Shown here: one piece after another, positions 1-63,771 of the stretch | How the letters are laid out: every line of letters begins with the position of its first letter | Position numbering within the stretch: position 1 is the first letter of the stretch | Source: a virus | Lineage: Duplodnaviria > Caudoviricetes | Reading direction: 5' to 3' (one strand) | DNA length: 63,771 bases | IMG/VR virus record: IMGVR_UViG_3300027741_000060 | Coordinates: 1-63,771 of that record | Position numbers and translations under genes: made by a program | The notes under the pieces: generated by a model | Told to the model about the DNA's origin: nothing | Seen by the model: only the letters and a program-made list of their open reading frames with translations | Databases searched by the model: none

Positions 1-1638
1 CAAGTTGGGGAATTCTTCAATGCCTTTGGCCCAGCGAGCATTGCGTTCAAACTCCCACTTGTTGACCAAGAATGTGTCAGACCACTTGTTCCACTGTGAA
101 CCAAACACATGAGTCATGGAACGCTGCCAGGGCTCAGAGTGCCAGGCAAAATCAAAATCATCATACACATTCTCGCTGCCAATAACCCAGAATCTTGTGT
201 TCCGGGTCTTGTTCAAGCATCTTTTAATGGTATCCATGACCGAGTTTACATAGCGAACTCGCTGTATATGTGGATAGCGTTCTTGCAGTCTTGCAAACCG
301 ACTAGCACTGACTGCATTGCTGCGGTCAAGATAAAAGATGTCCAACACTGCCACGGCTGTTTGTTCTTTGACTCGAGTAGGAATGTCCCCGGCAAATTTG
401 ATTTCAGTAGCGCCTGGCACCGTGTAGGTCAGGTTCACACTGGACTGAAAGTCTGTGCCAAAGTGATAGACATAGGGAGGCGATCCGGGATCCGGAATCC
501 AGCTAAAGTCCACACGATCGGCCACAACTTCCTCGGGCACTGACCAACAGCTTTGATCAGGCAAGATTTTAGCTTGTGGATGATCCAAGAACTTGCGTTC
601 GACTGCTCCAGGCGCATGGTATTCTATGGTGCTCATGATCACAGCTGGGTGCCATTGATTGCCGAACACATAGATGTAGGGCGGATCGCCGGGATCTGGA
701 CACCAAGAACGATCAAATTCAAAAGCATGATCGGTGGTCACTTGCCAATGTTCACTGGTAGGTAACAACTGTGCATGTGGTTCGCTCATGAACTTGCGTT
801 CAACTGCTCCGGGCACATGATATTCCATGGTGGGCATGATTTCGGCAGGCCAGTGCTGATTACCAAATACATAGACGTAGGGCGGATCCTTGGGATGTGG
901 GCACCAAGTCCAATCAAAAGATTCTGAGTCATTGGTGTGCAGCACCTGCCAGTTTTCGGTACTGGGCTTGAGTTTGGCTCGCGGATGATCAACGTATTTG
1001 TAATCCGTTGCTCCTGGCACTGTGTAAATCGGGCCGCCTTCTGAATACCAAGTTGTACCAAATTCATAAATGTAAGGAGGATCAAATGGATCAGGATGCC
1101 ATGAATAATCAACGCTGTCGGCATCAATATTTTGTGGTATGATCCAGTTGGCAAGATTTTTTACTGCAATGGCACGAGGCTCATCTATTATTTTTACAAC
1201 GCCTGTGCCACGATACACTGGACCCCCGGCATTTTGCCACTGAGTACCAAAGTGATATTCATAATCGGGTTCTCTAAAATCCGGATGCCAACTAAAATCA
1301 AAACTGGCAAGATCTATGTTGTTAGGTACTGACCAAGCAGCAAGATCTGGCAGTCTGGGTATCGATAAATTGCTATGATAGTTGGTGTCAGCATATCCCA
1401 CTGTGGGCACAAGATAAGTTCCCGAGTCTACTTGCCATTGACTAGGCCAAGCATGACGTTGATGCGCTTGCCAGGGACTTGGTTCCCAAAGAAAATCAAA
1501 GTCAGCATAGTCACATAAGTATGTGATCCACCAAAAGAATCTTGTGCGACTCATGCTGCGAGCATGCTCGATATCATTGGCTTGCTGCTCATGAGCAAAC
1601 AAACCCGGTGCGGTTCCTGAATAAAATACATCAAACAT
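1..1638 (-). CDS. Repeat-containing glycosyltransferase-like protein (partial, runs off left edge; absent from ORF track)
   Basis: Manually translated open frame of 546 codons from ATG at 1638 (MFDVFYSGTAPG...) with no stop in the window. About five tandem ~65-aa repeats (FDxSWxPDPxDPPYxYxFGxQW) are flanked by related TRFxWxI...DFDFxW domains. Confidence 0.75.
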   Translation of the reverse strand, partial: MFDVFYSGTAPGLFAHEQQANDIEHARSMSRTRFFWWITYLCDYADFDFLWEPSPWQAHQRHAWPSQWQVDSGTYLVPTVGYADTNYHSNLSIPRLPDLAAWSVPNNIDLASFDFSWHPDFREPDYEYHFGTQWQNAGGPVYRGTGVVKIIDEPRAIAVKNLANWIIPQNIDADSVDYSWHPDPFDPPYIYEFGTTWYSEGGPIYTVPGATDYKYVDHPRAKLKPSTENWQVLHTNDSESFDWTWCPHPKDPPYVYVFGNQHWPAEIMPTMEYHVPGAVERKFMSEPHAQLLPTSEHWQVTTDHAFEFDRSWCPDPGDPPYIYVFGNQWHPAVIMSTIEYHAPGAVERKFLDHPQAKILPDQSCWSVPEEVVADRVDFSWIPDPGSPPYVYHFGTDFQSSVNLTYTVPGATEIKFAGDIPTRVKEQTAVAVLDIFYLDRSNAVSASRFARLQERYPHIQRVRYVNSVMDTIKRCLNKTRNTRFWVIGSENVYDDFDFAWHSEPWQRSMTHVFGSQWNKWSDTFLVNKWEFERNARWAKGIEEFPNL

Positions 1639-2782
1639 GATTAGAATAGACGAAATTTACAACAATACTTTTTGGCCTTGGATCAAACACAATCTCCCCG
1701 GAACAAGAATGTTTTTTTGTGATCCACCGGGTGTAACAACCCCTGATGCTTTATTTAACTTGGGTCGCGATGATATCATAGAAACCGATTATGTATGGAT
1801 GCATGACCAAGAACCTTGTTGGGTAGATCAATATGAATTATTATTTAAAGAAGTAAAAAATTGCAACAGTGATATAGGGGGTCATTGGAATGAAGATCAA
1901 ACAAAATGGATCGAAATATTTCCAAATCCTTCAGGACATGTCATTGTAAGCGAGCAGGGAGAATATGTTGAACAACTGGAAAAAACATATGGTTGGAAAA
2001 GTCACTACTATTTCTATCACGGCTGGGCTTGCAAGGACTGGTTCCGGGGCTACGACAAAACATTTTTGATACCACGTGCCCGAGATCGTGCACCTACACA
2101 CACCTTCATGAGTCCAAATCGCATCGTAGCCGGCAAGCGAGACCACAGAGTATTATTTTTATACAATGTATTCAAGCAAGGTTTAGAAAAAAATTACATT
2201 TCTGCGCCAAGAACATGTCCATACGAAGGTGTTGATATTTCACAAATTGCACTCAAGTATAGTAACATATATCCTGATATTGAGCAAGTGTTTCAGGATG
2301 CCGAGTTGCCAAGACTGTTTGAGGGAGAAGAAACTCAGATCATGACTTCGTGTTGGTTGGGCAATTACACAGAAGCACAAGACAGCTTGTTGTATGTGCC
2401 TACTGAAACTGTGTACTTTGGTCGCAGACTGCACATTACAGAAAAAACATTCAAGGCCATTGCACTGGAAATGCCATTTGTGCTGGTAGCACCTGCTGGC
2501 AGTTTGGAATACATGCGCAGTTACGGATTCCGAACCTTTGCGGATGTGTTTGACGAAAGCTACGATGAGGAAACTGACGACATCCTGAGAGTTGAAAAAG
2601 TCACCCGGTTACTGAAAGAATTGGACAGCTTGTCAGTGCGTGAACGACAACAAATACATCGTGCTTGTTTGTCAGCCGTTGAGCACAATTATGAACATTT
2701 TTATGGTACTGGCTTAGAAAAAATTCTTTGGCAGGAATTACAGGACATGTTGCGTGGGTTGCAAACTCAATCTCACAGTTGA
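1637..2782 (+). CDS. Putative glycosyltransferase-like protein (TEK-motif family, GT10-like C-terminus)
   Basis: 381 aa; TETV...HITEKTFKAI...PFVLV...GFRTF...DESYD motif shared with three paralogs in the window. Confidence 0.6.
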   Translation: MIRIDEIYNNTFWPWIKHNLPGTRMFFCDPPGVTTPDALFNLGRDDIIETDYVWMHDQEPCWVDQYELLFKEVKNCNSDIGGHWNEDQTKWIEIFPNPSGHVIVSEQGEYVEQLEKTYGWKSHYYFYHGWACKDWFRGYDKTFLIPRARDRAPTHTFMSPNRIVAGKRDHRVLFLYNVFKQGLEKNYISAPRTCPYEGVDISQIALKYSNIYPDIEQVFQDAELPRLFEGEETQIMTSCWLGNYTEAQDSLLYVPTETVYFGRRLHITEKTFKAIALEMPFVLVAPAGSLEYMRSYGFRTFADVFDESYDEETDDILRVEKVTRLLKELDSLSVRERQQIHRACLSAVEHNYEHFYGTGLEKILWQELQDMLRGLQTQSHS

Positions 2783-3935
2783 TCGCGTAGAGAAAGACAA
2801 GGCCTATCCAGCGTTGGCCGTTTGGTCAGCACAACCTTATACCCAGGGTTGGAGACAGTTTGTGCATCATTGGCCTAACACAGTGCCCATTGAGTTGTTG
2901 GAGCACTGTAGAACTCACGGCGTTGAATGTGAGTTATCACTGGTAGAAGATTCCGTGAGTGGATACTATCCTGTTGGTCTAGGATTTTTCAACTTTGATG
3001 TAGACTACTTTGGACTCATGAGCTCTCTGGTCAGATCTCAGTTACATACAGGTGAATTGACTGTGCTGTTTTACTATCACGAAGGAGACAACCCAGCCAG
3101 GATAAAATCTAGACTGGATCAATTGTGTCAGCATCACCTGCTGCCAGCTAACTGCTATCGCTTTGTGAGTGGTAATACTGCAGCCGATTGCATCCCGGGT
3201 TTTGTATACTTTCCAGATCACGAACTGCTGTTCTGGCACCGCAATCGAGAAGTGGCACCTGCCAAAATACATCACAATATCAGACCATTCGAATTCACAG
3301 CACTCAGTAGAACACACAAGTGGTGGCGTGCCACTATAATGGCTGACCTGCAACGATTTGGACTATTGGATCATAGTCAATGGAGTTACGGTACTGTCGA
3401 TGTATGTGATAGATTTGAAGACAATCCCATAGAGATAGATCATGATTCTGGACTGCGTGATTGTGTTGAGGATTTCTTGAGTCACGCACCTTATGTGTGT
3501 GATGACATGAACTCGGATCAACAAAACGATCATCATCTCACAGAATATGCACACTACACACAAAGCTATTGCAACATAGTGTTGGAAACACATTTTGATG
3601 CCGATCAAAGCGGTGGAGCATTTTTAACAGAAAAAACATTCAAACCTATCAAACACGGACAGCCATTCGTGATTGTGGGTGCACCCGGCAGTTTGGCAGC
3701 ACTGAGATCTCTGGGCTATAGAACATTTGACCATGTGATAGACAACAGTTACGATTTAGAAACCAACAATACCCAACGCTGGATCAAGATAAAAGCGGCC
3801 ATTGCCAAAATAAAATCACAACCCATGCATGACTGGTTTGTTAGTTGCCTTGATGATGTTAAACACAACCAACAATTATTTTGTTCTTCAAAACAAAGCA
3901 GATTAAATAGCTTACTTGAAAGATTAAACTCATGA
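2754..3935 (+). CDS. Putative glycosyltransferase-like protein (TEK-motif family)
   Basis: 393 aa; NIVLETH...FLTEKTFKPI...PFVIVG...GYRTFD...DNSYD; overlaps neighbours on both sides. Confidence 0.6.
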   Translation: MGCKLNLTVDRVEKDKAYPALAVWSAQPYTQGWRQFVHHWPNTVPIELLEHCRTHGVECELSLVEDSVSGYYPVGLGFFNFDVDYFGLMSSLVRSQLHTGELTVLFYYHEGDNPARIKSRLDQLCQHHLLPANCYRFVSGNTAADCIPGFVYFPDHELLFWHRNREVAPAKIHHNIRPFEFTALSRTHKWWRATIMADLQRFGLLDHSQWSYGTVDVCDRFEDNPIEIDHDSGLRDCVEDFLSHAPYVCDDMNSDQQNDHHLTEYAHYTQSYCNIVLETHFDADQSGGAFLTEKTFKPIKHGQPFVIVGAPGSLAALRSLGYRTFDHVIDNSYDLETNNTQRWIKIKAAIAKIKSQPMHDWFVSCLDDVKHNQQLFCSSKQSRLNSLLERLNS

Positions 3936-4951
3936 TCAATTCTTATACCAGCTGGCAACCACTTGAAGAAGTCATAGTGGGCCGTGCTTATTCTCCAGAC
4001 TATTTTGACTTCATTGACAATGCACAAGTTCGCAATCAACTGCAGCAAATTCTTGCCGAAACTGCAGAGGATCTCGACAATTTACAAAAGACCATTGAAC
4101 GCTATGGTGCTCGAGTTCGTAGACCCAACTTACCCAGCAAAGATCAATTTGTGTGGTTTCAAACCGAAGGCGGCGGAGCACCATTGCCGCCCTTGACTCC
4201 TAGAGATTGGCAAATCACTCTGGGACAAAAATTGTTGCGTGTGTTGGCCATGCCAGAACTGGATGAAATTTGCAGTGATTTCAAAGATCAAGTTGTGAAT
4301 CCACACAAGAGTGCATGGGATGCTGATTGCATACTTAACGGTGCATCGGCCAGTTGTATTGTGCGTGTGGGTCGTGATGTGTTTTTTGACAACTCAGACT
4401 TTTTGCGTCCGGATCAAACTGCCTGGATTGTGGAAAACTGTCTGGGTCCAGAGTATCGCATACACGAGGCTGTGACAGATGGTCACGGCGATGCAGTGTT
4501 TGCTATTCTCAAGCCCGGTGTTATTTTGAGCAGCAAGCATGATGTGAACCTGGATCTTGGCAGAGACTTTCCAGGCTGGGACGTTTGCAAAATATGGGAT
4601 AGCTCAATCTGGGCTGCCATGGAAGTGGGCAAGTTCAAGTACGAACAAAGTCCCGGTGCTTGGTATGTACAAGGACAAACACCCACACCCGAGTTCACAG
4701 ACTTTGTGAACACCTATTTGAACAAGTGGACTGGCTTTGTGGCCGAAACTGTGTTTGATGTCAATTGCTTGGTGTTAGACGAAGAAAATGTAATCTTCAG
4801 TGCCTACAACCGAGAAGTATTTGATTTCTGTAAGCGTCACAGAATCAATCCTATCATTTCAGAACTGCGCCACAGTTACTTCTGGGACGGTGGTATCAGT
4901 TGCTGCACACAGGATTTACGCAGACGTGGCGGTCTCGAAACTTATCTATAA
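3932..4951 (+). CDS. Amidinotransferase (glycine/inosamine-phosphate amidinotransferase family)
   Basis: N-terminal SWQPLEEVIVG, PRD motif, GHGD (catalytic His), C-terminal GGISCCTQDL (catalytic Cys); ATGA coupling to the upstream gene. Confidence 0.85.
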   Translation: MINSYTSWQPLEEVIVGRAYSPDYFDFIDNAQVRNQLQQILAETAEDLDNLQKTIERYGARVRRPNLPSKDQFVWFQTEGGGAPLPPLTPRDWQITLGQKLLRVLAMPELDEICSDFKDQVVNPHKSAWDADCILNGASASCIVRVGRDVFFDNSDFLRPDQTAWIVENCLGPEYRIHEAVTDGHGDAVFAILKPGVILSSKHDVNLDLGRDFPGWDVCKIWDSSIWAAMEVGKFKYEQSPGAWYVQGQTPTPEFTDFVNTYLNKWTGFVAETVFDVNCLVLDEENVIFSAYNREVFDFCKRHRINPIISELRHSYFWDGGISCCTQDLRRRGGLETYL

Positions 4952-5588
4952 AAAGATTAGCAACCAACCGGTGTCCTTGTTCAAGGAAATGACCATGTTT
5001 TCCTTGAGGCAACCCAGTACACCAACTCATCATATCACTCTCCCACCTGATGCAGTGATCAATGTCGATTTCTTTTGATAGATAACCCAATGACCTATTG
5101 TCAATGATCTTACAACTCTTTACAAAATAATAAGGTTGCTGTTGGTTTTTAAAAAATGCTTGCAATGACAATAGTTGTGCTAACCATCTCTGTTGACTTT
5201 TAAATGAATCATAGTGATCTGCAAGGTATTGTTTAAACCAAGGAAAATAAAGACTAACATCAACCCCGGCGGTTAAAGGAAGATCTTTTCCGTGATAACT
5301 AAAATCAAAACGATCAATTGATGACCAAGCACAAATTACCAAATCATATTTCTTGCTGACCGATTCGGTTATTGCTAATCTAAAAATTCTATCATTGCTT
5401 CCGCCAGCTATGCTCAGATTAGTAACCGAAGTGTTAAGATGATTTGCTAATAACGATGGCCAAGCATATTGACTAGGATTCACAATACCGCCGTCGGTAT
5501 TATTGTTTCCATAAATGCCCAAGTGCTCAGGAACGTCTGGTAGCTCTGATCCAAAGCTGAAACTATCACCTATAACTAAAATACTCAT
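4896..5588 (-). CDS. SGNH/GDSL hydrolase-like protein
   Basis: N-terminal VIGDSFSFG, NLSIAGGSN block, C-terminal GHFLEQGH; AT-rich. Confidence 0.7.
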   Translation of the reverse strand: MSILVIGDSFSFGSELPDVPEHLGIYGNNNTDGGIVNPSQYAWPSLLANHLNTSVTNLSIAGGSNDRIFRLAITESVSKKYDLVICAWSSIDRFDFSYHGKDLPLTAGVDVSLYFPWFKQYLADHYDSFKSQQRWLAQLLSLQAFFKNQQQPYYFVKSCKIIDNRSLGYLSKEIDIDHCIRWESDMMSWCTGLPQGKHGHFLEQGHRLVANLFIDKFRDRHVCVNPVCSN

Positions 5589-6136
5589 TTCTTGTTGTAT
5601 CGAAGATAAATGCTATATCTGTTATAGTTGGAAGGAATTTTGTGATTGAGTCCATGTAGTATTGTATGCGGTGCGTCAATGATATATCCCGAATTAGGCC
5701 TGTAAGAGATTTCAAATAAAGGAGTCAAATGGTGGTGTTTTTTAATGTATAATGCTGTGCCTAGCATTTGAAAGGTATTGTGTCCTTCGCCCATGTAGAT
5801 CTGTACTGCATAATCTGGCCCTGGTATATCACAATGTGGGGTTATTTGATATCCAGAGCTGTCTTTCCACAAATCAATTCCTACAAATTCAACATCAACT
5901 CCTAACACAGCACCAATGTCAACTGCTATTGCGTGTTTTTTTATCTGCTCTAATACTAGAGATGTGCCACGATATATTTGTCGCCCGGGATAATGAGCAA
6001 ACTCATAACCCGACTCCCACCCATCATCTGAATAAAACAATTGATTTATATCAGTTATTACGGACTGTTCAAAAAAGTCGTCCACTAAAATAAACCTTGA
6101 CCCATTTGGAAAAGATACTGTTGCGTTTGTAATCAT
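5585..6136 (-). CDS. 2OG-Fe(II) oxygenase family protein
   Basis: LVDDFF start, PHCD (HxD), distal HGL His, RYSIY 2OG-binding RxS. Confidence 0.75.
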   Translation of the reverse strand: MITNATVSFPNGSRFILVDDFFEQSVITDINQLFYSDDGWESGYEFAHYPGRQIYRGTSLVLEQIKKHAIAVDIGAVLGVDVEFVGIDLWKDSSGYQITPHCDIPGPDYAVQIYMGEGHNTFQMLGTALYIKKHHHLTPLFEISYRPNSGYIIDAPHTILHGLNHKIPSNYNRYSIYLRYNKK

Positions 6137-6145
6137 GAATAAACT

Positions 6146-7315
6146 TTAACTCCGTACAGAGCCAGTCACATTGGACCACAGCTCTTTGAATCTAGTTGGG
6201 TGGCTTCTTGCTTGTTCTTGCACAGCGTGCCAAGCCCATGGATCTACTGTGGTATCTGGAGGTATCAGTAACTGGGCTTGATAGCGTTTTAGATTATCCA
6301 AACTTAACCGTTGTTCATTTTGAACATCTGTTGCATACAGTGCCAGTATGCGATCAATTTCTTTGCTGGCCTGTTGACGCAATTCCGGTTTTAGTCTACG
6401 GGCGTCCAAGGGTGCCGGATCTACCAGATCGCACCAAAAGATAGGCAAGTCTTGGGCTTGACAAAACTCATAGTATTCCACTAGATCAAACGCACAGTAT
6501 ATACTGTACGCAGGATGCGCTGTGATCTGTTGATTGTGTTCTTTTAGCACTTGAATATTGTATACAAATTGACTCCACTTAGCACCACGCCTAACATATT
6601 CAAATTTGTCACGTGTGACATTGTCAAAACTGATCATCCACTGTACATTGGGCCAATGCCTAAGCTCTTGGTAGATAGCATTGCGCTCTAGATTCATGCT
6701 GAGATTGGTAGTGACCATTACATCGACACGATCACTGTCAATTTCCTGCAGCAGGTTCAACAGGCCAGTCTGTAACAAAGGTTCACCACCGCCCAGGCTT
6801 AACCCTATCAAGGAGTCTCGGCTGGCACGAGCCAGTTCTACCAGGCCCGATGATTCATTGCGTACATGTGTAATAGGCATGTTCAACACCTGTTGCCAAG
6901 CGGTACTGGTAGTTGGGTTGCAATAGGTACAGGTCAGATTGCAAATGTTACTCCAGTTCAGTGCAAGATGTGTCAATTTAAACACAGCAGAATCTGAATC
7001 TATCTGGGTGACCACAGCAGGATCCACTATTTTGGTCTGTCTAGCACTGATAAAGCCGTGGGCTTCGTGTTGCTGGCACTGACGACAAAATGGGTGCCAT
7101 TGTCCTTGAGCTATGGTCTGTTTCAGACTGGTCAGCACAGGACCTGATATAATACTTTGTACAGATTCTTGCTTGACATTGCCCAGACTATGTGGTTGTT
7201 TATTGCTATTGCCGTAACTGTGAAAACACGGCAGTACTTGTCCTGACTGTGCAATGTTTAGTGTAGTCCAGGGCTCTGGACAAAAAGTTGGGCTTGAACT
7301 GATCTTTGTGGTCAT
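6146..7315 (-). CDS. Radical SAM protein with N-terminal Twitch/SPASM-like domain
   Basis: CNLTCTYC, GGGEP, N-terminal FCPEPW...PC...CRQC; likely start is ATG 7315, next to the upstream stop. Confidence 0.85.
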   Translation of the reverse strand: MTTKISSSPTFCPEPWTTLNIAQSGQVLPCFHSYGNSNKQPHSLGNVKQESVQSIISGPVLTSLKQTIAQGQWHPFCRQCQQHEAHGFISARQTKIVDPAVVTQIDSDSAVFKLTHLALNWSNICNLTCTYCNPTTSTAWQQVLNMPITHVRNESSGLVELARASRDSLIGLSLGGGEPLLQTGLLNLLQEIDSDRVDVMVTTNLSMNLERNAIYQELRHWPNVQWMISFDNVTRDKFEYVRRGAKWSQFVYNIQVLKEHNQQITAHPAYSIYCAFDLVEYYEFCQAQDLPIFWCDLVDPAPLDARRLKPELRQQASKEIDRILALYATDVQNEQRLSLDNLKRYQAQLLIPPDTTVDPWAWHAVQEQARSHPTRFKELWSNVTGSVRS

Positions 7316-7316
7316 G

Positions 7317-8867
7317 TTAACTATGTACTCTAACGCCATATAACTTTTCGAATCTATCTGCATCTGTTCGATCGTTGACCATGGGCTCGCCACGGATGTT
7401 GAGACTGGTGTTGAGCAGCATAGGGCAGCCAGTCAAGGCATACCAAGATTCCAGCAGTGCTCTAATTCCCGAACCATCTTTTGGTACAGTTTGTATGCGA
7501 CTCGTGCCGTCCACGTGAACAATAGCAGGGAACAGGTCAGGACGCAGACAACGTCCAACGATCTGCATATACCTAGAATCGACCCAGCCGCCAGGCATGT
7601 CAAAATAATCTCTAACATGTTCTTCCAGGACCACAGGCGCAAAAGGCCTAAATTGTTGTCTGCGTTTGATTTCATTTACTCGTTCCTTGATAGTATTGCC
7701 TCTGGGATCTGCCAGGAGACTGCGATTGCCCAGAGCCCTGGGTCCAAATTCAGCACGCCCACTGGCTACACCCACAATCTTGTTGGTCACTAATTCTTGT
7801 AATAAATCTTGTACTGGATAAGGGCCAGGAATGAGGTGACCCAAGTAAGCGTCCTGCCAGTTTAACTTTTTGCCATATGCAAGGGCAGCAGCACCAAGGC
7901 TCGAACCAGCATCGCCTGGGTTGGGCATGATCCAGATGTTTTCAAACCAGGACCCCAGGCGTCTATTGGCCAAACAATTGAGAGCCACACCGCCCATGTA
8001 CACTAGATTTTGACTCCAACCCTGGTCTCTGGCTCGCGTCATAACAGACTCAATCAGTTGTTCTACGAGAGCCTGAGCGCTGGCAGCAAGATCTTCGTTG
8101 GTAGCATTGGGCAAGAAATCATCCCCTACGCCGGTGTGTAGATTTTGTCGAAAGGTAAGTTTTTCTACGTCATTGACTAGACTTAGTTTGAGTGCGTCTT
8201 GCCACTGTGGCTTGCCCCAAGCGGCCATGCCCATGGTGATGTATTCTTCGTCTAGTGGACGCAAGCCAACTCGGCCAGTGATTGCACTATAAAACAGTCC
8301 AATAGAATGCGGGTAAGTTTGTCTCCACAGACGTTTATAACATGCACGACCTCGACGATCATATTCAGCACCCCATATTGATATGGTATCCCACTCACCT
8401 ATGGCATCAATAACTACCACCGTGGCACGATCGTACGGTGACGTTTGAAATCCTGCTGCTGCATGCGACAAATGATGATTGTATGACTTGACTGTAAATA
8501 AATCAAGGCCATTGATTTCATCGCTGTAAAAATATGCATCCACATAAGGATGGACGTCGTCAAACGAGTAGAAATTTTCAAAATTGAGCTGTTTTCTTAA
8601 TATATCTCTGACAAAAAGTTTATTCCGCTCTATGCCTTGTCCTGAATACCATTGACGCAGTTGTTTTTTCCAAGGCCGTTCGTAGTAAGCAATAGTGTCA
8701 ACCTGATCAAAATCAATTTCGTGCAACAATGCAGGATGCAAGTCAGCATCATTTTTCTTTTTTGAATAACGCTCGCTGTGCCCGGCAAACAAAATTTCTC
8801 CATGTGGAGAAATCAATGACACAGCCGAATCATGATAGCCAGCCGAAACACCTAAGATATTTTTCAT
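7317..8867 (-). CDS. Carbamoyltransferase (NodU/CmcH/TobZ family)
   Basis: GYHDS, ERYSKKK, HHLSHAA, GGVALN, GDAG, EFGPRALGNRS, RPFAP, HVDGTSRIQT, LNTSLN motifs. Confidence 0.93.
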   Translation of the reverse strand: MKNILGVSAGYHDSAVSLISPHGEILFAGHSERYSKKKNDADLHPALLHEIDFDQVDTIAYYERPWKKQLRQWYSGQGIERNKLFVRDILRKQLNFENFYSFDDVHPYVDAYFYSDEINGLDLFTVKSYNHHLSHAAAGFQTSPYDRATVVVIDAIGEWDTISIWGAEYDRRGRACYKRLWRQTYPHSIGLFYSAITGRVGLRPLDEEYITMGMAAWGKPQWQDALKLSLVNDVEKLTFRQNLHTGVGDDFLPNATNEDLAASAQALVEQLIESVMTRARDQGWSQNLVYMGGVALNCLANRRLGSWFENIWIMPNPGDAGSSLGAAALAYGKKLNWQDAYLGHLIPGPYPVQDLLQELVTNKIVGVASGRAEFGPRALGNRSLLADPRGNTIKERVNEIKRRQQFRPFAPVVLEEHVRDYFDMPGGWVDSRYMQIVGRCLRPDLFPAIVHVDGTSRIQTVPKDGSGIRALLESWYALTGCPMLLNTSLNIRGEPMVNDRTDADRFEKLYGVRVHS

Positions 8868-8869
8868 CG

Positions 8870-8971
8870 TCACTTGTAGATAAAAGGATCGCGCTTTCTC
8901 AATTCTTTGAGTTTTTTGCGATAGCGTATTTCTAACATAACGCGATTATAAAGATTTCTAATCCAGTTCAT
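8870..8971 (-). CDS. Small basic 33-aa protein (MNWIRNLYNRVMLEIRYRKKLKELRKRDPFIYK)
   Basis: Manually translated; exactly fills the gap between the two flanking genes, overlapping the upstream stop. Confidence 0.65.
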   Translation of the reverse strand: MNWIRNLYNRVMLEIRYRKKLKELRKRDPFIYK

Positions 8972-10116
8972 AATTGTTTCCTTTGATAGTCGTATCCAGG
9001 TTGCATCATGTCAATTTGTTGTTGAGCATGATCCGGGTCACTCCAGCAGTAGTCGTATGTTGCCTCAACACCATCCACTGTGATCTTGTATATATCTAGG
9101 TGTGTTTCCAGCTGTTGCCAAATGGATCGGTAGTCGTCGGTACCAAAGCTGCGAATCAAGTCAACTTGACCCACTGGCAAATAACCCAGACTCAATTTGG
9201 GGTCTTGGGGGTCAAGTCCATTGGCCTTCAACCAGGTTTGAAAACGATCTTGCTCACCATCGTGCCAAGGTTGCTCGCTGCCGCGTGTCACATCACGACC
9301 CCACTCAATGTCAAACTCTCCCGAATAGTATTCAAGATGTGTGATAGCGTCGCAAGTGGCACCATCTAACACAGGTGCATCTTCGTCACGGAATACCTCA
9401 AACAAGGTTTTGCCTATCTGTGTCCAGTGCATGTATACACCTCCCAGCACACGGTCATAACCATTGGCTACAAAACCTTGCCTGTGTTCGTCAGTCAACG
9501 GATACCGAGGTGCACACAACCAAGTGGTGATTTGACTGGGTCGTTGCCATTCGGGATTGGACACTCGTTTGCGTTGGCTCAACACCAAGTTTTCAATTTC
9601 GTGACAAATGTTGTTGAGTTGACGTATGGCATACTTGGTAGGATAGTCAGCTGCTTGGTAATATCTACTGAGATTGTTCACTGTGCCTTGCAACACTTCA
9701 AAGTGATTGTGCAGGCGATTCATCACAGAATGTTTGACCTGAAGTCCTACCTCATAAGGTTGATTGCCACCCACGGCCACAGGGTACTCACGGCCATAGC
9801 GAACCACGTCGGGGGCAAACCAGTCTTCAATTTGATAGTCCGCGAGTCCCAGTCGCTGCCACTCACCGGACCGGTTGAACAGATTGATCTGCCACACAGC
9901 TTGATTCAACTGAATGCACAAATATTCCAGTGTTCTGGCAGTGCCAGCAAAGCCCATGAAACAGTAATTTTTTTCCAGCATGCAGTCTGACTGCAACAAT
10001 TGCTTAAGAGCAGTGATCCAGTCTTGTGCCAACTGGGTGTCGTTGGGCACAATCCAGCAATCTAGCGTGCTGTCCCGATCCATGGGATTTCTAAGGGTAA
10101 TTTTTATTTCACTCAT
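8968..10116 (-). CDS. Hypothetical protein of the modification cluster
   Basis: Long ORF coupled on both sides; His/Glu helix motifs NRLHNHFE and NNICHEIE. Confidence 0.7.
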   Translation of the reverse strand: MSEIKITLRNPMDRDSTLDCWIVPNDTQLAQDWITALKQLLQSDCMLEKNYCFMGFAGTARTLEYLCIQLNQAVWQINLFNRSGEWQRLGLADYQIEDWFAPDVVRYGREYPVAVGGNQPYEVGLQVKHSVMNRLHNHFEVLQGTVNNLSRYYQAADYPTKYAIRQLNNICHEIENLVLSQRKRVSNPEWQRPSQITTWLCAPRYPLTDEHRQGFVANGYDRVLGGVYMHWTQIGKTLFEVFRDEDAPVLDGATCDAITHLEYYSGEFDIEWGRDVTRGSEQPWHDGEQDRFQTWLKANGLDPQDPKLSLGYLPVGQVDLIRSFGTDDYRSIWQQLETHLDIYKITVDGVEATYDYCWSDPDHAQQQIDMMQPGYDYQRKQL

Positions 10117-11413
10117 CAATTGCTTTCCACCAAGCATGTACATCGGGACGTTGGCTCAGTATCGCATCCATGGTTGTGGGATTTTTTCTAATAGATTCTA
10201 GTCGCAGTATTCTCTGCTTGCCCTGCCGCCAACCTTGCAAACATTGATCCGGCCATTGTTCTTCAAAAGTAGGACGATTTTTCAACTGTGTCAACACATC
10301 CTGCATGGCGCCACCTGACACTTGTGTCAGCAATTCATTTACCCAGGGATCCAACAAACTTCTCGGCAAGCACAAGGGACTCATCACAATGTCCGGGGTA
10401 AATGCAAATGTGACCTTGGACAACACATCAACACCCAAATCTCTGGCAGTGTTCATGATATTGACCACTTCAAACATGCCAGGCAAGGTCAAGGTAAAAT
10501 CAAAACGCATCTGCCTGGGATGCCGAGAAATAGTCAGCCCTTGCTGAAAGTTGTTTAAAAAGGTGGTAGATTCCAACCCAGTGCGGATGTATTCTCCGAT
10601 GGGTCCAAGTCCATCGATGCTGGCGCAGATTTGCCAGTCTCGTACATGAGCCAGTATATCACGATAAAGGTTAACACCGCCGTAATTAACCCGACTGAGA
10701 TTGGTATTGTATCTTGCATAAACTCTTGGTCCATCACCTAGTTCAACTATACGGCGCATGTAACGCCAGTGTTGTTCGTACATGAGAGGTTCTCCTCCCA
10801 CCCAGTATATTTCTTCTACTCTGTGTTCTTCTACTGCAGCGGCAAATTCTGCTTCAATTTGTGTGTCTTGAAATTGTCTTATTTGTTCTCGAACCTCAGG
10901 GCGCATCCAATTATTTTTAGGATTGGTATAGTCCAACATATTATGAGTACGTTGTTCACTTTCCCAACTACTGCTCAGCATGTCACCGCACATGCGGCAC
11001 TTGAAGTTGCAAAGATTGCTGAATCTATAATCCCAGCTCACAGGCTTGACTGTGGTATATCCAGTTTCATCTGTGGCTGCCATAGCCTCTTCATACTTAT
11101 GACCAAACAAACTATTAAAGTAGCTGCGATAGACATCAGTATTGAGTAATTTACTGTTGCATACATCACATTCAGGTAGCGTTTCCCCGGCCATCATTCT
11201 CTGCCGGACCGATCTCATGTGATCACCATTCCAGTGTTGTTCCAATGTTGTTGGCCGATAAGTCCCGGTGCCAGCTGCAGTGTCTATGTATTGTTCAAAG
11301 TTCTGTGCAGGTTCACGACTGGCACAACACATACGCCTTTCGGTTTGTGGACTCAAGTAGGTGTGAGTCCACGGTGCCATGCAGAGAGTGGCAGGAGCAT
11401 TAGGATTCGGCAT
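10109..11413 (-). CDS. Radical SAM protein with N-terminal Twitch/SPASM-like domain
   Basis: CNFKCRMC, GGEP, YNTN; N-terminal CMAPW...CC...CDVC. Confidence 0.9.
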   Translation of the reverse strand: MPNPNAPATLCMAPWTHTYLSPQTERRMCCASREPAQNFEQYIDTAAGTGTYRPTTLEQHWNGDHMRSVRQRMMAGETLPECDVCNSKLLNTDVYRSYFNSLFGHKYEEAMAATDETGYTTVKPVSWDYRFSNLCNFKCRMCGDMLSSSWESEQRTHNMLDYTNPKNNWMRPEVREQIRQFQDTQIEAEFAAAVEEHRVEEIYWVGGEPLMYEQHWRYMRRIVELGDGPRVYARYNTNLSRVNYGGVNLYRDILAHVRDWQICASIDGLGPIGEYIRTGLESTTFLNNFQQGLTISRHPRQMRFDFTLTLPGMFEVVNIMNTARDLGVDVLSKVTFAFTPDIVMSPLCLPRSLLDPWVNELLTQVSGGAMQDVLTQLKNRPTFEEQWPDQCLQGWRQGKQRILRLESIRKNPTTMDAILSQRPDVHAWWKAIDE

Positions 11414-12374
11414 ATTCTAGTATGGGTTCAATTAGTTCAGAGATCAATCGAGTCTCTACCAGCTGCTGGTTGTAAAATCTCGCATGATTATGTGCAAGTT
11501 TGTCCCAGGTCAGTTGACTGTAAGGCTCTCGTTTGAATGATTTAGACTGAGCCACAATGTGCTGTATTCTATCATCCAAGAGAGGCATACTGTCATAACT
11601 TTCGTCAAACATGTTTTCAAATGTTTCAAATCCTTGACTTTTCAAATAGGCCAGGTGTCCCTGTTGTGCCACGCACATGAAAGGATGATAAAATGCCATG
11701 GGCTTGAATGTTTTTTCTGTGACAAAAATGTCCGGAGGTGTGTGCACTTCAGTTTCTGTCACAAGACTATAATAGGTACTATCATACCAGGTGGGATCAT
11801 AGTGTCGTTGAAAGACTCCGTGAGCCGGCGACAGATCATTGGGCAGATACTTGCCATGCCAGGCATAGCTCCAGATCATGTCGTCCAGCATGCTGCTCAT
11901 TCTTGCAAAAGTTTCTTTTCTATGCCAACGATCCACACGCATGGGCATGAGCGCTAATTTAGTATATGTTTTGTTTGGTCTATAGCTTTGATATCCTAGA
12001 TCTGTGTACCATATAGATTCAAAATACCAAAACCAATTTTTTATGTGTACAATAAAAAAATCACCTTCGGTTTCGGGCCAGTGTGGTAGATCCGACATAT
12101 AGGCTTTTTCTTTTGAAAATCCTTCATGCTCCCACAAGCCGTCTACTAATATTTTAAATCCTTGCTCAAGATAAGAACGATACCAAAAACTGGCATCTGG
12201 ATTTCCGTGTTTGAAAACATTTACAGCAATCAGTGTATCTTCTTTCTTGTGCTCAGTGTTGTCACCAAATCTCACAACATCAAAATACCGTGACAAAAAT
12301 TTAATAAAAGATTTGTGCCAAAACGAGTTTGAATCGTCTGTGTTGTATAGTATTTTAAACCGACGCATAGTCAT
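11400..12374 (-). CDS. Putative glycosyltransferase-like protein (TEK-motif family)
   Basis: SLVTETE...FVTEKTFKPM...GFETF...DESYD; AT-rich N-terminal half. Confidence 0.6.
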   Translation of the reverse strand: MTMRRFKILYNTDDSNSFWHKSFIKFLSRYFDVVRFGDNTEHKKEDTLIAVNVFKHGNPDASFWYRSYLEQGFKILVDGLWEHEGFSKEKAYMSDLPHWPETEGDFFIVHIKNWFWYFESIWYTDLGYQSYRPNKTYTKLALMPMRVDRWHRKETFARMSSMLDDMIWSYAWHGKYLPNDLSPAHGVFQRHYDPTWYDSTYYSLVTETEVHTPPDIFVTEKTFKPMAFYHPFMCVAQQGHLAYLKSQGFETFENMFDESYDSMPLLDDRIQHIVAQSKSFKREPYSQLTWDKLAHNHARFYNQQLVETRLISELIEPILEYAES

Positions 12375-13575
12375 AGTCAATCAACTCAGCCATTTCTGGA
12401 GCTACGTCCCGGAAGTTTTGATTTCTCTTGCGATCCAAGTCACTTATCTTCATTCGCAGCATGAAGCCATCTGTTGATGCGCCAGTATTCATAAAATCTA
12501 TGATACGGTCAAACTCCACACGGTACTGCAGTGGCACATCTGCTGTGCGTAGGTGTTCTGTAACAGCAGACTTAGCCGAGTCAGGTAGTGTAGCAATTGA
12601 AAAGTACCAGGCATCATGCATCATGTTCCAGTACACAAAGTCAAAATTTTGCTGCACAATCCAATGGGCCAACTGATCAATGTAACGTACATTGAAAATG
12701 TTTACTGTTGAGCAACATTGTAACTGCAAGTTAGGCATTTGAGTTTTTAGATACTGAAAACTTGTGATGTTATCTAGTACCACAGCCCAATCTGCATTTG
12801 TGCGCTGATATTCAAATCGGTCACCCACATCGTCGATACTGAATGCAATCTCTACTGTTTTGAAATGCCGCCAAATTGCTTCGCCACGCTCAGGATACTG
12901 TGTGCCATTGGTGTTGTAATGTATCTCCACTTGATGAGCAATGCCACGATCCACAATACCTTGCAACATGTCAAAGTGTTGGTCAATCATGAATGGCTCA
13001 CCTCCTGTGAATTCGATATAGCGAATTCGGTCCAGAGCTTGATCTATTTCTGACCAGAAGCGTTCATTTTCTCTAGGCCAGGCACCGGCTCTCAACATTT
13101 GATAGGGAAAAGATTTTTTCTTTTCTTCTTCCGTGGGCAGCTGACTCATTTCTTCCACTGCAAACTGACTGCTGGACCATGAACCACAGATACGACATTT
13201 CAAGTTACAGATGTTGCCCAGCTTGAGATCCAAGAACATGAGAGGTTTAGCATCCGCAGTCCATTCCTGGTCAGGCAACATGTGCTTGAGTCGATCCAGG
13301 GTATGCATGCGTTTGCTGGTACGGCCACCACGTTCCTCGTTCCAACACTTGCGACAGGTCTGTGGTTTCTCCCCAGCCAAGAACTGTTCACGCAGTCGTT
13401 TCATGTGCTGACTTTGTTGAACTTCGCCAAAGGTCGATGTGGCCAATTCGAACTTGTTGCCAGCGTCGTCGACAATTTCGTCATCGGCCAGACAGCAAGG
13501 GCGCACAGTACCGATGGGACTGGCTTCTAGGCTGACCCAAGGCAACACGCAAAATTTTTCATGTGGTAAGTTCAT
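12355..13575 (-). CDS. Radical SAM protein with N-terminal Twitch/SPASM-like domain
   Basis: CNLKCRIC, GGEP, YNTNG; N-terminal CVLPW...PCC...CRKC; ATG 13575 overlaps the upstream TGA. Confidence 0.9.
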   Translation of the reverse strand: MNLPHEKFCVLPWVSLEASPIGTVRPCCLADDEIVDDAGNKFELATSTFGEVQQSQHMKRLREQFLAGEKPQTCRKCWNEERGGRTSKRMHTLDRLKHMLPDQEWTADAKPLMFLDLKLGNICNLKCRICGSWSSSQFAVEEMSQLPTEEEKKKSFPYQMLRAGAWPRENERFWSEIDQALDRIRYIEFTGGEPFMIDQHFDMLQGIVDRGIAHQVEIHYNTNGTQYPERGEAIWRHFKTVEIAFSIDDVGDRFEYQRTNADWAVVLDNITSFQYLKTQMPNLQLQCCSTVNIFNVRYIDQLAHWIVQQNFDFVYWNMMHDAWYFSIATLPDSAKSAVTEHLRTADVPLQYRVEFDRIIDFMNTGASTDGFMLRMKISDLDRKRNQNFRDVAPEMAELIDYDYASV

Positions 13576-15278
13576 TTTAACGCCTTGAGTTCTGGTATTA
13601 CATCCAATATATTTTCTCTTCGAATGGCATCTAACTCGTGTGTTTTTTGCCAAAATTTTTCTAGTAGATGATTGTTGTTATTGTTCAATAATTTAATGGC
13701 ACTTTCGAATCCCACGGTGGCTCTGTTCAATTGATCTTGAGGTCTCAGCCAATCTAGATGTTGTTCAAATTTGTCACGTATTCTTTTTTTGTATTCTTCC
13801 GGTGCAATGTCAATTCTATAGTGAGAAGGATCTAACAATATATTGACGTTGAGATCTTGAGTTTTTATCAATCCATCAGCTACCCACTCGCGATGAAAGT
13901 CCGGCAGGTGCAATGCATTCATTATGCTGAGTGTAGGAGAGATATAAAAATCTACACCGGGACATATTTCAAGCATTTGTTGTCGATTTTTGACCACAGT
14001 ACTCCAATCAGTTCCTTTCCGTATGTATTCTCCACGAGCATGCGATGCATCTAAACTAGCACCTACACTTACACTATCAAACAATTTCCAATACTCAAAC
14101 ACACTTTTTCCTTTGAGATCAGTGTGCGTGAAATTGGTATTGTATATTAATCTAACATCAAATCGTTTGCGTCGAACAAGTTCTTCCAATATATTATAGT
14201 GTTCTTCCATCACCAATGGTTCGCCACCGGCAAAATATATTTGCTCCACATAATCCAAATGAGTCGAAAGTTGTAACCACATGTCGTTTTCGTCGCGACC
14301 AGCATAATTCAACACACTGTTTTGTAACTTCCACTCGGGTCCTGCAATTTTGGTTTGATCCTGGTACCATTGACTACTATAAATATGACCACAACTGCGA
14401 CATTTGAGATTGCACAAGTTACTGAATCTAATATCCCAATAAATCATTTCAAATCGATCGACTGTTCCGTCAGGAGTAGTCTCGCTTACTCTGTCAATGT
14501 GATGCCCGTGATGTTTGTTGGCACTCAATCGCCCACTAAAAAATCCAGCTTCTTCTTTTTCATAACAATGATTACAGCCGGTTATTTTTTTTTCTGTCAG
14601 CATGTCGGTTCGAACTTTTTTCATCAATGGTTGATTCCAAATTTCAGACAGGCTACTATTTTTAACATTTCCAACCGGATGTTTATGATTGGTCATACAG
14701 CATGGATAAGCATTTCCATCTGGATTGGCATTTAAATGTATCCAGGGGTAAATGCAAAATACTTTACTTTCAGTCAATAAAAATTTTTCTTTTTGACTGA
14801 GTTCGTTCAACGATAACTTCAAGGGATTGACTGAATCATACTGATACATCTCTTTTATTGTGGAGGGATTCTTGTCAAGAGAAATAACTTGCCAATTGTG
14901 CCCTTCAATGCCGATTCCTTGAATGCTGTTAAATTGATCATTATTCAATGAGTGCACATAAGTTAATTCTTGTTGCAAGTCAGGATTGGTTGATAGCAAA
15001 ATCACAAAAGAATTAGTGATATCACATTCATTTAAAATGAGTTGTAAGTTGCGCAGTATCAATCCGGTTTTTTGTGTCTTGATATAAAAATCACCTGTTT
15101 GGTGAACAAATACCAGGCGTTGATTTTGTTCGTAACAATCTTGTTTTGCTTGCTGACACTGGTTTTTGAGCCAATCTTGTGCATCCGAGTACGACATCGA
15201 GTGCCACGCGCCTAAGTCAATTACTTGTAGTACATTATATTGTTTTTTTAAAAAATCTATTTGTTGTTGTGCATTCAT
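13572..15278 (-). CDS. Radical SAM protein (Twitch/SPASM-like) with extra N-terminal domain
   Basis: CNLKCRSC, GGEP; CIYPW...PCC...CNHC preceded by ~170 aa of unrelated AT-rich sequence. Confidence 0.88.
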   Translation of the reverse strand: MNAQQQIDFLKKQYNVLQVIDLGAWHSMSYSDAQDWLKNQCQQAKQDCYEQNQRLVFVHQTGDFYIKTQKTGLILRNLQLILNECDITNSFVILLSTNPDLQQELTYVHSLNNDQFNSIQGIGIEGHNWQVISLDKNPSTIKEMYQYDSVNPLKLSLNELSQKEKFLLTESKVFCIYPWIHLNANPDGNAYPCCMTNHKHPVGNVKNSSLSEIWNQPLMKKVRTDMLTEKKITGCNHCYEKEEAGFFSGRLSANKHHGHHIDRVSETTPDGTVDRFEMIYWDIRFSNLCNLKCRSCGHIYSSQWYQDQTKIAGPEWKLQNSVLNYAGRDENDMWLQLSTHLDYVEQIYFAGGEPLVMEEHYNILEELVRRKRFDVRLIYNTNFTHTDLKGKSVFEYWKLFDSVSVGASLDASHARGEYIRKGTDWSTVVKNRQQMLEICPGVDFYISPTLSIMNALHLPDFHREWVADGLIKTQDLNVNILLDPSHYRIDIAPEEYKKRIRDKFEQHLDWLRPQDQLNRATVGFESAIKLLNNNNNHLLEKFWQKTHELDAIRRENILDVIPELKALK

Positions 15279-16612
15279 ATACTGTTATACCATTCATTCA
15301 AGTTAGGAAACGCTGCAGCAAAATCTTTGCCCCGGCGTTGATCATACTGCTGATAAAATTTAACAAAATCATTCAACAGAGCAGGGCGTTCAAATGTGTC
15401 CGAGTGCGGTGTCTTGACCACGTCAAGATAATCAATCAAGCGTTGTGTGTGATTGATCTCGTGCTCGTGCAGGAAAGGATTGTTTCGATTCGTAAACAAC
15501 CACTGCTCTAGTTCTAGACGATAGCGTGTGCGCAGGTGATCCGGCAGCACCAAGGGCGACTGAAAGCTGGGGAAACGCAAGATATTTAGTGTGAAGTTCA
15601 CAGCATCACGCCCGTACAGTTGCTTGAGTTCCAACATGGTGTCAAGATGAGCAACCAAGCTGTCCAGGCACAGGGCATTGATGGTGCACATCACATGCAC
15701 AGCTTTTACTGCGCCGGATTCCACCAAGGCCTGCACATTGTCCAGCCACTGATGATAATCAAGGCCATCGCGTATGTATTCGGCTTGAATCCCTGTGGCT
15801 TCCATGCTGGTGTACAGTTCCACATGCGGCAATGGTTTTACTGCCTCAATAAACTCCGACAGTTTTTCCTGATCAAAGCCCAGGTTGGAGTTAATGGCCA
15901 GTCGTGTAGTACTCTTGCCTTGGTTGGTTTTGAACCACTCAATCAACTTCCAGGTATAACCACTCATAAGTGGTTCACCTCCGGTGATTCTCAGTTCTTG
16001 GAGCGTTCGGTGTAGGTCTGTTTCCCACCAAGAAAAGAACGCATCCACATAGGGATTGGTTTGATTAAACGTGTATAGTTGAGCACTGTCGTGAGTATGA
16101 GTAAAGTGATTGCGCCCATCAGACACCAACCCCTCATAGGCTCCGTGCCGTTTGATGTCATTGACCCAGGTGCTGGAGAAAGCAGGATTGCAATAGCTAC
16201 AGGCAAATTGGCAAGTTCTATCAAACGCAATTTCGAGAGTTCGAAGATTGACGTCTTGATCAGCTGGGGTATCAAATGCCTCATCCAGGGCTGCAATGGG
16301 ATATATCTTGCTCTTGTACACACGGTCGCTTACTGCATCTCGACCCATGTCTTCAATTTTCCAGCAGTACTCACAACCAGGCGGACGTTCTCCTGCCAAC
16401 ATCTGTGCACGATCTTGTTTCTTTTGTGCTGAATTGTGCAAGGACCGGGGATTCCTTTGAGCTTCTTCTACAGGAACCTTGTGAGCTGGTGGGTGATGAC
16501 AGCTGGTGGTCATGCCTGACCCTAGCCATATGGTGGCATTGTACCACTTGGCACCGCAAAAACTGGCGCTCTTGGTGTCCAAGAATTGTCTTTTAAACTC
16601 TAGATCAGTCAT
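15275..16612 (-). CDS. Radical SAM protein with N-terminal Cys/His domain
   Basis: CQFACSYC, GGEP; N-terminal CGAKW...SCHHP...CEYC. Confidence 0.9.
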   Translation of the reverse strand: MTDLEFKRQFLDTKSASFCGAKWYNATIWLGSGMTTSCHHPPAHKVPVEEAQRNPRSLHNSAQKKQDRAQMLAGERPPGCEYCWKIEDMGRDAVSDRVYKSKIYPIAALDEAFDTPADQDVNLRTLEIAFDRTCQFACSYCNPAFSSTWVNDIKRHGAYEGLVSDGRNHFTHTHDSAQLYTFNQTNPYVDAFFSWWETDLHRTLQELRITGGEPLMSGYTWKLIEWFKTNQGKSTTRLAINSNLGFDQEKLSEFIEAVKPLPHVELYTSMEATGIQAEYIRDGLDYHQWLDNVQALVESGAVKAVHVMCTINALCLDSLVAHLDTMLELKQLYGRDAVNFTLNILRFPSFQSPLVLPDHLRTRYRLELEQWLFTNRNNPFLHEHEINHTQRLIDYLDVVKTPHSDTFERPALLNDFVKFYQQYDQRRGKDFAAAFPNLNEWYNSI

Positions 16613-17744
16613 GACGATGTTGCTGGATAAATTGATGTAAACGGTCAGGAAATTCTTGCCGAACTTGCAGTCGCATTTCAGCCAAGTGCTGCTGATTGTA
16701 TTTACATATATTGTAGCACTCTTTCAAGAAACTCTTAAGATCTTGACGGCACAAATCATCCACTACTTGGGCAACACGTTCAATACGGTCTTGGCTGTTG
16801 GGTATGAGATCAAAACTTTCATCAATTACTGAATCAAATGTACGGAATCCCAGATTGCGCATGTCTCGGTAATAGCCTTCGTTGGCCACAGCAACCCAAG
16901 GATGACCCATGGCAATGGGTTTCCAGATTTTTTCTGTTCTGAAACTGTGGGGATAGTCAAACACAGTTTCAGTTACCACACTGAAATAGGTGTCAACATA
17001 GGGTGCAGCTTTGAGATAGATTTCGCCCCAGTCATTGTTGAACAAGGCGGGCTTGACATAGCTTTCGTTCACTGGCCGATCAACATTGGCACTGTAAGCA
17101 TCCACTTCATAAGCAGGATCTAAATACTTGACCGGTCTCACAGTCTTCATGAGATCTTGATCACGATGCATGAGTTTTAGCACACCTCGAGTATTGCTGT
17201 GACTGTCCAAAAAGCTCCAAAGACTTTGATCCAATATGCCCAAGAGATCAAACTGTTCAACTAGATATTTTCTACTGGGTCTCATGCGACCGTTGAGAAA
17301 TAGAAATTTATAAGGCTTGTCGGTCTTGGTAAAAATTGCCTGTGCTTGCTCAATGGCCTGAATGTTTTCCGTATAATCCAGGACCTTGGGTAGAAAGCTG
17401 TCAAACAGCATGTAAGGCCATTCTGGTGCCATCTCGCCGCCGCCGAGCAACAGTATTTTTTTATCAAGCACTAGTTGATCTATGCCATAAGAATAGCACT
17501 TGTTCCTCAGTGTTTCGGAGCCCTCGGCTGGATTGCTGTGTATTATTGTACATTGGCCGGATTCAGCCAACTCGCGTATGAGAGGTGCATTGGCCACCAT
17601 TTGTTGGCGGCCTATTAGGTAAACAGCACCTGGTACAATGTCATGCTTGGTAAGATCCCAAAAAACATCATCGGCCCAGGGCCGGAGCAAGTCATAGACT
17701 TCGCAAAAGGTATCTAATACCAGTTTGTAATTTTTACCCTGCAT
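16605..17744 (-). CDS. Putative glycosyltransferase-like protein (TEK-motif family)
   Basis: FLFLNGRMR; FSVVTETV...FRTEKIWKPI...GFRTFD...DESFD. Confidence 0.6.
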   Translation of the reverse strand: MQGKNYKLVLDTFCEVYDLLRPWADDVFWDLTKHDIVPGAVYLIGRQQMVANAPLIRELAESGQCTIIHSNPAEGSETLRNKCYSYGIDQLVLDKKILLLGGGEMAPEWPYMLFDSFLPKVLDYTENIQAIEQAQAIFTKTDKPYKFLFLNGRMRPSRKYLVEQFDLLGILDQSLWSFLDSHSNTRGVLKLMHRDQDLMKTVRPVKYLDPAYEVDAYSANVDRPVNESYVKPALFNNDWGEIYLKAAPYVDTYFSVVTETVFDYPHSFRTEKIWKPIAMGHPWVAVANEGYYRDMRNLGFRTFDSVIDESFDLIPNSQDRIERVAQVVDDLCRQDLKSFLKECYNICKYNQQHLAEMRLQVRQEFPDRLHQFIQQHRHD

Positions 17745-17748
17745 GATG

Positions 17749-19161
17749 CTATTGCTGTCGGGCTTGATACTCGCACTCGCGCCACCACGATGACATTTCC
17801 GGGAATGTTTTTAGGAAGTCAGTACCGCGGCGACGATCATGTTCGCTGAAGAATCTATAAAAGTCTGCCCTGTTCTGTGAGAGGTAGACCGGATCCAGTT
17901 GTTGGCCACGACGCATCCAAGCAATGTCTCGGTCCAGTCTAGCAACCTCATAGTCCTTGAATCCATGAAAGGGATCTTCGGGTGTTTCTTGCTGAATACT
18001 CATTTGATCCTTGAGACGTTCTAGTTTGGCAGCATAGCTCTCGGGCAGCAGTTGTAGGCTCTGCCAATGCGGTTGGCGCAACACCGGGGTGTCAAACCAT
18101 ATGCGCTGATAGGTCTTGCTGTGGGTTTTTCTCAAGCCCAGGATGCCAGCAAACAACTGCTCCAGACTGGTAACTGACAGGTTGTTCATTGTGACAATAA
18201 ATGTGATGCTGTTGCGATAAGGAATCTCGGTTAAAAATTGATTGACTCGGTCCCACAACAGTTCAAAGTCTAGACCGTGTCTCATGTATTCAGCCTGTGC
18301 ACCCCACCCATCTAAACTGATGTATTGCATGAAGTGCTCTAGCACACCTTCTTGACACAGTTTCGTAAGATAACCTTTGTAGCGTTGCCATGACTTTTCA
18401 TCCACTGAAAAGTTGGAAGTCACATTGAGATGCAGTCGGGGATTGGGATTGGCCAACACATAATCAAACACACGATAGGTGTTCTTGTCCAGCATGGGTT
18501 CGCCACCGGTCATGCGAAAATGTTCCAGCTGTGGATACAAGGTAGGCCACCATGACCAAAACGCATCCACATAAGGATTGTGTTCTCTCACAGGTATGGG
18601 ACGATTACGACCCTGAAAGTGCGTGGGGTCATTGTGTGTAGTACTGGTGGGGTAGCCGCCCAGGCGTTCAATTTCTTCTGCCCAGCTGGAACTGAATTGT
18701 GGACTGCAATAGCTGCACTTGAGATTGCACACATGATTGAAGTTGACTTCCACATAGCTGGGGATGACATCATCTTCGTCGCCGATAGAATTTTTAATCC
18801 GTTCAAAATCCACGGCTGCCCAGGGCTCACCAGATCTGTAGTGACGATCACTTAGCTTGCCTTCGTTTTCCATGTTCCAGCAGTACTGACACTCTGCGGG
18901 ACGCTCACCCGACAACATCAGCTTGCGTTGAGCTTTTTTGTGGCTGGTATTGTGCAGTGCACTGGGATTGGCAGCAATTTCCTCCACGGGTATCGCATGC
19001 AAGGGAGGATGATAACAACTGTTATTGAGTCCTGTGGGCAAGTGAAAGCTCACCTGTTTCCATTTGGCAAGGCATAGGGAATGACCCAGTTGATCCTTCA
19101 TTTGTTCAGCTGAGCTCAAGAACTTGCTCTTGTTCCCTACTGACTCGTCACCTTTGTTCAT
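17749..19161 (-). CDS. Radical SAM protein with N-terminal Cys/His domain
   Basis: CNLKCSYC, GGEP; CLAKW...SCYHP...CQYC; clear paralog of 15275..16612 (shared NPYVDAFxSWW and DxRRGxDF). Confidence 0.9.
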   Translation of the reverse strand: MNKGDESVGNKSKFLSSAEQMKDQLGHSLCLAKWKQVSFHLPTGLNNSCYHPPLHAIPVEEIAANPSALHNTSHKKAQRKLMLSGERPAECQYCWNMENEGKLSDRHYRSGEPWAAVDFERIKNSIGDEDDVIPSYVEVNFNHVCNLKCSYCSPQFSSSWAEEIERLGGYPTSTTHNDPTHFQGRNRPIPVREHNPYVDAFWSWWPTLYPQLEHFRMTGGEPMLDKNTYRVFDYVLANPNPRLHLNVTSNFSVDEKSWQRYKGYLTKLCQEGVLEHFMQYISLDGWGAQAEYMRHGLDFELLWDRVNQFLTEIPYRNSITFIVTMNNLSVTSLEQLFAGILGLRKTHSKTYQRIWFDTPVLRQPHWQSLQLLPESYAAKLERLKDQMSIQQETPEDPFHGFKDYEVARLDRDIAWMRRGQQLDPVYLSQNRADFYRFFSEHDRRRGTDFLKTFPEMSSWWRECEYQARQQ

Positions 19162-19177
19162 ATAATGTATTGAATTT

Positions 19178-19855
19178 TTAATTATCTGTATGTATTAATA
19201 CATAATCTTTAAAAGCTGTATGTTCTTTATAATTGTTGCTTGCATGAAGTTGTTTGCATTTAAATTTAAATAGCGAGCCTTTTTTCCATTCAGCTATGCC
19301 ATCTAACTCTAAAAAATCCACAATCGAAGGATACCCTGACCAACAATTCTTTAAATCTAATTTAGTAGAAAGTTTTGAATACTTTTTAAAAGATCGAATA
19401 TTGTCACGAAAACGTCGTAATAAGTCAGATACTCCAGAGTGCCCATTATCAACAGTTTCTTTCCATACCAGAGTTTTAATCCGTTCATCAAATGTTAATG
19501 GAATTATAATTGTTTCTCCGTTGAAACTGCGATCTTTATTAAAATCCACATGAATTCCGGCCGGATAGATTGATCTGGCAAAATATATAGGTGTTAATTT
19601 ATCTAAAGGCTCTGTTAGTATTTTATTAACAATGTTCCTAATAGATTCTCCAACTGGGAGAGCCGATACATTGGTGCGTTCTACTTGTACTAACAACGAA
19701 TCTGAATCTAACTTATAAAGATCTTTGATTTCTTCTTTAGTTAACGTCAGATAATATATATCATTGAATGAAATTGTAGATTTCAAATTTGCAAATTGTT
19801 GTTGTATATTTTCTAACTCCGAGTCAGTTACTATGTTGTCAAAAACGGTTAACAT
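19178..19855 (-). CDS. Possible 2OG-Fe(II) oxygenase-like protein (AT-rich insert)
   Basis: VFDNIV start, IHVD (HxD), distal LHAS; markedly AT-rich relative to its neighbours. Confidence 0.45.
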   Translation of the reverse strand: MLTVFDNIVTDSELENIQQQFANLKSTISFNDIYYLTLTKEEIKDLYKLDSDSLLVQVERTNVSALPVGESIRNIVNKILTEPLDKLTPIYFARSIYPAGIHVDFNKDRSFNGETIIIPLTFDERIKTLVWKETVDNGHSGVSDLLRRFRDNIRSFKKYSKLSTKLDLKNCWSGYPSIVDFLELDGIAEWKKGSLFKFKCKQLHASNNYKEHTAFKDYVLIHTDN

Positions 19856-20781
19856 CACCAACCCTCCTGTCGACGAATTACATCAATTTCACGTGTCATG
19901 GCGCCTTGGTTATGCCAGTTGCTTCTGTAGTGATGTTTGAAGAATTTACTGGCGTCAGCAGACATGTCTGTGATGGGCAGATCCAACTGTGTGACCAAGT
20001 CCGGTGAAATTCTTGCACTCACAGTTTCAGGGTCTGAATCTTTCACAGTTTCCCAGATTTCAGCCAAGGCGTCAAACCACTGTACTTGTGTGTAATCCCA
20101 ATTGGTCAACATGGTCATGTAAGTGCCCTGGCGTGCACCAGCAATGGCCCAGGCACCGTGTTCCACATCGCGACCCACATTGTGCCACACAGTTAGATGA
20201 TCAAGATTGCGTTGATGTACTCTATCTCGAAATTCGGTCACTGTGGGTTTGGCACCTCGGTTAAGACACATTTTGACCCCTTCGCGAAATCCAGCACGCC
20301 AGGCGTGGAATGCTGAACCATTGGGATAGGTCACAGAGTAGCAGTCATGCATGGCCCAGTACAGGGGATCAAAACAAAACTCGACCACAGTTTCAGCACG
20401 ACCATCTGTGGACTCGTGTGTTCGCATGTTTTGCACAAACTCACGGGTCCAGGAACTCAAACCACCGTTGCCGTACATGAGTCCATTGATGTGATTTCTG
20501 GCGCGCCACCTAAACACAGCACGCTCGTATTCTTCAGTGGGAAAGTCCAGTGTGAGGTTGAAAAATTCTGGATCTGGTAAGTTGTCGCCGTCAATGAGAA
20601 TAAATCGTTCAGTAGCACTGGCTTCCGCAGCAGCTTTGTGTGCTGCGTCCGATCCTTTGACTCCGTCCACACGCTGAGCCCAAGGAATCATGTTGCGAAT
20701 TTTTACCCAAAATTCTTCACGCTGTGGCTCATCATAGGAAAGATAAACGCAATCAAGATCGGCTACATCAATACGTTTCAT
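19855..20781 (-). CDS. GT-A-fold glycosyltransferase-like protein
   Basis: CVYLSYDEP, VKGSDAAHKAAA, FILIDGDN (DxD), AWRAGFREG motifs. Confidence 0.6.
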   Translation of the reverse strand: MKRIDVADLDCVYLSYDEPQREEFWVKIRNMIPWAQRVDGVKGSDAAHKAAAEASATERFILIDGDNLPDPEFFNLTLDFPTEEYERAVFRWRARNHINGLMYGNGGLSSWTREFVQNMRTHESTDGRAETVVEFCFDPLYWAMHDCYSVTYPNGSAFHAWRAGFREGVKMCLNRGAKPTVTEFRDRVHQRNLDHLTVWHNVGRDVEHGAWAIAGARQGTYMTMLTNWDYTQVQWFDALAEIWETVKDSDPETVSARISPDLVTQLDLPITDMSADASKFFKHHYRSNWHNQGAMTREIDVIRRQEGW

Positions 20782-21121
20782 AAGTTTTCAAACTCCATTT
20801 TGTACAAGTCATCTGTGTGGCATCAACTACCACTGCAACATTACTAGGATCACAAGTGACGCCTGTTTCGCTAGGCACCAGTTTGGTGATTTGTCGACGA
20901 GGAAGTGCAATTATTTTTCCGTCTTGCACTCGCACATGCAGGGATCCTCGGGCAAATGTTTCTTGGTCAATTTCTATGTAATTACCAGGCAGGTCTTCCA
21001 TGCTGTAGAATAACAAATTACCAGAATCTGTGTAGTACAATCTGTAGAACACGGGCCGGGGAGGTTCGGGTTCCCAGGCTGCAAAAGCAGTCCAAAAGTT
21101 GTCTGTGGTCTCTTGACTCAT
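20768..21121 (-). CDS. Hypothetical protein
   Basis: 117 aa from ATG 21121 (MSQETTDNF...), coupled to both neighbours; FYRLYY motif. Confidence 0.6.
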   Translation of the reverse strand: MSQETTDNFWTAFAAWEPEPPRPVFYRLYYTDSGNLLFYSMEDLPGNYIEIDQETFARGSLHVRVQDGKIIALPRRQITKLVPSETGVTCDPSNVAVVVDATQMTCTKWSLKTYETY

Positions 21122-21903
21122 GACATCCGCCAATCTTTCACATGGTAGTGAAAAAATCCATGCTGTGCTACTGTTTGTATTCGCAGTCCGGGATCGGTGT
21201 TTTCCCACACCAACTCTTGTGTCCAGTTTTCGGTGTGCGTGCCTTGTATGTGTCGCTTCATGTGCACAATGGTCGGACCCATGCCCGGGGGCAAGGTAAC
21301 TGTTTCCACACCTAACACCACAGCGGCCATGGCATACACCACATCTGTGGTGGCTTCTTCGTCGGGAAATTTCAACAAGGTACGCCACTCGGCCCAGTTT
21401 TCAAATATGTCTCTCACTGTCTCAAAAAACTTTTGAGCAGTTCTGCTGAGGCGCCAATAGGTAATAGCATTGTACACATCGGGCAACCCGTTGTGGTCGA
21501 AAATTTTGCGATAGAATCTTGACGCAGCAGGTTCGTCACGAAAGGTTCTGGCACCTTGACTGATCACCACATCTCGATGTTCAAACAGGCTCCACCAGTG
21601 ATCCACCGGACCGGCTGTGATCATGTCAGCTTCCAGCTTGATGGTTTGCCTAAACGGTGATGCCCAAAACAATTGCCAGTCGTTGATTTGCTTGTTGCTG
21701 CTGGTGCTGACATCGCCCCAGGGCAAAGGTATCACATGATCAAACACCGGATTGCTGCACTGGCTGGCGGTTACTACTGCAATTTTTACCGCAGGATGAT
21801 GCTGTCGCAGGCTGTGAGCCAGCTGCTCGGCACAGGCCAAGTAGTCGGTGGTTTCAGTATCAACAGCAGGTATAAGGTACCCGCGTTCAGCTAGAACTGG
21901 CAA
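21118..21903 (-). CDS. Glycosyltransferase-like protein (GT8/GT-A-like)
   Basis: DYLACA, SPFRQTIKLEADM (ExD), TDVVYA, IVHMK. Confidence 0.65.
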   Translation of the reverse strand: MPVLAERGYLIPAVDTETTDYLACAEQLAHSLRQHHPAVKIAVVTASQCSNPVFDHVIPLPWGDVSTSSNKQINDWQLFWASPFRQTIKLEADMITAGPVDHWWSLFEHRDVVISQGARTFRDEPAASRFYRKIFDHNGLPDVYNAITYWRLSRTAQKFFETVRDIFENWAEWRTLLKFPDEEATTDVVYAMAAVVLGVETVTLPPGMGPTIVHMKRHIQGTHTENWTQELVWENTDPGLRIQTVAQHGFFHYHVKDWRMS

Positions 21904-22687
21904 TTATGGCCTCCAGATGTCGTTTGCCCATGGTATGAAAGTCTTGATTTTTTATGGAAATCCAGCGTTTTTTTCTATCCGGGGGTATGAATTCCACTCT
22001 GTAATGATCTTGATCAACTTGGGTGAGATTTTCCACTGGAGTAAGACTAGCCAATGGCCAAGGAATACCCGGGTGATTCAGTGTATGTCCATTCACAATG
22101 CCCAATGCAATACTTAGTGCATGATCGTTGCGGTAGGATTCAATGTTGTTGCCATACAAGCGTCGATAGTGTGACCAGTTGGCACGAATCATGCTCATGG
22201 CATCAAATATCAATTCGGCCTGCTGACTGCGACGAAACATCATCACAGTGGCCCACCACATGGGCATGCGGTAGTTGCCAAAATAGTTGAATTCGTCAAA
22301 ATCATTTTGTCCAGTAATGTCATAGGCCCAGCGATGTGCTAGAAAATCCTGTGATGATTCCAACACAAGATTTAGGTCAGAGCTGGCCACCACATAGTCT
22401 GCATCCAACACCAGAGTTTGATCCCAGGGCGACAATTCATAAGCTGATGCTCGATTGGTATTGCGCCAGATCACATGAGCACCATAATCAGAAAAATATC
22501 GAGAGTTGAATTCGGTATTGTTTTCTATGATCACATGATCAAACAAACCGTCTTTGGGCACTTGATCAGTGACCACAGCCACTGGAATATTCAAGTGCCG
22601 TCGTATGTTACGAGCTGACCAAGCAGCCATGCTCACATAGTCTGTTTGGTCGTTGTTGTAGGCAAATATTAAAGCGCCTGTGGTCAT
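21887..22687 (-). CDS. Glycosyltransferase-like protein (GT8/GT-A-like)
   Basis: DYVSMA, SPWDQTLVLDADY (DxD), RNDHALS, FHTMGK; paralog of the adjacent gene. Confidence 0.7.
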   Translation of the reverse strand: MTTGALIFAYNNDQTDYVSMAAWSARNIRRHLNIPVAVVTDQVPKDGLFDHVIIENNTEFNSRYFSDYGAHVIWRNTNRASAYELSPWDQTLVLDADYVVASSDLNLVLESSQDFLAHRWAYDITGQNDFDEFNYFGNYRMPMWWATVMMFRRSQQAELIFDAMSMIRANWSHYRRLYGNNIESYRNDHALSIALGIVNGHTLNHPGIPWPLASLTPVENLTQVDQDHYRVEFIPPDRKKRWISIKNQDFHTMGKRHLEAIIASSS

Positions 22688-22989
22688 CGATTTTGACTGA
22701 TTTCGGTGTATTCCTGATGCCAGGCATTCATTTGCTCTTGCCAATGCTGCATGGCCTGGCCTCGAAGTTCTTCAGGATTCACACGAACAGGTGTTTCATA
22801 TAGATCCAGGATCACAGCATCACCAGGAGGTACGGTGGCCAATAGCACCAGCAATTCTGGACTAGCACGCCACATGCCACCGGCGTGAGCAAACAGCAAT
22901 CGAGCTTGGTATTTTTCTTTGAGTGTGCGGCGGGCAGCAGCATGTTCAAACCGTGCGCGGCCATGTGCAATTAAGTTGTCAGTGTTCAT
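22684..22989 (-). CDS. Small protein, possible tail fibre assembly chaperone-like
   Basis: 101 aa directly downstream of the fibre genes; function inferred from position only. Confidence 0.45.
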   Translation of the reverse strand: MNTDNLIAHGRARFEHAAARRTLKEKYQARLLFAHAGGMWRASPELLVLLATVPPGDAVILDLYETPVRVNPEELRGQAMQHWQEQMNAWHQEYTEISQNR

Positions 22990-22996
22990 GATCACA

Positions 22997-23025
22997 ATTG
23001 TACAGGTGATTTGGATAAAAGTAAA
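22997..23025 (-). promoter_or_regulatory. Sigma70-type promoter for the modification operon (TTTACT-17 nt-TACAAT)
   Basis: Minus strand reads tttact-tttatccaaatcacctg-tacaat, followed 7 nt later by ATG 22989. Confidence 0.5.
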
Positions 23026-23043
23026 GGGCCCGAAGGCCCTTTT
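23017..23043 (-). terminator. Rho-independent terminator with cUUCGg tetraloop (possibly bidirectional)
   Basis: Minus strand AAAGGGCC-TTCG-GGCCCTTT followed by ACTTTT, immediately after the 23061..24065 gene. Confidence 0.85.
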
Positions 23044-23060
23044 GGTTGACCAGCAGCTGG

Positions 23061-24065
23061 TTAGGCAACTGATGCAGAGATAGTAGGAGTGCCCCAGGTA
23101 TTGGTCAAGTATGTGGTACTTGGAGGAACATAACGGCAGATTGTGGCTGGTGCTGTACCAAAAGCACTATATGGACTTGCAGTATCAGTACCACCGGAGA
23201 TGCTGTTGTTGCGACCCCAGGCAGCTGGATAACCAGCATCCACCCAGGTTGTGACAAATGTAATGGCTGTGCTACCAGCGTTTTTGGCAGCAGTGACTTG
23301 GATGTAGTCGCTGGTGTAGTGATACACATTGTCATACTGTTTGAAAATCACTGTGGCAGCGGCGCCTGCTGTGAGATTGTACCAACCTGTACCTGTGGCC
23401 AAAGTGTTGGGTGTGCCTGATCCACCTGTTTTGGTAGTACCAGTAAAGGATGTACCAGCTAGGGTTTGGTTGGCACCGTTCACACGACCAACTAAGGAAA
23501 TTTGGCCAATAGTGGCAGCAAATGCATTCCAGTCTGGATCTTTGTCTGTACCTGTGGATGATTTGTTGAAATCCAATGCAATTCTGCCACCAGCATTGAA
23601 GAAATATCTTGCTTGATCAGCTGATCCAAATGTCACTGTGTGTGTGAATGTGATGGTCCAACCTGCGGCATTGTTGCCTGTGGCTGCGGTTTTTGCAGAG
23701 CTACCAGTCCATGTCTGGTATGTAGTACCTACACCAGCGGCATTGCCACGGTTTGTGGTACAGTTGGTCAAGTCTGTGTTGAGGTTGCTCAAAATGTTGA
23801 TGGTTGCACCAGCTGTGGGAGCTGATCTGGCAGTCAATGAAGTGCTAGTTTGATTGCCCAAGCTGGTGATACGGTTTACCAAGTCAGCCCACTGTGTGGC
23901 TGTTACTGTACCAGCTGCACTCACGGTGCTCAGGGTGCTGCTTTGGCCCCAACCTTTGTCACCAGAGCCTGCGCCCCAGAGGTCATTCACGTTTGCGCCG
24001 CCAGTGGTGCTGGCAAAACCATTGTAGTCTACAGCTTGAATCAAGCCACCTGAAGAATAAGTCAT
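23061..24065 (-). CDS. Virion structural protein (short fibre/baseplate-associated)
   Basis: Thr/Gly/Ala-rich; MTYSSGGLIQAVDYN start and ARYFFNAGG motif; lies in the tail module. Confidence 0.65.
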   Translation of the reverse strand: MTYSSGGLIQAVDYNGFASTTGGANVNDLWGAGSGDKGWGQSSTLSTVSAAGTVTATQWADLVNRITSLGNQTSTSLTARSAPTAGATINILSNLNTDLTNCTTNRGNAAGVGTTYQTWTGSSAKTAATGNNAAGWTITFTHTVTFGSADQARYFFNAGGRIALDFNKSSTGTDKDPDWNAFAATIGQISLVGRVNGANQTLAGTSFTGTTKTGGSGTPNTLATGTGWYNLTAGAAATVIFKQYDNVYHYTSDYIQVTAAKNAGSTAITFVTTWVDAGYPAAWGRNNSISGGTDTASPYSAFGTAPATICRYVPPSTTYLTNTWGTPTISASVA

Positions 24066-24147
24066 TTTTGTTTCCCTTTGTATTAGTTGATCAATTTCAA
24101 CGCAATTTTATAAAAATTGCTGGGTGATTTCAATCTTTTTTTTATTT

Positions 24148-25902
24148 TTATTTTATAGTTACTATCGCCTCAACAGTACCTAATCCTGAGTCCAGTTTGT
24201 CCGCTAGTGCACGACCAATTGTGTTAAATGCACTAGCTTCTCCAGGTTTTGCTGATCTAGCAACACCGTCGCCCGCTGAAACCAATCTATCGCCCTTATT
24301 TACCTGTCCCACAACTTTGACTGGTACCCTACCAGTCATGGCCACAGGGGGATGGGTGTTGTCAGTTCCGGCGCCAGCATTCATCAAGTATGCTGCTCTT
24401 GTACTTATCACACCAAACACTTTGTCGCTTAAATCCACACCAACTTTGGTGATTTCTGCTGCGCCGCCCAGTTCCACCACAGTGCCTGCTTCATAGTCAG
24501 CATCAGCTGCAAAGCGTTCGGCCACGTCAGCATACTGTGCACTTGTGGATCTTGCAAATACTGTGTTGAAATAGTTGCTGGAATTGCCAATGTTGCCCAC
24601 ACCATTGGCTTGATTGTTCACAATACCGGCTGAGGTCACAGTGACAATGTTTGAGCCACTCACCGCAAACACAATGTCGCCGTTGACGGTACCGATGTTG
24701 GCTTGACTGGTGCCATTACTGATCTTGCTGCCCGAACTAGACACAATGCCAGTCAACCCAGCACCGTTACCAGTAAAATACACACCAGTGACATTGCCGG
24801 TAGCTGTTATGTTGTTGACTGCGTTTAAATTGCCAGAGTATGTGGGCAAGAAAGCTGACACATTGGCATTTGAGTAAGTGGCAGGCAAACCAGTGAGTTG
24901 TGAGCCGTTACCTAAAATATAATTGCCAGTGATGTTGCCAGTGGCACTTACTTGGCCAGCTGTGAAAATGTTACCACCAGTGAGACTACCTGCGGCACTG
25001 ACCAAGCCAGCAGTGAGAATGTTGCCGCCTGCGATGTTGCCTGTTGCACTCACAGTTGTGGTAGGTGCTCCGGGTTGCACAACACCTGTCAGCTGGCTAC
25101 CATCACCACGATAAGATGCTGCATGAACAGTGCCAAAATATGCACCTGCACCACCAATGTTGCTGATGCCATTGCCAGCTGCATTGATAAGGCCTGCGCC
25201 AATAGACACATTGCCTGTTACTGCAATGCTACCAGATGTGCTGGTACTGGTATCAGTGCGCATGAATTGTGAACTGGTCAAGCCAGCCAGTGTTTGCGCT
25301 TCAGTTGCTGTGCCTTGAAAAAAGTATGCACCACCTGTGGTGCTGAGTTGGAAACCTGGACGAACAGTGGCAAAGCCTGAAATTGCTGGACTGGGAGTAA
25401 ATGCAGAATCTGAACTCACAATGCCCACAATGGTGTTGCCCACAGTGAGTTCAATGATGTTGTGGCTCACACTGAGAGTGTCGCTGACCACAACAGGAGT
25501 GGCACCTGTGCCGTTTACGCTGCTGGGACCCACTGTGAGCCAACCAGTGCCGGTGTAAACTTTGAGCAAGCTGTTGGTGCTGTCATACCACAAGTCACCA
25601 GCCACATTGCTGGCAGGAGCAGTGGCACTGGCTGTGGCAGCCGAAATCACTTTGAATATGCTGCCGTTGTAGACTTTTAACAAATTATTAGTACTGTCCC
25701 ACCACAGCTGACCAGTTAGTGGTGCAGTGGGTGCGGTGCTGTTTGATGAATTTTCCAGCAAGTGGATGAAGTTTTCGTCAAGAAATTCACCGTAACCAGC
25801 GTAATTTTTACCCACCAGCACCATGGAGCTAGAGGTATTGATAGTACCGTCGGGTATGGTAGCAAATATTGCTCCATTTGTTAAGTTAATTGTATAGCTC
25901 AT
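24148..25902 (-). CDS. Tail fibre protein with C-terminal intramolecular-chaperone-like domain
   Basis: N-terminal LVGKNYAGYGE...ENFIHLLEN; GQLWWD/GDLWYD; ATGNI/GNGSQLTG repeats; C-terminal YADVAERF...GTVV...GRVPVKV. Confidence 0.8.
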   Translation of the reverse strand: MSYTINLTNGAIFATIPDGTINTSSSMVLVGKNYAGYGEFLDENFIHLLENSSNSTAPTAPLTGQLWWDSTNNLLKVYNGSIFKVISAATASATAPASNVAGDLWYDSTNSLLKVYTGTGWLTVGPSSVNGTGATPVVVSDTLSVSHNIIELTVGNTIVGIVSSDSAFTPSPAISGFATVRPGFQLSTTGGAYFFQGTATEAQTLAGLTSSQFMRTDTSTSTSGSIAVTGNVSIGAGLINAAGNGISNIGGAGAYFGTVHAASYRGDGSQLTGVVQPGAPTTTVSATGNIAGGNILTAGLVSAAGSLTGGNIFTAGQVSATGNITGNYILGNGSQLTGLPATYSNANVSAFLPTYSGNLNAVNNITATGNVTGVYFTGNGAGLTGIVSSSGSKISNGTSQANIGTVNGDIVFAVSGSNIVTVTSAGIVNNQANGVGNIGNSSNYFNTVFARSTSAQYADVAERFAADADYEAGTVVELGGAAEITKVGVDLSDKVFGVISTRAAYLMNAGAGTDNTHPPVAMTGRVPVKVVGQVNKGDRLVSAGDGVARSAKPGEASAFNTIGRALADKLDSGLGTVEAIVTIK

Positions 25903-25923
25903 GCTTTCTCCGTCCTAGTAGCG

Positions 25924-25929
25924 TATTTA
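25924..25929 (-). promoter_or_regulatory. T4-type late promoter motif TAAATA
   Basis: AATAAATA upstream of the GGAGA RBS and ATG 25902. Confidence 0.55.
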
Positions 25930-25951
25930 TTGCAAAATAATATGTACATAT

Positions 25952-26560
25952 TTATGCAGCACTGAGGTTGGTCAGTGTTTGGATCCTCAAGGTGTAGTCG
26001 ATTTGAATCTGACGATTCAAACTCTTTTGCACTGGGTGAAATATCACATGGGTGATCAAGCGCAGATTGTCTGCGCTGCCGTTCCAGGACTTGAGTCCCA
26101 GTTCGTCAAACACATATTCACCGTTGAAATTGGTGGAATTGTCAAAGGCCTGTTGTCCGTCGGGTTCACCGTAGTCCAACAAACAGCTGACCAATATGTC
26201 AGTGTATACTTTTCCCGAAGTGTGCAACACTGTCATGTTGTTGTTGGCAGTGTCTGTGTTGGCAGCAGAATTGTCATCCACAACCTTGGCATAGGTTTGA
26301 TTGTACAAGTCAGCGTTCTGACCTGTGGTGTTGGGGGGCAAATAGGTAATAACACCGGTGGGATCCACTGAGCTGCCACCGTTGCCAAAGGCCATTTGAT
26401 AGATATAGCCTACATCTCGGTTGCTCAAGGTCTGGGCCATGGCAATGGAGATATTTTCGTAATGAATTTTATTCTTTTTGTCTACCAGAATTTCTCCCGA
26501 AACAGGGTCAAATATCTTGACAAAACCTTGAATTTGGGTCAGGCCCGGAGTGATAATCAT
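25952..26560 (-). CDS. Baseplate/tail structural protein
   Basis: 202 aa; FGNGG, CLLDYGEP, FDELGL, THVIFHPVQKS motifs; located in the tail module. Confidence 0.65.
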   Translation of the reverse strand: MIITPGLTQIQGFVKIFDPVSGEILVDKKNKIHYENISIAMAQTLSNRDVGYIYQMAFGNGGSSVDPTGVITYLPPNTTGQNADLYNQTYAKVVDDNSAANTDTANNNMTVLHTSGKVYTDILVSCLLDYGEPDGQQAFDNSTNFNGEYVFDELGLKSWNGSADNLRLITHVIFHPVQKSLNRQIQIDYTLRIQTLTNLSAA

Positions 26561-26706
26561 GCTCGTTTCTCCACAAAAATTTCCCCGGTTTTGGGATCTC
26601 GGATGCGAACATGTGCTTCTACCGAAACAGATCCGGTATCGTTGGGCTTGCGAGGAGCTGGCACAACAGGCTGCGCAGGAGTGACGGGTACTGTGTTTTG
26701 AGTCAT
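26557..26706 (-). CDS. Small 49-aa protein (MTQNTVPV...HVRIRDPKTGEIFVEKRA)
   Basis: Manually translated; preceded by TAAATA; ATGA overlap with the next gene; C-terminus resembles the next gene's VKIFDPVSGEILVDKK. Confidence 0.6.
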   Translation of the reverse strand: MTQNTVPVTPAQPVVPAPRKPNDTGSVSVEAHVRIRDPKTGEIFVEKRA

Positions 26707-26710
26707 ATGC

Positions 26711-26716
26711 TATTTA
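26711..26716 (-). promoter_or_regulatory. T4-type late promoter motif TAAATA
   Basis: GGTAAATA just upstream of ATG 26706. Confidence 0.5.
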
Positions 26717-26722
26717 CCATGT

Positions 26723-29700
26723 TCAATTGCCGCACAAAAACCTTGCTGCTGGAGTGTCAGTATCTTGCAGGGCAACTCCGTTGCTGGCAGTGCCCTCGCC
26801 GGGTGCATACCATGTGACGCCTTGGCGTACCAGAATGGCAACTTCTACTCCTGCAGGAGGTGCTGTGTCGAATTCCACAGTTACCGGAGCATCTGCAATC
26901 ACTTCGAATCCAGTCAACAAGCGTGTGCCGCCCAAGTAAACTTCCACAGCCAAGTTCAATGAAGTACTGTCACCTGTATCCAAGTCAATGGTTTGGGCCA
27001 CAAATATTTTGGTAACACCGTCTCCGAGATTCTCTCCAGACACCAGCGGATAAGTGATGTTGCTGAGCACACGATCTTGGTACTGGGATGCCAACAAATT
27101 GCCACGACTCATGTCATACACTGCAGAGCCTGCGGCATGATCTGCTGCGCCTGTACCGCCGGTGCCTCTACGCAGGCTAGTGATGGTGTTGGTCACAGTG
27201 TCTCGCACACGATACATGATGCGCTCGCCCTGAATTGTGAGCACGCCCCAACTGTTGCCAGATTCAGACAAGTCAGGCTCAGTCAGTGCGCTGGCATTTT
27301 TCACATGTATTACATCATCTGTGGCCAATAAATCTTGAGTCAATTCTGTACTGGTATTGACTGTGATGCGATAGATTTCCTGAACACCGCGCATGTCTTG
27401 GAAAATACGGAATGCCATGGCCTCGGGCACTGTACTATTGGTAAATTCAGAGACGACAACAGTATCTGTGGGTTTTAGAATCCGGCCACTCAACAACACA
27501 ATTTCGTTGCCCACCAAATCAAAGTCTTGATTGGGGTACAGTTTCAGTCCATTCAGTGTAACCCACAGTCGGTCTGGATTTTCAACTGGCTGATCCAACA
27601 GCAGCTGATTCACTGTTACAATTTCGCCTGCAGCATAGTCAAAACTGCCGGGTTCGTCAACCACATCACCGGTGTCAAAGTCAGTGGTATCATATGCTTC
27701 TTGAACAACTTGGTTGATTGTGGTTGCACCCACATATACCTGTGTCAAAATGTCTTGCTGGCGTGTGTCATTCCAGGTTGTGACCGAAACAATGTCTCCG
27801 GCAAGTGGCGTCAGACCACTGCCGGGAACAAACTGCAGTTGACCGCTGGCAATGTAGGCTTGTGCACCTGTGGTCACATATATTTTTACACTTTCGCCTG
27901 AGCTGGGCGGATCTACAAAGATCACTTCTCTAGGTGTTTCACCATCCCAGGATTCAACACCATAGTCTACATTGAGTATCTGTGGTATGTCATTGACATA
28001 AACTCGCACATCAACATCTGGAATTGTACCTTGACTGATGCCTATTCTAGTGGGCAATTGATAGCCCACGCTGCCATCTGCTAGATAAGCCACACCAGCC
28101 GATGATCTAGCACGGCGACCATTCACTGTGATCACAGCCGTGTCGGGATTGCTGTAGATCAAGCTGTTGGTCAAGGTATAAGACATTTCTCCTGCACTCA
28201 CAAACTGTTGAGTTTGCGGAGCACTCCAGTTGTAGGCTGTGGTAGTGTCTCCCACAACTGTGGCGCCAACGGCCACAATCAGCACAAAATCAGTGTCAGC
28301 AATACCCGGAGTGTCAAACACAACCAGGGTGGTGTTGGATTGCGCTTGCTCATAGCTGTAGCCCATGATTATGTTGCCATTGACAAAAATTGCCAGGTCC
28401 TGTATCAAGCTGTACTGTACCGGAATAGTCACAGACTCACCTATGTCACTGCCGACATAGGTCTGTTTGAACAGTTGATTGCCGCCACCCAGTTCATACA
28501 CCAGGATAGCAACAATATCACCTACTGCAACTCTGCTGGAAATTGTGACTTCTTGTGCCAACCAGTTGATTGAATAGTCGTGATTCTGATTCAAATCCAA
28601 GCCAGATGTTTGGTTGGATACTATAATTTGTGCAGGGTATGGCAACACATCAGCAAAACTCACCACAGGTGCGGTGCTGTCAGCAACAAATTTTGTGATG
28701 CCGGTGCGGAAGCCATGTCCATTGCCGGTCCAGTCAGATCCAGGAGCAGTGTACACACGCAAATCAAGCGTATCAAACTCGCTGCCGGGAATCAGCTCTT
28801 CGGGTGCATGGCTGGAATAGGTGTCAACATAGCCACCACCTTCAACATTGACATCGGTGTATCTAGTGCCCAGGTAAAGATCCAAATACGAACTCTGATA
28901 ACGAGCATCCAGCAAGCCCAGGTAGAATGTGGGTGTTCCGTCGGGTTCATAGGAAAGATTGGTAAACGGGAAGGAGTCAAAGCCCACAGCATCAAATCCC
29001 GGACGAATATCAAAATTCACACCCTGTACTTGCACGCCGGGATATTCCACACCGTCAATCAGGAGTGGCAAGCTCAAGCCAGGTTGATTCACTGCAGGAA
29101 CATACAATCCCATGGTTCGATCCACACCACTCAGTGTGGCTGGATCCACCAACTGCCAGTTAGAGGGATCAAACGAATCTGATTCAACTGTGCCCACAGC
29201 CGACCACACACGATTTACATAACGAACTTGCGTGCTATCAGTATATGTGACTCCGGGTTCCCAATCAACTATGGTGGTTTCATATTGATATCGGTCATAA
29301 CGAATTGTGGTACGGAACGATCTCACAAGATCATTGCCCATCACAGCTGATGCGCGAGCACTGGATCCGTTGCCGCCTGAGAAAGTGATCACTGCTGTGG
29401 TACTGTAACCTGCACCAGGAGATACTATATTAATGCGATACACACGACCAGCCGAGTCAACGGTGGCAGTCATTTCGGCTGGTTCTGTACAATCACCTGT
29501 CACCGTGACCACAGGAGGTTCAGTATACCCTGATCCGCCATCGGTAATCACCACATCCTGAATGCTCAACAAGTAGTTGTTGTACCACTGATCCCAGGGT
29601 GTTTGAGTCCACAATGTGGCAGAAGCTGAAGTATCTGCTGTGTCACTGGGAGTACCTGTGCCAGTGGCTGTGCTCACAGTATATGGTAACAAAATAGGAC

Positions 29701-32700
29701 TCACATACTGTGGTATGGTCAAATTGTTGTTGTAGTAGGCTGGTACATCAAAGTCTGAGATGTTGCCAGCATACACATCTTGGCCATTGTAGTTGAGATT
29801 GAATTCTCGCACCTGCACATGGTATGGTTTGACTTCTTGAAGATAATCCAGCACAAATGTTTGATTGTCTTGACTGTAAATCTGATAAGGTTCAAGACTT
29901 CTAACGCGATGATCAACATCAATCAAACTGGTCTTAACCAACCACTCGGGCGCTGAGAATTCACTCAGCACAAAATCAAACACCAACATCAAGGTACGAT
30001 TGCGTTCAATCAACAAGTCATCTACAAACAGTTCTTGGTTGATGGCTTGGATGATTCTGCGAGTTTCAATCACAGGCTCTTGGTCAAAATACTGGGCATC
30101 AAACACTTCGGCATCAAAGCCAAAACGACCCACACCGTAATCCCATAGTTCTTTGCTGAACTCAATGGTTCCGTCTTCGAGCCCCACGCGATCCCATCCT
30201 GTGACCGTGCGTTGATAAATTTCAAATTTGTTCTGTGAGTTGGCTGTGACACGCACACTGGCACCCACTGGTACATTCAGTGTGGCCAGAGCTGCATAGT
30301 TGGCAACTTCTGCCACAGGGTTTACTGTGCTGTTGTAGCCAGGTTGATACCAGTTGATGTAACTCCAGTACAAAGCAGTGTCATAGTTCTGCACTCGTGT
30401 CAGTGTCAATTCATTTTGTGCGGCGCCACTTACTACTTGATAAATGGTCCACAAACCGTTGTTGTCAGCATCAGTTGCTACCAAATATTTCCAACCCGGA
30501 TTCACCAAGGCAAGATTTTGATACGACAATTCAGTCAAGTCGACTACTCGTTGATTCCAAGCGCCCGACGCTGTGCTGGGCTCAGGCTCACGACTGTTCA
30601 AAAGATCAAACTTGCGAATTTCTGTTATGGGATAATTTTTCAACACAGCATTTGCTCTACCCAGGTAGTTTTCTAAGGCTGCAAAACGATCCACAAACAT
30701 GCTTTGTCGTGGACGGAATTCAACCCCATATCGTTCAGCTGGACTTAGACCCGGATCAGGCACAGGTGCACCAGAAGAATTTACGCCGCAAAAACTGTCT
30801 TGTAGCTTGAGATAGAGATTGCTGCTGAGGAAACTGTCGGCTCGGCCTTGAGCAATCAATTCATACTCAATGTGTACATTGGCGTCGTTGGCTTCGCGAT
30901 CATATTCAACATGCAGTATGGTTTCGGTTGCGGATATCAGATCCAACACATTGTAGATGGCCACGGTGCTGGCATCCAGCGGTGCCATGTAAGCAATGCC
31001 GCTGCCACGAGGATTTTCAATATAGCTGGCAATGGCCGAGGTACTGAGACGCTTGTTGGCCACAGTATTGACTGTGGTGATATTTCTCACCCAGAAATAG
31101 TACAATGTGGCAATCACACCATTGCTGCCAATTTCAGCTCGAGTGGTGTAAGAGATCAAACTAAATGGTGTGCCAGGACCGGTGTAGTTGGCAGGCGGCT
31201 GTGTGCTTTCAATCCACTGATAGATGTCCACTCTGCTGCCCGGAAACACTTGCCCCCAGCGACGGCTGGCATACACCGTGTCATCTTGGTTGGGGTCAAT
31301 GAATCGCACATTGTTGGTATCCCACCAAATCTCGCCCACATGATCCCGGGACCAAGGTTGGCCAATGTTGTGCACCGAACCTTGATTGTATCTAGCCGGG
31401 TCCACAGCACCAGTGTAGTCAATGTTTTCCTGAGCCACACCCAAGATTTTGCCCTGCAAGGGATTGAAAAAATCCAAGTAGCTAGTAACTGTGCTAGCCA
31501 GCTTGTTGTACATGAACACTGAATTCAACAGGGCAACATCTACCACAGGTTGCTGCTGATGTTTCACCGTCCAAGCTGCGGTTCCTGTGGTGTTGTTGAA
31601 CACACTGACCGTGCCATAGTTGACAGGTTCTGTGGCAGGATCATTGCCGGGTGCGCCCACCAGCAGTCGACCAGTCACATAGTTGACCGAGTCACCAAAT
31701 CTGTCTTGATCAGCCAGAGTGGAAGTATATATCTGTTGGCCAAACACAAACATGCCGGGATCAGCGGCTGAGTCTGCTGCACTAGGCAAGTAGTCATAGG
31801 TATAAACAACACCACTGCCCACAATAGGAGAGAAGTAAGTGGTACTGTGTTCGTCAAAGTAGGTGTTGCCCGAATCAAAATCCATGGGCTCGTACACATT
31901 GCCACGCGGTGCACCCACTACCAAGGTCAATGCTGTGGTGTTGACTGTGACCGAGGATCCAAATTCAGCATAGGCCACTGGTAACGGACTAACAATAGTT
32001 TGTGTGTACACAAAGGTCGCAAACCCCAGGTCATCAAACGCAGTTCCTGATGCACCCGGTAACACAGTGAGCTTGTTGAATGATTCAGCAGCAGCGGAAT
32101 TCTTGACCGACAGTGTCATGCGACCCGATACCACTGTGACTGTTTGGTTAGCCGGTGGTGCTGCAAAGAACACAATCTGCTGAGTGCTATTGTCGTACAC
32201 ATAGTCTGTGTTGTTGATCTGCAGATTTTGCCCCACATAGACCACAGGTGTATATGAAGCAGCAGCAGAATAGATATTGCCAACATCAAATGTTTGTGTG
32301 ATTCCGTCGGCTGTGAATTTCACATTTCTAGTCGGAGTAGCTACCACATTGGGTATACCACTGTTGTTGATAGCGTTAATCAATCCGGCAATGTTGGTGT
32401 CAGGAGCTGCCGGTACTGCCACAGGATAGTTGTTGATTCTCACAACATCCCCAGCAACCAGGGTTGGATTGGCCACCTGAGAAACTGTGACACCATACAC
32501 TCTAGACTGATTTACTCTGCGTTCCACGCTGCCGGCTTGCACCAACACTGAACCATCTGTGGGTGCGCCAACATAGATGCTGCAGTTGTAAGGACACATG
32601 TCCACGGCTGCACCATAACTGGCTTCGTCGAATTGAACATGAGACGAAAATTCTTCAACCAGAGAGAACTGATTGCTTTCAATGTCTAATGCATCGCCCG

Positions 32701-35700
32701 GAGAGAGGCTCACTGAGCTTGACAACACAATGTTGTTGCCCACCACAGAAAACTCTCCGCCGATGTAACTGGCCGAATTGGTTAGATAACGATTGTTCAA
32801 CAATACTGCTACCGGGGCACGCCACTCTGCAGGAATAGCATAGGTGGTTTGGTCTACATCAGTTATTTGATATCTTGTGACATATCGATCAAACACATAG
32901 GCAGATCCTGACTCAACCGAACCCACTGTGGCTCCGGGAGCACCAACAACAATTTGTCGTCCATCTGTGGTAACAGAGAGAGACTGACCAAACTCAGCAT
33001 CGGCATCTAGACCGGGCACACTGATTGTGTCTATGTATTTGAAATAGGTATTGACTGTGGCTGTGATGCTGGTGTCAACTGCAGGTGCAGAATTAAACAC
33101 CACTTGTGAATCTTCATCAACCACATAGTCAATACCAGGTCTCTGCAACACACTATTCACTGACAACAAAAATGATTCTACGCCGTCGATACCGTACAAG
33201 TATGGAGAGAAAGAAAATGTCACAGTTGATCCGTCACCTGTGAAACTGTGATCCATTCTTCTGGTTATTGTCAACAGTTGTTGTGCTTGAGGTGGGATGG
33301 TGAACACCACTGCACCTGTGGACAGATTCACTGTGTAGTCCACATCCAGTGCATAGACAACATCATTGATAGCAACCGTTAATTGATCGGGCTGGTCAAT
33401 CATGATGCTGTTACTGTAGTTGTAACCTTTTACACCAGTGGTGGTGTATGTTACACTTTGATCTTCAACATCTACTCTGCCATAGGCATACACTCGATTG
33501 GCACCAGGCGCCGACACATACATCCAGCGTTCGTCTTGACTGACGGCAACTGCTGTGCCAAATCCACGAACAGAAAAATCTCCATCAGGAACAGTCAACA
33601 ACTGTGTGATATCGTAGGCATTGGATATTTGAGAGAACTTGATCACTGTGGCATAACCCATGCCCGACGCACTGGCGGGCGCACCTGCCACAGCCCAGAC
33701 TTGATGGCCGAACTCCACCGAGGCACCATAGTTTACTGTGTCTACAGCCGAAAGTTCCAAGATGGCTGTTTGTGTGTATGCAGTGTCTTGATTGCCGCCA
33801 TACCCATACACCGCGCCGCGGCTGCTGTTGTAACCAGGTGCACCAATTAGTGCCCCAGCATTGTTGTAGGCTTGTGCAACCGCAGAACCAAAGTTGGTAT
33901 TTTCACTCACGATGCCGGTTATGAGATCAGCACCGGTTGTGAACGGTTGTTGTTTTTCCAGCACTTGCCAGTGACCGGCACCATCATTGTCTACCCATGC
34001 TCGGGCACCGGATCTCAATTCTGTAGCATAGGGCAAGGCAGCAACATCGCTGGCTTGTTTTACACGCATGGTCTGCAGGAAGAAACCAATGCCTTGACCT
34101 TCAATAATGTGTTGTTTGGAACGACCAAAGTCGTATGCAATGGTCAGTACATTGGGCGCAGAGTCGTCCATATTCAACACACGATACACGCCGTTCACTG
34201 CCGAATCAAAATACTTGATTACCAACAAGTCACCGCGCTTGAGACCATGTGCTTGGGTGAATACCACTTGACTGGTACCATTCAAATTGTCTGAAATTGC
34301 ACCAATGAAGCCGGGTGTTTTGTTGGCACGGTAGATATCCCAGTCATAGTTGTTGACCTTGGCCACCCAGATTCTTGTGCCAATACCAATGTTGCCAATG
34401 TTCTGTGACAGGTTTGTGGGATCATCTAAAGAGAACATGGTTATGTCAACGTCATTGAAGTTGACATAACCTGCTGTGGGCAGCGCCACATCAGTCACCT
34501 GTGTGTATGTGGTAGGCAAGATGTCTGTGGATGTGATTTTAAAACTCTGTCTCCAAAGATCACTCAGGAACACAGTTTGGTTGGCCAGACTTGATTCACC
34601 CGGATTGATCACTTGAATGGTAGCAGGATCTGACTGCAAGTCAGCTGCGTTCAATTTCAGTTCAAAGAAGCTGCGGTTGGCGTTGGCACCATAGGTACCA
34701 CGCTTGACTGCCCAATTTTCATAGATGTTGTATTCAGCAGTTTCTTTGCCAAGATTGGCACCGGTGAATATCTCTGCTGCACGAATAGTGCCTTTGTCTG
34801 CAATAAATTGTTGATAGAGATTTACCTGACTCACATCATCAAGATTCAAGTCTGTCATGTACTGTCTCGGCCTGAAACCAATCAAGCCATAGCTGAGCAA
34901 GTCATTGTCACTTTCAAGATTGGCTCGTTGTGTGTCATAGCTGTTGGCCAACTGATCAGCTTTGTTGGCAATGTTAGGCAACAGCCCGCGTTGAATTCTA
35001 GCATAGTCACTCTTGAACCAGTCATTGTAGTCAAATTCCAATTTGGGCTGCACAATGCCCTGTGCTGACCAGTAGTTGTTTTTGTACAGCACAATCTCGC
35101 CACGAGCATATCGACGATTTGGCTGCCAGGGCTTGACATTGTCTTGATTGAGCACAAACCCTTGTGCATCCAAGGTACCATTCCAATCTGTGGAAGTGGC
35201 TGCCACCAAGTTGATACGACTTTGTCTGGCGCCAGTTGTGGGGTTGTAGATCAAGTCATTGAAAATACTCACATTGTCTAGCACCACCAGATGTTCATAA
35301 TTGGTGAATCTTAACTGTATGTAAGCAATGCTGGACGAAGTGGTGCTGGTAATGCTGAAGAAATTGCCCAGGCGTTCAATCACAAGATCTCTAGCATTGA
35401 CTGGCAATCGGTTTTGATCAATTACCAGGTTCTCGGGATTCTGGAACTGTATGCTGTCAATCACAGCACCTGCACGTGTAGCTTCCAGTCTTGTGGCCAC
35501 AGGATTAAGGTTGATTACGCTGCCCGTGGCCCAGCCCTGATTAGCCCAGTACAAAAATTCCCGGGCCATTTGTTGCCAGTCCAGAGTATAACCGTTTTCT
35601 CTAGTGGTGAATGTCAGGCCTTGTGAGGTCAAATACTCGCCATAACACAACAAGAAATCCGCTACAGCAGTTTGATTTGCAAAGTTGAATCCGTAGGGAA

Positions 35701-38700
35701 CTTGAACTATGTTGTCATAGTATTGTCGTGGCACTCGAACTGTGCTGCCCCCGGCGCTGATGGTTTGTAACTGTCCATTGCTGCGACTGGCAAAGATATT
35801 GAAATAAGGGTCAGTGGTGCTGTAACCCAACACAGCATAGCCAGTGTCGGTGCTCTGCACAATCACAGCACTGTAGTTGACATAGGCAAACGGTACATTT
35901 TTGTACAAGCTGAGATTGTAGCTTTCGTCAGGCAACAACAAACTGCTGTTTTGACTGTCAGGACTGGATCTTTCGGCATATACCTTCATGTACTGCTTGT
36001 CAGAGAAAGAGGCCATTCTGTAACACAGTCTCACATCCAGACTGGCCAACTGAGCTTGCAATGCTGAAGTACTGTTGATTCCCAGCTGTTGATTGTAGTC
36101 CACAATCCAGTTGATGTAACTAGCCTTGCTGACGCCATTGCCGTAGACTTCGATGCCTGAAGCATCTAAACGGTATCTATTGTTATACAAGTATTGACCA
36201 AAATCAGTGTTGTAACGATACAGGTCGCGATCAGCAAACAACGAGAAAAATTCAGCTGGACGAGTCAGTGACAACAAACGCATCACAGCAAATGGATAGG
36301 AGGAACTGGTCCACCAAGCAGCTTCTACAGGACCGCCATCACCTACCACCCAGCTCTTGCGCCACACATTGGGATCGTATTGTCCTACCACAGAGTCTAG
36401 TGGTGGCAACAGTTCTCCTTCGGTGCCCACAGGGATATAGTACTGCAGATTGGGTCGAACATACTCAGGGCGAACACGGAATCCAGACGGATCGGCCACA
36501 AGGCCCTGGGCTAGGTCGTCCCACAACACCAAGTTGTCCGAAGTGTAGGGTGCCGGACCATAACGATTTTCCCACCAGCTGGGTTGTTCGGTAAATCCCA
36601 GCATTTCCCAGGGAGTGAGATTGGGACTCAGGGTGTCATAAAAATATCTGTAGATGCCGCGCCAAGCGCCCAGCAAGGGTTGATTGTTAAGTCGGTCACC
36701 TGCGGCACTGTAGTTGTAGGTAAAAGCGTTGTTGGCCACATAGTCCTGACTCCGGTAGTCTAGCTTGTTCCAACCCACCCAGGTCAAGAAACTTTCAGAC
36801 AGTATGCCAGTTATTTCTGCAGCCGAATAGTCAGTGGTGCGGAAATAGCCTGGCAACACTTCAGCAATGGTGAGCGGCACTGGATTGTTTTGAGTCTTGA
36901 GGTTGTTGTAGATTCTCAACTCAAATTCCAGCAGCACACTATCTCGCACATCGCCGAAAGCCACTGTGACGGATCCGTCATGACCTTGAATCACTGGTGT
37001 GGGATTCACATAGTTGGGATCCACAAAAATTCTTGGACGCCAAGCTGGATACAAGCCCAGCTTGGTAGGAGTGTTGGGCACATAGTTGCCGGCTGTGTTG
37101 GCATATTCTCTGATGCTGACCACATCGCCCACACGCAGTGGGATCAGGATGGTGAGTCTTGGGCCATTTTCAGCTACCACATATTCAGTGTTGATGGCCA
37201 ACATGCGATCATTAACCCACACCAACAAGGCCCGGTAGTTGGCTGTGTCAAAATCATAGGTTTGAACTGTGTCAAATGTGGCAGTTGATATAGCAGTAAC
37301 AGTGTATTTGTTTGTGGTTGACCTCACACCAGCAGGCAACATGTCACTCCAATAAAAAGAGTTTGTGTCATTTTTGCCGGTGCCAAGCTCAGTAACTACA
37401 GCATCCAGGATGTCAGATGGAGTGTCGTTGATCCACTCGCCTGACACCACGGCTTGTAACATGCGAGATTTGAATTTGGTGTATTCACGATCGTTGAATG
37501 CTAGAGATTTGAATATGTCATAGGCCTGGTCACGCATGAAGAAGCCGGCCAAGGTCATGGGCGAACTCTGCTGCAGAATCTGCAGACCATAAGGAACAAT
37601 ATTGCCCAGGTCTCGGGAGTTGTTGGCACCGTTAATGGGACCAGTCAACCCTATTAAATTTTCGCCAATGGTTTCATAGTGACTGCGTGCTGTGCCCAAA
37701 GTAAACACCGGGCTGTTGGCATTGAACGGATTGTTTTCAAGATTCACAGGAACTTGATAGAATCCCTGAGCACTGACTTGATCACTCAATACCGCAACTT
37801 CTATTACTGCACCCGGAGCATACGCTTGATTCAGCACAATAGTGGTTGTGGCAGCGGTAGTGGTCACAGTGTATCGATCCGGAGACTGGAACTGTGAACC
37901 CACATACAACAATACCGCAGGTATGGCGGAATTTTCAGCCACTGGCACATCTAGTCTAAGCGGAGTACCATCATAGGCAAATTGAAACTGCTGACGAACC
38001 AGGCTCTTGGTCACAGCAGTTTGCCACCCTGTCAACTGAGAAAATTCAACGCGATTGCTGTATTGTCTTGCAAAACCCATGCTGATGTTTTCTGTAACAC
38101 CAGCACTGTTGCTCACATACACAAAAGTGTCGGTGTAGAGATTGTTGTCAAACACAATGTCACCGATGTTGCTGAGACTGAGGTAACGCAACGGAAAACC
38201 CAGCACAGGATCAATTGTGCCAGCACCCACAGCGTAACTGAAAAGTTTGGTACCGGTAAATGTGCTGCTGAAATATTTTTCACGATTGGCCAGGCTTGTA
38301 CCTGTGCTGTCGTAGATGTCAAACAAGGGCGCTTGATTGACAGAATTCTTTTGCTGTGCTTGGATCCAGTCCACACCATCAAAGTAAAATGTAGTTCCTT
38401 GCAATGTCAAGCCGTCTAGGCACAATACTGTTTGATCAATCGTGACCTCGGCATCTGCAGCCGGAACCAAATTGATAATGGGTTGTGTGATTACAGGGGG
38501 TTCAGTGTCAGGCGAGATAAAAGTCACTTGATAGATTTTGTTTCGTACCTGAGGATCTTGGTCTGCGGCAAAAATCACTCGAGTCCCGGAACGGAATTGG
38601 TAACCGTCAACTCCGTACCCAGTGGTGCCATTGACAGTGCTAAATGCATCAGTTACACCAAAGTCAATGATGTCAATGGGTTGCTTGGCTTGGGTTCCAG

Positions 38701-40726
38701 AATTAAACAATCGTACGCCACCGCGGAATTCCAACACTGGGCGGCGTGCACGATAGGCATTGTCCAAACTGGGGACTACACCGTTGTATTCTGCTGTGGC
38801 TGAGATCACATCAGTATGGAACCAACGATTGCTTCGACTCCAGGCATTGAGGTCCGGACTGGCACGATTGATTGTGAGATAGTCTGTGACCACAGGTTGA
38901 TTAAGGCTGGCGTCAAAATTGCCGTCATCGAATCCCACAGAATCAAATGGCAAAGTCAAACTCTTGGTGTAAGGTTCGGGAGTGACATAGTTGCCAACTG
39001 GTAACAATTGAATAGCAGAGCCAACACCTTCCACATAGTATTGTTGATTTTGATAACTTTCAGGCACAATATTGCCGCGGAACTGTACCTTGAGTCCGTT
39101 GGTGAACTTTACACCATTAGGACTGGTGTACTGTGATTTACCAACAATTTCTTCGATGTACAAAGTGGTTGAGCCCGTGGGATCCACCATTCTCAACTGT
39201 CCCACAATTCCAGGGTCGGTACCATCTTGGTAGTACAAGATGTTTTGAATGGCTGTGAGCAAGGGAATTCCTTCGATCACCCCCGATGCATTTCGATACC
39301 ACTCGGTCTTGGAATATTCAGCACCATATGCCACGGAGAATTTTTGCAATTTGTCAACCAGTAAAACACTGTTCAATTGCAAATAAACCGCACCATACTC
39401 ATCAGTTTGATAACGAATTTGCCACACACTGGTTCGGAGATTCTGATCTGTTATGTCTCCCCAGCCGTTGGCAGAATCCAAAAACACAATGGTACGGCCA
39501 TCAAAACTGGATACTCCGTCGATGCCACCATGTTCAGCCAAGAATGGTGCCAGGAACTGATTGTTGATTTGATTAAATGTCAAATTGGTCACAAAATCAA
39601 CTGGCACTGGTGTTGTTGAATTTCCAATGTAAGACAATCCATAATAAAAATTCTGTGCGGTGTTGTAGGGCACCGCAAAATTTACTACACCTAGATCTTC
39701 ACCATTGTTGGTGACACCTAGCACATCTCGACTGGATATATTGGGTGCCCAAGGCAACTGACCAGACACACCTGGTGCTGCTTGAATCCAGAATCCGGGA
39801 CCGGTGCCTGGAGTACCGTCAACAATATTGATCACACCCTGCATGTTGAATTGATTCTGACAGGCATAATACAAGGTGTCGGGTGCGTCTTGTGGCACCA
39901 CAAATGTTATCGATCCTGTGACTGAACCATTTCTAGCAACACCAGTGTTGTAGGCATCTTCAGTGCCCTGCGAGGGCTGTGTTTTGATCCAGAACGGAAA
40001 TACACCACCGGTCATGGCCAGATCAAACACATAGGTATTGCCACGAGCCAAGGTCAGTGTGAGATTGGGTTGATAGTCAATGAGGTAGGCCGAGGTTCCT
40101 GTGTTGCCCACACGAAAGTTCACAGTCTCCTTGGCATTTTGTGCCACTTGAAAAGTGTAATTGCCACCGCGTAGGAGAGAGATAACTGGATTATCTCCGG
40201 GATAGTTACCGATCTCGCTTTCTACTGTGTAAACACCGTTGGCACGAGTGATCACAAAGCGGTTGGCAATGGGAACTGTGCCAGCATACACATCCACAGG
40301 ATCCGGGCCACCTGGCAACCAGTAGTACTGACTGAAATTCACCAGTTTGTCAAAGTCAACAAACGGATCCCAGGTGTAGTAGTCACTGGTGTAGAGTCGA
40401 TTGCTGTTGGCAGTGTCGGCACCTTGCAAAGCCAGAGCATTGCTGATGCCAGGGTAGGTAATAGTGTCTTGAATCCGATTGCTGTCAGGATCCAGCATGA
40501 CCACACCAGGTTCCAGTTGATAGTTAACTCGTTCGGCTGTGGGTTCTATCACATAACGATCTGTGGCATTGACTCCGGGTCCCACTCTGCGACCCACATA
40601 GCCCTGAGTTTTTTTGAATCGGGGCTCTTGAACCAGCTGATCCAGGGTAGCCGACAATACCTGTCGGTTGGTAGGCGTTTGAAATATTTCCGGGAGGAAA
40701 TCAACAGTTCTCACACGATCAACCAT
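26723..40726 (-). CDS. Giant baseplate wedge/virion structural protein (4667 aa, gp7-position)
   Basis: Uninterrupted ORF after gp6; FG-GAP-like repeats (FGxxV...VGAP), GDGxTxxF repeats, GGSGYT repeats, VKPYH motif. Confidence 0.8.
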   Translation of the reverse strand: MVDRVRTVDFLPEIFQTPTNRQVLSATLDQLVQEPRFKKTQGYVGRRVGPGVNATDRYVIEPTAERVNYQLEPGVVMLDPDSNRIQDTITYPGISNALALQGADTANSNRLYTSDYYTWDPFVDFDKLVNFSQYYWLPGGPDPVDVYAGTVPIANRFVITRANGVYTVESEIGNYPGDNPVISLLRGGNYTFQVAQNAKETVNFRVGNTGTSAYLIDYQPNLTLTLARGNTYVFDLAMTGGVFPFWIKTQPSQGTEDAYNTGVARNGSVTGSITFVVPQDAPDTLYYACQNQFNMQGVINIVDGTPGTGPGFWIQAAPGVSGQLPWAPNISSRDVLGVTNNGEDLGVVNFAVPYNTAQNFYYGLSYIGNSTTPVPVDFVTNLTFNQINNQFLAPFLAEHGGIDGVSSFDGRTIVFLDSANGWGDITDQNLRTSVWQIRYQTDEYGAVYLQLNSVLLVDKLQKFSVAYGAEYSKTEWYRNASGVIEGIPLLTAIQNILYYQDGTDPGIVGQLRMVDPTGSTTLYIEEIVGKSQYTSPNGVKFTNGLKVQFRGNIVPESYQNQQYYVEGVGSAIQLLPVGNYVTPEPYTKSLTLPFDSVGFDDGNFDASLNQPVVTDYLTINRASPDLNAWSRSNRWFHTDVISATAEYNGVVPSLDNAYRARRPVLEFRGGVRLFNSGTQAKQPIDIIDFGVTDAFSTVNGTTGYGVDGYQFRSGTRVIFAADQDPQVRNKIYQVTFISPDTEPPVITQPIINLVPAADAEVTIDQTVLCLDGLTLQGTTFYFDGVDWIQAQQKNSVNQAPLFDIYDSTGTSLANREKYFSSTFTGTKLFSYAVGAGTIDPVLGFPLRYLSLSNIGDIVFDNNLYTDTFVYVSNSAGVTENISMGFARQYSNRVEFSQLTGWQTAVTKSLVRQQFQFAYDGTPLRLDVPVAENSAIPAVLLYVGSQFQSPDRYTVTTTAATTTIVLNQAYAPGAVIEVAVLSDQVSAQGFYQVPVNLENNPFNANSPVFTLGTARSHYETIGENLIGLTGPINGANNSRDLGNIVPYGLQILQQSSPMTLAGFFMRDQAYDIFKSLAFNDREYTKFKSRMLQAVVSGEWINDTPSDILDAVVTELGTGKNDTNSFYWSDMLPAGVRSTTNKYTVTAISTATFDTVQTYDFDTANYRALLVWVNDRMLAINTEYVVAENGPRLTILIPLRVGDVVSIREYANTAGNYVPNTPTKLGLYPAWRPRIFVDPNYVNPTPVIQGHDGSVTVAFGDVRDSVLLEFELRIYNNLKTQNNPVPLTIAEVLPGYFRTTDYSAAEITGILSESFLTWVGWNKLDYRSQDYVANNAFTYNYSAAGDRLNNQPLLGAWRGIYRYFYDTLSPNLTPWEMLGFTEQPSWWENRYGPAPYTSDNLVLWDDLAQGLVADPSGFRVRPEYVRPNLQYYIPVGTEGELLPPLDSVVGQYDPNVWRKSWVVGDGGPVEAAWWTSSSYPFAVMRLLSLTRPAEFFSLFADRDLYRYNTDFGQYLYNNRYRLDASGIEVYGNGVSKASYINWIVDYNQQLGINSTSALQAQLASLDVRLCYRMASFSDKQYMKVYAERSSPDSQNSSLLLPDESYNLSLYKNVPFAYVNYSAVIVQSTDTGYAVLGYSTTDPYFNIFASRSNGQLQTISAGGSTVRVPRQYYDNIVQVPYGFNFANQTAVADFLLCYGEYLTSQGLTFTTRENGYTLDWQQMAREFLYWANQGWATGSVINLNPVATRLEATRAGAVIDSIQFQNPENLVIDQNRLPVNARDLVIERLGNFFSITSTTSSSIAYIQLRFTNYEHLVVLDNVSIFNDLIYNPTTGARQSRINLVAATSTDWNGTLDAQGFVLNQDNVKPWQPNRRYARGEIVLYKNNYWSAQGIVQPKLEFDYNDWFKSDYARIQRGLLPNIANKADQLANSYDTQRANLESDNDLLSYGLIGFRPRQYMTDLNLDDVSQVNLYQQFIADKGTIRAAEIFTGANLGKETAEYNIYENWAVKRGTYGANANRSFFELKLNAADLQSDPATIQVINPGESSLANQTVFLSDLWRQSFKITSTDILPTTYTQVTDVALPTAGYVNFNDVDITMFSLDDPTNLSQNIGNIGIGTRIWVAKVNNYDWDIYRANKTPGFIGAISDNLNGTSQVVFTQAHGLKRGDLLVIKYFDSAVNGVYRVLNMDDSAPNVLTIAYDFGRSKQHIIEGQGIGFFLQTMRVKQASDVAALPYATELRSGARAWVDNDGAGHWQVLEKQQPFTTGADLITGIVSENTNFGSAVAQAYNNAGALIGAPGYNSSRGAVYGYGGNQDTAYTQTAILELSAVDTVNYGASVEFGHQVWAVAGAPASASGMGYATVIKFSQISNAYDITQLLTVPDGDFSVRGFGTAVAVSQDERWMYVSAPGANRVYAYGRVDVEDQSVTYTTTGVKGYNYSNSIMIDQPDQLTVAINDVVYALDVDYTVNLSTGAVVFTIPPQAQQLLTITRRMDHSFTGDGSTVTFSFSPYLYGIDGVESFLLSVNSVLQRPGIDYVVDEDSQVVFNSAPAVDTSITATVNTYFKYIDTISVPGLDADAEFGQSLSVTTDGRQIVVGAPGATVGSVESGSAYVFDRYVTRYQITDVDQTTYAIPAEWRAPVAVLLNNRYLTNSASYIGGEFSVVGNNIVLSSSVSLSPGDALDIESNQFSLVEEFSSHVQFDEASYGAAVDMCPYNCSIYVGAPTDGSVLVQAGSVERRVNQSRVYGVTVSQVANPTLVAGDVVRINNYPVAVPAAPDTNIAGLINAINNSGIPNVVATPTRNVKFTADGITQTFDVGNIYSAAASYTPVVYVGQNLQINNTDYVYDNSTQQIVFFAAPPANQTVTVVSGRMTLSVKNSAAAESFNKLTVLPGASGTAFDDLGFATFVYTQTIVSPLPVAYAEFGSSVTVNTTALTLVVGAPRGNVYEPMDFDSGNTYFDEHSTTYFSPIVGSGVVYTYDYLPSAADSAADPGMFVFGQQIYTSTLADQDRFGDSVNYVTGRLLVGAPGNDPATEPVNYGTVSVFNNTTGTAAWTVKHQQQPVVDVALLNSVFMYNKLASTVTSYLDFFNPLQGKILGVAQENIDYTGAVDPARYNQGSVHNIGQPWSRDHVGEIWWDTNNVRFIDPNQDDTVYASRRWGQVFPGSRVDIYQWIESTQPPANYTGPGTPFSLISYTTRAEIGSNGVIATLYYFWVRNITTVNTVANKRLSTSAIASYIENPRGSGIAYMAPLDASTVAIYNVLDLISATETILHVEYDREANDANVHIEYELIAQGRADSFLSSNLYLKLQDSFCGVNSSGAPVPDPGLSPAERYGVEFRPRQSMFVDRFAALENYLGRANAVLKNYPITEIRKFDLLNSREPEPSTASGAWNQRVVDLTELSYQNLALVNPGWKYLVATDADNNGLWTIYQVVSGAAQNELTLTRVQNYDTALYWSYINWYQPGYNSTVNPVAEVANYAALATLNVPVGASVRVTANSQNKFEIYQRTVTGWDRVGLEDGTIEFSKELWDYGVGRFGFDAEVFDAQYFDQEPVIETRRIIQAINQELFVDDLLIERNRTLMLVFDFVLSEFSAPEWLVKTSLIDVDHRVRSLEPYQIYSQDNQTFVLDYLQEVKPYHVQVREFNLNYNGQDVYAGNISDFDVPAYYNNNLTIPQYVSPILLPYTVSTATGTGTPSDTADTSASATLWTQTPWDQWYNNYLLSIQDVVITDGGSGYTEPPVVTVTGDCTEPAEMTATVDSAGRVYRINIVSPGAGYSTTAVITFSGGNGSSARASAVMGNDLVRSFRTTIRYDRYQYETTIVDWEPGVTYTDSTQVRYVNRVWSAVGTVESDSFDPSNWQLVDPATLSGVDRTMGLYVPAVNQPGLSLPLLIDGVEYPGVQVQGVNFDIRPGFDAVGFDSFPFTNLSYEPDGTPTFYLGLLDARYQSSYLDLYLGTRYTDVNVEGGGYVDTYSSHAPEELIPGSEFDTLDLRVYTAPGSDWTGNGHGFRTGITKFVADSTAPVVSFADVLPYPAQIIVSNQTSGLDLNQNHDYSINWLAQEVTISSRVAVGDIVAILVYELGGGNQLFKQTYVGSDIGESVTIPVQYSLIQDLAIFVNGNIIMGYSYEQAQSNTTLVVFDTPGIADTDFVLIVAVGATVVGDTTTAYNWSAPQTQQFVSAGEMSYTLTNSLIYSNPDTAVITVNGRRARSSAGVAYLADGSVGYQLPTRIGISQGTIPDVDVRVYVNDIPQILNVDYGVESWDGETPREVIFVDPPSSGESVKIYVTTGAQAYIASGQLQFVPGSGLTPLAGDIVSVTTWNDTRQQDILTQVYVGATTINQVVQEAYDTTDFDTGDVVDEPGSFDYAAGEIVTVNQLLLDQPVENPDRLWVTLNGLKLYPNQDFDLVGNEIVLLSGRILKPTDTVVVSEFTNSTVPEAMAFRIFQDMRGVQEIYRITVNTSTELTQDLLATDDVIHVKNASALTEPDLSESGNSWGVLTIQGERIMYRVRDTVTNTITSLRRGTGGTGAADHAAGSAVYDMSRGNLLASQYQDRVLSNITYPLVSGENLGDGVTKIFVAQTIDLDTGDSTSLNLAVEVYLGGTRLLTGFEVIADAPVTVEFDTAPPAGVEVAILVRQGVTWYAPGEGTASNGVALQDTDTPAARFLCGN

Positions 40727-43700
40727 TATATTACTCCACTACCAGGCGCTGTGCGAATGTTGGTAGATGTCAATGCATCAATCACTTGTATGTTGTTCAC
40801 TGTGGCAGAATTGACAAATATCTCATTGGGTGCCGAACGAATTTCATAGAGGTCACCAAAGCTCTTGCCCGAATCCAAGGGAACCAGTACCACTGAACTC
40901 ACCAAGGTGCCAATCTGACTGTGAAGATATGCAGCCAGTTCCGAGAAATAAAATGTGTTGCCAAAGTCCCAGTTTTCAATAGCAAAGTAAGCATCAATGT
41001 TGGCCACCACTGCAGTTCTCACTTCACTGTCGCTGGCTGTGGAATTTGCAGCCTTGATCACTTTGATAGTGGCTCTCAGAGCCGGCGCTGCTTTGGCGCC
41101 AAACAAGGGCTTGAACACCACAGAGTTCATGACCATGTTGTCAGAAATCATTTTGTAATCTTGCAGGCCGCTGTAGGCCGTGGTCAACTGATCAATGGTG
41201 GGACGCTCAGGCTCAGGTATGGTACCGGTGCTGTCTGTGATGTAGTTGCGATAGGCAGTGTAATATTCGGCTGTGACCAAGTACAAGTCAATAATATTGG
41301 AAGACCCAGGATCAATCCTGTTGGTGAGAGGACTGTTGTGACGATACTGAAAATAAAGATCTTGCCGACCAGTTTTCACTGCATAGGTTTTGTCTTCCAC
41401 TAGCAATCGACTGCCAGTGACAGTAACGGTCAACACATAAAACACTTGATCTTGATAGGCATAAAACACTTGATCTGGCAAGTACTCGTCCTTGACCAAG
41501 TCAATGTCATAGAGTGTGGCATACTCGGCATTGACACGACCTGATTCCACCAACAGGTAGCGTTCCAGGTTATCAAAGTCCACGGTGCGCTGAAAGAACA
41601 CCAGCTTGGTATTGGAGTCAACTGCAGGAGCAACAATTTCATCAAAAAAGTCAGGATTGTCAGGCACGCCGTCGTTGTCAGTGTCTTGATAGGACACAAC
41701 CACTTGATAGTCATCCACAAATCCATCGGGCTGTATGGGTTGGTCAATGATTCTCAGTGTGACATCACTGCTCAAGGGTCTGTTGCTGTCGGGCTGGCTG
41801 TTGACCTTGAGCACTCGCACAAAGTCTCGAATGGTGGTGCCAGTACGACTGTCAAAAATCTGCTGATCACCGTAGAAGAAAAATCTTGTTTGCAACACAC
41901 TACCAAAATAATAGTTGAGTCCACGACTGGTCACAGTGTAGTTGACTCCGTCGGTGATGAACTGAAAGAACCAACTGGCATCTTGACCAGTGCCTGTGGT
42001 GCTTTGAGCATTGGTCAAATCAAACGGTGCATCTACGGCCAAGTTGGTGGCAGTAATCAAGTACCAAGTGGCTGTGAGATTGTTGTAACCCAGACCAAAG
42101 TTTCTGTAGAGATTGATCTGTGCTGCCATACTCTGTCTCAAATCCGTAGGGAATTCAGTCACAAACACTGGAATCACTTGGGTACACACAGCACCCATGG
42201 GAATGTAATTGTTAAGTGTAATGGGACCAGTGCCATTATCAAAGTTACCGCGACCTTGATTGGTACCATCAATGTAAATGGCCTGGGGGCAGGCCCAGAC
42301 TATTAATTTTTCATCAGCCCGAGTGGGCACGCCGGCTTGCAATCGGTTGTTAACATCAAAGAAATAACCAGCAGGAGGTTCAAACTTGATCAAGGATCCC
42401 ACAGTAATGTATCTGGCATTGGTAGAAGAAAAAGCGCCCACTGCAATTGCATAACCGGTGCTGCCTTGAAAATATCCCGTGGTTTCATTGGCCAAGGTGG
42501 TGCTGAGATGCCAGGTCATGCTCTGCGCTGTGAGTGGTGGACGAGGATAGTTTGCGTAGTAAAACTGCTGTGCAGACGCTTGTGACAACAATGGTTGTGC
42601 TTGATTCACAATCACATTACCAATGTCATTGATAGTGAGCCAAGAAAACAAAAATGTTGGCAACACTGTTTGTTCATAGAGAGCACCGTCGCTGCTGAAT
42701 GTGTTGGTACTGGAATATTTGCCAGTGTTGTCCACAAGATCAAGATAACGACTGGTGCCAATAGACGCACGATTCAAGGCCTTGCTCTTGATAATGGAAT
42801 TGTAAGCTGTGAACGGGAAGTTGTTGTAGTCTTCGCCATTGACCATGCGATTCTGTGTGTAGTAGCGTGCAGGAGCTCGTTGCTTGATAGCATCCAGAGT
42901 TTCTCTGGGCAAAGCATTGCTGACCGGTTCAGTGATACCGCAAGTAAATGTCAGCGTTTCTAGCTGTCCGTTACGACTTATGTAACTGACGGGCAGCACC
43001 ACGCTCTGCATTTCTTCAGGATTGATAATGTACTGCAAGCCGTTGCTGGCACGAACATAGGCTCGGAAAAATCCCACTGGAATTTCAGAAAACACACCAT
43101 CACCAAAGTTCATGGAAATTTGATCGTTGGTACGACTGGTCACTGAAAATAACTTGCGCAGGTTAGGACTCAGCTGTTCCACTGCCGCTGTGTAAACACT
43201 TTCCACAAACTCCCACTCGCTGGCAATGTTTCCCACATTGTCTAATTGGTATAACCAACGATCTTGGTTGTTGATGCCTTCAATATTGATGTTGACTGAA
43301 CGATTTGAAATTCTTTCAGCCAGGTTGAAGTCTTGATTCTGCAGCACACCTTGCTTGAAGTAAAAGAAGTAACCAGTGTTGGCACTGGCAAAACCCAGTT
43401 GATCGTTGCGGAACAACACATTGAATTCGCCATTGGGACGGGGTGCGGGTTCGTAAACATAGTCACGGCCCGAAATGGTAGCATTCACAGCTTCAAATGG
43501 CATGTTGACGCCATTGATGGTGGCACTGTAGGGTATCACCGGCAAGTAACCCGACACCAAATTTATGGTATACTCATCAGTCCTCACACCTTGAATAGTG
43601 GTTCTGTTGCCGGGACGACCAATACGCTGTGTGTTGACTAGAGCAGAATTGAGAATCACAGAAAACTGCTCTTGCCAGTCAAAGTTGGTGGGATCAGCCC

Positions 43701-44130
43701 AGTTCACTGTGATGTTGGCCAGGTTGATGCCGTTGTAGTCAAACACATTTTCTGTGGTCTGCACTGAAAACACCTTGAGATAGCCCGAAGCTGCGGTGTT
43801 GCGCTTGGGTGTGTAGCTGACCAAGTTGGCCAACTTGATCACTGAGTCTCGGCGTTCGGCTGTGTCTAGGTAATTTTCGCGTGTGTTGAGATCGGTACGA
43901 AAGGCCAAGGCCTGGCCCATGAACGCCATCACATCCAACAGCGCAATGAATTCAGATGACTCAATGTAGTCGTTGAAGGTTTCGGGATAGTACAGGCGCA
44001 AGTAGTCCACAAAACTCTTGCGCAGAGTTTCAAAATCATAGCTTTGAAAATCAGCTTCTCTGTAGGTTTGATAGATTCTTTTCCAATCCTCTACCCCAAA
44101 GATTGCAGTTTGTCTAGTGGTTTTTGCCAT
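40726..44130 (-). CDS. gp6: Baseplate wedge subunit gp6-like
   Basis: SYDFETLR...FNDYIESSE, ENYLDTAERRDSV, ETLDAIKQRAP...QNRMVNGEDY; follows gp25. Confidence 0.85.
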   Translation of the reverse strand: MAKTTRQTAIFGVEDWKRIYQTYREADFQSYDFETLRKSFVDYLRLYYPETFNDYIESSEFIALLDVMAFMGQALAFRTDLNTRENYLDTAERRDSVIKLANLVSYTPKRNTAASGYLKVFSVQTTENVFDYNGINLANITVNWADPTNFDWQEQFSVILNSALVNTQRIGRPGNRTTIQGVRTDEYTINLVSGYLPVIPYSATINGVNMPFEAVNATISGRDYVYEPAPRPNGEFNVLFRNDQLGFASANTGYFFYFKQGVLQNQDFNLAERISNRSVNINIEGINNQDRWLYQLDNVGNIASEWEFVESVYTAAVEQLSPNLRKLFSVTSRTNDQISMNFGDGVFSEIPVGFFRAYVRASNGLQYIINPEEMQSVVLPVSYISRNGQLETLTFTCGITEPVSNALPRETLDAIKQRAPARYYTQNRMVNGEDYNNFPFTAYNSIIKSKALNRASIGTSRYLDLVDNTGKYSSTNTFSSDGALYEQTVLPTFLFSWLTINDIGNVIVNQAQPLLSQASAQQFYYANYPRPPLTAQSMTWHLSTTLANETTGYFQGSTGYAIAVGAFSSTNARYITVGSLIKFEPPAGYFFDVNNRLQAGVPTRADEKLIVWACPQAIYIDGTNQGRGNFDNGTGPITLNNYIPMGAVCTQVIPVFVTEFPTDLRQSMAAQINLYRNFGLGYNNLTATWYLITATNLAVDAPFDLTNAQSTTGTGQDASWFFQFITDGVNYTVTSRGLNYYFGSVLQTRFFFYGDQQIFDSRTGTTIRDFVRVLKVNSQPDSNRPLSSDVTLRIIDQPIQPDGFVDDYQVVVSYQDTDNDGVPDNPDFFDEIVAPAVDSNTKLVFFQRTVDFDNLERYLLVESGRVNAEYATLYDIDLVKDEYLPDQVFYAYQDQVFYVLTVTVTGSRLLVEDKTYAVKTGRQDLYFQYRHNSPLTNRIDPGSSNIIDLYLVTAEYYTAYRNYITDSTGTIPEPERPTIDQLTTAYSGLQDYKMISDNMVMNSVVFKPLFGAKAAPALRATIKVIKAANSTASDSEVRTAVVANIDAYFAIENWDFGNTFYFSELAAYLHSQIGTLVSSVVLVPLDSGKSFGDLYEIRSAPNEIFVNSATVNNIQVIDALTSTNIRTAPGSGVI

Positions 44131-44148
44131 GTGTATTCCGTGTTGAAT

Positions 44149-44154
44149 TATTTA
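44149..44154 (-). promoter_or_regulatory. T4-type late promoter motif TAAATA
   Basis: CATAAATA in the gp25-gp6 intergenic region. Confidence 0.55.
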
Positions 44155-44175
44155 TGGCGGAAATAAACGGCGTAG

Positions 44176-44550
44176 TTATACGAATGAAGCTCGGCGTGTT
44201 TCTTGGTTGAAAAATATGTTGAGTCGTTCGGCATCAGTACTGGGCACCACACTCAAGGCCAGCTGTATCAGGATACCGTTTTCCTGGGGAAACAGTTGTA
44301 CATCACTGAGATACAAGCGCGGATCACCGGCTATCACACGCTGTATTTCAGCCAGCATAGCAGTTTCTGTGGCTTGCACTTGATTCTCAAACAAAAAGCT
44401 CCACAGCGCACAGCCATAGCTGGGTCTGCCCACCAGCTGTCCAGGTATGATGTTGAAGGCATTTAGTAGGTCACGCTTGATCAGCTCAAAGTCAGTGAGC
44501 GTGAACTTTTTGGGTTGATCTATGGTATTGAATCCGATGAATGTGGTCAT
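44176..44550 (-). CDS. gp25: Baseplate wedge subunit gp25-like
   Basis: LTDFELIKRDLLNAF, PSYGCALWSFLFE, DPRL motifs; 124 aa; upstream of gp6. Confidence 0.85.
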   Translation of the reverse strand: MTTFIGFNTIDQPKKFTLTDFELIKRDLLNAFNIIPGQLVGRPSYGCALWSFLFENQVQATETAMLAEIQRVIAGDPRLYLSDVQLFPQENGILIQLALSVVPSTDAERLNIFFNQETRRASFV

Positions 44551-44556
44551 AATGTG

Positions 44557-44562
44557 TATTTA
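44557..44562 (-). promoter_or_regulatory. T4-type late promoter motif TAAATA
   Basis: ATTAAATA immediately upstream of gp25 ATG. Confidence 0.5.
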
Positions 44563-46101
44563 ATTATAATCAGGCGGGCGCGGTGGAAGGTCAGGTGGAC
44601 GGGGGTAGCCCAACTCGGTCAAGCTGGGCAAGCCACGACGCAGTCGTTCACGATTCACACGATCCCATACTGTGTTGTCATCCCCGGTGTAAGTGAGATC
44701 TTCATCTTTGGTGTTGCTGGCCAAAGATTGTTCAAATCCGGCCACGGATTGTTCAATGCCACCTCCGCCAAATGCAGGCAGGCCAATTTTGCCACTGCCC
44801 ACAATCTTGCTCATGGCCGAATCCAGGGTTGATCGGTCCACAGTGCCCCCAAACGCACCCAGAGGCGCAGGACCGGTCACAGCAGAGGGCAATTTCATTT
44901 CGGGGAAATTCACAGCAAACTCACCTTGTTTGGCCAAGCTGTTCATGCTGGCAGCCAGATTGCCCGAGGGCAATGCACCCTTGGCCCAGTCTGTGGCAGG
45001 ACCAGCACCAAATTTGCTGGCATTTTCCAAGAGGCCGCCCAGCTTGGCTGTGCCGCTGGAGGAAACTGATCCTACAACTTTTCCCAGGCTCGATGCTGCT
45101 CCGGATATGCCTCCCGAAGCAAATGCAGCATCAACCGAGGGAATTGACCCAGTTTTGATATCAACACCAGCTGCCGAGAGTGAAGATCCAAATTGACCTG
45201 CTGCCGATAAGCCACTGGACTTGAGACTGTCGAGTTTACCAGTCACCATGTTTTTGACATCACCAAGAGTGGCATCAGGTCCCAGTTGTGGCAACAACGG
45301 GGCATCCAACAGTTTGGCCAGCTTGAACTGATTGATTTTTTTGGGTTCGCCAGTATCACTTTCAACTTCGGCTTTGATGGCATCTATCTTGCTGGCAAAC
45401 GATGCCGGTACTCCGCCTTTGATTCCTGTCAAGTTGGCCAGGGCGCCCAAACCCCCTGACGCACCACCTGATGCAAATGCTGCATCAATGGCAGGCACTT
45501 GGCCGGTTTTGATATCGACTCCAGCGGCTGTGAGTGAAGACCCAAACCCCGAGGCCATGGACTCTCCAGATGATTTCAGTCCACCCAAGGTGCTGCCCAA
45601 TGAGCCTTTGATTCCGGAAATTTTGTTTTCCACATCCAGTCCACCAATGATACCATCAATCTTGGCTGTGATTGCCGGAGCTTGTGCATCTATGGCGGCC
45701 ACACGACCAGTGGCCACATCGACTCCGGCACCACTCAAGGCCGATTTGAAACTGCCCAAGGATCCGCCCAGTGAACTTTTGATACCACCCAAGGTGTCTC
45801 CCAATGATTTTCCATTGCCTGACAGGGAATCTTTGAGTCCGTCCAAGGAACCCAAGGGATTGCTGGTGACTTTGCTGAATCCGGTGTCAGACATCACCTT
45901 GCCCAACAAACTTTTCACAGGTTCAGCGCCTTGTTGAATAGCACCTGAATCCACCAGCTTGTTGTAATTGGCTTTGATCAAGTCTCCCTGAATCTTGTCC
46001 TGTAGTTGACTGTTGCCCAGGATATCTTGCACACCCTTGACCCCGTCCTTGCCGGTCCACACATTGGTGCTCTTCATCACACTTTCAAACAAACTGGCCA
46101 T
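44560..46101 (-). CDS. Gly/Ser-rich virion protein with internal repeats
   Basis: VWTGKDGV N-terminal motif; three FxSxLxxAGVDxxTG repeats; lies between gp5 and gp25. Confidence 0.65.
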   Translation of the reverse strand: MASLFESVMKSTNVWTGKDGVKGVQDILGNSQLQDKIQGDLIKANYNKLVDSGAIQQGAEPVKSLLGKVMSDTGFSKVTSNPLGSLDGLKDSLSGNGKSLGDTLGGIKSSLGGSLGSFKSALSGAGVDVATGRVAAIDAQAPAITAKIDGIIGGLDVENKISGIKGSLGSTLGGLKSSGESMASGFGSSLTAAGVDIKTGQVPAIDAAFASGGASGGLGALANLTGIKGGVPASFASKIDAIKAEVESDTGEPKKINQFKLAKLLDAPLLPQLGPDATLGDVKNMVTGKLDSLKSSGLSAAGQFGSSLSAAGVDIKTGSIPSVDAAFASGGISGAASSLGKVVGSVSSSGTAKLGGLLENASKFGAGPATDWAKGALPSGNLAASMNSLAKQGEFAVNFPEMKLPSAVTGPAPLGAFGGTVDRSTLDSAMSKIVGSGKIGLPAFGGGGIEQSVAGFEQSLASNTKDEDLTYTGDDNTVWDRVNRERLRRGLPSLTELGYPRPPDLPPRPPDYN

Positions 46102-46103
46102 GG

Positions 46104-46664
46104 TCAGGTTCCTCTCACAGGTGGTTGATAGGCGTCATCGTTGCAGAGATCAAGATATCTGCAGCTGGTGCCAGGCTTGAGGTATCCCATTTCCTCCAGT
46201 TGCGGTGCAGTGAGCTTGTATTTGCCAATGCCTTGTTCGGTCATGACATCGGCGGCTTGATCAGCTGCACGAGCTGCTGCAGCCAACAAACCTTGAACCT
46301 GTGCCGGGGAAAGAGGACCTACAGATTGTGTCACTGTGGTTTGTGCCACATAGTCACTGGCAGTGATGGCATTTTGCACAGGCACATTATTCAATCGAGG
46401 CAGGGCAGTGATGGTGGCGCCACTGTTGATGGCCACTAGAGGAGTATCGCCTACACCGGCTGTGCCGCGATCCAGTCGACTTAGAGCAAATTTCACCACA
46501 TCGTAACCGGGAGCTGAGATAGCATCTCCTGGTCGCAGGCCTGCCAGCGCACCAGCTGCAAACTGCTGATCAGCAATGAACTGAGCCTGTGCCACAGTGG
46601 TACCATCTGGTGCATCCACATAGAACAACTGCCCGGTCACTGAGAGAAATGTAAACTTGGCCAT
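46104..46664 (-). CDS. Hypothetical baseplate-associated protein
   Basis: 186 aa; GIGKYKLTAPQLEEMGYLKPG motif; 1 nt from the gp5 stop. Confidence 0.6.
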   Translation of the reverse strand: MAKFTFLSVTGQLFYVDAPDGTTVAQAQFIADQQFAAGALAGLRPGDAISAPGYDVVKFALSRLDRGTAGVGDTPLVAINSGATITALPRLNNVPVQNAITASDYVAQTTVTQSVGPLSPAQVQGLLAAAARAADQAADVMTEQGIGKYKLTAPQLEEMGYLKPGTSCRYLDLCNDDAYQPPVRGT

Positions 46665-46665
46665 G

Positions 46666-48213
46666 TTATGCTACTGTGGGTCCAGCTGTGATAGTGACTC
46701 CGGGCGGCAGATCCGGAGTGTTGGGAGGAGTGGCAGGTTTTCCAGGTTCTAGTGCTACTGATACTGCTACTCCGGTGTTGTGATAGGGCCAGGGTTCGTG
46801 AGTGGGTGCACGAGTCACTGTGCTTTGTAGTCCTGTGGCTTCCACAGACCAGCCAATGGCAGAATCATACACAGCTTCGGGCATGAGGTTCAACTGCAAG
46901 GCATCGGGTGCTGTGACTGATTCTGTGGCAGCACCGTTGAGGTCGATGCCCCCTGCGGCCAAGCTCAAGGCTGACCCACTATTCCAGGATCCCGAGGTGC
47001 TGACTAATGCCAGGCTGCCGTCGGCACGAATACCCAGCTTGGCCTTGGAGGCCAGGGTCATGCTGTCCGTACTGGAAATATTCACACTTGCCTTGGACTC
47101 CATGGTGATGTTGCTGCCAGCATGCACTGAAAATTTACCACCGGCAAAGATGTTGACATCTTCGTCGGCATGCAGATTGATGGTGCCTTGTGTACGCACA
47201 TTCACCGAGTTGGTGGCATACACATCCACTGTGCCTTCTTGACCAAACTCCAACCAGGTTTGACCGTTGGCATGAATGATGTACAAAAAGTTCCCGTCAT
47301 CACTCATGGTGATCTGATGACCAGTGGCTGTTCTCAAGCGTACCAAGGAGTCATTGCCCGAGATGTCGCCGTCGTCCATGACCAAACTGTGGCCGCCAAA
47401 TCTGCCAATCACTTGCAGATCCTGTGGTCGAACTTTGCCACTTTTGAGATCTGCTTTCAGGCTCTTTTGTGTTTGTCCCCCGAGATATATGGGCTTGCCG
47501 GGTGTGCTGAATCCATAACAAGCACTGGGACTTTCTCTCTGACTGGTGCTGCCAATGGGTCCGCGTTGCGTGTCGCTCAAGGTGCCTTGTTGAAACATGG
47601 CCGCTGCTACCACACCATGCACTGGTCTAGTTTGATCAAAAAACTTGGGATTGTTGAATATTTCTTTGTTGTTGGGATTGATTTCAGTCACAGGCAAACT
47701 ATCGGCGCCATCAAACAAACTGGCCTGGGTGGCATTGTCAGTTTTGTACTTGGCACTGGCGCCCACTGCAGGAATCATGTGTGTGATGCCAGGTTCAGGT
47801 ATGCAACCCAAATAGTAACCTTGATTGGGATCACCAGCAGCAAAAAAGCACAGCACCTGTACCCCAAGATCTGGAGGAGTAAACCACATGCCATAGCTGT
47901 GCGGATTGCTCTGTAGAAATTTACCAGGACTGTTGACTGCACCCTTGGTGCCTGTCACCGGCGGCGTAGATCCATAAAATGGCGACAGATATCTCACTGT
48001 GCGCCAGAGACTTTTGTTGGTGTCCAGTACCGATTGTCCCTTGGGCACAGGACCACTAAATGTTTCAATGTACACCTGCAATCGGCCAGCACGAGTGGGG
48101 TCAACATTGTTGACCACTGTGCCCACAAACGGACCGGATTCGGCTGCCGCGCCGCCGCGATTTAGTTTGAAGTCCTTGGGTTGGCCACGACTGCGCTGAT
48201 CATTATCTGACAT
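46666..48213 (-). CDS. gp5: Baseplate central spike gp5/VgrG-like
   Basis: OB-fold VVNNVDPTRAGRLQV, YGMWFTPPD, GHSLVMDDG, RTATGHQITMSD, beta-helix repeats, PTHEPW C-terminus; no lysozyme domain seen. Confidence 0.85.
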   Translation of the reverse strand: MSDNDQRSRGQPKDFKLNRGGAAAESGPFVGTVVNNVDPTRAGRLQVYIETFSGPVPKGQSVLDTNKSLWRTVRYLSPFYGSTPPVTGTKGAVNSPGKFLQSNPHSYGMWFTPPDLGVQVLCFFAAGDPNQGYYLGCIPEPGITHMIPAVGASAKYKTDNATQASLFDGADSLPVTEINPNNKEIFNNPKFFDQTRPVHGVVAAAMFQQGTLSDTQRGPIGSTSQRESPSACYGFSTPGKPIYLGGQTQKSLKADLKSGKVRPQDLQVIGRFGGHSLVMDDGDISGNDSLVRLRTATGHQITMSDDGNFLYIIHANGQTWLEFGQEGTVDVYATNSVNVRTQGTINLHADEDVNIFAGGKFSVHAGSNITMESKASVNISSTDSMTLASKAKLGIRADGSLALVSTSGSWNSGSALSLAAGGIDLNGAATESVTAPDALQLNLMPEAVYDSAIGWSVEATGLQSTVTRAPTHEPWPYHNTGVAVSVALEPGKPATPPNTPDLPPGVTITAGPTVA

Positions 48214-48216
48214 TTT

Positions 48217-49896
48217 TTATCCTGGTTTTGAGTCTTTGCGCATCCATTGCGCAGGCAGTATTCTTCCTGCTACGGTATTGAATTTATCTGTCAATGGCGC
48301 CAGGGCTTGACCTATTGATGACAATACCGGTGGCGGGGTAAAATTTGCAGCACCAGCTGTGGCAGCGACACCGGCGGCAGTGGCAGTGGCAGCCACGGTG
48401 TTGTTCACAGCACCAGCGGGAGGGGCAAAATCCACATCGTCGTAGTTTATTTCACCGTTGTTGAAGGCCGGTGCTGCTTCGGCTTCGGCTCTGGTAATAG
48501 CTTCGCTTTCGGTCAACTGTGCTTCATAAGAATCAAGCACTGCTTGATCGTCTACACCTTCGCCACCAAAATTATCCGGTACTTCAGGAGCTTGTTTCAT
48601 CACAGTGGCCGAGGAAGTCTCGCCCAGGGCATTGTCGGGTGGCCGCCAACCAGCTGGTTGTGCTGATTTTGCACCTGGCCGTGCTTGATCCGAAGCCATT
48701 TGATCCTTGGCCGACGCTGGCAACAACAACAATTTGCCCTCCAGCGCCTGTTCAAATTTGCCCGCACGAAATGTGCTGATCACTTCCTTGGCAATGTAGG
48801 TGGCACTTTCTCTAGGCGGGCCACTTTTTAAAATAGTGGAATTGTTCATCAACCCAGTGGCAAGATCATAGTCGCTGGCGCGATTCCAGTTGATTCTAAA
48901 CAAGATTTGATAGGAATCAAAGTTGATGGTGCCATCTCGATTGAAGGGAGAAAATTCGGTGAAAGTTTCTGAAGTAACACCAAATGCAGCTTCGCCCTGT
49001 TGCATCCAGGCCGGATCACCAATGATACGCATTTTCACAGTGCCTTGATCTTTGGGGCTGTACAAATAGCTGGCCGCACTGGCACCAATTTCAAAAGCTC
49101 GACCAGCAGCACCTTGACTGCTTTCTTCGTTGGTACCGGTGTAGACCTGTGGTGTGACTTCGCGTGTGTCTACCAGTCGTTTGAGTTCAGGTGCCAGTTC
49201 AGGTTGGCTGAGATTTATATGATAGGCATAGTTGAACTCTTGTTCAAAGTCCAAGACCTGAGTGTTAAGGCCAGTGAACCAGTAGTCGTAGTTTTTGTGC
49301 ACACCTCGAAAGTTTCCCGCCGGAAAGTATTCACTCTGCATGCTGTTGATGCCATACGGAGTGACCACAAATTTCATGCGGTATGCATAGTCATTTCTTT
49401 TGTTGTCCACTTTCAGTGGTGTGGCAAACACTGAAATCTTGTACCAGGCCAGATTGCCCAGTGGTTTTTGTGGCCGAGGATCCTGACTTTCTTCATCAAT
49501 GAATACCCGAGCTTGATCACCAATATAGCTGCTGTTGCGCATGATCATGTCAATCACTTGCACAATCTGAGTTCCTGCGTTGATATTCCAGGTACGAGTT
49601 TTGGCATTGGCTGTTTGTGTGTCAGGATCTTTCTGCGCTGCAGCTGATTCACCATCCTGCATGGCTGTGGTGCTCCAGTCTTTTCGCATGTCAAAACTTT
49701 GTACTATGGTGGACTGTGCCAAGGTAGCTGGCACAAAAGCAATTTCGTAGATGTCAGCCACTTCTACCACACCAGTGCCTACCAACTGTTGTTGATAGGC
49801 ATTGAGCTCTGACATCAGGCCCTTGATGGCCGTGAGAGTGCTGGTTTGTTTGGCTGTGTTGACCTTGGGCGGTGCTGAAGGTGGAATGTTGGCCAT
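48217..49896 (-). CDS. Baseplate hub-like protein (C-terminal part, gp27/GPD-like)
   Basis: KNYDYWFTGLNTQVLDF, IIGDPAW, STFRAGKFEQAL; directly upstream of gp5. Confidence 0.6.
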   Translation of the reverse strand: MANIPPSAPPKVNTAKQTSTLTAIKGLMSELNAYQQQLVGTGVVEVADIYEIAFVPATLAQSTIVQSFDMRKDWSTTAMQDGESAAAQKDPDTQTANAKTRTWNINAGTQIVQVIDMIMRNSSYIGDQARVFIDEESQDPRPQKPLGNLAWYKISVFATPLKVDNKRNDYAYRMKFVVTPYGINSMQSEYFPAGNFRGVHKNYDYWFTGLNTQVLDFEQEFNYAYHINLSQPELAPELKRLVDTREVTPQVYTGTNEESSQGAAGRAFEIGASAASYLYSPKDQGTVKMRIIGDPAWMQQGEAAFGVTSETFTEFSPFNRDGTINFDSYQILFRINWNRASDYDLATGLMNNSTILKSGPPRESATYIAKEVISTFRAGKFEQALEGKLLLLPASAKDQMASDQARPGAKSAQPAGWRPPDNALGETSSATVMKQAPEVPDNFGGEGVDDQAVLDSYEAQLTESEAITRAEAEAAPAFNNGEINYDDVDFAPPAGAVNNTVAATATAAGVAATAGAANFTPPPVLSSIGQALAPLTDKFNTVAGRILPAQWMRKDSKPG

Positions 49897-49906
49897 GATT
49901 ATAATC

Positions 49907-51442
49907 TTATATTGGAAGAGCTGCTCCGTCGTCGTTGATCAGGTTAACATCAGTCCCTGCTGCAATAGCTGCCTGTTCTTTCATGGGCAAGTCTTTTACC
50001 AGAACCGGTGGAGGTGGTGGCGATGTAGGCGGAGTAGCAGTGGTTAGTCTACCAGTGTCCTCGGGTGCTGGTTCAGCTGTGGATACCCCGGTGCCTTCCA
50101 ACAAATCCAACACAGTGAGTCCAGCCAGTTCCATGGACGAATTGATGGTTCCGCGATTGGTACTCATGCCCACATCGTAGGGTATGCACACGGCTTCAAC
50201 TGAGTATTCCACCAGTCGATTGGCAATGCGAAACTTGATGTTTTTTATTTTGAAAGGAAAAAACTTTTCCACCACAGCAGATCGATCAGTGACCGAAGTG
50301 TTAGGGGCATGTGCTGCCACCAAGTTGCCTTGAGCATCATACCCGTAAAATCTAATCACCAAGCAAAATTGCGCCTGGCTATAGGGCAAGTTGACTTCGT
50401 TGTAGACTTCTTTTACTGCCTGGTAGAGATTTTCATACAAGGTGATGCCATTGGGTTCAGTCACTACAAATTTTATTTCAGTGCTGTTGTGTGCTGCCCG
50501 CGACCCTGACCCCAGCATTACACTTTTGATTTCCAGGTTGTCAAGATAATAGTCGTTGGGGAAGTAGGCATTTCTGCCCACTGAGCCAGGTGTGTTTCCG
50601 CTCACAGGAGCACCACCACTCTGCATCAGTAGCTGATCCCCGGCCAAATTAGGGCGTTGTGTTCTAGAATTCAGCACTTTTCCATAGGTTTCGGGCGCCA
50701 AGAGATACCAAGAAATGCTGTAGGTGTAACTGGCATACTGATCTAACACATTGGGCTTTGGTTTCACCGTGCCGGAAAATTTGTCTATAATCAGTTTGGT
50801 GGTGCTGCGAGTGCCCGACCCATCATCGCTGGTGGCACCCACACCAGGTTCACCACCGGCTGTGGGCGTTTTTCTATTGTCACTCGTTTGCTGAGCTGGC
50901 TGAGCTGGCTGAGCTGGTACACTTTGAGTTTGAGCCAGTGTTTTTGTAGGAGCGTCAGTGCCTGAATCTGCTGCGGGAGTACCACCTGCCAGCGTCGCTG
51001 CTTGATCTGCGGTTACCCTACCTGTGGCAGTTTCAGGTGGTGCAGGAGGATGTTGTGTGGCACCGTCCTCACTGGTGGCCACCGCAGCAGCCGCCGTTGA
51101 TGTTTGATTTTGTTTTGCATCAAACTCTTCTTTTTGTTTTGCTCCGTATAAATCTGATTCAAGAGTGCGAAGTTTGCTTTCGGCTTTGTCTAAATTTTCA
51201 TATGCTGGACTTGTTAAAAGTTGTTGCATCTTTGCATCTAGCTGATCTGCTTGCGCAAAAAGAGTTTTTGCTCCGGCTTGATCACCACCTCGGGCTTGTT
51301 TTCGAGCAGCAGACACTATTTCATCTTTTTGTGCCTCTAACGCCGCAAACTCTCGTTCGGCAGCACTTTTTGCAGCTTGTAACTGGCCCAAGTTGGCCTT
51401 AATTGCTGCTATTTCTTGTTCAATTTCTGCAACTGTTGCCAT
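49907..51442 (-). CDS. Baseplate hub-like protein (N-terminal part) with coiled-coil N-terminus
   Basis: PNVLDQYASYTYSISW, FVVTEPNGIT, IRFYGYD; N-terminal heptad-rich region. Confidence 0.6.
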   Translation of the reverse strand: MATVAEIEQEIAAIKANLGQLQAAKSAAEREFAALEAQKDEIVSAARKQARGGDQAGAKTLFAQADQLDAKMQQLLTSPAYENLDKAESKLRTLESDLYGAKQKEEFDAKQNQTSTAAAAVATSEDGATQHPPAPPETATGRVTADQAATLAGGTPAADSGTDAPTKTLAQTQSVPAQPAQPAQQTSDNRKTPTAGGEPGVGATSDDGSGTRSTTKLIIDKFSGTVKPKPNVLDQYASYTYSISWYLLAPETYGKVLNSRTQRPNLAGDQLLMQSGGAPVSGNTPGSVGRNAYFPNDYYLDNLEIKSVMLGSGSRAAHNSTEIKFVVTEPNGITLYENLYQAVKEVYNEVNLPYSQAQFCLVIRFYGYDAQGNLVAAHAPNTSVTDRSAVVEKFFPFKIKNIKFRIANRLVEYSVEAVCIPYDVGMSTNRGTINSSMELAGLTVLDLLEGTGVSTAEPAPEDTGRLTTATPPTSPPPPPVLVKDLPMKEQAAIAAGTDVNLINDDGAALPI

Positions 51443-51445
51443 GTT

Positions 51446-51745
51446 TTAGAACCCCAGTGTGGAACGCAGGGTAGTGATCTTGGGCAAGTAGATTCTCACG
51501 CCTGACCGAAAGTCCAAGGGCGGTGCTGTGAGTGTGTTGGGGTTGCGTTGATAAAACACCCACCACAGTTCAGCTGTGTCATAGAGGTCATGGGCCAACA
51601 AATCCGGACGATACTGATAGGTTTGATTGATCACAAACTGTTGATCGTCCGCAAGTTTGGGAATAGCACGATTGGTCATGACATCCAAGAAAAATTCACT
51701 GTACTCAGTGACATAATAAGGACTAGTAGAATTGTAAGTGGCCAT
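51446..51745 (-). CDS. gp53: Baseplate wedge gp53-like (LysM-like) protein
   Basis: YQYRPDLLAHDLY...LWWVF...N motif. Confidence 0.8.
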   Translation of the reverse strand: MATYNSTSPYYVTEYSEFFLDVMTNRAIPKLADDQQFVINQTYQYRPDLLAHDLYDTAELWWVFYQRNPNTLTAPPLDFRSGVRIYLPKITTLRSTLGF

Positions 51746-53703
51746 TACCAAAATCCTCCACTTTTGAGCAATTTACCGTTGGCAAAATCTCGAACACTGA
51801 ACTGCTGACTCACTTGAGCACGACTTTGAATTGGCAACAGCGTGATATTGATATCCAACTTGGTGGGCACATAAGTGGGGGTGCCTAGGCCAAAGTTTGG
51901 TGTGGGCGGGGTAGATGGCAAAGCACCTTTGGTAAGGCCAGCATTTTTTAAGTTATTTAGAGCCCCTCCTAGCAACGCACCAAAAGCACCCACGCTGCTG
52001 TTGCCACCGGTTTGTCGGGGTCTGAGATTTTGCATGTCGGTTTGATTCATGTTGCTGCTGCCAGCGCGAATATAGTCCACATCACTGGGCAAGTTGTAGT
52101 CAAAGCTGGAGACCACACAGGGATTCTCGTTGAATTGATATTGGCCCAAGCCCGACAGATATACCAAGGGCGGGGGTGCGCCTCGTTGGGGGTCTTGACC
52201 ATAAAACATCTTGGTCACTGATCGAAAAAAGTGTATCACTGCCAGGAGATAGTTGGCTTCAGCAGTGCTTTGAGCTGTAAAAGTACATTTCAAATTCACA
52301 GCCTCCACATAGCTGTTTTGATAAAAATAGCCGCGATAGTTGCTGTGAGTGAGATCAGATTGGCCGTAGTTGGCACGGTAGCCCATGGAGATCTGTGGTG
52401 TATAAGGAAAAATCACACCATCTGAATCTGCCAAGGGTGCAAGAATTTCTCCTGGTGGGCGGGCCTGGTAGAGATATTCAGCTCTGGGTGCCAATCTCAG
52501 GCGTACTCGCCAGTCGCCATTGTTTTGTGTTTTTCTCTGGCCAGCAATGGTTTGTTGAGCTGCTGCTTGATTGGCCTGGGCCTGAGTCAATGCATTGCTT
52601 TCTGCCTCTGACGCACCACCATAGGATCCGTACAGATCTTGTTGTTCTTGTTCGGCTTGTGCAGCCAGTATGGCCTGTTGTTGATCATACAGACCTGCAT
52701 CTTCTTCAGAAGGCACATCACGAGGATACACTTCCAAGTCTGACGCAGCAATTTCCGCCTGAGTTATGCGTTCGCGTTCTTCCACGCTCACAGCCCGATT
52801 GGGATACACTGCTAGATCTTCTGCGGCAATTTGTTCTGCTGTGGGCGGTGGAGCCGGTGCCGGCTCTACACCATAGGCCGCAACTTCGGCATCAGCAGTG
52901 GCTCGTCTGTATTCTGCTGTGGAGGGCACAGGATCAGCAGCAGGTGTTACACCGCCTGTGGCCGCAGCACTTGTGCCCAGTTGAACTTCGGTTTGTTGAT
53001 TTACCTTGGTGTCTGCACCGCCAGGAGATTGAACTGGTGTATCCACTGAAGAAGTTGCGGTGGTAACTGTGGTTGTGGTTGTGGTGGTGTTGGGAACTGT
53101 GACTGTTGTGACACCACCACCAGATTCAAGAGATTTCTGTTGATTTCGTAACTGAGACTCTTCATCAACCAGTTTGCTTTGTTGAGCTATCCGTGCTAGA
53201 TTTTCTTCAGGAGTCAGGGGTGGCAAACCTTGCCGCTTGCGTGCAAAATTGCTGGGATTATCCCGGTTAAATTGATCAAGTTCAGCCTGTTTGGCATCCA
53301 GAGCTGGTTGCAGTGCCTGACTGGCAGGCGTGGGCTGTGATGGGTTAACAATGCGTGTGGTACTGCCACCACCGCTCACAGTCTCGGTACTGGTGGTGGT
53401 ATAGGTCATTGGTGTTTTGTTGCTGGGCGGGTTTCGAGCCTCAACATCATAGTTGACCGATTGCAGACCTTGATCAAATCTAGCAGACTCTTTTAATTCA
53501 GCAGCAGTGGGTGCTTGATAATCAACACCAGCAACTTTTCCACTGCCCACAACCAGAGCACCCATTTGACCATTCATGCCTATAGCATAGTTGCCAAGAT
53601 CAGCATCACCAATTCCGGCTTGAGTCAAGGCCGCATCCTCGCTGACACCTTGCTGCTTGAGTTGGTTGAATAATGCTGCTTTTTTTGCGTCGTAGCCGGC
53701 CAT
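51745..53703 (-). CDS. Tail tube initiator/baseplate cap-like protein (gp48/gp54-like C-terminal domain) with long low-complexity N-terminus
   Basis: C-terminal DWRVRL, GVIFPYTP, HSNY, FFRSVTKM, PPPLVYLSG; start ATG 53703 after AGGAAA RBS. Confidence 0.6.
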   Translation of the reverse strand: MAGYDAKKAALFNQLKQQGVSEDAALTQAGIGDADLGNYAIGMNGQMGALVVGSGKVAGVDYQAPTAAELKESARFDQGLQSVNYDVEARNPPSNKTPMTYTTTSTETVSGGGSTTRIVNPSQPTPASQALQPALDAKQAELDQFNRDNPSNFARKRQGLPPLTPEENLARIAQQSKLVDEESQLRNQQKSLESGGGVTTVTVPNTTTTTTTVTTATSSVDTPVQSPGGADTKVNQQTEVQLGTSAAATGGVTPAADPVPSTAEYRRATADAEVAAYGVEPAPAPPPTAEQIAAEDLAVYPNRAVSVEERERITQAEIAASDLEVYPRDVPSEEDAGLYDQQQAILAAQAEQEQQDLYGSYGGASEAESNALTQAQANQAAAQQTIAGQRKTQNNGDWRVRLRLAPRAEYLYQARPPGEILAPLADSDGVIFPYTPQISMGYRANYGQSDLTHSNYRGYFYQNSYVEAVNLKCTFTAQSTAEANYLLAVIHFFRSVTKMFYGQDPQRGAPPPLVYLSGLGQYQFNENPCVVSSFDYNLPSDVDYIRAGSSNMNQTDMQNLRPRQTGGNSSVGAFGALLGGALNNLKNAGLTKGALPSTPPTPNFGLGTPTYVPTKLDINITLLPIQSRAQVSQQFSVRDFANGKLLKSGGFW

Positions 53704-53722
53704 GAGTTTGTTTCCTATATTG

Positions 53723-53728
53723 TATTTA
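53723..53728 (-). promoter_or_regulatory. T4-type late promoter motif TAAATA heading the baseplate operon
   Basis: GGTAAATA upstream of the RBS and ATG 53703. Confidence 0.6.
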
Positions 53729-53762
53729 CCCAGAAAATAAACTGTGCACATAATGAATCAGG

Positions 53763-53795
53763 TTGACAACGCCCGATCATGTGTTATACTAAATA
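53763..53795 (+). promoter_or_regulatory. Sigma70 promoter (TTGACA-16 nt-TATACT, extended -10 TG) with overlapping TAAATA
   Basis: TTGACA 53763-53768, TGtTATACT 53782-53790, TAAATA 53790-53795, RBS AGGAGA near 53803. Confidence 0.7.
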
Positions 53796-53815
53796 TCTAC
53801 CCAGGAGAACCATCA

Positions 53816-54718
53816 GTGTCAATATCCTCCACGCCCGCGGCACCTCGCGTGAATTATCTCAACAATCGAGACATACTCAAAGAAATACATCTCAGCAAAA
53901 ACACCTACTGCACCTACCTTGATCCTGACCGTGATCATCAGTATGACATCATCCTGCCAGATGTGAGCAAAATCAACATTCGCACCGTGGCCGAAGCACG
54001 CAGAAATCGTGCTGACCGTATCAAACGCGAAACCGGTGTTGAACAAGATCCCAAGAAAATTCCCAACACTGATCTAGTGTTTCGGGTCACTTGTTGGGAT
54101 CACATTCCCATGGCCGCCAAAAAAGTGCCCAAAAACAAACCCAAAAAGCGCAAGATCGAAGACATCTTGGATTTTGATGACACAGTAGATGATCCCTTGG
54201 CCGATCTCATGCTGGAGGAACCCATACTGGATCCCACTCACATGCGAGTGAACTTCCCGCCCTTTTGGCACTACCGAATTGATGACAATCGAGAGCCGTA
54301 TCTAGTAGGCAAGAGTCACTGGCGCGGCGACTTGGCCACAGGAGAGTTTTCCAAAGATCATGGAACCATGACACGCAAGCTGGCCACCATGTTCATGAAG
54401 CTGTGCGAACGCTATGCCACTAGATCAAACTGGCGTGGCTACAGCTACAACGAAGAAATGCGTGGTCAAGCTCTCTTGCAACTCAGCCAAATTGGTCTGC
54501 AGTTTGATGAAAGCAAGAGTCAAAATCCCTTTGCCTACTACACAGCAGCCATCACCAACTCGTTTACTAGGATCTTGAACCTGGAAAAGAAAAATCAAAA
54601 CATTCGAGATGACATCCTGGAAATGAATGGTCTAGATCCTAGCTGGAGTAGACAGAATTCTGGGCGTGCCAGCATGGCCCAACTGTCCGGACCGGTCGTA
54701 TCTAGCCTGGATGAGTAG
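53816..54718 (+). CDS. gp55: Late-transcription sigma factor gp55-like
   Basis: NYLNNRD, NWRGYSYNEEM, FDESKSQNPFAYYT; upstream of gp47/gp46 as in T4-like phages; GTG start after RBS. Confidence 0.85.
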   Translation: MSISSTPAAPRVNYLNNRDILKEIHLSKNTYCTYLDPDRDHQYDIILPDVSKINIRTVAEARRNRADRIKRETGVEQDPKKIPNTDLVFRVTCWDHIPMAAKKVPKNKPKKRKIEDILDFDDTVDDPLADLMLEEPILDPTHMRVNFPPFWHYRIDDNREPYLVGKSHWRGDLATGEFSKDHGTMTRKLATMFMKLCERYATRSNWRGYSYNEEMRGQALLQLSQIGLQFDESKSQNPFAYYTAAITNSFTRILNLEKKNQNIRDDILEMNGLDPSWSRQNSGRASMAQLSGPVVSSLDE

Positions 54719-54730
54719 TATACTAGGGAA

Positions 54731-55747
54731 ATGAGTAACCTATTTAAAAAAGCTGCAGTTTTCACGGACATCCATTTCGGTCTCAAGTCAAACAGCACTT
54801 TGCACAACGAAGACTGCCTAAATTTTGTGAAATGGGCTACTGCTAAAGCTCGTGCAGAAGGTTGTGAAACCTGTTTGTTTCTTGGCGACTGGCACAATTC
54901 TCGAGCCAGTATAAATATTGTCACGCTGAACTACAGCCTGCGAGCCTTGGAGCACTTAAATGACAACTTTGATCACGTGTATTTTATTCCTGGCAATCAC
55001 GATCTATACTATCGTGACAAGAGAGACATTCAGAGCGTGGAATGGGCGCGCCATCTCCCACGTGTCACTGTATGCAATGACTGGTTTGAGTGCGACGATG
55101 TTGTTATTGCTCCTTGGCTTGTGGGTGATGATCACAAAAGGATCCCTCGGCTGAAAGGTCGCTACATGTTCGGGCACTTTGAATTGCCCGGATATCTAAT
55201 GAATGCCATGGTGGCCATGCCGGATCATGGTGATATACAAAGAGAACACTTTGGCAACTTTGAGCATGTGTTTACCGGTCACTTTCACAAGCGACAAACA
55301 CAAAAGAACATCACCTACATTGGCAACTGCTTTCCGCACAACTATGCCGATGCCGGCGACGATGAACGCGGTATGATGATCTTGGAATGGGGGCAAGCAC
55401 CCAAATTCCATGCTTGGCCTGACCAACCCAGATATCGTGTGTTGGGCTTGGCCAATTTAATTGATCGTGCTCCTGAGTTGTTGGCTGCAAACATGCATGT
55501 GCGTGTGCAGCTGGACATTGAAATTTCATACGAAGAAGCCAACTTCATTCGAGAGACCTATGTGCGAGACTATGGGCTAAGAGAAATGAGCCTAATACCC
55601 AACAAGAACTCATCTGTGGACACCGACATGGCACCAGGCGAAATCCGCTTTGAATCGGTAGACCAGATTGTGACAGATCAGCTGACCAATATCGAATCAG
55701 AATTCTACGACAACCGACTTTTGTTGCAAATTTATCAGACCTTATAG
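54731..55747 (+). CDS. gp47: Recombination endonuclease subunit gp47 (Mre11/SbcD)
   Basis: Metallophosphoesterase motifs DIH, GD, GNHD, GH, GHFH. Confidence 0.9.
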   Translation: MSNLFKKAAVFTDIHFGLKSNSTLHNEDCLNFVKWATAKARAEGCETCLFLGDWHNSRASINIVTLNYSLRALEHLNDNFDHVYFIPGNHDLYYRDKRDIQSVEWARHLPRVTVCNDWFECDDVVIAPWLVGDDHKRIPRLKGRYMFGHFELPGYLMNAMVAMPDHGDIQREHFGNFEHVFTGHFHKRQTQKNITYIGNCFPHNYADAGDDERGMMILEWGQAPKFHAWPDQPRYRVLGLANLIDRAPELLAANMHVRVQLDIEISYEEANFIRETYVRDYGLREMSLIPNKNSSVDTDMAPGEIRFESVDQIVTDQLTNIESEFYDNRLLLQIYQTL

Positions 55748-55867
55748 TTTTTGATAATTACTGATCAAATTACAAAATTACTTTGGCTTCAAACCCAAAT
55801 TTGAATCTTGTAATCCACGTTTTACCAATTTTTGGTTGTTTTAAATTAACTTTAGAAAGTAAAACAC

Positions 55868-56812
55868 ATGAAAAAACAAATTTTCACAGCTCTACTGAGC
55901 ATGTGCATTGCAGTATCATCTGCTGTGGCATTTCCCAACAAACCTGTAAGAATCATTGTTTCGCTGCCAGTGGGGTCAGGGCCTGATGTACAGGTTCGAC
56001 GAGCAGCCGAAGTGCTGACAGAAAAATGGAATCAACCGGTTGTGATTGACAATCGTCCAGGGGCGTCAGGATTGATTGCCATGGATGCGTTGGTCAAAGA
56101 GGCCGCCGACGGTCATACCATAGGACTTTTTCACACCGGCGATATTGTGGCTTTTCCAATTTTGTACAATCGTCCGGAACTCATAAACAATGTTGAACCA
56201 TTGATGCCATTTTTCAAAGCAGACATGATGTTGTTTACGTCAAGCCAGATCAAAAACATAGCTGAACTTCGACAGGAAGTTCAAAAGAACCCCATGTATG
56301 GCTCTTGGGGAACAGGATCCATTGGTCATGTGGTTGGTGCAGAATTTGGCAGCACAATGTCTTCTTCGGCTACTCATGTTCCATACAAAGAATACACTGC
56401 CTGGTATATTGATTCAGCAAATCTTGTGTTGAGTTATGGATTTAGTGCCCCGGGTTCTTCCAATGCCATGTATCGTGCAGGAAAAATACGCTACTTGGCC
56501 ATTGCAGCAGCTCGACGAGATCCAAAATTCCCGGATGTTCCGACCATACGCGAGTTGACTGGTGAAAACATTGTATCCCAAAGTTGGTTGGCATTTTATA
56601 TAAACCAAGGCGTCAATGACACTGTCAAACGGCGTTTGGAAAACGACTTACGGGAAGCAATTGCCACCCCCAAGATACAAAACATGATTACCGACAATTA
56701 TTACATACCGTTGAACAATTTGTCTTTGGCCGAATTCCAAAAACAAGTGGCCAAAGACAAAGAAAATTACGCCACTGTGTTGAACAAATACAAAATCAAT
56801 CTTAAACAATGA
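55868..56812 (+). CDS. Bug/TctC tripartite tricarboxylate transporter substrate-binding protein
   Basis: Signal peptide then FPNKPVRIIV...GSGPD, VVIDNRPGASG, ADGHT, HVPYK, PDVPT. Confidence 0.88.
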   Translation: MKKQIFTALLSMCIAVSSAVAFPNKPVRIIVSLPVGSGPDVQVRRAAEVLTEKWNQPVVIDNRPGASGLIAMDALVKEAADGHTIGLFHTGDIVAFPILYNRPELINNVEPLMPFFKADMMLFTSSQIKNIAELRQEVQKNPMYGSWGTGSIGHVVGAEFGSTMSSSATHVPYKEYTAWYIDSANLVLSYGFSAPGSSNAMYRAGKIRYLAIAAARRDPKFPDVPTIRELTGENIVSQSWLAFYINQGVNDTVKRRLENDLREAIATPKIQNMITDNYYIPLNNLSLAEFQKQVAKDKENYATVLNKYKINLKQ

Positions 56813-58080
56813 GTCGTTGGCCAGAATCTAACACCAGCAGAATCCCTTACTGGGTATATCGTGATCAAACTGTATATCAACAAGAACTAGAAAAAATCTT
56901 CTACGGCGATCATTGGATCTATGTAGGATTAGAATGTGAAATACCCAACACAGGTGATTTTAAAACCAGTTGGGTTGGGGAAAGGGAAGTGATTGTTGCT
57001 AGACACAACAACAGCATACAGGTGTTTGAAAATCGATGCGCACACCGAGGTGTCAGATTCTGCCAAAAAAAGCATGGTAATGCAACCAGTTTGGTATGCC
57101 CTTATCATCAGTGGAGATACAATCTCAGTGGAGATTTAATTGGAGTACCATTTGAGCGTGGTGTTGCCAAAGGAGATCGCAAATTTGAAGGAATGCCTGC
57201 TGATTTTGACAAAAAACAAAACGGAACAGTCAAGCTGAATGTGGCTTGTTTGCATGGAGTCATTTTTGCTTCATTTAGTCACACAGTTGAACCCATTGAA
57301 CAATATCTAGGTCCCACAATATTGCCCTGGTTCGAGCGCACATTCAAAAATAGAAAGTTAAAAATATTAGGGTACAATCGTCACAAAATTCCGGGTAACT
57401 GGAAGCTGATGATGGAAAACATCAAAGATCCATACCATGCTGGATTACTGCACACCTGGTTTGTGACTTTTGGTTTATTTCGAGCCGATCAATCCAGCAG
57501 TAGAATCGTGATTGACAGCACGGGTCGACACGCAGTCATGCTCAATCGACGAAACCAAGCCACAAACAACGAAGTCACTCAAGGAATCGACAGTTACAAA
57601 CATCAAATGACCCTGCATGATCCAAGAATGCTTGACATTGTTGAAGAATCTTGGTGGTCCGTTCCAGATCCAGATAACCCCGGTACTTTTATCAATCCCA
57701 CAACCTGTATGCAAACACTATTTCCCAGTGTGGTCATACATCAACAAATAAACTCATTGAGCACACGTCAAATTGTGCCCAGAGGCAATGATTGTTTTGA
57801 ATTTAATTGGACTCATTTTGGGTTCGAAGACGACAGTGAAGAAATGACATTGCGTAGATTAAGACAGGCCAATCTTTATGGACCAGCAGGATTTGTCAGT
57901 GGTGAGGATAGCGAAGTACTTGAACTGTGTCAGCAAGGGTTTGATCAATGGCAAGATCAGGGTCAACAGTTGGTACAGATGGCTGGCAAGGATTTGGGCG
58001 AAACAACCGATCACCCAGTGACCGAAACACTTTTGCGCGGAATGTATCGATACTGGAAAAAGGTAATGGGCTATGAATAA
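56809..58080 (+). CDS. nagG: Rieske aromatic ring-hydroxylating oxygenase large subunit, salicylate 5-hydroxylase-like
   Basis: Rieske NRCAHRG...CPYHQW; mononuclear iron ENIKDPYHAGLLH and distal GEDSE; RLRQANLYGPAGFVS. Confidence 0.8.
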   Translation: MSRWPESNTSRIPYWVYRDQTVYQQELEKIFYGDHWIYVGLECEIPNTGDFKTSWVGEREVIVARHNNSIQVFENRCAHRGVRFCQKKHGNATSLVCPYHQWRYNLSGDLIGVPFERGVAKGDRKFEGMPADFDKKQNGTVKLNVACLHGVIFASFSHTVEPIEQYLGPTILPWFERTFKNRKLKILGYNRHKIPGNWKLMMENIKDPYHAGLLHTWFVTFGLFRADQSSSRIVIDSTGRHAVMLNRRNQATNNEVTQGIDSYKHQMTLHDPRMLDIVEESWWSVPDPDNPGTFINPTTCMQTLFPSVVIHQQINSLSTRQIVPRGNDCFEFNWTHFGFEDDSEEMTLRRLRQANLYGPAGFVSGEDSEVLELCQQGFDQWQDQGQQLVQMAGKDLGETTDHPVTETLLRGMYRYWKKVMGYE

Positions 58081-58546
58081 AAATGAATGGCAATCAGCTG
58101 TTGACAATATCAATTCTGACTATGGGTTTGCAGTTGACCAACACAACTGGCAAGATTGGTTAGATTTATTCAGCAACGATGCACTGTATCACATTCAGAG
58201 TCGAGAAAATTTTGATAGAAAGTTGCCACTGAGTTTGCTTCGACTTGACAGCAAAAATATGATGAAAGATCGAATCTACGGAATCACCGACACAATTTTT
58301 CATCAACCTTACTATACACGACACATAATTGGGAGAGCAAAAATAACACAATTCAATGATTGCCAGTGTGAATGTGTAAGCAACTATGTGGTAATCCGAA
58401 CCAAACACCAGCAAACCAGTGAAATATTCAATGCAGGTTATTATCTAGATACCATGAAACTGTTGGATGGCGAAATAAAAATCAAAAGTAGAATTTGTGT
58501 ATATGATACTGAGATGGTGCCAAATTCGTTGATTTATCCTGTGTAA
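58073..58546 (+). CDS. nagH: Ring-hydroxylating oxygenase small (beta) subunit
   Basis: WLDLF, RENFDRKLPL, DRIYG...YYTRH, C-terminal PNSLIYPV; coupled to the alpha subunit. Confidence 0.8.
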   Translation: MNKNEWQSAVDNINSDYGFAVDQHNWQDWLDLFSNDALYHIQSRENFDRKLPLSLLRLDSKNMMKDRIYGITDTIFHQPYYTRHIIGRAKITQFNDCQCECVSNYVVIRTKHQQTSEIFNAGYYLDTMKLLDGEIKIKSRICVYDTEMVPNSLIYPV

Positions 58547-58563
58547 TTTGTTAAAATCAGTTG

Positions 58564-60330
58564 ATGATTAACATTAAAACCCTCACTGTTAGAAATTTCA
58601 TGAGTGTGGGTGCAGCCACACAGGCCATCAACTTTGACCGCAGTGACCTTACCTTGGTGTTGGGTGAGAATCTTGACCTAGGTGGCGATGGCTCACGCAA
58701 CGGCACCGGCAAGACCACAATCATCAATGCACTCAGTTATGCCTTGTATGGTCAAGCACTGAGCAACATCCGAAAAGACAATCTAGTAAACAAAACCAAC
58801 GGCAAAAACATGTTGGTGAGCCTGGACTTCTCTGTAGGCGATCAGGTGTACAGAATTGAGCGCGGTCGCAAGCCCAATGTGTTGAAATTCTATGTCAACG
58901 ATGAGCAACAGCTGGCACAGGACGAAGCACAGGGCGACTCACGAGAAACCCAAACAGCTATAGAACGTGTGTTGAACATGAGTCATGACATGTTTCAGCA
59001 CATTGTGGCTCTTAACACATATACCTTGCCATTCTTGAGCTTGAAGGCCAATGAGCAACGAACCATTATTGAACAGTTGTTGGGAATCACACAGTTGAGC
59101 GAACGAGCCGATGCCGTGAAAGAACTCAATAGACAAACGAAGGATGCCATCACCCAAGAAGAACATCGCACAAGAGCAGTTCAAGAAGCCAATCGTCGTA
59201 TTGAAGAACAGATTGAAAGTCTGCGTAAACGACAAACCTTGTGGTTGAGAAAACAAGCCGAGGATGTGGCTCAGTTGACTCAGGCTGTGACTGATCTTGA
59301 ACACATTGACATTGATCATGAAATTCAAGCACATAGAGATCTTGAAACTTTCCACACTGTGAAAAAAGCCCGAGACGAAGCCGAACGATGGATTCGCAGC
59401 ATTGACAGTGATGATGCAAAATTAGAAAAAACTCGAGCCAAGTTACAAAAAGAAATTACCGATCTTGACAATCATGTGTGCTATGCGTGTGGACAGAATC
59501 TACATGATCACAAGCAAGACGAAATTAGAGCAGCCAAACAGGAAGCCTTGCAAGAAACTGCGCTACAATTGTTGGCTAACTCTAGTCAGCGATTTGAACA
59601 TCAAGACCGGTTGTCACAACTGGGAGAAGCTGTGCCAGCACCACAAGTTTTCTATGACACCCTGGAACAGGCCCTGAATCATCGCAACAGCGTGGACACA
59701 TTGCGTAAAGATCTGGCTCAACGACAGACAGAAACTGATGTGTATGCTGAACAGATCTCAGACATGCAGAGTCAGGCTCTGCAAGAAGTCTCCTATGACA
59801 CTCTCAATCAGTTGACTCGACTACAGGATCATCAAGAATTTTTACTCAAGTTACTGACCAGCAAGGATAGCTTTGTTCGCAAAAAGATCATTGATCAAAA
59901 TTTGAGTTACCTCAATGCCAGACTCACTCACTATCTAGATCGCATGGGCTTGCCACACACTGTAGTATTTCAAAACGATCTCACAGTCAGCATCGAAGAA
60001 CTGGGTCGTGAACTGGACTTTGACAACCTGAGCCGTGGTGAGCGCAACCGACTGATTCTCTCCATGAGCTGGGCCTTCCGTGATGTGTTTGAAAGTCTTT
60101 ATCAACCCATCAACATCATGTTCATCGACGAAATGATCGATTCTGGTCTGGACACCGCAGGTGTAGAGAATGCCCTAGGCTTGCTCAAGCACATGAGTCG
60201 CGAGAGAAACAAGAGTGTGTGGTTGGTGAGTCACAGGGATGAGTTGACTAATCGAGTGGAAAACATATTGCGAGTGGTCAAAGAAGGTGGATTCACTTCG
60301 TATGATTCTGGCACTGAAGTCATGCAATAA
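58564..60330 (+). CDS. gp46: Recombination ATPase subunit gp46 (Rad50/SbcC)
   Basis: Walker A NGTGKTT, coiled coil with CYAC zinc hook, LSRGE signature, FIDE Walker B, SH loop. Confidence 0.92.
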   Translation: MINIKTLTVRNFMSVGAATQAINFDRSDLTLVLGENLDLGGDGSRNGTGKTTIINALSYALYGQALSNIRKDNLVNKTNGKNMLVSLDFSVGDQVYRIERGRKPNVLKFYVNDEQQLAQDEAQGDSRETQTAIERVLNMSHDMFQHIVALNTYTLPFLSLKANEQRTIIEQLLGITQLSERADAVKELNRQTKDAITQEEHRTRAVQEANRRIEEQIESLRKRQTLWLRKQAEDVAQLTQAVTDLEHIDIDHEIQAHRDLETFHTVKKARDEAERWIRSIDSDDAKLEKTRAKLQKEITDLDNHVCYACGQNLHDHKQDEIRAAKQEALQETALQLLANSSQRFEHQDRLSQLGEAVPAPQVFYDTLEQALNHRNSVDTLRKDLAQRQTETDVYAEQISDMQSQALQEVSYDTLNQLTRLQDHQEFLLKLLTSKDSFVRKKIIDQNLSYLNARLTHYLDRMGLPHTVVFQNDLTVSIEELGRELDFDNLSRGERNRLILSMSWAFRDVFESLYQPINIMFIDEMIDSGLDTAGVENALGLLKHMSRERNKSVWLVSHRDELTNRVENILRVVKEGGFTSYDSGTEVMQ

Positions 60331-60347
60331 CTTTATGAGATACAATT

Positions 60348-61460
60348 TTGTTTGATTACAACGCTATCAACGAGTATCAACTAGAAATTACTACTTATTG
60401 TAATGCCGCATGTCCGCAATGCCCAAGAAATCTTGGAGGGCATGGCACAAATCCCTTGATGCCACTTACACATCTGCCCAGGGCGGTTATTGACTCATCA
60501 TTCCTTATTGATCTATGTAAGAGTCTTCGACAGATATTTTTTTGTGGAAGCTACGGTGATCCAATCATGCATCCTGACTTCTTGGACATACTTAGAGATT
60601 TTCGACGCAAATCACCAACACTGTGGCTATACATGCACACCAACGGTGGCGCACATGATCCGGAATACTGGAGAGAAATTGCAAAAATCATGAACGGATA
60701 TGGCCAGATAGATTTCGGAATTGACGGACTAGAAGATACTTTACATTTGTATCGTCGCAATGTAAAATACAGCAAAGCCATTGCCAATGCTCGGGCATTT
60801 ATACAAGCTGGTGGTCGTGCACAGTGGAATTTCATTGTTTTTCATCACAATGAACATCAAGTTAAACAAGTACAACAACTAGGCAAAGAACTAGGATTTT
60901 TCAATGTATTGATCAGAAAAACTGGAAGATTTTTCAATCACAGAACCATTGAAGAAATGACTCGCTGGCCTGTAGGGAATAACTATGTATTAGAGCCGCC
61001 TAACAATCCTGACTATCGAAATCAAAGCATGATGTTTCTTCCAGACTTAAAGAAACAATACAACAATATCAAAGATTATTTTAACTCAACAGAAATCAAA
61101 TGTGATGCCATGATTGGACACAAGGTAGCCATCAATGCCGAAGGATTAGTTTTGCCTTGCAACTTTTTCAATCATAATTTGTACGACCTTAGATTTTACG
61201 AGCCAGGAGTAATGCCAGAAGCTAATGAGCTCAGCTCAGTTGATGGAAAAAATCAAGTAAGATCTTTTTTAGAATCACATAACTTAGAAAAGTTAAACAT
61301 CAAAAATTACAGCATCGAAAATATTTTTAAAAATCCCATGTGGCATGATCTAGTGGATAGCTGGAACAAAACATTGTACAACGGTCGACTGTTCGAGTGT
61401 GCAATGACCTGTGGGTCAAAAATTACCAAGGTATGGGATCAAGGAGGAAGCAAAAGATGA
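60348..61460 (+). CDS. Radical SAM protein with C-terminal SPASM/Twitch-like Cys residues
   Basis: CNAACPQC, CGSYGDP, HTNG, C-terminal KC...PC...CAMTC. Confidence 0.88.
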   Translation: MFDYNAINEYQLEITTYCNAACPQCPRNLGGHGTNPLMPLTHLPRAVIDSSFLIDLCKSLRQIFFCGSYGDPIMHPDFLDILRDFRRKSPTLWLYMHTNGGAHDPEYWREIAKIMNGYGQIDFGIDGLEDTLHLYRRNVKYSKAIANARAFIQAGGRAQWNFIVFHHNEHQVKQVQQLGKELGFFNVLIRKTGRFFNHRTIEEMTRWPVGNNYVLEPPNNPDYRNQSMMFLPDLKKQYNNIKDYFNSTEIKCDAMIGHKVAINAEGLVLPCNFFNHNLYDLRFYEPGVMPEANELSSVDGKNQVRSFLESHNLEKLNIKNYSIENIFKNPMWHDLVDSWNKTLYNGRLFECAMTCGSKITKVWDQGGSKR

Positions 61461-62041
61461 AATTTTTAATCACTGGCGGTAATCGAGGACTAGGACTACA
61501 TCTAGTAGAACATTTTCATGGCGATTCTATCAGTCGAAACAATGGATGGGATATTACTCAAGATGTAGAGAAAATTGCCAAACATAGTTTAGATTACGAT
61601 GTATTTGTAAACAATGCCTTCGACGGGCCACCTCATGAATCCTGGGCAAATTTTGCACAAACCAATCTGTACCTTGCGGTGTACGATGCTTGGAAATCTG
61701 CAGACAAATCAGGATACATTTTTAACATTGGATCATCCGGCAGCAAGCATATCGTGAGTCCCGAGCCTAGATTTGAAACTTATCGAGTATCTAAGGCAGC
61801 CTTGGAACATGCCAGCAAACAAGGCACGCAAGCATTTAAACAAAATACGGTAAAATTTCAAACCAGTTTATTGACTCTGGATCGTCTTGACACTCCGCTA
61901 AGCCAGAGCAGATCGTCCTGGACTGGAAACGGAATCAATTTGCAAGATATTAGCAATTTCATAAAGTATGCAATGTCTGTTGGCAAAAACACTGTGATCG
62001 AAGAAACAACTTTTTATTGCAATTTCAATTACAATTCATAA
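61457..62041 (+). CDS. Short-chain dehydrogenase/reductase
   Basis: TGGNRGLG, VNNA, NIGS, YRVSK; ATGA coupling to the radical SAM gene. Confidence 0.85.
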   Translation: MKFLITGGNRGLGLHLVEHFHGDSISRNNGWDITQDVEKIAKHSLDYDVFVNNAFDGPPHESWANFAQTNLYLAVYDAWKSADKSGYIFNIGSSGSKHIVSPEPRFETYRVSKAALEHASKQGTQAFKQNTVKFQTSLLTLDRLDTPLSQSRSSWTGNGINLQDISNFIKYAMSVGKNTVIEETTFYCNFNYNS

Positions 62042-62071
62042 TTATGTTACATATTTCTTTAAGATATCAAC

Positions 62072-62557
62072 ATGACATGGCTATACAACAATCAACTGGT
62101 AGAAAATCTACCCCAAGATTGTGTGGGTTTTGTGTATTTGATAACTAATACCGTCAACGGCAGAAAATACATAGGCAAAAAACTAGCAAAATTCTCAAAA
62201 ACAACTTATCAAACAGTCAAGCAAAAAAACGGCACCAAGAAACGCAAAAAGATACGCAGCAAAATTGATTCAGACTGGAGAGACTACTGGGGTTCCAGCC
62301 CGGAACTTTCAAAAGATATACAGGCACTAGGCATCGAAAACTTCTCAAGACAAATACTACACTATTGCACCAGCAAGGCAGCCTGCTCGTACATTGAAGC
62401 ACGAGAACAATTTGATCGACGAGTGTTGGAATCTGAGGACTACTACAATGGTCACATACAGGTTCGAGTACACGGCTCTCATGTATTAAACAAAACACTG
62501 GCACTGACAGGCAGCGATCACGACACTGTGATCAGCGACATGGCTGATCCCCATTGA
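62072..62557 (+). CDS. GIY-YIG endonuclease (T4 Seg/EndoII-like)
   Basis: GFVYLITN...KYIGKK, YWGSS, EAREQ, YYNG. Confidence 0.85.
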   Translation: MTWLYNNQLVENLPQDCVGFVYLITNTVNGRKYIGKKLAKFSKTTYQTVKQKNGTKKRKKIRSKIDSDWRDYWGSSPELSKDIQALGIENFSRQILHYCTSKAACSYIEAREQFDRRVLESEDYYNGHIQVRVHGSHVLNKTLALTGSDHDTVISDMADPH

Positions 62558-62935
62558 GGAACGGTGCAATACCCGGTCCAGACTTGGGCGTCAAAGGCAA
62601 TTGCTAACTTAAGGCAACAAATGGTTGGGGCTCTGTGAAACAGATACAACCCCTGCTCATAGGATTTGGGTCTATTCCGGATCACTAGGGTTCCGTTGAT
62701 ATGTGAAGCTTGAGTAGGGGGTACCGGTCAACCGCCTCCGCGCAGGAAACTGCAATCTCATTAGAATAGATGACTGATGCTACTCGGATAATGGCGCCGT
62801 CAATTCACCGTGCATACGGTGAATTATGACCAAATTAATCTGGATAATAGCTTGAATCGCTTCGCTCTTGATACAATTCAAAAAAGAAAAATATTGATGA
62901 GCGAGAGCGAATCAATAGAACTTCGTAGAAGTTCT
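62515..62935 (+). ncRNA. Candidate large structured non-coding RNA/element (family not recognised; strand inferred)
   Basis: ORF-free region with many stems: GCAG-GAAA-CTGC, AATTCACCGT-GCAT-ACGGTGAATT, CCCCTGCTCA/TGAGTAGGGG, crossing TCTATTC/GAATAGA. Confidence 0.55.
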
Positions 62936-63552
62936 CACAGTGTAGATGATAATCGTTTAAGACTTTGATACTCTTTCTGAGCTAAACTATTTTTAAGATT
63001 ATGTTCTATTGATTTTGGTTTACCTTTGTGTCTAGCACTTATCTTTGCTCTTGATTCGGGAGAAAGTAATTCAGCAACTTTTCTTCCTTTATTCCAAGGT
63101 GTGTGCCCTTTCATCTTTTCAGTTGATTGTTTAGGTTTTCCTTTTGTACTAGCACTTTGTTTAGCAACAGATTCGGCAGATCTTGGCCCTGTTTGCTTAC
63201 CTTTGTTCCACGGAACTCTACCTGTTAGTGCCTTGCTAACCCTGAGTTTAGTTGCCGACGATAAATTCAATGATCCGTCACCACCGTCTGTTTTATTGTT
63301 TAAAATACCTGTGCTGATATCTTTGCGGCCATACCAACGAATCAATCTGCGTTCTATAGCCAATGCACCTAATTCTGTTAAGTTAGCCTCGACAATAATA
63401 ATCTTAGATTTGTCTTTTGGTATTTGAAAATGGTGTTTACCCCAGGCTCGACTTTCTTGTCCTTTACCTATATAATAAGGTGTATTATCTGACTTGCGTA
63501 GATAAGCATAGACATAAAAGCCTATAGGTGGATTTGTTTTTGTAAATATCAT
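62935..63552 (-). CDS. GIY-YIG homing endonuclease with NUMOD3-like repeats
   Basis: FYVYAY...[16 protein letters not shown], two PWNKG(K/R) repeats; AT-rich. Confidence 0.85.
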
Positions 63553-63620
63553 TGCTGATTGCTCCTTCTAAGCATTAGAGTAGTTGGGGATTGCCGTCCC
63601 GCGAACTACACCTTTATTTA
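63553..63620 (-). promoter_or_regulatory. Late promoter plus structured leader of the homing endonuclease gene
   Basis: TAAATA, then GTAGTT..GGGA-CGGCAA-TCCC..AACTAC stem-loop, then TGCT..AGCA stem enclosing the AAGGAG RBS. Confidence 0.55.
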
Positions 63621-63771
63621 TTCAAAAACATCCGGAAAATCTCTAAACAAGGCGTGTTGGATGTCTCCGGAAACAAACTGATTGAAGCTTTTGTGCTTGA
63701 CTTCTAGTTCGCCTTCAAGTGGTGCTACCCGTTTAAATGCTTCGTCCATTTGACCCATGTTTTTAAATTCC
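63618..63771 (-). CDS. C-terminal fragment of a protein resembling DUF6614 (partial)
   Basis: Manual translation EFKNMGQMDEAFKRVAPLEGELEVKHKSFNQFVSGDIQHALFRDFPDVFE*; family recalled from the ALxRDFPD ending. Confidence 0.5.
   Translation of the reverse strand, partial: EFKNMGQMDEAFKRVAPLEGELEVKHKSFNQFVSGDIQHALFRDFPDVFE

Follow-up and report, generated by a model that had tools for sequence, protein, structure and literature searches.

The 'LPS genes' of cyanomyoviruses have a proposed role in remodelling of the host envelope, and DNA decoration by phage glycosyltransferases is established. Radical SAM enzymes with SPASM or twitch domains frequently have peptide substrates. We know of no group that has characterised the enzyme families of the island described below. 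PMC12619734 refers to Pyle et al. [quoted passage not shown] The minus strand carries eighteen of these, g05-g22, which overlap or stand a few bases apart, the sole larger gap being 94 nt between g08 and g09. Uncultivated jumbo myoviruses of a large clade carry the island, and the expected synteny is strong: the gene order is kept across hundreds of uncultivated phage contigs in IMG/VR, the syntenic contigs reaching 364 kb. Among loci centred on g18, the upstream genes g23 and g24, as well as g20 and g21, are each present in 77/77, g22 in 76/77, and g14 and g16 (the latter downstream of g18) each in 66/69; two loci (L149 and L150) retain the island order at 30-40% identity. In layout, the core is conserved and two slots, A and B, are variable; these hold g17 and g05-g07 in the window, and AMP-binding and halogenase-like enzymes (one of them tryptophan-halogenase-like) in relatives; glycan loci likewise combine a conserved core with variable slots. 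We tentatively interpret the island as a soluble cytoplasmic pathway for assembly and tailoring of an amino-sugar glycan, whose acceptor would most likely be a virion surface protein, in the first place the Ser/Thr-rich fibres.

The candidate acceptors g23 and g24 (23061..25902, minus strand) are Ser/Thr/Gly-rich and fibre-like, with a combined serine and threonine content of 27 and 22%, respectively. As predicted, the island starts right after the fibre genes, directly downstream of the fibre-like g23-g25 in the direction of transcription, and this place adjoining fibre genes is conserved in three lineages. The gap between g23 and g22, the latter a small conserved protein gene and the first past the hairpin (22684..22995, minus strand), contains a GC-rich, terminator-like hairpin that has a T-rich tail (23023..23042, minus strand; z -2.06 at a fold energy of -16.7 kcal/mol). 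The hairpin and T-rich tail recur in 47/62 related gaps, where the stems differ in compensating ways. Since this conserved hairpin separates the island from the fibres, their co-expression does not follow, and the coupling described for the island genes does not simply extend to the fibre genes.

Parts of the island occur in other viruses. The cultured Ralstonia phage RsoM2USA carries a cut-down island beside a fibre gene, its ORFs 348-355 following the island order: ORF350 is 44% identical to g18 (a second g18 paralog is found in the same phage), ORF353 is 31% identical to g21, ORF354 is 28% identical to g22, and the N-terminus of g24 resembles ORF355. A second set in this phage comprises a carbamoyltransferase, two intervening ORFs, a g14-like radical SAM gene, and a g05-like gene; ORF202 is 52% identical to g14. 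The components of RsoM2USA occupy two separate loci, and just one of these is close to the fibre gene; this split, together with the hairpin between island and fibres, stands against the fibre reading. In the marine virus AG-345-D19, an amidinotransferase, a g05-like gene, a carbamoyltransferase, and an N-terminal-twitch radical SAM gene share one 8-kb contig, and g05-like genes adjoin carbamoyltransferase genes in both viruses.

The amidinotransferase and carbamoyltransferase calls were both borne out. The ortholog profile of g04 (3932..4951, plus strand) matches AGAT (8e-25), SxtG (2e-20), HsvA (7e-19), and StrB1 (4e-18), 19 sequences share the catalytic residues C324, H185, and D187 without exception, and orthologs are ~85% identical. 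The O-carbamoyltransferase g08 (NodU/CmcH/TobZ type; 7317..8873, minus strand) is a complete two-domain enzyme (Pfam Carbam_trans_N, 1.5e-40; Carbam_trans_C, 4.8e-48), whose closest solved structures in the PDB are NovN (3e-44), GdmN (7e-44), and TobZ (2e-31). The aminoglycoside analogies drawn earlier hold at the family level for StrB1 (g04) and TobZ (g08), whereas the KanJ analogy has no support. Both proteins proposed as 2OG oxygenases, g06 and g17, lack a 2OG match in Pfam, PHROGs, and PDB sequences, as does g06 in NCBIfam; no sequence search supported this assignment. The accessory protein g06 (5585..6136, minus strand) has relatives in 8 loci, no Pfam, NCBIfam, or PDB sequence match, and a sole PHROGs match to phrog_1644 'minor coat protein' (E 3.6e-5). 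The slot A protein g17 (19178..19861, minus strand) has a single ortholog among all loci, no Pfam or PHROG family, and only chance-level PDB matches (E 0.16 and 0.3). Slot B includes the accessory protein g05 (4896..5588, minus strand), for which a Pfam DUF6071 match (3.1e-11) and a GDS motif noticed by eye near the N-terminus (residues 7-9) lend weak support to the earlier SGNH hydrolase call; it has no PDB sequence match.

Natural-product enzymes (StrB1, SxtG, NovN, GdmN, and TobZ) are the nearest relatives of g04 and g08 with solved structures, and this would suit a phage-borne cluster making, inside the infected cell, a free aminoglycoside-like or pseudo-oligosaccharide molecule, guanidinylated and carbamoylated, that acts on the host or on competitors. 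The AMP-binding and tryptophan-halogenase-like enzymes of relatives, typical of secondary metabolism, the soluble appearance of all proteins, the hairpin uncoupling the island from the fibre genes, and the 'antibiotic synthesis genes' label in the S-SCSM2R paper (PMC12801897) point the same way. We nevertheless consider such a product unlikely: the 25 ORFs searched against Pfam include no cyclitol-forming enzyme (2-deoxy-scyllo-inosose or inositol-phosphate synthase), no exporter or self-resistance gene was seen, up to eight transferase-like genes would be many, and the adjacency to fibre genes is conserved in the three lineages.

Four of the transferase-like proteins are the TEK paralogs g02 (1637..2782, plus strand), g03 (2754..3935, plus strand), g11 (11400..12380, minus strand), and g15 (16605..17744, minus strand). 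All six pairs match (E 1e-12 to 5e-20), e.g., g02 with the other three at E ~1e-12, g11 with g15 at 1.5e-17, and g15 with g03 at 4.8e-20. While g02 is present in 63/63 loci centred on g03, g11 occurs in only some relatives. TEK proteins form a large family (14,262 representative clusters at E<=1e-3), which was not found in the 206 bacterial genomes searched. The AF2 model of g03 (pLDDT 92.8, pTM 0.90) has two alpha/beta domains, every conserved residue falling in the second. Searches of Pfam, NCBIfam, and PDB sequences gave no match for the family, and 0/34 members match any glycosyltransferase Pfam family. An Atlas lead from g15 to GT10 reached only 0.78-0.79, hhalign of TEK against GT10 gave a probability of 1.9% with the TEK motif alone aligned, and the TEK profile matched 0/201 genomes, though 4 of those hold GT10. 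The four proteins predicted to be glycosyltransferase-like are indeed four paralogs of one family, whereas their putative glycosyltransferase nature is a weak lead.

The three proteins described as GT-A-like likewise have weak leads only. The most conserved core protein, g18 (19855..20781, minus strand; orthologs ~76% identical), carries a DGDN motif and is possibly a GT-A-type transferase according to a language-model (Atlas) lead to GT2; it matched nothing in Pfam, NCBIfam, or PDB sequences. The paralogs g20 (21118..21903, minus strand) and g21 (21887..22744, minus strand; D-A-D motif), which match each other at 1.2e-9 in blastp, may be GT8-like GT-A proteins, their joint profile reaching glycogenin at E ~0.1 only. 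The remaining candidate, g01 (1..1638, minus strand), is a repeat protein, as predicted, with at least four repeats of ~65 aa and the motif (D/E)(F/W/Y)(S/T)W-x-P-(D/H)-P...PPY-x-Y-x-FG. Its gene continues beyond the left edge of the window, which holds the N-terminal 546 aa; orthologs are 606-1132 aa long. Neither g01 nor a full-length ortholog matches a Pfam family, no relatives were found in deposited phages, and residues 425-494 align weakly with the N-terminus of g18 (hhalign P 0.003, probability 10.6%). None of the island proteins is a firmly identified glycosyltransferase, which is evidence against the glycan reading.

The other conserved proteins of the block are g09 and g19. The core protein g09 (8968..10143, minus strand), with an ortholog in 129 loci, has an invariant C-H-E-x-E at residues 180-184 and matched nothing in Pfam, NCBIfam, PDB, or deposited phages. 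The small protein g19 (20768..21130, minus strand) is encoded upstream of g18 in 65/77 loci; the listed ORF (20768-21388) overlaps g20 and, given an ortholog median of 122 aa, translation probably begins near 21130.

A crude hydropathy scan of g01-g25 gave no convincing membrane segment, and all island proteins look soluble. The Pfam results for the island contain no lipid-carrier enzyme, flippase, initiating polyprenyl-phosphate transferase, or polymerase. The lack of these components speaks against remodelling of a host envelope glycan (LPS, capsule, or surface glycoprotein) during infection, which could block superinfection or keep progeny from sticking to debris. Such remodelling would agree with the carbamoyltransferase homologs in 136 phage records, mostly cyanomyoviruses, with the reading of glycosyltransferase and epimerase genes in the S-SCSM2R paper (PMC12801897), and with the glycosyltransferase-rich loci of bacterial homologs, which could be surface-polysaccharide loci. 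However, a lytic jumbo phage would also be investing heavily in a large and strictly conserved island, and TEK was not found in the 206 bacterial genomes searched; we regard this explanation as quite improbable. The lack of membrane and lipid-carrier proteins, along with the conserved fibre-gene adjacency, favours a virion protein as the target.

Just beyond g01, outside the window, a DegT aminotransferase and a 4,6-dehydratase-like SDR gene are found in 49/49 eligible relatives; both are known from relatives only, as the window ends before them. These genes match Pfam at 1.4e-54 (DegT) and 1.6e-46 (SDR), and their best NCBIfam models, all below equivalog cut-offs, are PseC-type and dTDP-4-amino-sugar transaminases for the former and dTDP-glucose 4,6-dehydratase for the latter. 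In 43/49 eligible relatives, ThyX is encoded a few genes past g01. This neighbour, the soluble appearance of the enzymes, and the precedent of DNA-decorating phage glycosyltransferases would accord with hypermodification of phage DNA by a tailored glycan or amino-sugar adduct, as an escape from restriction or CRISPR. We hold this to be very unlikely, since ThyX is an ordinary nucleotide-metabolism gene, no hydroxymethylase, base-kinase, or DNA-binding transferase family was detected in the window, and the island is linked to structural rather than replication genes.

The six radical SAM enzymes claimed for the island all match NF033640 (NCBIfam) above its cut-off of 170 bits (191.8-406.2 bits), which places an iron-sulfur twitch domain at the N-terminus, in contrast to the C-terminal twitch domain of the aminoglycoside enzyme BtrN. 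All possess CxxxCxxC and GGE motifs with an upstream cysteine cluster, the cluster residues being invariant, and 15/15 pairs are mutually similar. The accessory member g07 (6146..7393, minus strand; 191.8 bits) has a single ortholog (L011, ~59% identical), the remaining ~22% matches being paralogs. The five core members, all on the minus strand, are g10 (10109..11413; 277 bits), with orthologs ~71% identical in a separate clade of 100% support; g12 (12355..13653; 338.4 bits), whose true start is probably later, giving a product of 406 aa, and for which 7,724/8,000 scored candidates reach E<=1e-10; g13 (13572..15278; 406.2 bits over residues 171-566), with an additional N-terminal extension of ~170 aa conserved among orthologs; g14 (15275..16612; 306.7 bits), with a relative encoded by at least 597 viral stretches (597/599 among the matches listed); and g16 (17749..19161; 311.6 bits), 33% identical to g14. 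In a quick FastTree phylogeny, the phage paralogs form one orthogroup each with 100% support, interleaved with bacterial clades, and this separation suggests distinct jobs.

The bacterial radical SAM homologs have 127 neighbouring ORFs at 17 loci, including 16 PhyH, 10 GT2, 7 GT1/GT4, 10 other radical SAM, 2 carbamoyltransferase, and 2 NDP-sugar epimerase/dehydratase ORFs in a raw tally without a matched genomic control. In two bacterial loci (L159 and L164) a carbamoyltransferase gene lies directly 3' of the radical SAM gene; g06 and g17 are unlike the ORFs of these bacterial loci, PhyH-type neighbours included. That the radical SAM proteins are instead maturases introducing thioether, C-C, or other cross-links into fibres, virion proteins, or a small peptide, with the remaining island genes as unrelated passengers, seems most improbable. 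In its favour, the weaker NCBIfam matches of these proteins are to SPASM peptide maturases, though all far below cut-offs, the PDB matches include SkfB, and the small conserved g19 and g22 might act as substrates or chaperones; the frequent peptide substrates of SPASM/twitch enzymes likewise count against the glycan reading. Against it, g19 and g22 lack a Cys-rich or repeat-rich core, glycosyltransferases and PhyH dominate the bacterial neighbours with no peptide-maturation partner in the 25 commonest families, and carbamoyltransferase and amidinotransferase genes are regular partners of the radical SAM genes.

The amino-sugar glycan pathway is supported because DegT and 4,6-dehydratase-like genes adjoin g01 in relatives, because bacterial radical SAM homologs sit among GT2/GT4, PhyH, and carbamoyltransferase genes, and because the enzyme partners recur in the unrelated viruses AG-345-D19 and RsoM2USA; with the conserved gene order, the glycan-tailoring interpretation advanced in the original prediction is on the whole partly supported, while the purposes it names, evasion of defences or altered adsorption, are speculative. 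In such a pathway, an NDP-4-keto-6-deoxyhexose would be aminated, and the sugars would be transferred by up to eight transferase-like proteins (the four TEK proteins, g18, g20, g21, and g01). Each of the six radical SAM enzymes may perform a different C-H activation on a sugar (e.g., oxidation, epimerisation, or deoxygenation), g04 would convert an amino group to a guanidino group, g08 would carbamoylate a hydroxyl, and the two variable slots may contribute lineage-specific decorations. The fibres g23-g25, encoded just upstream, would thereby receive an unusual cationic glycan coat.

The window is a viral contig of 63,771 bases and comprises the entire assembly; its island (bases 1–22995) contains 22 ORFs, g01–g22. 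The 18 ORFs g05–g22 lie on the minus strand and overlap or are separated by a few bases, with a single gap of 94 nt between g08 and g09. The next three ORFs (g02–g04) are located on the plus strand, and g01, again on the minus strand, runs off the left edge of the window. Upstream with respect to transcription are the fibre-like genes g23 (27% Ser+Thr), g24 (22%), and g25, and a 4,667-aa ORF (26723–40726, minus strand) is placed between these and two baseplate genes, one gp25-like (44176–44550) and one gp5-like (46666–48213).

The order of the island genes and their adjacency to the fibre genes, the latter put forward in the original prediction, proved to be conserved across related phages. 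Among 80 loci centred on g18, the upstream genes g24, g23, g21, and g20 are present in all 77 eligible loci and g22 in 76 of them, and downstream g16 and g14 are found in 66 of 69. A single gene order was observed in the maps, namely the fibres, g22–g18, a variable slot A (g17 in the window), g16–g08, a second variable slot B (g05–g07 in the window), g04–g02, and g01. Orthologs are 65–85% and paralogs 20–33% identical. All 63 viral loci retrieved with g03 were confirmed as relatives, and at least 597 relatives of g14 (597/599 among the matches listed) and at least 600 of g18 (600/600 among the matches listed) were identified, on contigs with the island of up to 364 kb. No near-identical DNA was found in deposited phages. 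Homologs of g12 number more than 7,700 (clusters at 90% identity, E ≤ 1e-10), and the 90% cluster of g04 has 2,036 members; island-bearing phages are common in metagenomes.

The genes g05, g06, g07, and g17 are accessory. In relatives, the slots are occupied by AMP-binding enzymes, tryptophan-halogenase-like, GDSL-like, or TctC-like proteins, or further radical SAM genes of the N-terminal-twitch type. Slot B of the related locus L065 (18346–21052) and of seven further loci combines an AMP-binding enzyme with a tryptophan-halogenase-like FAD enzyme (4.5e-91). Beyond g01, a DegT-family aminotransferase and a 4,6-dehydratase-like SDR were found in 49/49 eligible relatives, which implies that the window truncates the island.

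A terminator-like hairpin with a GC-rich stem and a T-rich tail (23023–23042, minus strand) lies between g23 and g22. It recurs with its tail in 47 of 62 related loci, where changes in the stem compensate each other (e.g., GGGCC/GGCCC, GGGGC/GCCCC, and GCCCC/GGGGC), and it speaks against a simple coupling of the island to the fibre genes. The T4-type late promoter motif TATAAATA yielded 2 matches versus 1.2 expected, none of them usefully placed, sigma-70-like sites were not above the shuffled expectation, and neither tRNAs nor Rfam families were detected in the window. In one lake metatranscriptome library, short contigs match with 0 mismatches within g10 and over the g17/g18 junction, a near-identical contig (4 differences) spans g21/g22, and more contigs map to g23 and g24; since DNA contamination is possible and genes cannot be ranked by contig depth, these contigs are not used to infer expression or its timing.

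The count of six radical SAM enzymes was borne out. All of them exceed the curated whole-protein cut-off (170 bits) of the NCBIfam family NF033640, “twitch domain-containing radical SAM protein” (N_Twi_rSAM), with scores of 191.8 (g07), 277 (g10), 338.4 (g12), 406.2 (g13), 306.7 (g14), and 311.6 bits (g16). In an alignment of 27 sequences comprising their paralogs and orthologs, the core residues C289, C293, and C296 (CxxxCxxC) and G351-G352-E353 (GGE) are invariant, and so are the upstream auxiliary cysteines C175, C235, and C238; a Pfam SPASM domain precedes the Radical_SAM domain in g07, g10, g12, and g13. The cysteine cluster thus comes first and the radical SAM core second, an order common to NF033640 members and all six island enzymes, whereas the auxiliary cluster of BtrN sits C-terminally. 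The earlier likening to a BtrN-type twitch enzyme needs correcting in the placement of the auxiliary domain, and by their sequences the island enzymes are assigned to a separate, uncharacterised N-terminal-twitch subfamily. Sequence searches of the PDB returned generic matches to the radical SAM core only, with BtrN absent among them, and no paper naming NF033640 was found in the literature. The family has no assigned reaction, and the island holds five to six differentiated paralogs of it in one viral locus. In a quick tree, each phage paralog forms its own fully supported orthogroup, and these groups are interleaved with bacterial clades. The g13 protein (13572–15278, minus strand) carries an N-terminal extension of approximately 170 residues (1–170) before the twitch domain, which is kept in its orthologs, missing from the other five paralogs, and without a family match.

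A radical SAM enzyme outside this family (only 25.5 bits against NF033640) is encoded in a second metabolic gene group of the window (55868–62041, plus strand), together with a TctC-like binding protein (7e-35), the alpha subunit of a Rieske ring-hydroxylating oxygenase, and a weak SDR match. This group is interleaved with an SbcC-like ATPase gene (58561–60330), and an SbcD-like phosphoesterase gene is located just upstream (54731–55747).

A genome scan with a radical SAM profile, in which the broad alignment was too diverse and was replaced by another radical SAM alignment, gave 107 relatives among 178 candidate stretches. Five of the best matches (L146–L150) are labelled as contigs of bacterial metagenome-assembled genomes (Haliscomenobacter, Legionellales, Betaproteobacteria, and Rickettsiales). 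Four of them carry the island and fibre genes, and L147, truncated on its g21 side, carries the island only, so that they are probably phage contigs binned with bacteria; their labels could reflect mis-binning or hint at the host. The two contigs labelled Haliscomenobacter are 148 and 183 kb long. True bacterial loci, often tandem arrays, were found in Bdellovibrionota, Bacteroidota, Acidimicrobiia, and Acidobacteriota. In the Bdellovibrionales loci L200, L202, and L205, four to seven N-terminal-twitch genes stand in a row (seven in L202); in these predatory bacteria, the uncharacterised enzyme family has expanded. The 127 neighbouring ORFs of 17 bacterial loci, as raw counts without a matched genomic control, include 16 PhyH dioxygenases, 10 GT2 and 7 GT1/GT4 glycosyltransferases, 10 other radical SAM enzymes, 2 carbamoyltransferases encoded immediately downstream of a radical SAM gene, and 2 sugar epimerases/dehydratases.

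Two further enzymes fall into well-defined families, in agreement with their initial assignment. The product of g04 is an amidinotransferase of the family that includes StrB1, SxtG, and AGAT: its ortholog profile matches 7 distinct PDB chains over profile positions 4–345 with E between 8e-25 and 4e-18 (AGAT, 8e-25; SxtG, 2e-20; HsvA, 7e-19; StrB1, 4e-18). Residues C324, H185, and D187 do not vary among 19 orthologs, and the cysteine aligns with the AGAT segment GGFHCWTCD; we take this C-terminal cysteine and the His/Asp pair to be catalytic. The product of g08 is an O-carbamoyltransferase of the two-domain NodU/CmcH/TobZ type, in which both Carbam_trans_N (140.1 bits, Pfam cut-off 24) and Carbam_trans_C (163.4 bits, cut-off 27) are present; among proteins of solved structure, NovN, GdmN, and TobZ are the closest to it. 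The accessory protein g05 matches DUF6071 (43.8 bits, Pfam cut-off 27), presumably a member of the SGNH/GDSL clan, and has a GDS near its start and a GGSND motif, both recognized by eye; it has no sequence match in the PDB.

The assignment of g06 and g17 as 2OG oxygenases was not upheld. No oxygenase match was obtained for either protein in Pfam, PHROGs, or PDB sequences, or for g06 in NCBIfam, and neither is similar to the ORFs of the bacterial loci, including the PhyH-type neighbours. The analogy to KanJ found no support: no protein of the KanJ/PhyH type emerged for the window from the PDB sequence searches of g06 and g17 or from the comparison with the bacterial loci. PHROGs searches with ten unknowns of the island produced only two matches, neither of them informative.

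The four TEK proteins (g02, g03, g11, and g15) are true paralogs: all six pairs are similar by blastp, and a block E-T...T-E-K-x-x-K is common to all four. A profile of 34 members matched 14,262 representative clusters (50% identity, E ≤ 1e-3) among 1.84 billion, including tandem-fused forms of 680–980 aa. None of the 34 members has a glycosyltransferase Pfam family, a match to PF00852 (GT10), or any other consistent Pfam family; ten long fused proteins likewise contain no Pfam family, and no relative was detected among PDB sequences. Two queries against 50,697 deposited phage records and a profile search of 206 bacterial genomes retrieved nothing, and the family seems restricted to uncultivated viruses. 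A language-model lead pointed to GT10 fucosyltransferases (0.78–0.79). This suspected kinship found no support in sequence comparisons: the TEK profile matched 0/201 genomes though 4 of them contain GT10, and comparison with five genome-derived GT10 proteins by hhalign gave a probability of 1.9% (E 0.026) with only the shared T-E-K motif aligned. In the AlphaFold2 model of g03 (pLDDT 92.8, pTM 0.90), strands and helices alternate in two blocks (residues 5–163 and 179–319) that are followed by helices, and the invariant E278, K294, K297, and G321 are all placed in the second block; the two-block model would fit a GT-B-type enzyme.

Three other core proteins (g18, g20, and g21) are possible glycosyltransferases of the GT-A type. 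The paralogs g20 and g21 have no Pfam or NCBIfam match, and their joint profile weakly matches 17 glycogenin (GT8) sequences (E 0.085–0.18) over query positions 19/20–109, which correspond to the nucleotide-binding half and end at a D-A-D motif. The g18 protein has an invariant D64-G-D66-N motif; it gave no GT2 match, none in Pfam, NCBIfam, or PDB sequences, and no relation to g20/g21 by hhalign. A language-model lead from the Atlas (0.87) links it to a cluster with PF00535 (GT2) in 21% of its members. The g01 protein contains at least 4 repeats of approximately 65 residues and weakly resembles the N-terminus of g18. The conserved proteins g09, g19, and g22 are without known relatives; for g09, searches of Pfam, NCBIfam, PDB, and deposited phages gave no match, and longer fused forms were not found. 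In the source annotations, g15, g18, g02, and g04 are named hypothetical proteins, with the exception of one amidinotransferase label.

A cultured counterpart is found in the Ralstonia jumbo phage RsoM2USA (343.8 kb). Its ORFs 348–355 begin with a fibre-like gene, after which come homologs of g22, g21, g20 (possibly g19), and g18 (44% identical) and a radical SAM gene similar to g14/g16; a second locus (ORFs 199–203) encodes a carbamoyltransferase (44%), a g14-like radical SAM enzyme (52%), and a g05-like protein. RsoM2USA has two radical SAM genes versus six in the window and lacks TEK, g09, g01, and amidinotransferase genes. All of its island homologs are annotated as hypothetical, and we found no mention of them in the available parts of the paper on this phage (PMC8504454). 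Apart from g18 in RsoM2USA, homologs of TEK, g09, g18, and g01 were absent from deposited phages. An 8-kb contig of the marine virus AG-345-D19 combines an amidinotransferase, a g05-like gene, a carbamoyltransferase, and an N-terminal-twitch radical SAM enzyme, and KVP40-like Vibrio phages have up to five distant copies of the radical SAM gene. According to the accessible text on the cultured cyanomyovirus S-SCSM2R, this phage encodes many glycosyltransferases, and its genes for a radical SAM enzyme, an inosamine amidinotransferase, and an aminotransferase of the DegT/AHBA-synthase-like type lie close together. Its authors gave these genes the putative roles “cell-wall synthesis/modification” and “antibiotic synthesis”; a second amidinotransferase was detected in its virion proteome (PMC12801897). 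The latter is 29% identical to g04, and S-SCSM2R is absent among the tblastn matches of g13. The “moraphage” lineage, considered as a match and rejected, is a different group with genomes of up to 307 kb, and the accessible sections of its description leave these genes unmentioned (PMC12619734).

Virus-encoded amino-sugar synthesis genes, together with transferases, are thought to decorate the surface fibrils of Mimivirus/Megavirinae and chloroviruses, according to the portions of the literature available to us (PMC8456856, PMC10117803, PMC9614988). These clusters belong to viruses that infect eukaryotes and have a chemically proven glycan, whereas the island is known from its genes alone. To our knowledge, no radical SAM enzymes, amidinotransferases, or carbamoyltransferases occur in them. 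Among phages, mycobacteriophage-encoded transferases beside structural genes reportedly O-glycosylate capsid and tail proteins (work attributed to Freeman et al. 2023). Unlike the island, the mycobacteriophage systems comprise one or two recognisable glycosyltransferases and are not known to include tailoring enzymes.

The identified enzymes, the neighbouring sugar-nucleotide genes, the bacterial context, and the layout of a core with variable slots together support the interpretation of the island as a putative pathway that assembles and tailors an amino-sugar glycan. The original prediction of a glycan/aminosugar tailoring supercluster was largely correct in what it observed, the two oxygenases excepted and the glycosyltransferases being candidates, and its reading as a glycan pathway is supported. 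No convincing membrane segment was found in the island by a crude scan and no lipid-carrier machinery by Pfam, so the pathway is probably cytoplasmic. Because the island keeps its place next to the fibre genes in three lineages, virion proteins are the most likely, though putative, acceptor.

Several rival explanations were considered. The island could be a virus-borne cluster for a free polycationic aminoglycoside-like compound, i.e., an oligomer of amino sugars, guanidinylated, carbamoylated, and shaped by radical SAM chemistry, that would be made in the infected cell and either act against processes of the host or of rival phages or serve as a counter-ion packaged alongside the 340-kb genome. 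We consider this improbable. A cyclitol-forming enzyme (2-deoxy-scyllo-inosose synthase or myo-inositol-phosphate synthase) was detected by Pfam neither in the 25 ORFs of bases 1–26560 nor in 20 flanking and slot ORFs of relatives. Remodelling of the host envelope, hypermodification of DNA, and cross-linking of peptides are further rivals, each considered improbable.

Glycan machinery encoded by viruses has been described for giant eukaryotic viruses and, in a simple version, for a few phages. The island would belong to this class and be built on uncharacterised enzyme families; as a conserved module of approximately 20 genes, with five or six radical SAM enzymes in addition to amidino- and carbamoyl-transfer, it is far more elaborate than the known viral systems. 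It offers an entry point to two uncharacterised families, the N-terminal-twitch radical SAM enzymes and the TEK proteins (~14,000 clusters at 50% identity, without a Pfam model), and the cut-down module in a cultured relative makes the question approachable. Should the reading as a free compound be true, abundant freshwater jumbo phages would be natural-product producers and join the makers of aminoglycoside-like molecules. If the product decorates the fibres instead, the island would represent a new layer in the biology of phage host range and immune evasion.

Follow-up and report, generated by a model that had tools for sequence, protein, structure and literature searches.

The window, by which is meant the whole stretch of 63,771 nucleotides that was analysed, is a fragment comprising about 18% (CheckV) of the genome of an uncultivated freshwater jumbo phage whose replication and late-transcription genes are T4-like. 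Three genes of cellular type, which encode a periplasmic solute-binding protein and the two subunits of a Rieske oxygenase, lie in the interval between the phage genes gp47 and gp46, in the following arrangement:

53744..54718, + strand: gp55-like late sigma factor (phrog_12791, E 3.1e-76)
54731..55747, + strand: nuclease of the gp47/SbcD type, at the left edge of the cassette slot (PF00149; phrog_100, E 1.6e-61)
55748..55867, + strand: AT-rich spacer of 120 nt, GC 0.25
55868..56812, + strand: Bug/TctC-family periplasmic solute-binding protein (PF03401, E 7e-35)
56809..58080, + strand: NagG-family Rieske non-heme iron oxygenase alpha subunit (PF00355, 1.2e-16; PF00848, 2.1e-17; 7c8z_A, 552 bits)
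58073..58546, + strand: NagH-like oxygenase beta subunit, NTF2 fold (PF00866, E 4.6e-15; 7c8z_B, 157 bits)
58561..60330, + strand: gp46/SbcC-like ATPase, right border of the slot (phrog_77, E 3.8e-104)

The original prediction, which was made from this DNA alone, described three coupled and intact genes with phage core genes on both sides, and both parts of this description hold. The TGA of the Bug gene overlaps the ATG of the alpha gene in an ATGA junction, the alpha TAA and the beta ATG overlap by 8 nt, and 15-18 nt separate the beta stop from the start of gp46, which is likely the ATG at 58564. The flanking gp55-like sigma factor, gp47/SbcD and gp46/SbcC genes are identified by PHROG; baseplate and virion protein genes lie upstream of the trio in the window, and the gp55-like gene stands upstream of gp47 in most related loci. 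The further claim that the trio is AT-richer is correct in direction, but the difference is mild (GC 0.418, compared to 0.461 for the whole window) and it is not specific to the cargo, because two downstream genes, for radical-SAM and SDR proteins, have even lower values (0.386 and 0.398). Consensus promoter and terminator scans of 53500-62200 remained at background level (22 versus 18.6 expected; 11 versus 7.6), no terminator-like site was found on the + strand of this interval, and TATAAATA, which we take to be the T4 late-promoter motif, occurs twice in the window compared to 1.2 expected occurrences and is absent from the spacer.

A search of viral databases for the same trio found the Bug-alpha-beta block between gp47 and gp46 in three more viral contigs from other samples, in which the alpha subunit is 70% (L003), 64% (L004) and 99% (L002) identical to that of the window; the source of L003 is a contig of 337,119 b with terminal repeats that is rated 100% complete. 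Continuity across the junctions was likewise confirmed. Run X1, possibly the source sample, yielded a 3,126-nt contig that covers 55517-58642 with 0 differences and bridges both junctions, while a 3,035-nt contig from run X4, which belongs to another study, spans 55767-58626 with 84 differences and bridges the right junction. Read joints in X1 that skip the cargo (55549>58585 and 55232>59065) have sides of fewer than 30 letters at 90% likeness, and are probably produced by relatives or repeats. An assembly chimera or bacterial contamination of a viral contig might be suspected for cargo that has bacterial homologues and no PHROG family, but it is excluded because the trio recurs in other viral contigs, one of them a complete genome, because the junctions are bridged (the right one by contigs of two runs from different studies), and because the cargo has diverged among phages to the same degree as its flanks (65-70% for alpha, 66-82% for gp46/gp47), while its GC is 0.42 and the bacterial homologues have a GC3 of 0.8-0.95. 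The dN/dS values relative to L002 (Bug 0.05, alpha 0.02, beta 0.12, gp46 0.06) indicate that the trio evolves under strong purifying selection. The locus thus displays the features by which phage auxiliary metabolic genes are recognized, namely genes of cellular type, phage genes on both sides, and retention in related phages.

The position of the trio was originally taken to be a one-off insertion which splits a normally adjacent gp47/gp46 pair, and this view does not survive comparison with the phage's relatives. The gp47-gp46 interval is occupied throughout the window's phage lineage, and even in Phosso, a cultured but distant relative, it contains two small ORFs. Among 29 related viral contigs, a Bug gene adjoins gp46 and/or gp47 in 19 and the gene for an AMP-binding enzyme lies beside Bug in 21, while the Rieske pair is present in three of the 29 as well as in the window, always with one Bug subtype. 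The position of the spacer is filled in relatives by the AMP-binding enzyme gene (L003, L004) or by a 2.1-kb insert with unknown ORFs (L002), and the window cassette, which has no AMP-binding gene, may be a reduced form. The slot therefore generally carries a Bug gene and an enzyme gene, of which the Rieske pair is one variant. The association is also found outside the slot, since a Bug gene and an AMP-binding enzyme gene occur together beside DNA polymerase B in another viral contig of 320 kb, and in the complete related genome G002.

The history of these combinations was examined with trees of the Bug, enzyme and gp46 proteins, all of which are quick searches with SH-aLRT support only. The four Rieske-linked Bugs form one clade (SH-aLRT 99; none of 500 shuffles gave a value as low), and the groups in the tree of the AMP-binding enzyme mirror the Bug groups. 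In the gp46 tree, by contrast, the Rieske carriers are scattered, and a topology which keeps them together is rejected (p-AU 0.0004). The Bug and enzyme trees are mutually congruent and both conflict with the gp46 tree, which means that whole cassettes are exchanged between phage backbones, and the trees identify the Rieske pair as a variant of a swappable Bug-plus-enzyme cassette. The fact that the Bug subtype tracks the enzyme type across discordant backbones suggests that the binding protein and its partner enzyme are functionally coupled. A SegE-like homing-endonuclease gene always lies just downstream of the cassette, and its product may drive the exchange.

The binding protein is a clear member of its family (PF03401, 121.3 bits compared to a cut-off of 27), and its matches among solved structures include Bug27 (89 bits) and a terephthalate-binding protein (82 bits). 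Compared with Bugs whose ligand is known it reaches no more than about 30% identity, and with the nearest named bacterial Bugs, which come from Comamonadaceae, no more than 36%; the GenBank phage collection yielded a single record, at 25%. In 37 phage-type Bugs the residues G36, G38, P39, G150 and S151 of the loop motifs GSGPD and GS.GH are invariant, and at least 90% of these proteins also retain D40 and H154. The N-terminus of the window Bug resembles a signal peptide (MKKQIFTALLSMCIAVSSAVA/FP...) by a hydrophobicity heuristic, which looks for K or R ahead of a hydrophobic 10-mer and which also recognizes 30 of the 37 phage-type Bugs, and several of the other seven appear to be N-terminally truncated. 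TctA was found in none of four viral records and TctB in none of three, in each case including the complete G002, and neither was found in the window, in agreement with the earlier statement that TctAB is missing there. The phage Bug is therefore an orphan receptor which does not belong to a complete TctABC system. Orphan Bugs that share a small number of TctAB units are the norm in Burkholderiales.

The oxygenase, which had been described as a Rieske alpha subunit with all of its ligands and a beta subunit, contains all eight metal-site residues, namely the Rieske ligands C77, H79, C97 and H100, the bridging D207, and the iron ligands H210, H215 and D367. The alpha subunit scores above the cut-offs for PF00355 and PF00848 and the beta subunit scores 56.4 bits for PF00866 (cut-off 27), while the best solved-structure matches are NagG for alpha (E 1e-164) and NagH for beta. 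The comparison with the substrate pocket of NagG is based on two known residues, which PMC9060491 describes as pocket residues, R323 forming the salt bridge to the carboxylate and M257 being the other; by hand mapping from a pairwise alignment they correspond to R320 and M244 of the phage alpha. All of the metal-site residues, together with the counterparts of R323 and M257, are retained in 12/12 sequences of the phage clade, 22/22 of a clade encoded on Comamonadaceae chromosomes, and 5/5 of the NagG clade. Beside the two pocket residues, however, the phage and chromosomal clades have fixed differences from NagG (243 V vs A, 247 R vs T, 249 N vs G, 323 V vs Q), so the substrate may not be salicylate.

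In the alpha tree, which is likewise a quick search and comprises 52 rows, the phage sequences form a clade (SH-aLRT 99). Its sister is the chromosomal clade from Comamonadaceae, and the two in turn are joined by the NagG sequences defined by their operons, which form a clade outside which the phage alpha falls. The relation to the NagG family is thus upheld while membership in the NagG clade is not, and scores for the NCBIfam equivalogs of the anthranilate 1,2-dioxygenase AndAc/AndAd remain below their cut-offs (alpha 374.9 compared to 750, beta 110 compared to 230). The proposed salicylate-5-hydroxylase-like identity must be qualified in the same manner: it is supported by the top structure matches to NagG and NagH, but the nearest relatives belong to an uncharacterised Comamonadaceae clade and not to the catabolic NagG proteins. 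A search of protein representatives with alpha, which supplied 12 outgroup rows for the tree, gave a best match of 48% identity and many matches to fragments. Matches to alpha in the GenBank phage collection were limited to contigs of ‘Acinetobacter phage MD-2021a’, which are suspected to be bacterial, and one ‘Bacteriophage sp.’, with at most 38% identity over half of the protein.

An oxygenase of this type must be supplied with electrons, and the earlier statement that the window contains no ferredoxin or reductase stands. Profile searches found no Fer2, second Rieske protein, Pyr_redox_2 or NAD_binding_1 domain in the window or in the complete G002, none of the viral loci was matched in tblastn searches that used NagAa, NagAb and further ferredoxins and reductases as queries, and no gentisate-pathway gene was present in any phage locus. 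Because both the redox partners and TctAB are absent from the phage, host components would be needed, as had been supposed. The host is likely to be a member of Comamonadaceae, since this family is the source both of the clade that is sister to alpha and of the named bacterial Bugs that come closest. Five genomes of the candidate host type, which are carriers of the sister oxygenase, all contain TctA and a bicupin of the gentisate-dioxygenase family (33-37% identical), while only one of the five has a clear small Rieske ferredoxin of the NagAb type.

These observations point to a plug-in cassette for the uptake and hydroxylation of aryl-carboxylates that relies on host parts, a reading which is judged to be probable although far from assured. 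The three genes, whose stops and starts overlap, would be co-translated from one presumed message, and the Bug protein, given its signal-like N-terminus, would be exported via Sec to the periplasm. There it would bind a salicylate-type aromatic carboxylate and hand it over to the host TctAB, after which an alpha3beta3 oxygenase would hydroxylate the acid using electrons from a host ferredoxin and reductase; behind this last step stand the intact metal sites, the carboxylate-binding arginine and the strong purifying selection. The purpose would probably be to obtain extra carbon and energy from dissolved aromatic and other carboxylic acids during infection, which fits the repertoire of G002, whose complete genome encodes five TctC-family ORFs, a DctP TRAP binding protein (184 bits), an isocitrate lyase (355 bits) and AMP-binding enzymes.

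The partner enzyme found in relatives bears on an alternative purpose. It is a phage-specific adenylate-forming enzyme encoded by an ORF of 508-515 aa, which had at one point been considered as a candidate TctA and was dropped once recognized as the AMP-binding enzyme. Its sequence has no match among solved structures at E <=0.001, and when a profile of the phage family is used instead, the only matches are to adenylation domains of NRPS enzymes (PheA, 34 bits, E 1e-7) and to EntE, an aryl-acid ligase (26 bits, E 3e-5); the best NCBIfam match is an amino-acid adenylation domain. Such similarity, which is weak, is as compatible with biosynthesis as with catabolism. It could therefore be proposed that the cassette performs biosynthesis or tailoring, in which an aryl acid, imported or made by the host, is hydroxylated, for example to dihydroxybenzoate, and not burnt for carbon, and in relatives is adenylated and attached to another molecule, for instance a compound resembling a siderophore, a modification of the surface or virion, or a product of the phage's radical-SAM enzymes. 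The lack of gentisate-pathway genes would be expected in this case, and both the window and its relatives contain many genes for radical-SAM enzymes, carbamoyltransferases, SDR proteins, aminotransferases, glycosyltransferases and hexapeptide transferases. The adenylation-domain matches are weak, however, no carrier protein or condensation partner is seen beside the cassette, the window cassette is under strong purifying selection even though it has no AMP-binding gene, and the isocitrate lyase and TRAP binding protein of G002 point to carbon assimilation, so that a biosynthetic purpose is considered unlikely.

Removal of a signal or toxin, whereby salicylate or a related inhibitory or regulatory aromatic acid would be scavenged so that the infected cell stays productive, is improbable. 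NagGH-type systems in root bacteria are described in PMC13215587 as raising salicylate tolerance and lowering salicylate signalling, and conservation of the carboxylate-binding arginine and of the M257 equivalent is in keeping with such a role. The adenylating enzyme is nevertheless commoner in the slot than the oxygenase, and the sister bacterial clade is located amid housekeeping genes and not amid stress or efflux genes. The carriers, moreover, come from freshwater metagenomes, and we know of no salicylate-type signal in fresh water.

It is quite improbable that the Bug protein acts here not in transport but, for example, as a periplasmic decoy, as the input to a ligand sensor, or by blocking superinfection or the TTT uptake of the host, in which case its linkage to the oxygenase would be only positional. 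The absence of TctAB from every phage record would be explained in this way, as would the divergence of the five Bug paralogs of G002, some of which lie beside unrelated genes. Against it stand the co-segregation of Bug subtype with enzyme type across discordant backbones, the conserved GSGPD and GS.GH loop motifs, and the prevalence of orphan Bugs in Burkholderiales already mentioned.

A broader proposal can also be formulated, which is advanced tentatively as possible rather than probable. The lineage would maintain a library of nutrient cassettes swapped by recombination, in each of which an orphan TTT receptor that co-evolves with its cognate cytoplasmic enzyme, either the phage-specific adenylating enzyme or a NagGH-like oxygenase, retargets the shared host TctAB to a new carboxylate while the enzyme traps the acid inside the cell, and these cassettes, together with further Bug/TRAP receptors and isocitrate lyase, would rewire the organic-acid diet of infected Comamonadaceae. 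In a literature search, neither Bug/TctC receptors carried by phages nor cassettes of a Bug and an enzyme were found described, and no jumbo-phage Rieske oxygenase was encountered; the text matches for ‘TctC’ that were inspected proved to be primer or att-site strings. Viral hydrocarbon-oxygenase genes are already listed in metagenome surveys, and phage binding proteins that work with host transporters are already known in the case of phosphate. If the reading is correct, giant freshwater phages would alter which organic acids, including plant and humic aromatics, are taken up by Burkholderiales hosts, one receptor gene would be seen to take advantage of the TTT design, in which many receptors serve few channels, and natural pairs of binding protein and enzyme could help to assign ligands in the very large and mostly unassigned Bug family.

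The analysis also draws attention to the highly conserved and uncharacterised NagGH-like pair on Comamonadaceae chromosomes, which is the closest bacterial counterpart of the phage oxygenase (SH-aLRT 96 for the sister relation). The chromosomal alpha is 58-63% identical to that of the phage and 77-91% identical among genera, which include Ramlibacter, Polaromonas, Hydrogenophaga, Caenimonas, Limnohabitans and others. Like the phage pair, it has no linked ferredoxin, reductase or gentisate genes, apart from one weak reductase-like match in 80 loci. Unlike the phage pair, it is embedded among housekeeping genes in a conserved synteny (mutL-dedA...amiC), with AmiC in 65/80, DedA in 60/80 and MutL in 52/80 loci, and a Bug gene lies directly upstream in only a few of them.

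The salicylate 5-hydroxylase NagGH of Ralstonia sp. U2 (PDB 7C8Z), the top structure match, is like the phage pair a two-subunit alpha/beta Rieske enzyme, and is described as a monooxygenase. A nagG annotated in a nagAa-nagG-nagH-nagAb operon is about 56% identical to the phage alpha. The phage pair differs in lying outside the NagG clade, in being encoded by a phage, in its fixed substitutions beside the pocket residues, and in having no linked NagAa reductase, NagAb ferredoxin, or naphthalene or gentisate genes. A salicylate/gentisate-type plasmid operon of Acidovorax sp. DW039 (L090) resembles the cassette in bringing an alpha/beta pair of the NagG clade together with a Bug (TTT) protein, and Bug receptors therefore serve such a pathway in Comamonadaceae. 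Its Bug is only 29% identical to that of the phage, and the operon also includes a ferredoxin, a reductase, a cupin dioxygenase, a fumarylacetoacetate-hydrolase-family gene and maiA, none of which are found in the phage cassette. In the terephthalate system, where tphC lies within the tph operon, a TTT aryl-carboxylate binding protein (TphC/TBP, 82 bits) is likewise paired with an alpha/beta Rieske oxygenase (TPADO, TphA2A3; TphA2, 302 bits), but it differs from the phage cassette in its bacterial origin and in having a reductase dedicated to it. PMC9060491 places TPADO in the same sequence cluster as NagG and describes its residues for the second carboxylate as unique to TPADO.

The division of labour proposed for the Bug protein has its closest parallel in cyanophage PstS, for which bioRxiv 10.1101/2021.07.20.453049 states that the phage provides only the periplasmic phosphate-binding protein and uses the host PstCAB. 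In both cases the binding protein would come from the phage and the membrane transporter from the host. PstS, however, is part of an ABC system for phosphate, whereas the phage Bug belongs to the TTT family, whose substrates are carboxylates, is present in multiple copies in a relative, is paired with a cytoplasmic enzyme, and is exchanged as part of a cassette.

The window takes in an entire IMG/VR virus record, linear and 63,771 b long, with a completeness of about 18% (CheckV) that corresponds to a genome of about 350 kb. The cargo, a Bug/TctC gene followed by Rieske oxygenase alpha and beta genes, belongs to a run of genes that lies downstream of baseplate and virion genes carried on the opposite strand:

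53744-54718, plus strand, gp55-like late sigma factor
54731-55747, plus strand, gp47/SbcD
120 nt, plus strand, spacer from gp47 to Bug
55868-56812, plus strand, Bug/TctC gene
56809-58080, plus strand, Rieske oxygenase alpha gene
58073-58546, plus strand, Rieske oxygenase beta gene
58561-60330, plus strand, gp46/SbcC
60348-61460, plus strand, radical-SAM gene after gp46
61397-62041, plus strand, SDR-like gene after gp46
62072-62557, plus strand, SegE-type GIY-YIG endonuclease gene
62935-63552, minus strand, second homing-endonuclease-like gene, after the SegE-type gene

The original prediction of three coupled, intact, AT-richer genes amid phage genes holds as regards coupling and integrity: phage genes lie on both sides, each cargo gene is intact, the genes are coupled physically, the Bug stop TGA and alpha start ATG share ATGA, the alpha TAA and beta ATG fall in an 8-nt overlap, and a gap of 15-18 nt separates beta from gp46. 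On a heuristic reading, charge and hydrophobicity at the Bug N-terminus follow the pattern of a Sec signal. The GC content of the cargo is indeed lower than that of the whole window (0.418 compared to 0.461), and the cargo is far from the GC3 of 0.8-0.95 found in bacterial homologues, but in the nearby radical-SAM and SDR genes GC drops further, so composition is a weak sign of foreign origin.

Elsewhere on the minus strand of the window, one ORF of 4,667 aa (26723-40726) adjoins a baseplate wedge gene (40726-44130), and at least six radical-SAM paralogues form a run at 6146-19161, in four of which (6146-7393, 10109-11413, 12355-13653 and 13572-15278) a SPASM domain is N-terminal of the radical-SAM core. 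This run, which includes a NodU/CmcH-type carbamoyltransferase at 7317-8873, has the look of a large phage cluster for biosynthesis or modification.

When IMG/VR was searched with the window alpha, the same trio was recovered between gp47 and gp46 in three further contigs: L002 (8.7 kb, alpha 99% identical), L003 (337,119 b with direct terminal repeats, rated 100% complete, alpha 70% identical) and L004 (84.5 kb, alpha 64% identical). Sequence continuity is supported at both junctions by a Logan contig from run X1, possibly the source sample (3,126 nt over 55517-58642, 0 differences), and again at the right junction by one from run X4, of another study (3,035 nt over 55767-58626, 84 differences). 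An assembly artefact is ruled out by this recurrence together with the bridging of the junctions. The samples that contain these sequences are labelled freshwater metagenomes. Selection on the cargo is strongly purifying, with dN/dS between the window and L002 of 0.05 for Bug, 0.02 for alpha and 0.12 for beta, compared to 0.06 for gp46, and the divergence of alpha among the three lineages (65-70%) is about that of gp46 and gp47 (66-82%).

The left junction differs among strains. The run X4 contig diverges from the window upstream of 55767, and L002 carries between gp47 and Bug a 2.1-kb insert (L002 725-2809) of three ORFs without a Pfam match. Inside this insert, at L002 2614-2686, 73 nt repeat the gp46 5' end at 85% identity, a possible recombination footprint. 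The radical-SAM and SDR-like genes that follow gp46 in the window are missing from this close strain, and a radical-SAM gene occupies that place in many, not all, related loci.

The phage Bug belongs to a group of roughly 50 protein clusters that share 36-76% identity and come from long contigs (up to 370 kb); NCBI gives one of these the name "uncultured Caudovirales phage", and the nearest named bacterial Bugs (Albidiferax, Polaromonas, Rhodoferax, Ramlibacter and Variovorax) are at most 36% identical. Use of an alignment of 37 phage-type Bug proteins yielded 29 viral contigs, in 19 of which Bug adjoins gp46 and/or gp47. A gene for an AMP-binding, adenylate-forming enzyme (AMP-enzyme) is directly next to Bug, upstream, downstream or both, in 21 of the 29 (20 by tblastn, 1 by Pfam), while the Rieske pair is present in only 3 of them, plus the window. 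The order AMP-enzyme, Bug, alpha, beta is found in L003 and L004; neither the window nor L002 has an AMP-enzyme gene. The AMP-enzyme family comprises just 89 clusters, all metagenomic and none from a named bacterium, and the closest Atlas clusters are 100% viral. A sequence search of the PDB gave no match to the AMP-enzyme, and its profile matches are weak and confined to NRPS adenylation domains and EntE, with the usual adenylation motifs retained in the alignment consensus as read by eye. In two loci (L107 and L108) a phage-type Bug lies away from gp46/gp47, amid methyltransferase, glycosyltransferase and NAD-dependent epimerase/dehydratase genes.

Trees of the slot genes were built with one locus per distinct sequence set, leaving out L091 and L092 (same contigs as L004 and L003) and L095, L096, L103 and L113 (apparent copies of L094, L102 and L104). 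The four Rieske-linked Bugs form one clade of the Bug tree (SH-aLRT 99; 1 change, with 0/500 shuffles as low), whereas the Rieske carriers are dispersed on the gp46 tree, where, for instance, L106, which has no Rieske pair, is the sister of L003 (support 100), and forcing them together costs 247 log-likelihood units (p-AU 0.0004). The groups of the AMP-enzyme tree are those of the Bug tree, and dS between the window and L002 is 0.11-0.14 for the cargo and 0.57 for gp46. We read this as the swapping of whole Bug-plus-enzyme cassettes between phage backbones at the gp47-gp46 slot. The tie between Bug subtype and enzyme type is an argument for a shared compound on which both the receptor and the enzyme act. 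A SegE-like homing endonuclease (GIY-YIG) gene, which follows the slot closely in most related loci, may matter for cassette exchange, and either it or the second homing-endonuclease-like gene could promote local gene exchange. The cassette is real, selected and more systematic than originally predicted: the trio stands, but a single insertion is not supported, since the slot is a cassette site. Its substrate, electron donor, host and purpose are inferred.

The four Rieske ligands are all present in alpha, together with the bridging Asp and a His-His-Asp iron site. The best solved-structure matches of the pair are salicylate 5-hydroxylase NagG (552 bits) and NagH (157 bits), followed by terephthalate dioxygenase TphA2 (302 bits); the AndAc and AndAd equivalog models (NCBIfam) score about half of their cut-offs; and alpha is 56% identical to the annotated nagG of a nagAa-nagG-nagH-nagAb operon on a Sphingobium plasmid. 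PMC9060491, on TPADO, describes the arginine equivalent to NagG R323 as forming the carboxylate salt bridge and as conserved across this cluster. Equivalents of R323 and M257 are kept in every sequence of the phage, chromosomal and NagG clades.

An alpha tree of 52 rows (quick IQ-TREE search, SH-aLRT support only) combined 4 phage sequences, 10 of 120 listed homologues, 20 of 80 chromosomal loci, 5 NagG-type plasmid genes and 1 plasmid outgroup from 84 plasmid records, and 12 of 150 representatives. The NagG clade (97) is sister to a group, joined at 96, of a phage clade (n=12; 99) and a chromosomal clade (n=22; 96). Membership of the NagG family is upheld by sequence and key residues, but the phage alpha lies outside the NagG clade. 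Fixed differences from NagG common to the phage and chromosomal clades, at 243 (V versus A), 247 (R versus T), 249 (N versus G) and 323 (V versus Q), flank the two pocket residues. Judged by sequence, the enzyme is a NagGH-family aryl-carboxylate oxygenase, for which salicylate would be the leading candidate substrate rather than an established one.

The closest bacterial relatives of alpha (58-63% identical) are not in catabolic operons. In a species-genome collection, 455 of 468 pattern-matched stretches encode alpha relatives, and the best 80 of the 455 are nearly all from Comamonadaceae, with three oddly labelled MAGs excepted (L016, L030 and L040, labelled Kapabacteria, Asaia bogorensis and Sphingobacterium thalpophilum); these have Comamonadaceae-like gene content and identity and are probably mis-binned or mislabelled. 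The setting in these 80 loci is conserved housekeeping (AmiC in 65, DedA in 60, MutL in 52), members are 77-91% identical across genera, and homologues of ferredoxin, gentisate dioxygenase, hydrolase or isomerase were absent within 8 kb, the sole reductase-like match being a weak one in L044. This highly conserved NagGH-like pair between dedA/mutL and amiC on Comamonadaceae chromosomes, which has neither redox partners nor gentisate genes linked to it, is apparently unstudied.

The claim that the window has no ferredoxin, reductase or TctAB is confirmed by family searches, in which TctA, TctB, a plant-type ferredoxin, a second Rieske protein and a Pyr_redox_2 or NAD_binding_1 reductase were found neither there nor in the complete genome of the L003 phage (G002). 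Five genomes with the sister chromosomal oxygenase served as host stand-ins; all five have TctA and a gentisate 1,2-dioxygenase-family bicupin (33-37% identical), and just one has a clear small ferredoxin of the NagAb kind, which makes the electron donor of the phage and chromosomal orphan clades the main gap in the mechanism.

In the complete relative, five TctC-family ORFs, 308-334 aa long, are spread over five sites. The same genome codes for isocitrate lyase (355 bits), a protein like nitronate monooxygenase and a TRAP binding protein of the DctP type (184 bits), a family present in 2 of the 5 viral records examined for it. It has one more AMP-binding gene, next to a Bug and DNA polymerase B, and this arrangement recurs in a 320-kb viral contig. 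TTT and TRAP systems both import carboxylates. Because receptors of both types together with isocitrate lyase suggest a theme of organic-acid assimilation, the balance tilts towards carbon supply rather than signal removal as the probable purpose.

A literature search returned nothing on phage Bug receptors or jumbo-phage Rieske oxygenases; reviews mention viral hydrocarbon-oxygenase genes from surveys. The cargo proteins belong to the Rieske alpha/beta oxygenases and the Bug family, and the phage alpha is like NagG in sequence and key residues but unlike it in clade placement and linked redox partners. Cyanophage PstS (bioRxiv 10.1101/2021.07.20.453049) is likewise a receptor-only gene relying on a host transporter. 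A bacterial precedent for the pairing is an Acidovorax plasmid operon in which a Bug receptor gene accompanies genes of the gentisate-pathway type and those of a NagG-clade oxygenase, and by analogy the phage cassette would work like the bacterial Bug-plus-Rieske aryl-carboxylate systems (NagGH-type operons and the terephthalate system).

Follow-up and report, generated by a model that had tools for sequence, protein, structure and literature searches.

The nearest described relative of the RNA studied here is the Polynucleobacter-1 motif (Rfam RF01718), an uncharacterised motif of 2010 that Table 1 of Weinberg et al. 2010 (PMC2864571) marks as likely cis-regulatory and lists under Burkholderiales. 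Within the literature searched, PMC2864571 alone carries this name; in the text searched, PMC10690425 has no passage on nucleases or on a motif of the Polynucleobacter-1 type, and a 2026 preprint that speaks of extending a known family deals there with another motif. A second point of comparison is offered by the transposon nuclease guide RNAs (that of TnpB and the omega RNA of IscB, or HEARO), which are structured RNAs abutting or overlapping a small nuclease gene. A third is the group of GOLLD, ROOL, OLE, raiA and HEARO, RNAs of hundreds of nucleotides with several helices, pseudoknots and highly conserved loops that occur in phages or mobile DNA and came to light through comparative genomics. 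Large pseudoknotted RNAs with conserved loops are rare, and earlier ones led to new biochemistry.

We analyse a window of 63,771 nucleotides, the whole of the phage record IMGVR_UViG_3300027741_000060, and find that positions 62522-62849 of its plus strand are a structured RNA. The unit probably runs on through both terminal hairpins to 62934, in good agreement with the outer limits of 62515-62935 proposed by an earlier sequence-only reading of this DNA. In size class (~330-410 nt, folded), helices, pseudoknots, conserved loops and mobile setting it is like the large ornate RNAs, while it is smaller than GOLLD, ROOL or OLE and matches none of the Rfam models of GOLLD, ROOL, OLE, raiA and HEARO. 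To our knowledge, neither the exchange of the 5' domain nor the paired identical heptamers described below are features of any of these classes. This comparison draws in part on the abstract of 10.1101/2024.12.08.627333.

We read the locus as a stand-alone gene for a structured non-coding RNA, one of a modular family, that acts in trans with two 7-nt elements and is not an obligate nuclease guide; we put the probability of such a trans-acting RNA gene at about one half. In such a family the 5' domains would be interchangeable, several kinds of them standing ahead of a conserved, doubly cross-linked 3' domain. Transcription would run rightward, from a start of the RNA's own or together with the upstream gene, and the RNA would act in trans as a folded scaffold that shows two identical single-stranded 7-nt elements, X and Y. 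These elements may engage two copies of one partner, which could be a nucleic-acid strand or a dimeric factor. Coordinates of the features are collected in Table 1.

Table 1. The RNA and its two adjoining genes in the window (positions count from the first nucleotide of the window).
Feature	Coordinates	Strand	Remarks
SegE-like GIY-YIG domain-only gene, 161 aa	62072..62557	+	PF19835, 2.3e-33, residues 3-129
5' domain 'type A', stems P1 to P7	62522..62659	+	helices 1-10, compensatory changes
3' domain common to all family members	62660..62849	+	helices 11-20, covariation
PK1 5' strand, loop of hairpin P8	62671..62676	+	pairs with 62765-62770
PK2 5' strand, long-range helix	62711..62714	+	pairs with 62757-62760
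PK2 3' strand	62757..62760	+	partner of 62711-62714
PK1 3' strand	62765..62770	+	5/6 pairs compensatory in type A
Segment X	62782..62793	+	ACUC + heptamer 62786-62792, matching that of Y
Segment Y	62838..62849	+	AUCU + same heptamer 62842-62848; 3' end of conserved core
Terminal hairpin 1	62892..62915	+	stem covaries; loop GAGCG, two variable bases, AGCGAA
Terminal hairpin 2	62916..62934	+	4/8 pairs compensatory in 14 relatives
Second GIY-YIG gene, NUMOD3 motif, 205 aa	62935..63552	-	NUMOD3 6.6e-09; phrog_314 'homing endonuclease'

The fold is carried by covariation, the kind of evidence by which the earlier proposal of a large structured plus-strand RNA was to be judged. Across 55 non-redundant relatives of the window RNA (type A), 92.6% of alignment cells pair, against 84.8% in shuffles, and compensatory changes are found at 50 of 89 pairs (380 compensatory cells against 112 in shuffles), a level that none of 500 shuffles attains; slid controls of the same alignment are only 40-46% paired. 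Both strands fold better than shuffled sequence (z = -4.96 for the plus strand and -4.06 for the minus strand), and the G+C content is 0.49-0.52 at 62400-62800 against ~0.33-0.43 in the flanks. Alternation between GC and GU and between AU and GU is frequent in type A (for example 28 GC with 19 GU, or 33 GU with 21 GC). Because the many GC-to-GU changes would be A-C mismatches if read on the other strand, we conclude that the RNA lies on the plus strand, and the earlier proposal is upheld on both counts.

Two domains can be told apart. The 5' domain of the window is of type A; in relatives of type B, RF01718 stands in its place, forming the first 141 nt of the RNA at the same genomic position and ahead of the same 3' domain. 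Hairpin P8, an invariant hairpin at 62717-62739, hairpin P13 and a weakly supported closing helix make up the 3' domain, to which type A alone adds a GNRA hairpin. In 43 type B RNAs this domain is 95.0% paired against 79.2% in shuffles, with 29 of its 50 pairs compensatory and 0 of 500 shuffles as high. PK1 in type B is compensatory at 7/7 pairs and 97.3% paired, so that the loop pseudoknot suggested from the window alone is genuine and covaries in both types. The second long-range helix, PK2, encloses the invariant hairpin and the GNRA hairpin; of the 55 type A sequences, 27 have AU and 25 have UA at its outer pair, and 3 of 5 PK2 pairs are compensatory in type B. A crude test of PK1 and PK2 by the longest complementary run gave no discrimination from shuffles, and we use column counts instead. 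The helix that links the 5' and 3' domains (62596-98 with 62779-81) is weak, at 77.6% paired and one compensatory pair, and the two domains may be two adjacent RNAs instead of one fold. A helix of 62786-89 with 62838-41 is weak as well.

How does this RNA relate to Polynucleobacter-1? At the gathering score no Rfam family matches the window (that of RF01718 is 37 bits), and at E up to 10 there are just two chance-level matches over 61800-63771, with E of 4.7 and 8.3. Seven of 14 related loci have a full-length RF01718 match scoring 82-120 bits, and RF01718 also matches in 4 of 5 complete genomes. The type A profile in turn matches the 3' half of type B loci at E from 1e-8 to 1e-15, and the same helices, PK1, PK2 and X/Y segments recur in the 43 type B RNAs and in the bacterial RF01718 loci. 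The window RNA is thus homologous to the RNAs that contain RF01718 (same locus, shared 3' domain), and since it has no Rfam match of its own while holding the 3' domain in common with them, we regard it as a member of an extended modular family with a new variant of the 5' domain. The novelty claimed by the sequence-only reading, and its proposed Infernal search against Rfam, accordingly come out in two halves: the window's 5' domain is unlike RF01718 or any other Rfam family even at E up to 10, whereas the 5' domain of many relatives is RF01718 itself. The two share a habitat, fresh water and Burkholderiales, and differ in extent, as the Rfam model covers ~40% of the conserved RNA and lacks the ~190-nt 3' domain with PK1 and PK2, the X/Y heptamers and the terminal hairpins. 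What was an orphan 141-nt Rfam motif is now a modular RNA of some 330-410 nt.

Every complementary segment listed in the sequence-only reading is present at the positions it gave, and covariation divides its pairings into four that are supported and four that are not. Among the former, the loop pseudoknot covaries as PK1 and is counted as 6 bp instead of the 7 claimed because 62677 is taken by the enclosing stem; the GNRA hairpin at 62742-62753 shows compensatory changes at 3/3 stem pairs in the 55 relatives; the hairpin placed at 62802-62825 is borne out over 62804-62823 (4/8 pairs compensatory in the 55 relatives); and the terminal hairpins (62892-62934) are conserved and covarying in 14 relatives. 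No covariation supports the TCTGT/ACAGA hairpin (62632-44), the 10-bp stem 62650-59/62711-20, the crossing TGATCC/GGATCA helix (62546-51/62679-84) or GATCAC/GTGATC, of which just the inner three pairs (62519-21/62528-30) are countable because the alignment begins at 62519. Together these four stems are 71.0% paired against 70.8% in shuffles, 207 of 500 of which are as high, and their bases pair elsewhere with covariation (62627-30/62650-53, 62711-14/62757-60 and 62717-21/62735-39).

The X and Y segments obey an unusual rule, in that two distant heptamers are always identical. They agree at every variable position in 97-98 of 98 sequences, whatever the sequence, and the rule is kept with other heptamers in 4 bacterial loci. 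Their distance of ~55 nt is held at 47-64 nt, the segment between them is a covarying hairpin kept everywhere, and variable unpaired flanks stand 5' of X and of Y. No alignment column covaries as a third segment pairing with the X/Y heptamer, and neither a copy nor a complement of the heptamer recurs at a fixed place from -2.5 to +1.5 kb. Template repeats in the style of reverse transcriptases were considered and rejected, as an RT gene is present in 0 of 5 genomes. We also dropped the idea that X/Y or an upstream motif are promoter boxes, Shine-Dalgarno sites or CsrA sites, because half of the sequences lack the bases that such sites need. That upstream AGGCA-like motif is striking by eye, yet has 24 matches in the window against ~40 expected, and it is hardly more frequent 5' of the RNA than in a control stretch (37/56 against 26/56, and 25/34 against 24/34).

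Now we consider where the RNA is found. A covariance model of the RNA (R1) finds one copy in each of five T4-like genomes (331-349 kb, 93-100% complete), and giant T4-like freshwater phages (~340 kb) have a single copy of the family's RNA. Mobile or defence islands of small-genome, Polynucleobacter-like Burkholderiales contain it as well: in 3 of the 151 Burkholderiales genomes sampled, each of 1.8-1.9 Mb, RF01718 scores above its cut-off. These islands carry an integrase and Zorya-like genes, or a ResIII gene, and a DUF6641 gene lies 5' of the RNA in all three bacterial loci scanned for neighbours (L311, L312 and L316). In the phages the RNA adjoins the recombination genes gp46 and gp47, and beyond the RNA unit the flanks are not conserved and differ between contexts. 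A modular RNA is common to giant T4-like lake phages and to the mobile or defence islands of their likely host group, and the bacterial copies may make it testable if a cultured Polynucleobacter strain carries one. In wider searches, blastn of the type A and type B RNAs against 50,697 phage records gives no match, and no cultured phage of that collection is shown to carry the RNA; among holders of the GIY-YIG gene, R1 detects no RNA in Melnitz, a Variovorax phage, S-RIM2 and L014, nor in L053, L056, L058, L059 and L061, the loci of distant GIY-YIG homologues; and of 120 matches listed in a motif scan of genome contigs, one is true by profile (a 1.7-kb Flavobacteriales MAG contig) and the other 119 look like chance in G+C-rich genomes. 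The corresponding viral motif scan yields at least 120 loci, and the neighbour counts below are among the matches listed; since these loci come mostly from one phage clade, the percentages do not represent independent events.

The earlier observation that the RNA adjoins a nuclease gene holds well beyond the window, with a GIY-YIG gene within ~1.3 kb upstream in 101-102 of 111 evaluable loci among the matches listed. The 120 viral loci listed comprise 89 with the GIY-YIG gene directly upstream, 12-13 with it ~1-1.3 kb upstream behind an inserted ORF, one with a different GIY-YIG/NUMOD3 gene, 9 at contig ends and 8 without GIY-YIG. In those eight, the upstream gene is a PF24608 PD-(D/E)XK nuclease (three directly, one further away) or a T4 baseplate, PNP_UDP-like or MazG-like gene. 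This neighbourhood raises the alternative that the RNA is a cofactor or guide that aims or regulates small domain-only nucleases (GIY-YIG, PD-(D/E)XK), with X/Y and the variable 5' flanks as specificity elements. The GIY-YIG ORF is indeed a catalytic domain alone, in which no DNA-binding domain is found; most of its relatives have 142-144 aa. A nuclease gene stands immediately 5' of the RNA in ~92 of the 111 evaluable loci (89 GIY-YIG, 3 PD-(D/E)XK) and within ~1.3 kb in ~14 more, again among the matches listed. Each of 5 genomes contains a single such nuclease gene and a single RNA, and the RNA start abuts or overlaps the ORF 3' end, much like guide RNAs that overlap the end of a transposon nuclease gene. 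In the window the RNA begins inside the ORF tail, as the sequence-only reading had it, because this ORF has 161 aa where most relatives are shorter. The non-homologous PD-(D/E)XK nuclease (~175 aa) takes the same position as the GIY-YIG gene in some phage loci, a swap that is also expected of a functional pairing between nuclease and RNA.

Against such a guide, either of the two, RNA or GIY-YIG gene, is found in places where its companion is missing. The RNA has no nuclease neighbour in at least 4 phage loci or, within the stretches examined, in the 4 bacterial ones, and the GIY-YIG family is widespread without the RNA, with 473 phage records containing homologues. Locus L048 has the RNA and its GIY-YIG gene on opposite strands. 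In addition, 18-mers made of flank, tetramer and heptamer find no second match with up to 3 mismatches in the complete 347-kb phage genome, and no complementary heptamer copy lies within the -2.5 to +1.5 kb searched. We therefore hold a nuclease guide to be unlikely. The narrower analogy to HEARO or omega RNAs drawn by the sequence-only reading fails where we could examine it: the HEARO/omega Rfam model matches neither the window nor 14 related loci, the neighbours are GIY-YIG (PF19835) or elsewhere PD-(D/E)XK (PF24608) genes in place of the RuvC-type IscB or TnpB, RNA and nuclease are separable, and we find no transposon ends, no terminal variable guide and, in the complete phage genome searched, no target match for the variable flanks that do precede X and Y. 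Should the RNA act together with the small nucleases, the pair would form a new RNA-protein system; otherwise we still have a new large RNA of phages.

Under our preferred reading of a stand-alone RNA gene, the small nuclease genes would be frequent neighbours and not obligate partners; homing-type nucleases often adjoin conserved RNA genes. In cyanophage S-RIM2 a homologue of the first GIY-YIG gene precedes a tRNA gene. As with the Seg and Mob homing genes of T4-like phages, GIY-YIG genes here flank a highly conserved sequence. The first of them differs from Seg and Mob in having neither the DNA-binding module nor the sporadic spread of a free-standing homing endonuclease. The second is closer to them: no sequence in 61 related loci matches the window at 62941-63609, and the gene is a free-standing homing-endonuclease-like insert that converges on the RNA and is not part of it.

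A cis-acting role appears less likely still. As a structured 3' UTR the RNA would serve to stabilise, process or terminate the transcript from upstream; as a long 5' leader it would belong to the genes that follow. Either role would be in line with the likely cis-regulatory mark of Polynucleobacter-1 in Table 1 of PMC2864571. The RNA does start within a few bases of, or inside, the end of the upstream ORF, and same-strand ORFs follow it in L066, L126, L068 and the bacterial L311. Contigs from two lake metatranscriptome runs of different studies span relatives of 62517-62926. They show presence in RNA libraries, count weakly for our preferred stand-alone RNA gene and may be DNA carry-over; one of them (X2, record 13) runs across the junction of ORF end and RNA start, which a 3' UTR transcribed together with the ORF would explain equally well, while contig set X9 leaves the RNA uncovered. 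However, both the window and most relatives have a gene of the opposite strand next downstream, and the upstream gene varies among GIY-YIG, PD-(D/E)XK, MazG-like, baseplate and divergent DUF6641 genes. Most phage loci are not fitted by the cis-regulatory guess. Known stabilisers are, moreover, far simpler than an RNA of 330-410 nt that has invariant loops and two long-range interactions. A scan for sigma-70 promoters is uninformative (5 sites against 4.6 expected), no tRNA or tmRNA is found, and mechanical ORFs of 33-55 aa overlap the RNA region, which the sequence-only reading called the longest ORF-free stretch in the window.

More speculative, and in our view a long shot, is a version in which the RNA is a two-site adaptor. 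Two tandem modules, each a structured handle, variable flank, tetramer and heptamer, would show the same 7-nt specificity element to an associated enzyme. In phages that enzyme would be a small nuclease; in bacterial islands it might be a recombinase. A single RNA could thereby hold together a matching nucleic-acid site and its copy, or two copies of such a site, and phage-host conflict would, if this is true, include a new kind of DNA or RNA transaction programmed by RNA.

We consider it improbable that the RNA is a ribozyme or processed RNA in which X and Y are equivalent sites of cleavage, ligation or circularisation that would release or join the unit of 47-64 nt between them. Its size, pseudoknots and invariant internal loops are within the range of catalytic RNAs, and identical heptamers at so constrained a spacing, each after a similar tetramer, would give two equivalent sites. 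But no Rfam ribozyme or intron family matches even at E up to 10, the RNA interrupts no conserved gene as a group I intron would, the sequence on either side of the unit lacks the conservation expected of exons, and since no segment covaries as the complement of the heptamers, no internal guide is visible. Slightly less probable again is a DNA-level element, either a replication origin with a primer transcript or recombination sites with matching 7-bp cores: identical short direct repeats are what crossover cores generally require, in G058 the bacterial copy has a tyrosine recombinase gene ~900 bp away, and gp46 and gp47 are close by in phages, but the covariation and strand-specific G-U pattern show selection on a single plus-strand fold and argue against a purely double-stranded element, the X-Y interval is itself a conserved hairpin, no integrase gene occurs in the parts of the phage loci examined, and by eye no arm-type inverted repeats surround the heptamers.

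Finally, the terminal hairpins probably extend the trans-acting RNA gene that we favour past its conserved core. An A-rich run (62881-62891, plus strand) directly precedes hairpin 1, which on the minus strand is a T-rich run after that hairpin; a terminator scan lists nothing at 62892-62934. In bacterial loci, where no convergent gene is present, the loop motif of hairpin 1 is found on the RNA strand with a second hairpin after it. Overall, 94 of 101 loci carry the loop motif at a distance of 13-79 nt past Y.

The comparative evidence is decisive for the reality of the RNA. Relative to dinucleotide shuffles the region folds better on both strands (z = -4.96 plus, -4.06 minus), and its G+C content exceeds that of its flanks. 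Querying with the GIY-YIG protein identified 61 related viral loci. In about 20 of them the window's sequence is matched at 76-99% identity over roughly 310 nt 3' of the GIY-YIG gene; from 14 of these RNAalifold predicted a fold of 92 pairs, of which 26 show compensatory changes. As a second set, independent of the GIY-YIG gene, we collected at least 120 further loci by scanning for an invariant 19-mer. A structure of 89 pairs in 20 helices was tested on a MAFFT alignment of 55 sequences (pairwise identity <96%; three of the 58 kept sequences are omitted to limit insertions). In this alignment 92.6% of the cells are paired, versus 84.8% in shuffles and 40-46% with slid partners, 50 of the 89 pairs have changes on both sides, and there are 380 compensatory cells versus 112 in shuffles; none of the five measures was equalled by any of 500 shuffles. 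The long-range helix PK2 is well supported, with 27 sequences having AU and 25 UA as its outer pair. Many pairs are GC in some sequences and GU in others, or AU in some and GU in others, and this frequent alternation shows that it is the plus strand that folds, in agreement with the sequence-only reading. The region is a genuine large pseudoknotted plus-strand RNA.

All complementary segments listed in that reading are present in the sequence. Covariation in the 55 sequences supports its loop pseudoknot (PK1), its GNRA hairpin (62742-53) and the hairpin at 62804-23, and its terminal hairpins hold in related loci. Its other four stems (GATCAC/GTGATC, TCTGT/ACAGA, the 10-bp stem at 62650-62720 and TGATCC/GGATCA) are not supported: they are 71.0% paired versus 70.8% in shuffles, 207 of 500 shuffles score equally high, and their bases are taken up by other helices that do covary. 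Terminal hairpin 1 has a conserved loop (62898-62909) to which the plus-strand segment 62855-62872 is complementary, a possible alternative pairing for that loop. The minimum-energy fold uses this complement to make 62853-62920 one long hairpin, and in 24 of 101 loci the loop motif is matched on the reverse strand, as such a complement would be.

The RNA had been proposed as novel, and in part it is: no Rfam family matched the window. In many other loci, however, the profile of RNAs with the window's kind of 5' domain (type A) aligns with just the 3' half of the corresponding region (type B and a few type C). An Rfam scan of 14 type-B/C-like loci found RF01718 (Polynucleobacter-1) at full length in 7, where the match begins right behind the stop codon of the GIY-YIG gene. 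Weinberg et al. 2010 (PMC2864571, Table 1) list this 141-nt motif under 'Burkholderiales, fresh water/estuary' as likely cis-regulatory; within the literature searched, the name appears in that paper only. The Rfam model lacks the ~190-nt 3' domain. A set of 43 sequences with RF01718 as 5' domain (type B) confirms the helices and hairpins of the 3' domain as well as its two long-range interactions (95.0% paired versus 79.2% in shuffles), with all 7 pseudoknot pairs compensatory. Because types A and B share the 3' domain and differ in the 5' domain, the family is modular, with a conserved 3' domain and alternative 5' domains. The 5' domain in the window is previously undescribed, and the window's RNA is a new variant of a family that includes this orphan motif.

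The 3' domain contains two related elements 47-64 nt apart, X (ACUC plus 7 nt) and Y (AUCU plus 7 nt). At the three variable heptamer positions X and Y are identical in 97, 98 and 98 of 98 non-redundant phage sequences, even as each position is polymorphic (for example 53 G, 45 A), and X = Y persists in divergent phage members and bacterial loci despite quite different heptamers. No column in the RNA covaries as a complement of the heptamer, the surrounding sequence contains neither another copy nor a complement, and the flank-plus-heptamer 18-mers have no other occurrence in a complete genome. The simplest readings are that X and Y compete for one partner or bind two copies of it.

How tightly is the RNA tied to its neighbours? 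Among the matches listed for the motif-found loci (at least 120), a GIY-YIG gene lies directly upstream in 89 and 1-1.3 kb upstream in 12-13; a different GIY-YIG/NUMOD3 gene is upstream in 1, no GIY-YIG gene in 8, and 9 are not evaluable at a contig end. Of the 8, three have a PF24608 PD-(D/E)XK nuclease upstream and one more has it at a distance; in others the upstream gene is baseplate, PNP_UDP-like or MazG-like. At one locus (L048) the RNA and its GIY-YIG gene are on opposite strands. Five genomes of 331-349 kb (93-100% complete) each hold exactly one match to R1, the 3'-domain covariance model, and one PF19835 gene, with RF01718 in four and a reverse transcriptase in none. The GIY-YIG gene also exists independently of the RNA: homologues occur in 473 phage records, mostly cyanophages, and no RNA was detected next to those of Melnitz, a Variovorax phage, S-RIM2 and several distant loci.

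In bacteria, 3 of 151 sampled Burkholderiales genomes have an RF01718 score above cut-off and one more has a weak match; these four genomes measure 1.7-1.9 Mb. R1 did not detect the 3' domain at the bacterial RF01718 loci; direct reading of the sequence finds, on the RNA strand in every case, X, Y, the hairpin between them and a terminal hairpin that shares the loop motif. A divergent DUF6641 gene is the neighbour at 3 of 3 scanned loci, and other genes vary: a tyrosine recombinase (212 aa) and, on the RNA's other side, a Zorya-like set in one genome, a ResIII helicase gene in another. The bacterial stretches examined contain no nuclease gene next to the RNA.

We consider it most likely (probability about 0.5) that this RNA of phages and mobile islands stands alone and acts in trans, by a mechanism that we infer. 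A cofactor for the adjacent domain-only nucleases, suggested by the 89 direct neighbours, is a live and more exciting alternative, an improbable one given the loci where RNA and nuclease gene occur apart. A cis-acting UTR, the kind of role suggested for RF01718, is less likely beside such varied upstream genes, as are a ribozyme and, for a plus-strand fold, a DNA-level element. Two lake metatranscriptome runs, each from a different study, yielded contigs over relatives of 62517-62926, and a contig from a third run spans the ORF end and RNA start; these show presence only, possibly through DNA carry-over.

Features of the window and of related loci
Feature	Coordinates	Strand	Remarks
TctC-type solute-binding gene, Rieske oxygenase alpha and beta subunit genes	55868-58546		between gp47-like and gp46-like genes
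Late sigma factor	53744-54718		
gp47-like recombination nuclease subunit	54731-55747		
gp46-like recombination nuclease subunit	58561-60330		
Radical SAM and short-chain-dehydrogenase-like genes	60348-62041		between gp46 and GIY-YIG gene
SegE-like GIY-YIG gene	62072-62557	+	catalytic domain only; PF19835, 2.3e-33
PK1, pseudoknot	62671-76/62765-70	+	
PK2, long-range helix	62711-14/62757-60	+	
Second GIY-YIG gene	62935-63552	-	NUMOD3 motif; between RNA and DUF6614 gene
Inserted ORFs, examples	L071 4369-5259; L072 8190-9017; L091 536-1606		viral loci
Zorya-like defence gene set	L315 (G058:C4) 10849-18947		bacterial RNA locus; 493-aa first gene, MotB/OmpA-like, EH_Signature, SNF2 helicase with Mrr nuclease domain

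Where the GIY-YIG gene is set back from the RNA, an inserted ORF of 275-356 aa lies between them; the three tabulated examples had no Pfam or PHROG match. In Synechococcus phage S-RIM2 (2465-3155) a tRNA-Arg gene lies 160 nt beyond the homologue, and RNA genes may be general neighbours of this family of small GIY-YIG genes. Many homologue records carry the annotation 'NAD synthetase', apparently a mislabel. AGGCA-like words occur at 62499-62513 and, in many contexts, in the 45 nt before the RNA (up to four tandem copies in viral locus L068, three in L066), and again within the 5' domain (62594-62600, 62611-62617); they never occur on the reverse strand, and their enrichment over a control stretch is slight.

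The source of the 63,771-base IMG/VR contig (estimated completeness 18%) is a T4-like myovirus, and baseplate and virion genes are also present. The RNA region sits between two converging GIY-YIG genes, and the stop codon of the second abuts terminal hairpin 2. Since none of the 61 related loci matches its stretch, this gene appears to be a free-standing homing-endonuclease gene that was inserted recently. The radical SAM and dehydrogenase-like genes are present in some relatives only, and their stretch is a variable cargo slot; the TctC-type and Rieske genes are auxiliary metabolic genes unusual in a T4-like phage. On the minus strand, 26723-40726 is one open frame of 4,667 aa, with another of 1,134 aa after it; both presumably encode giant virion or fibre proteins.
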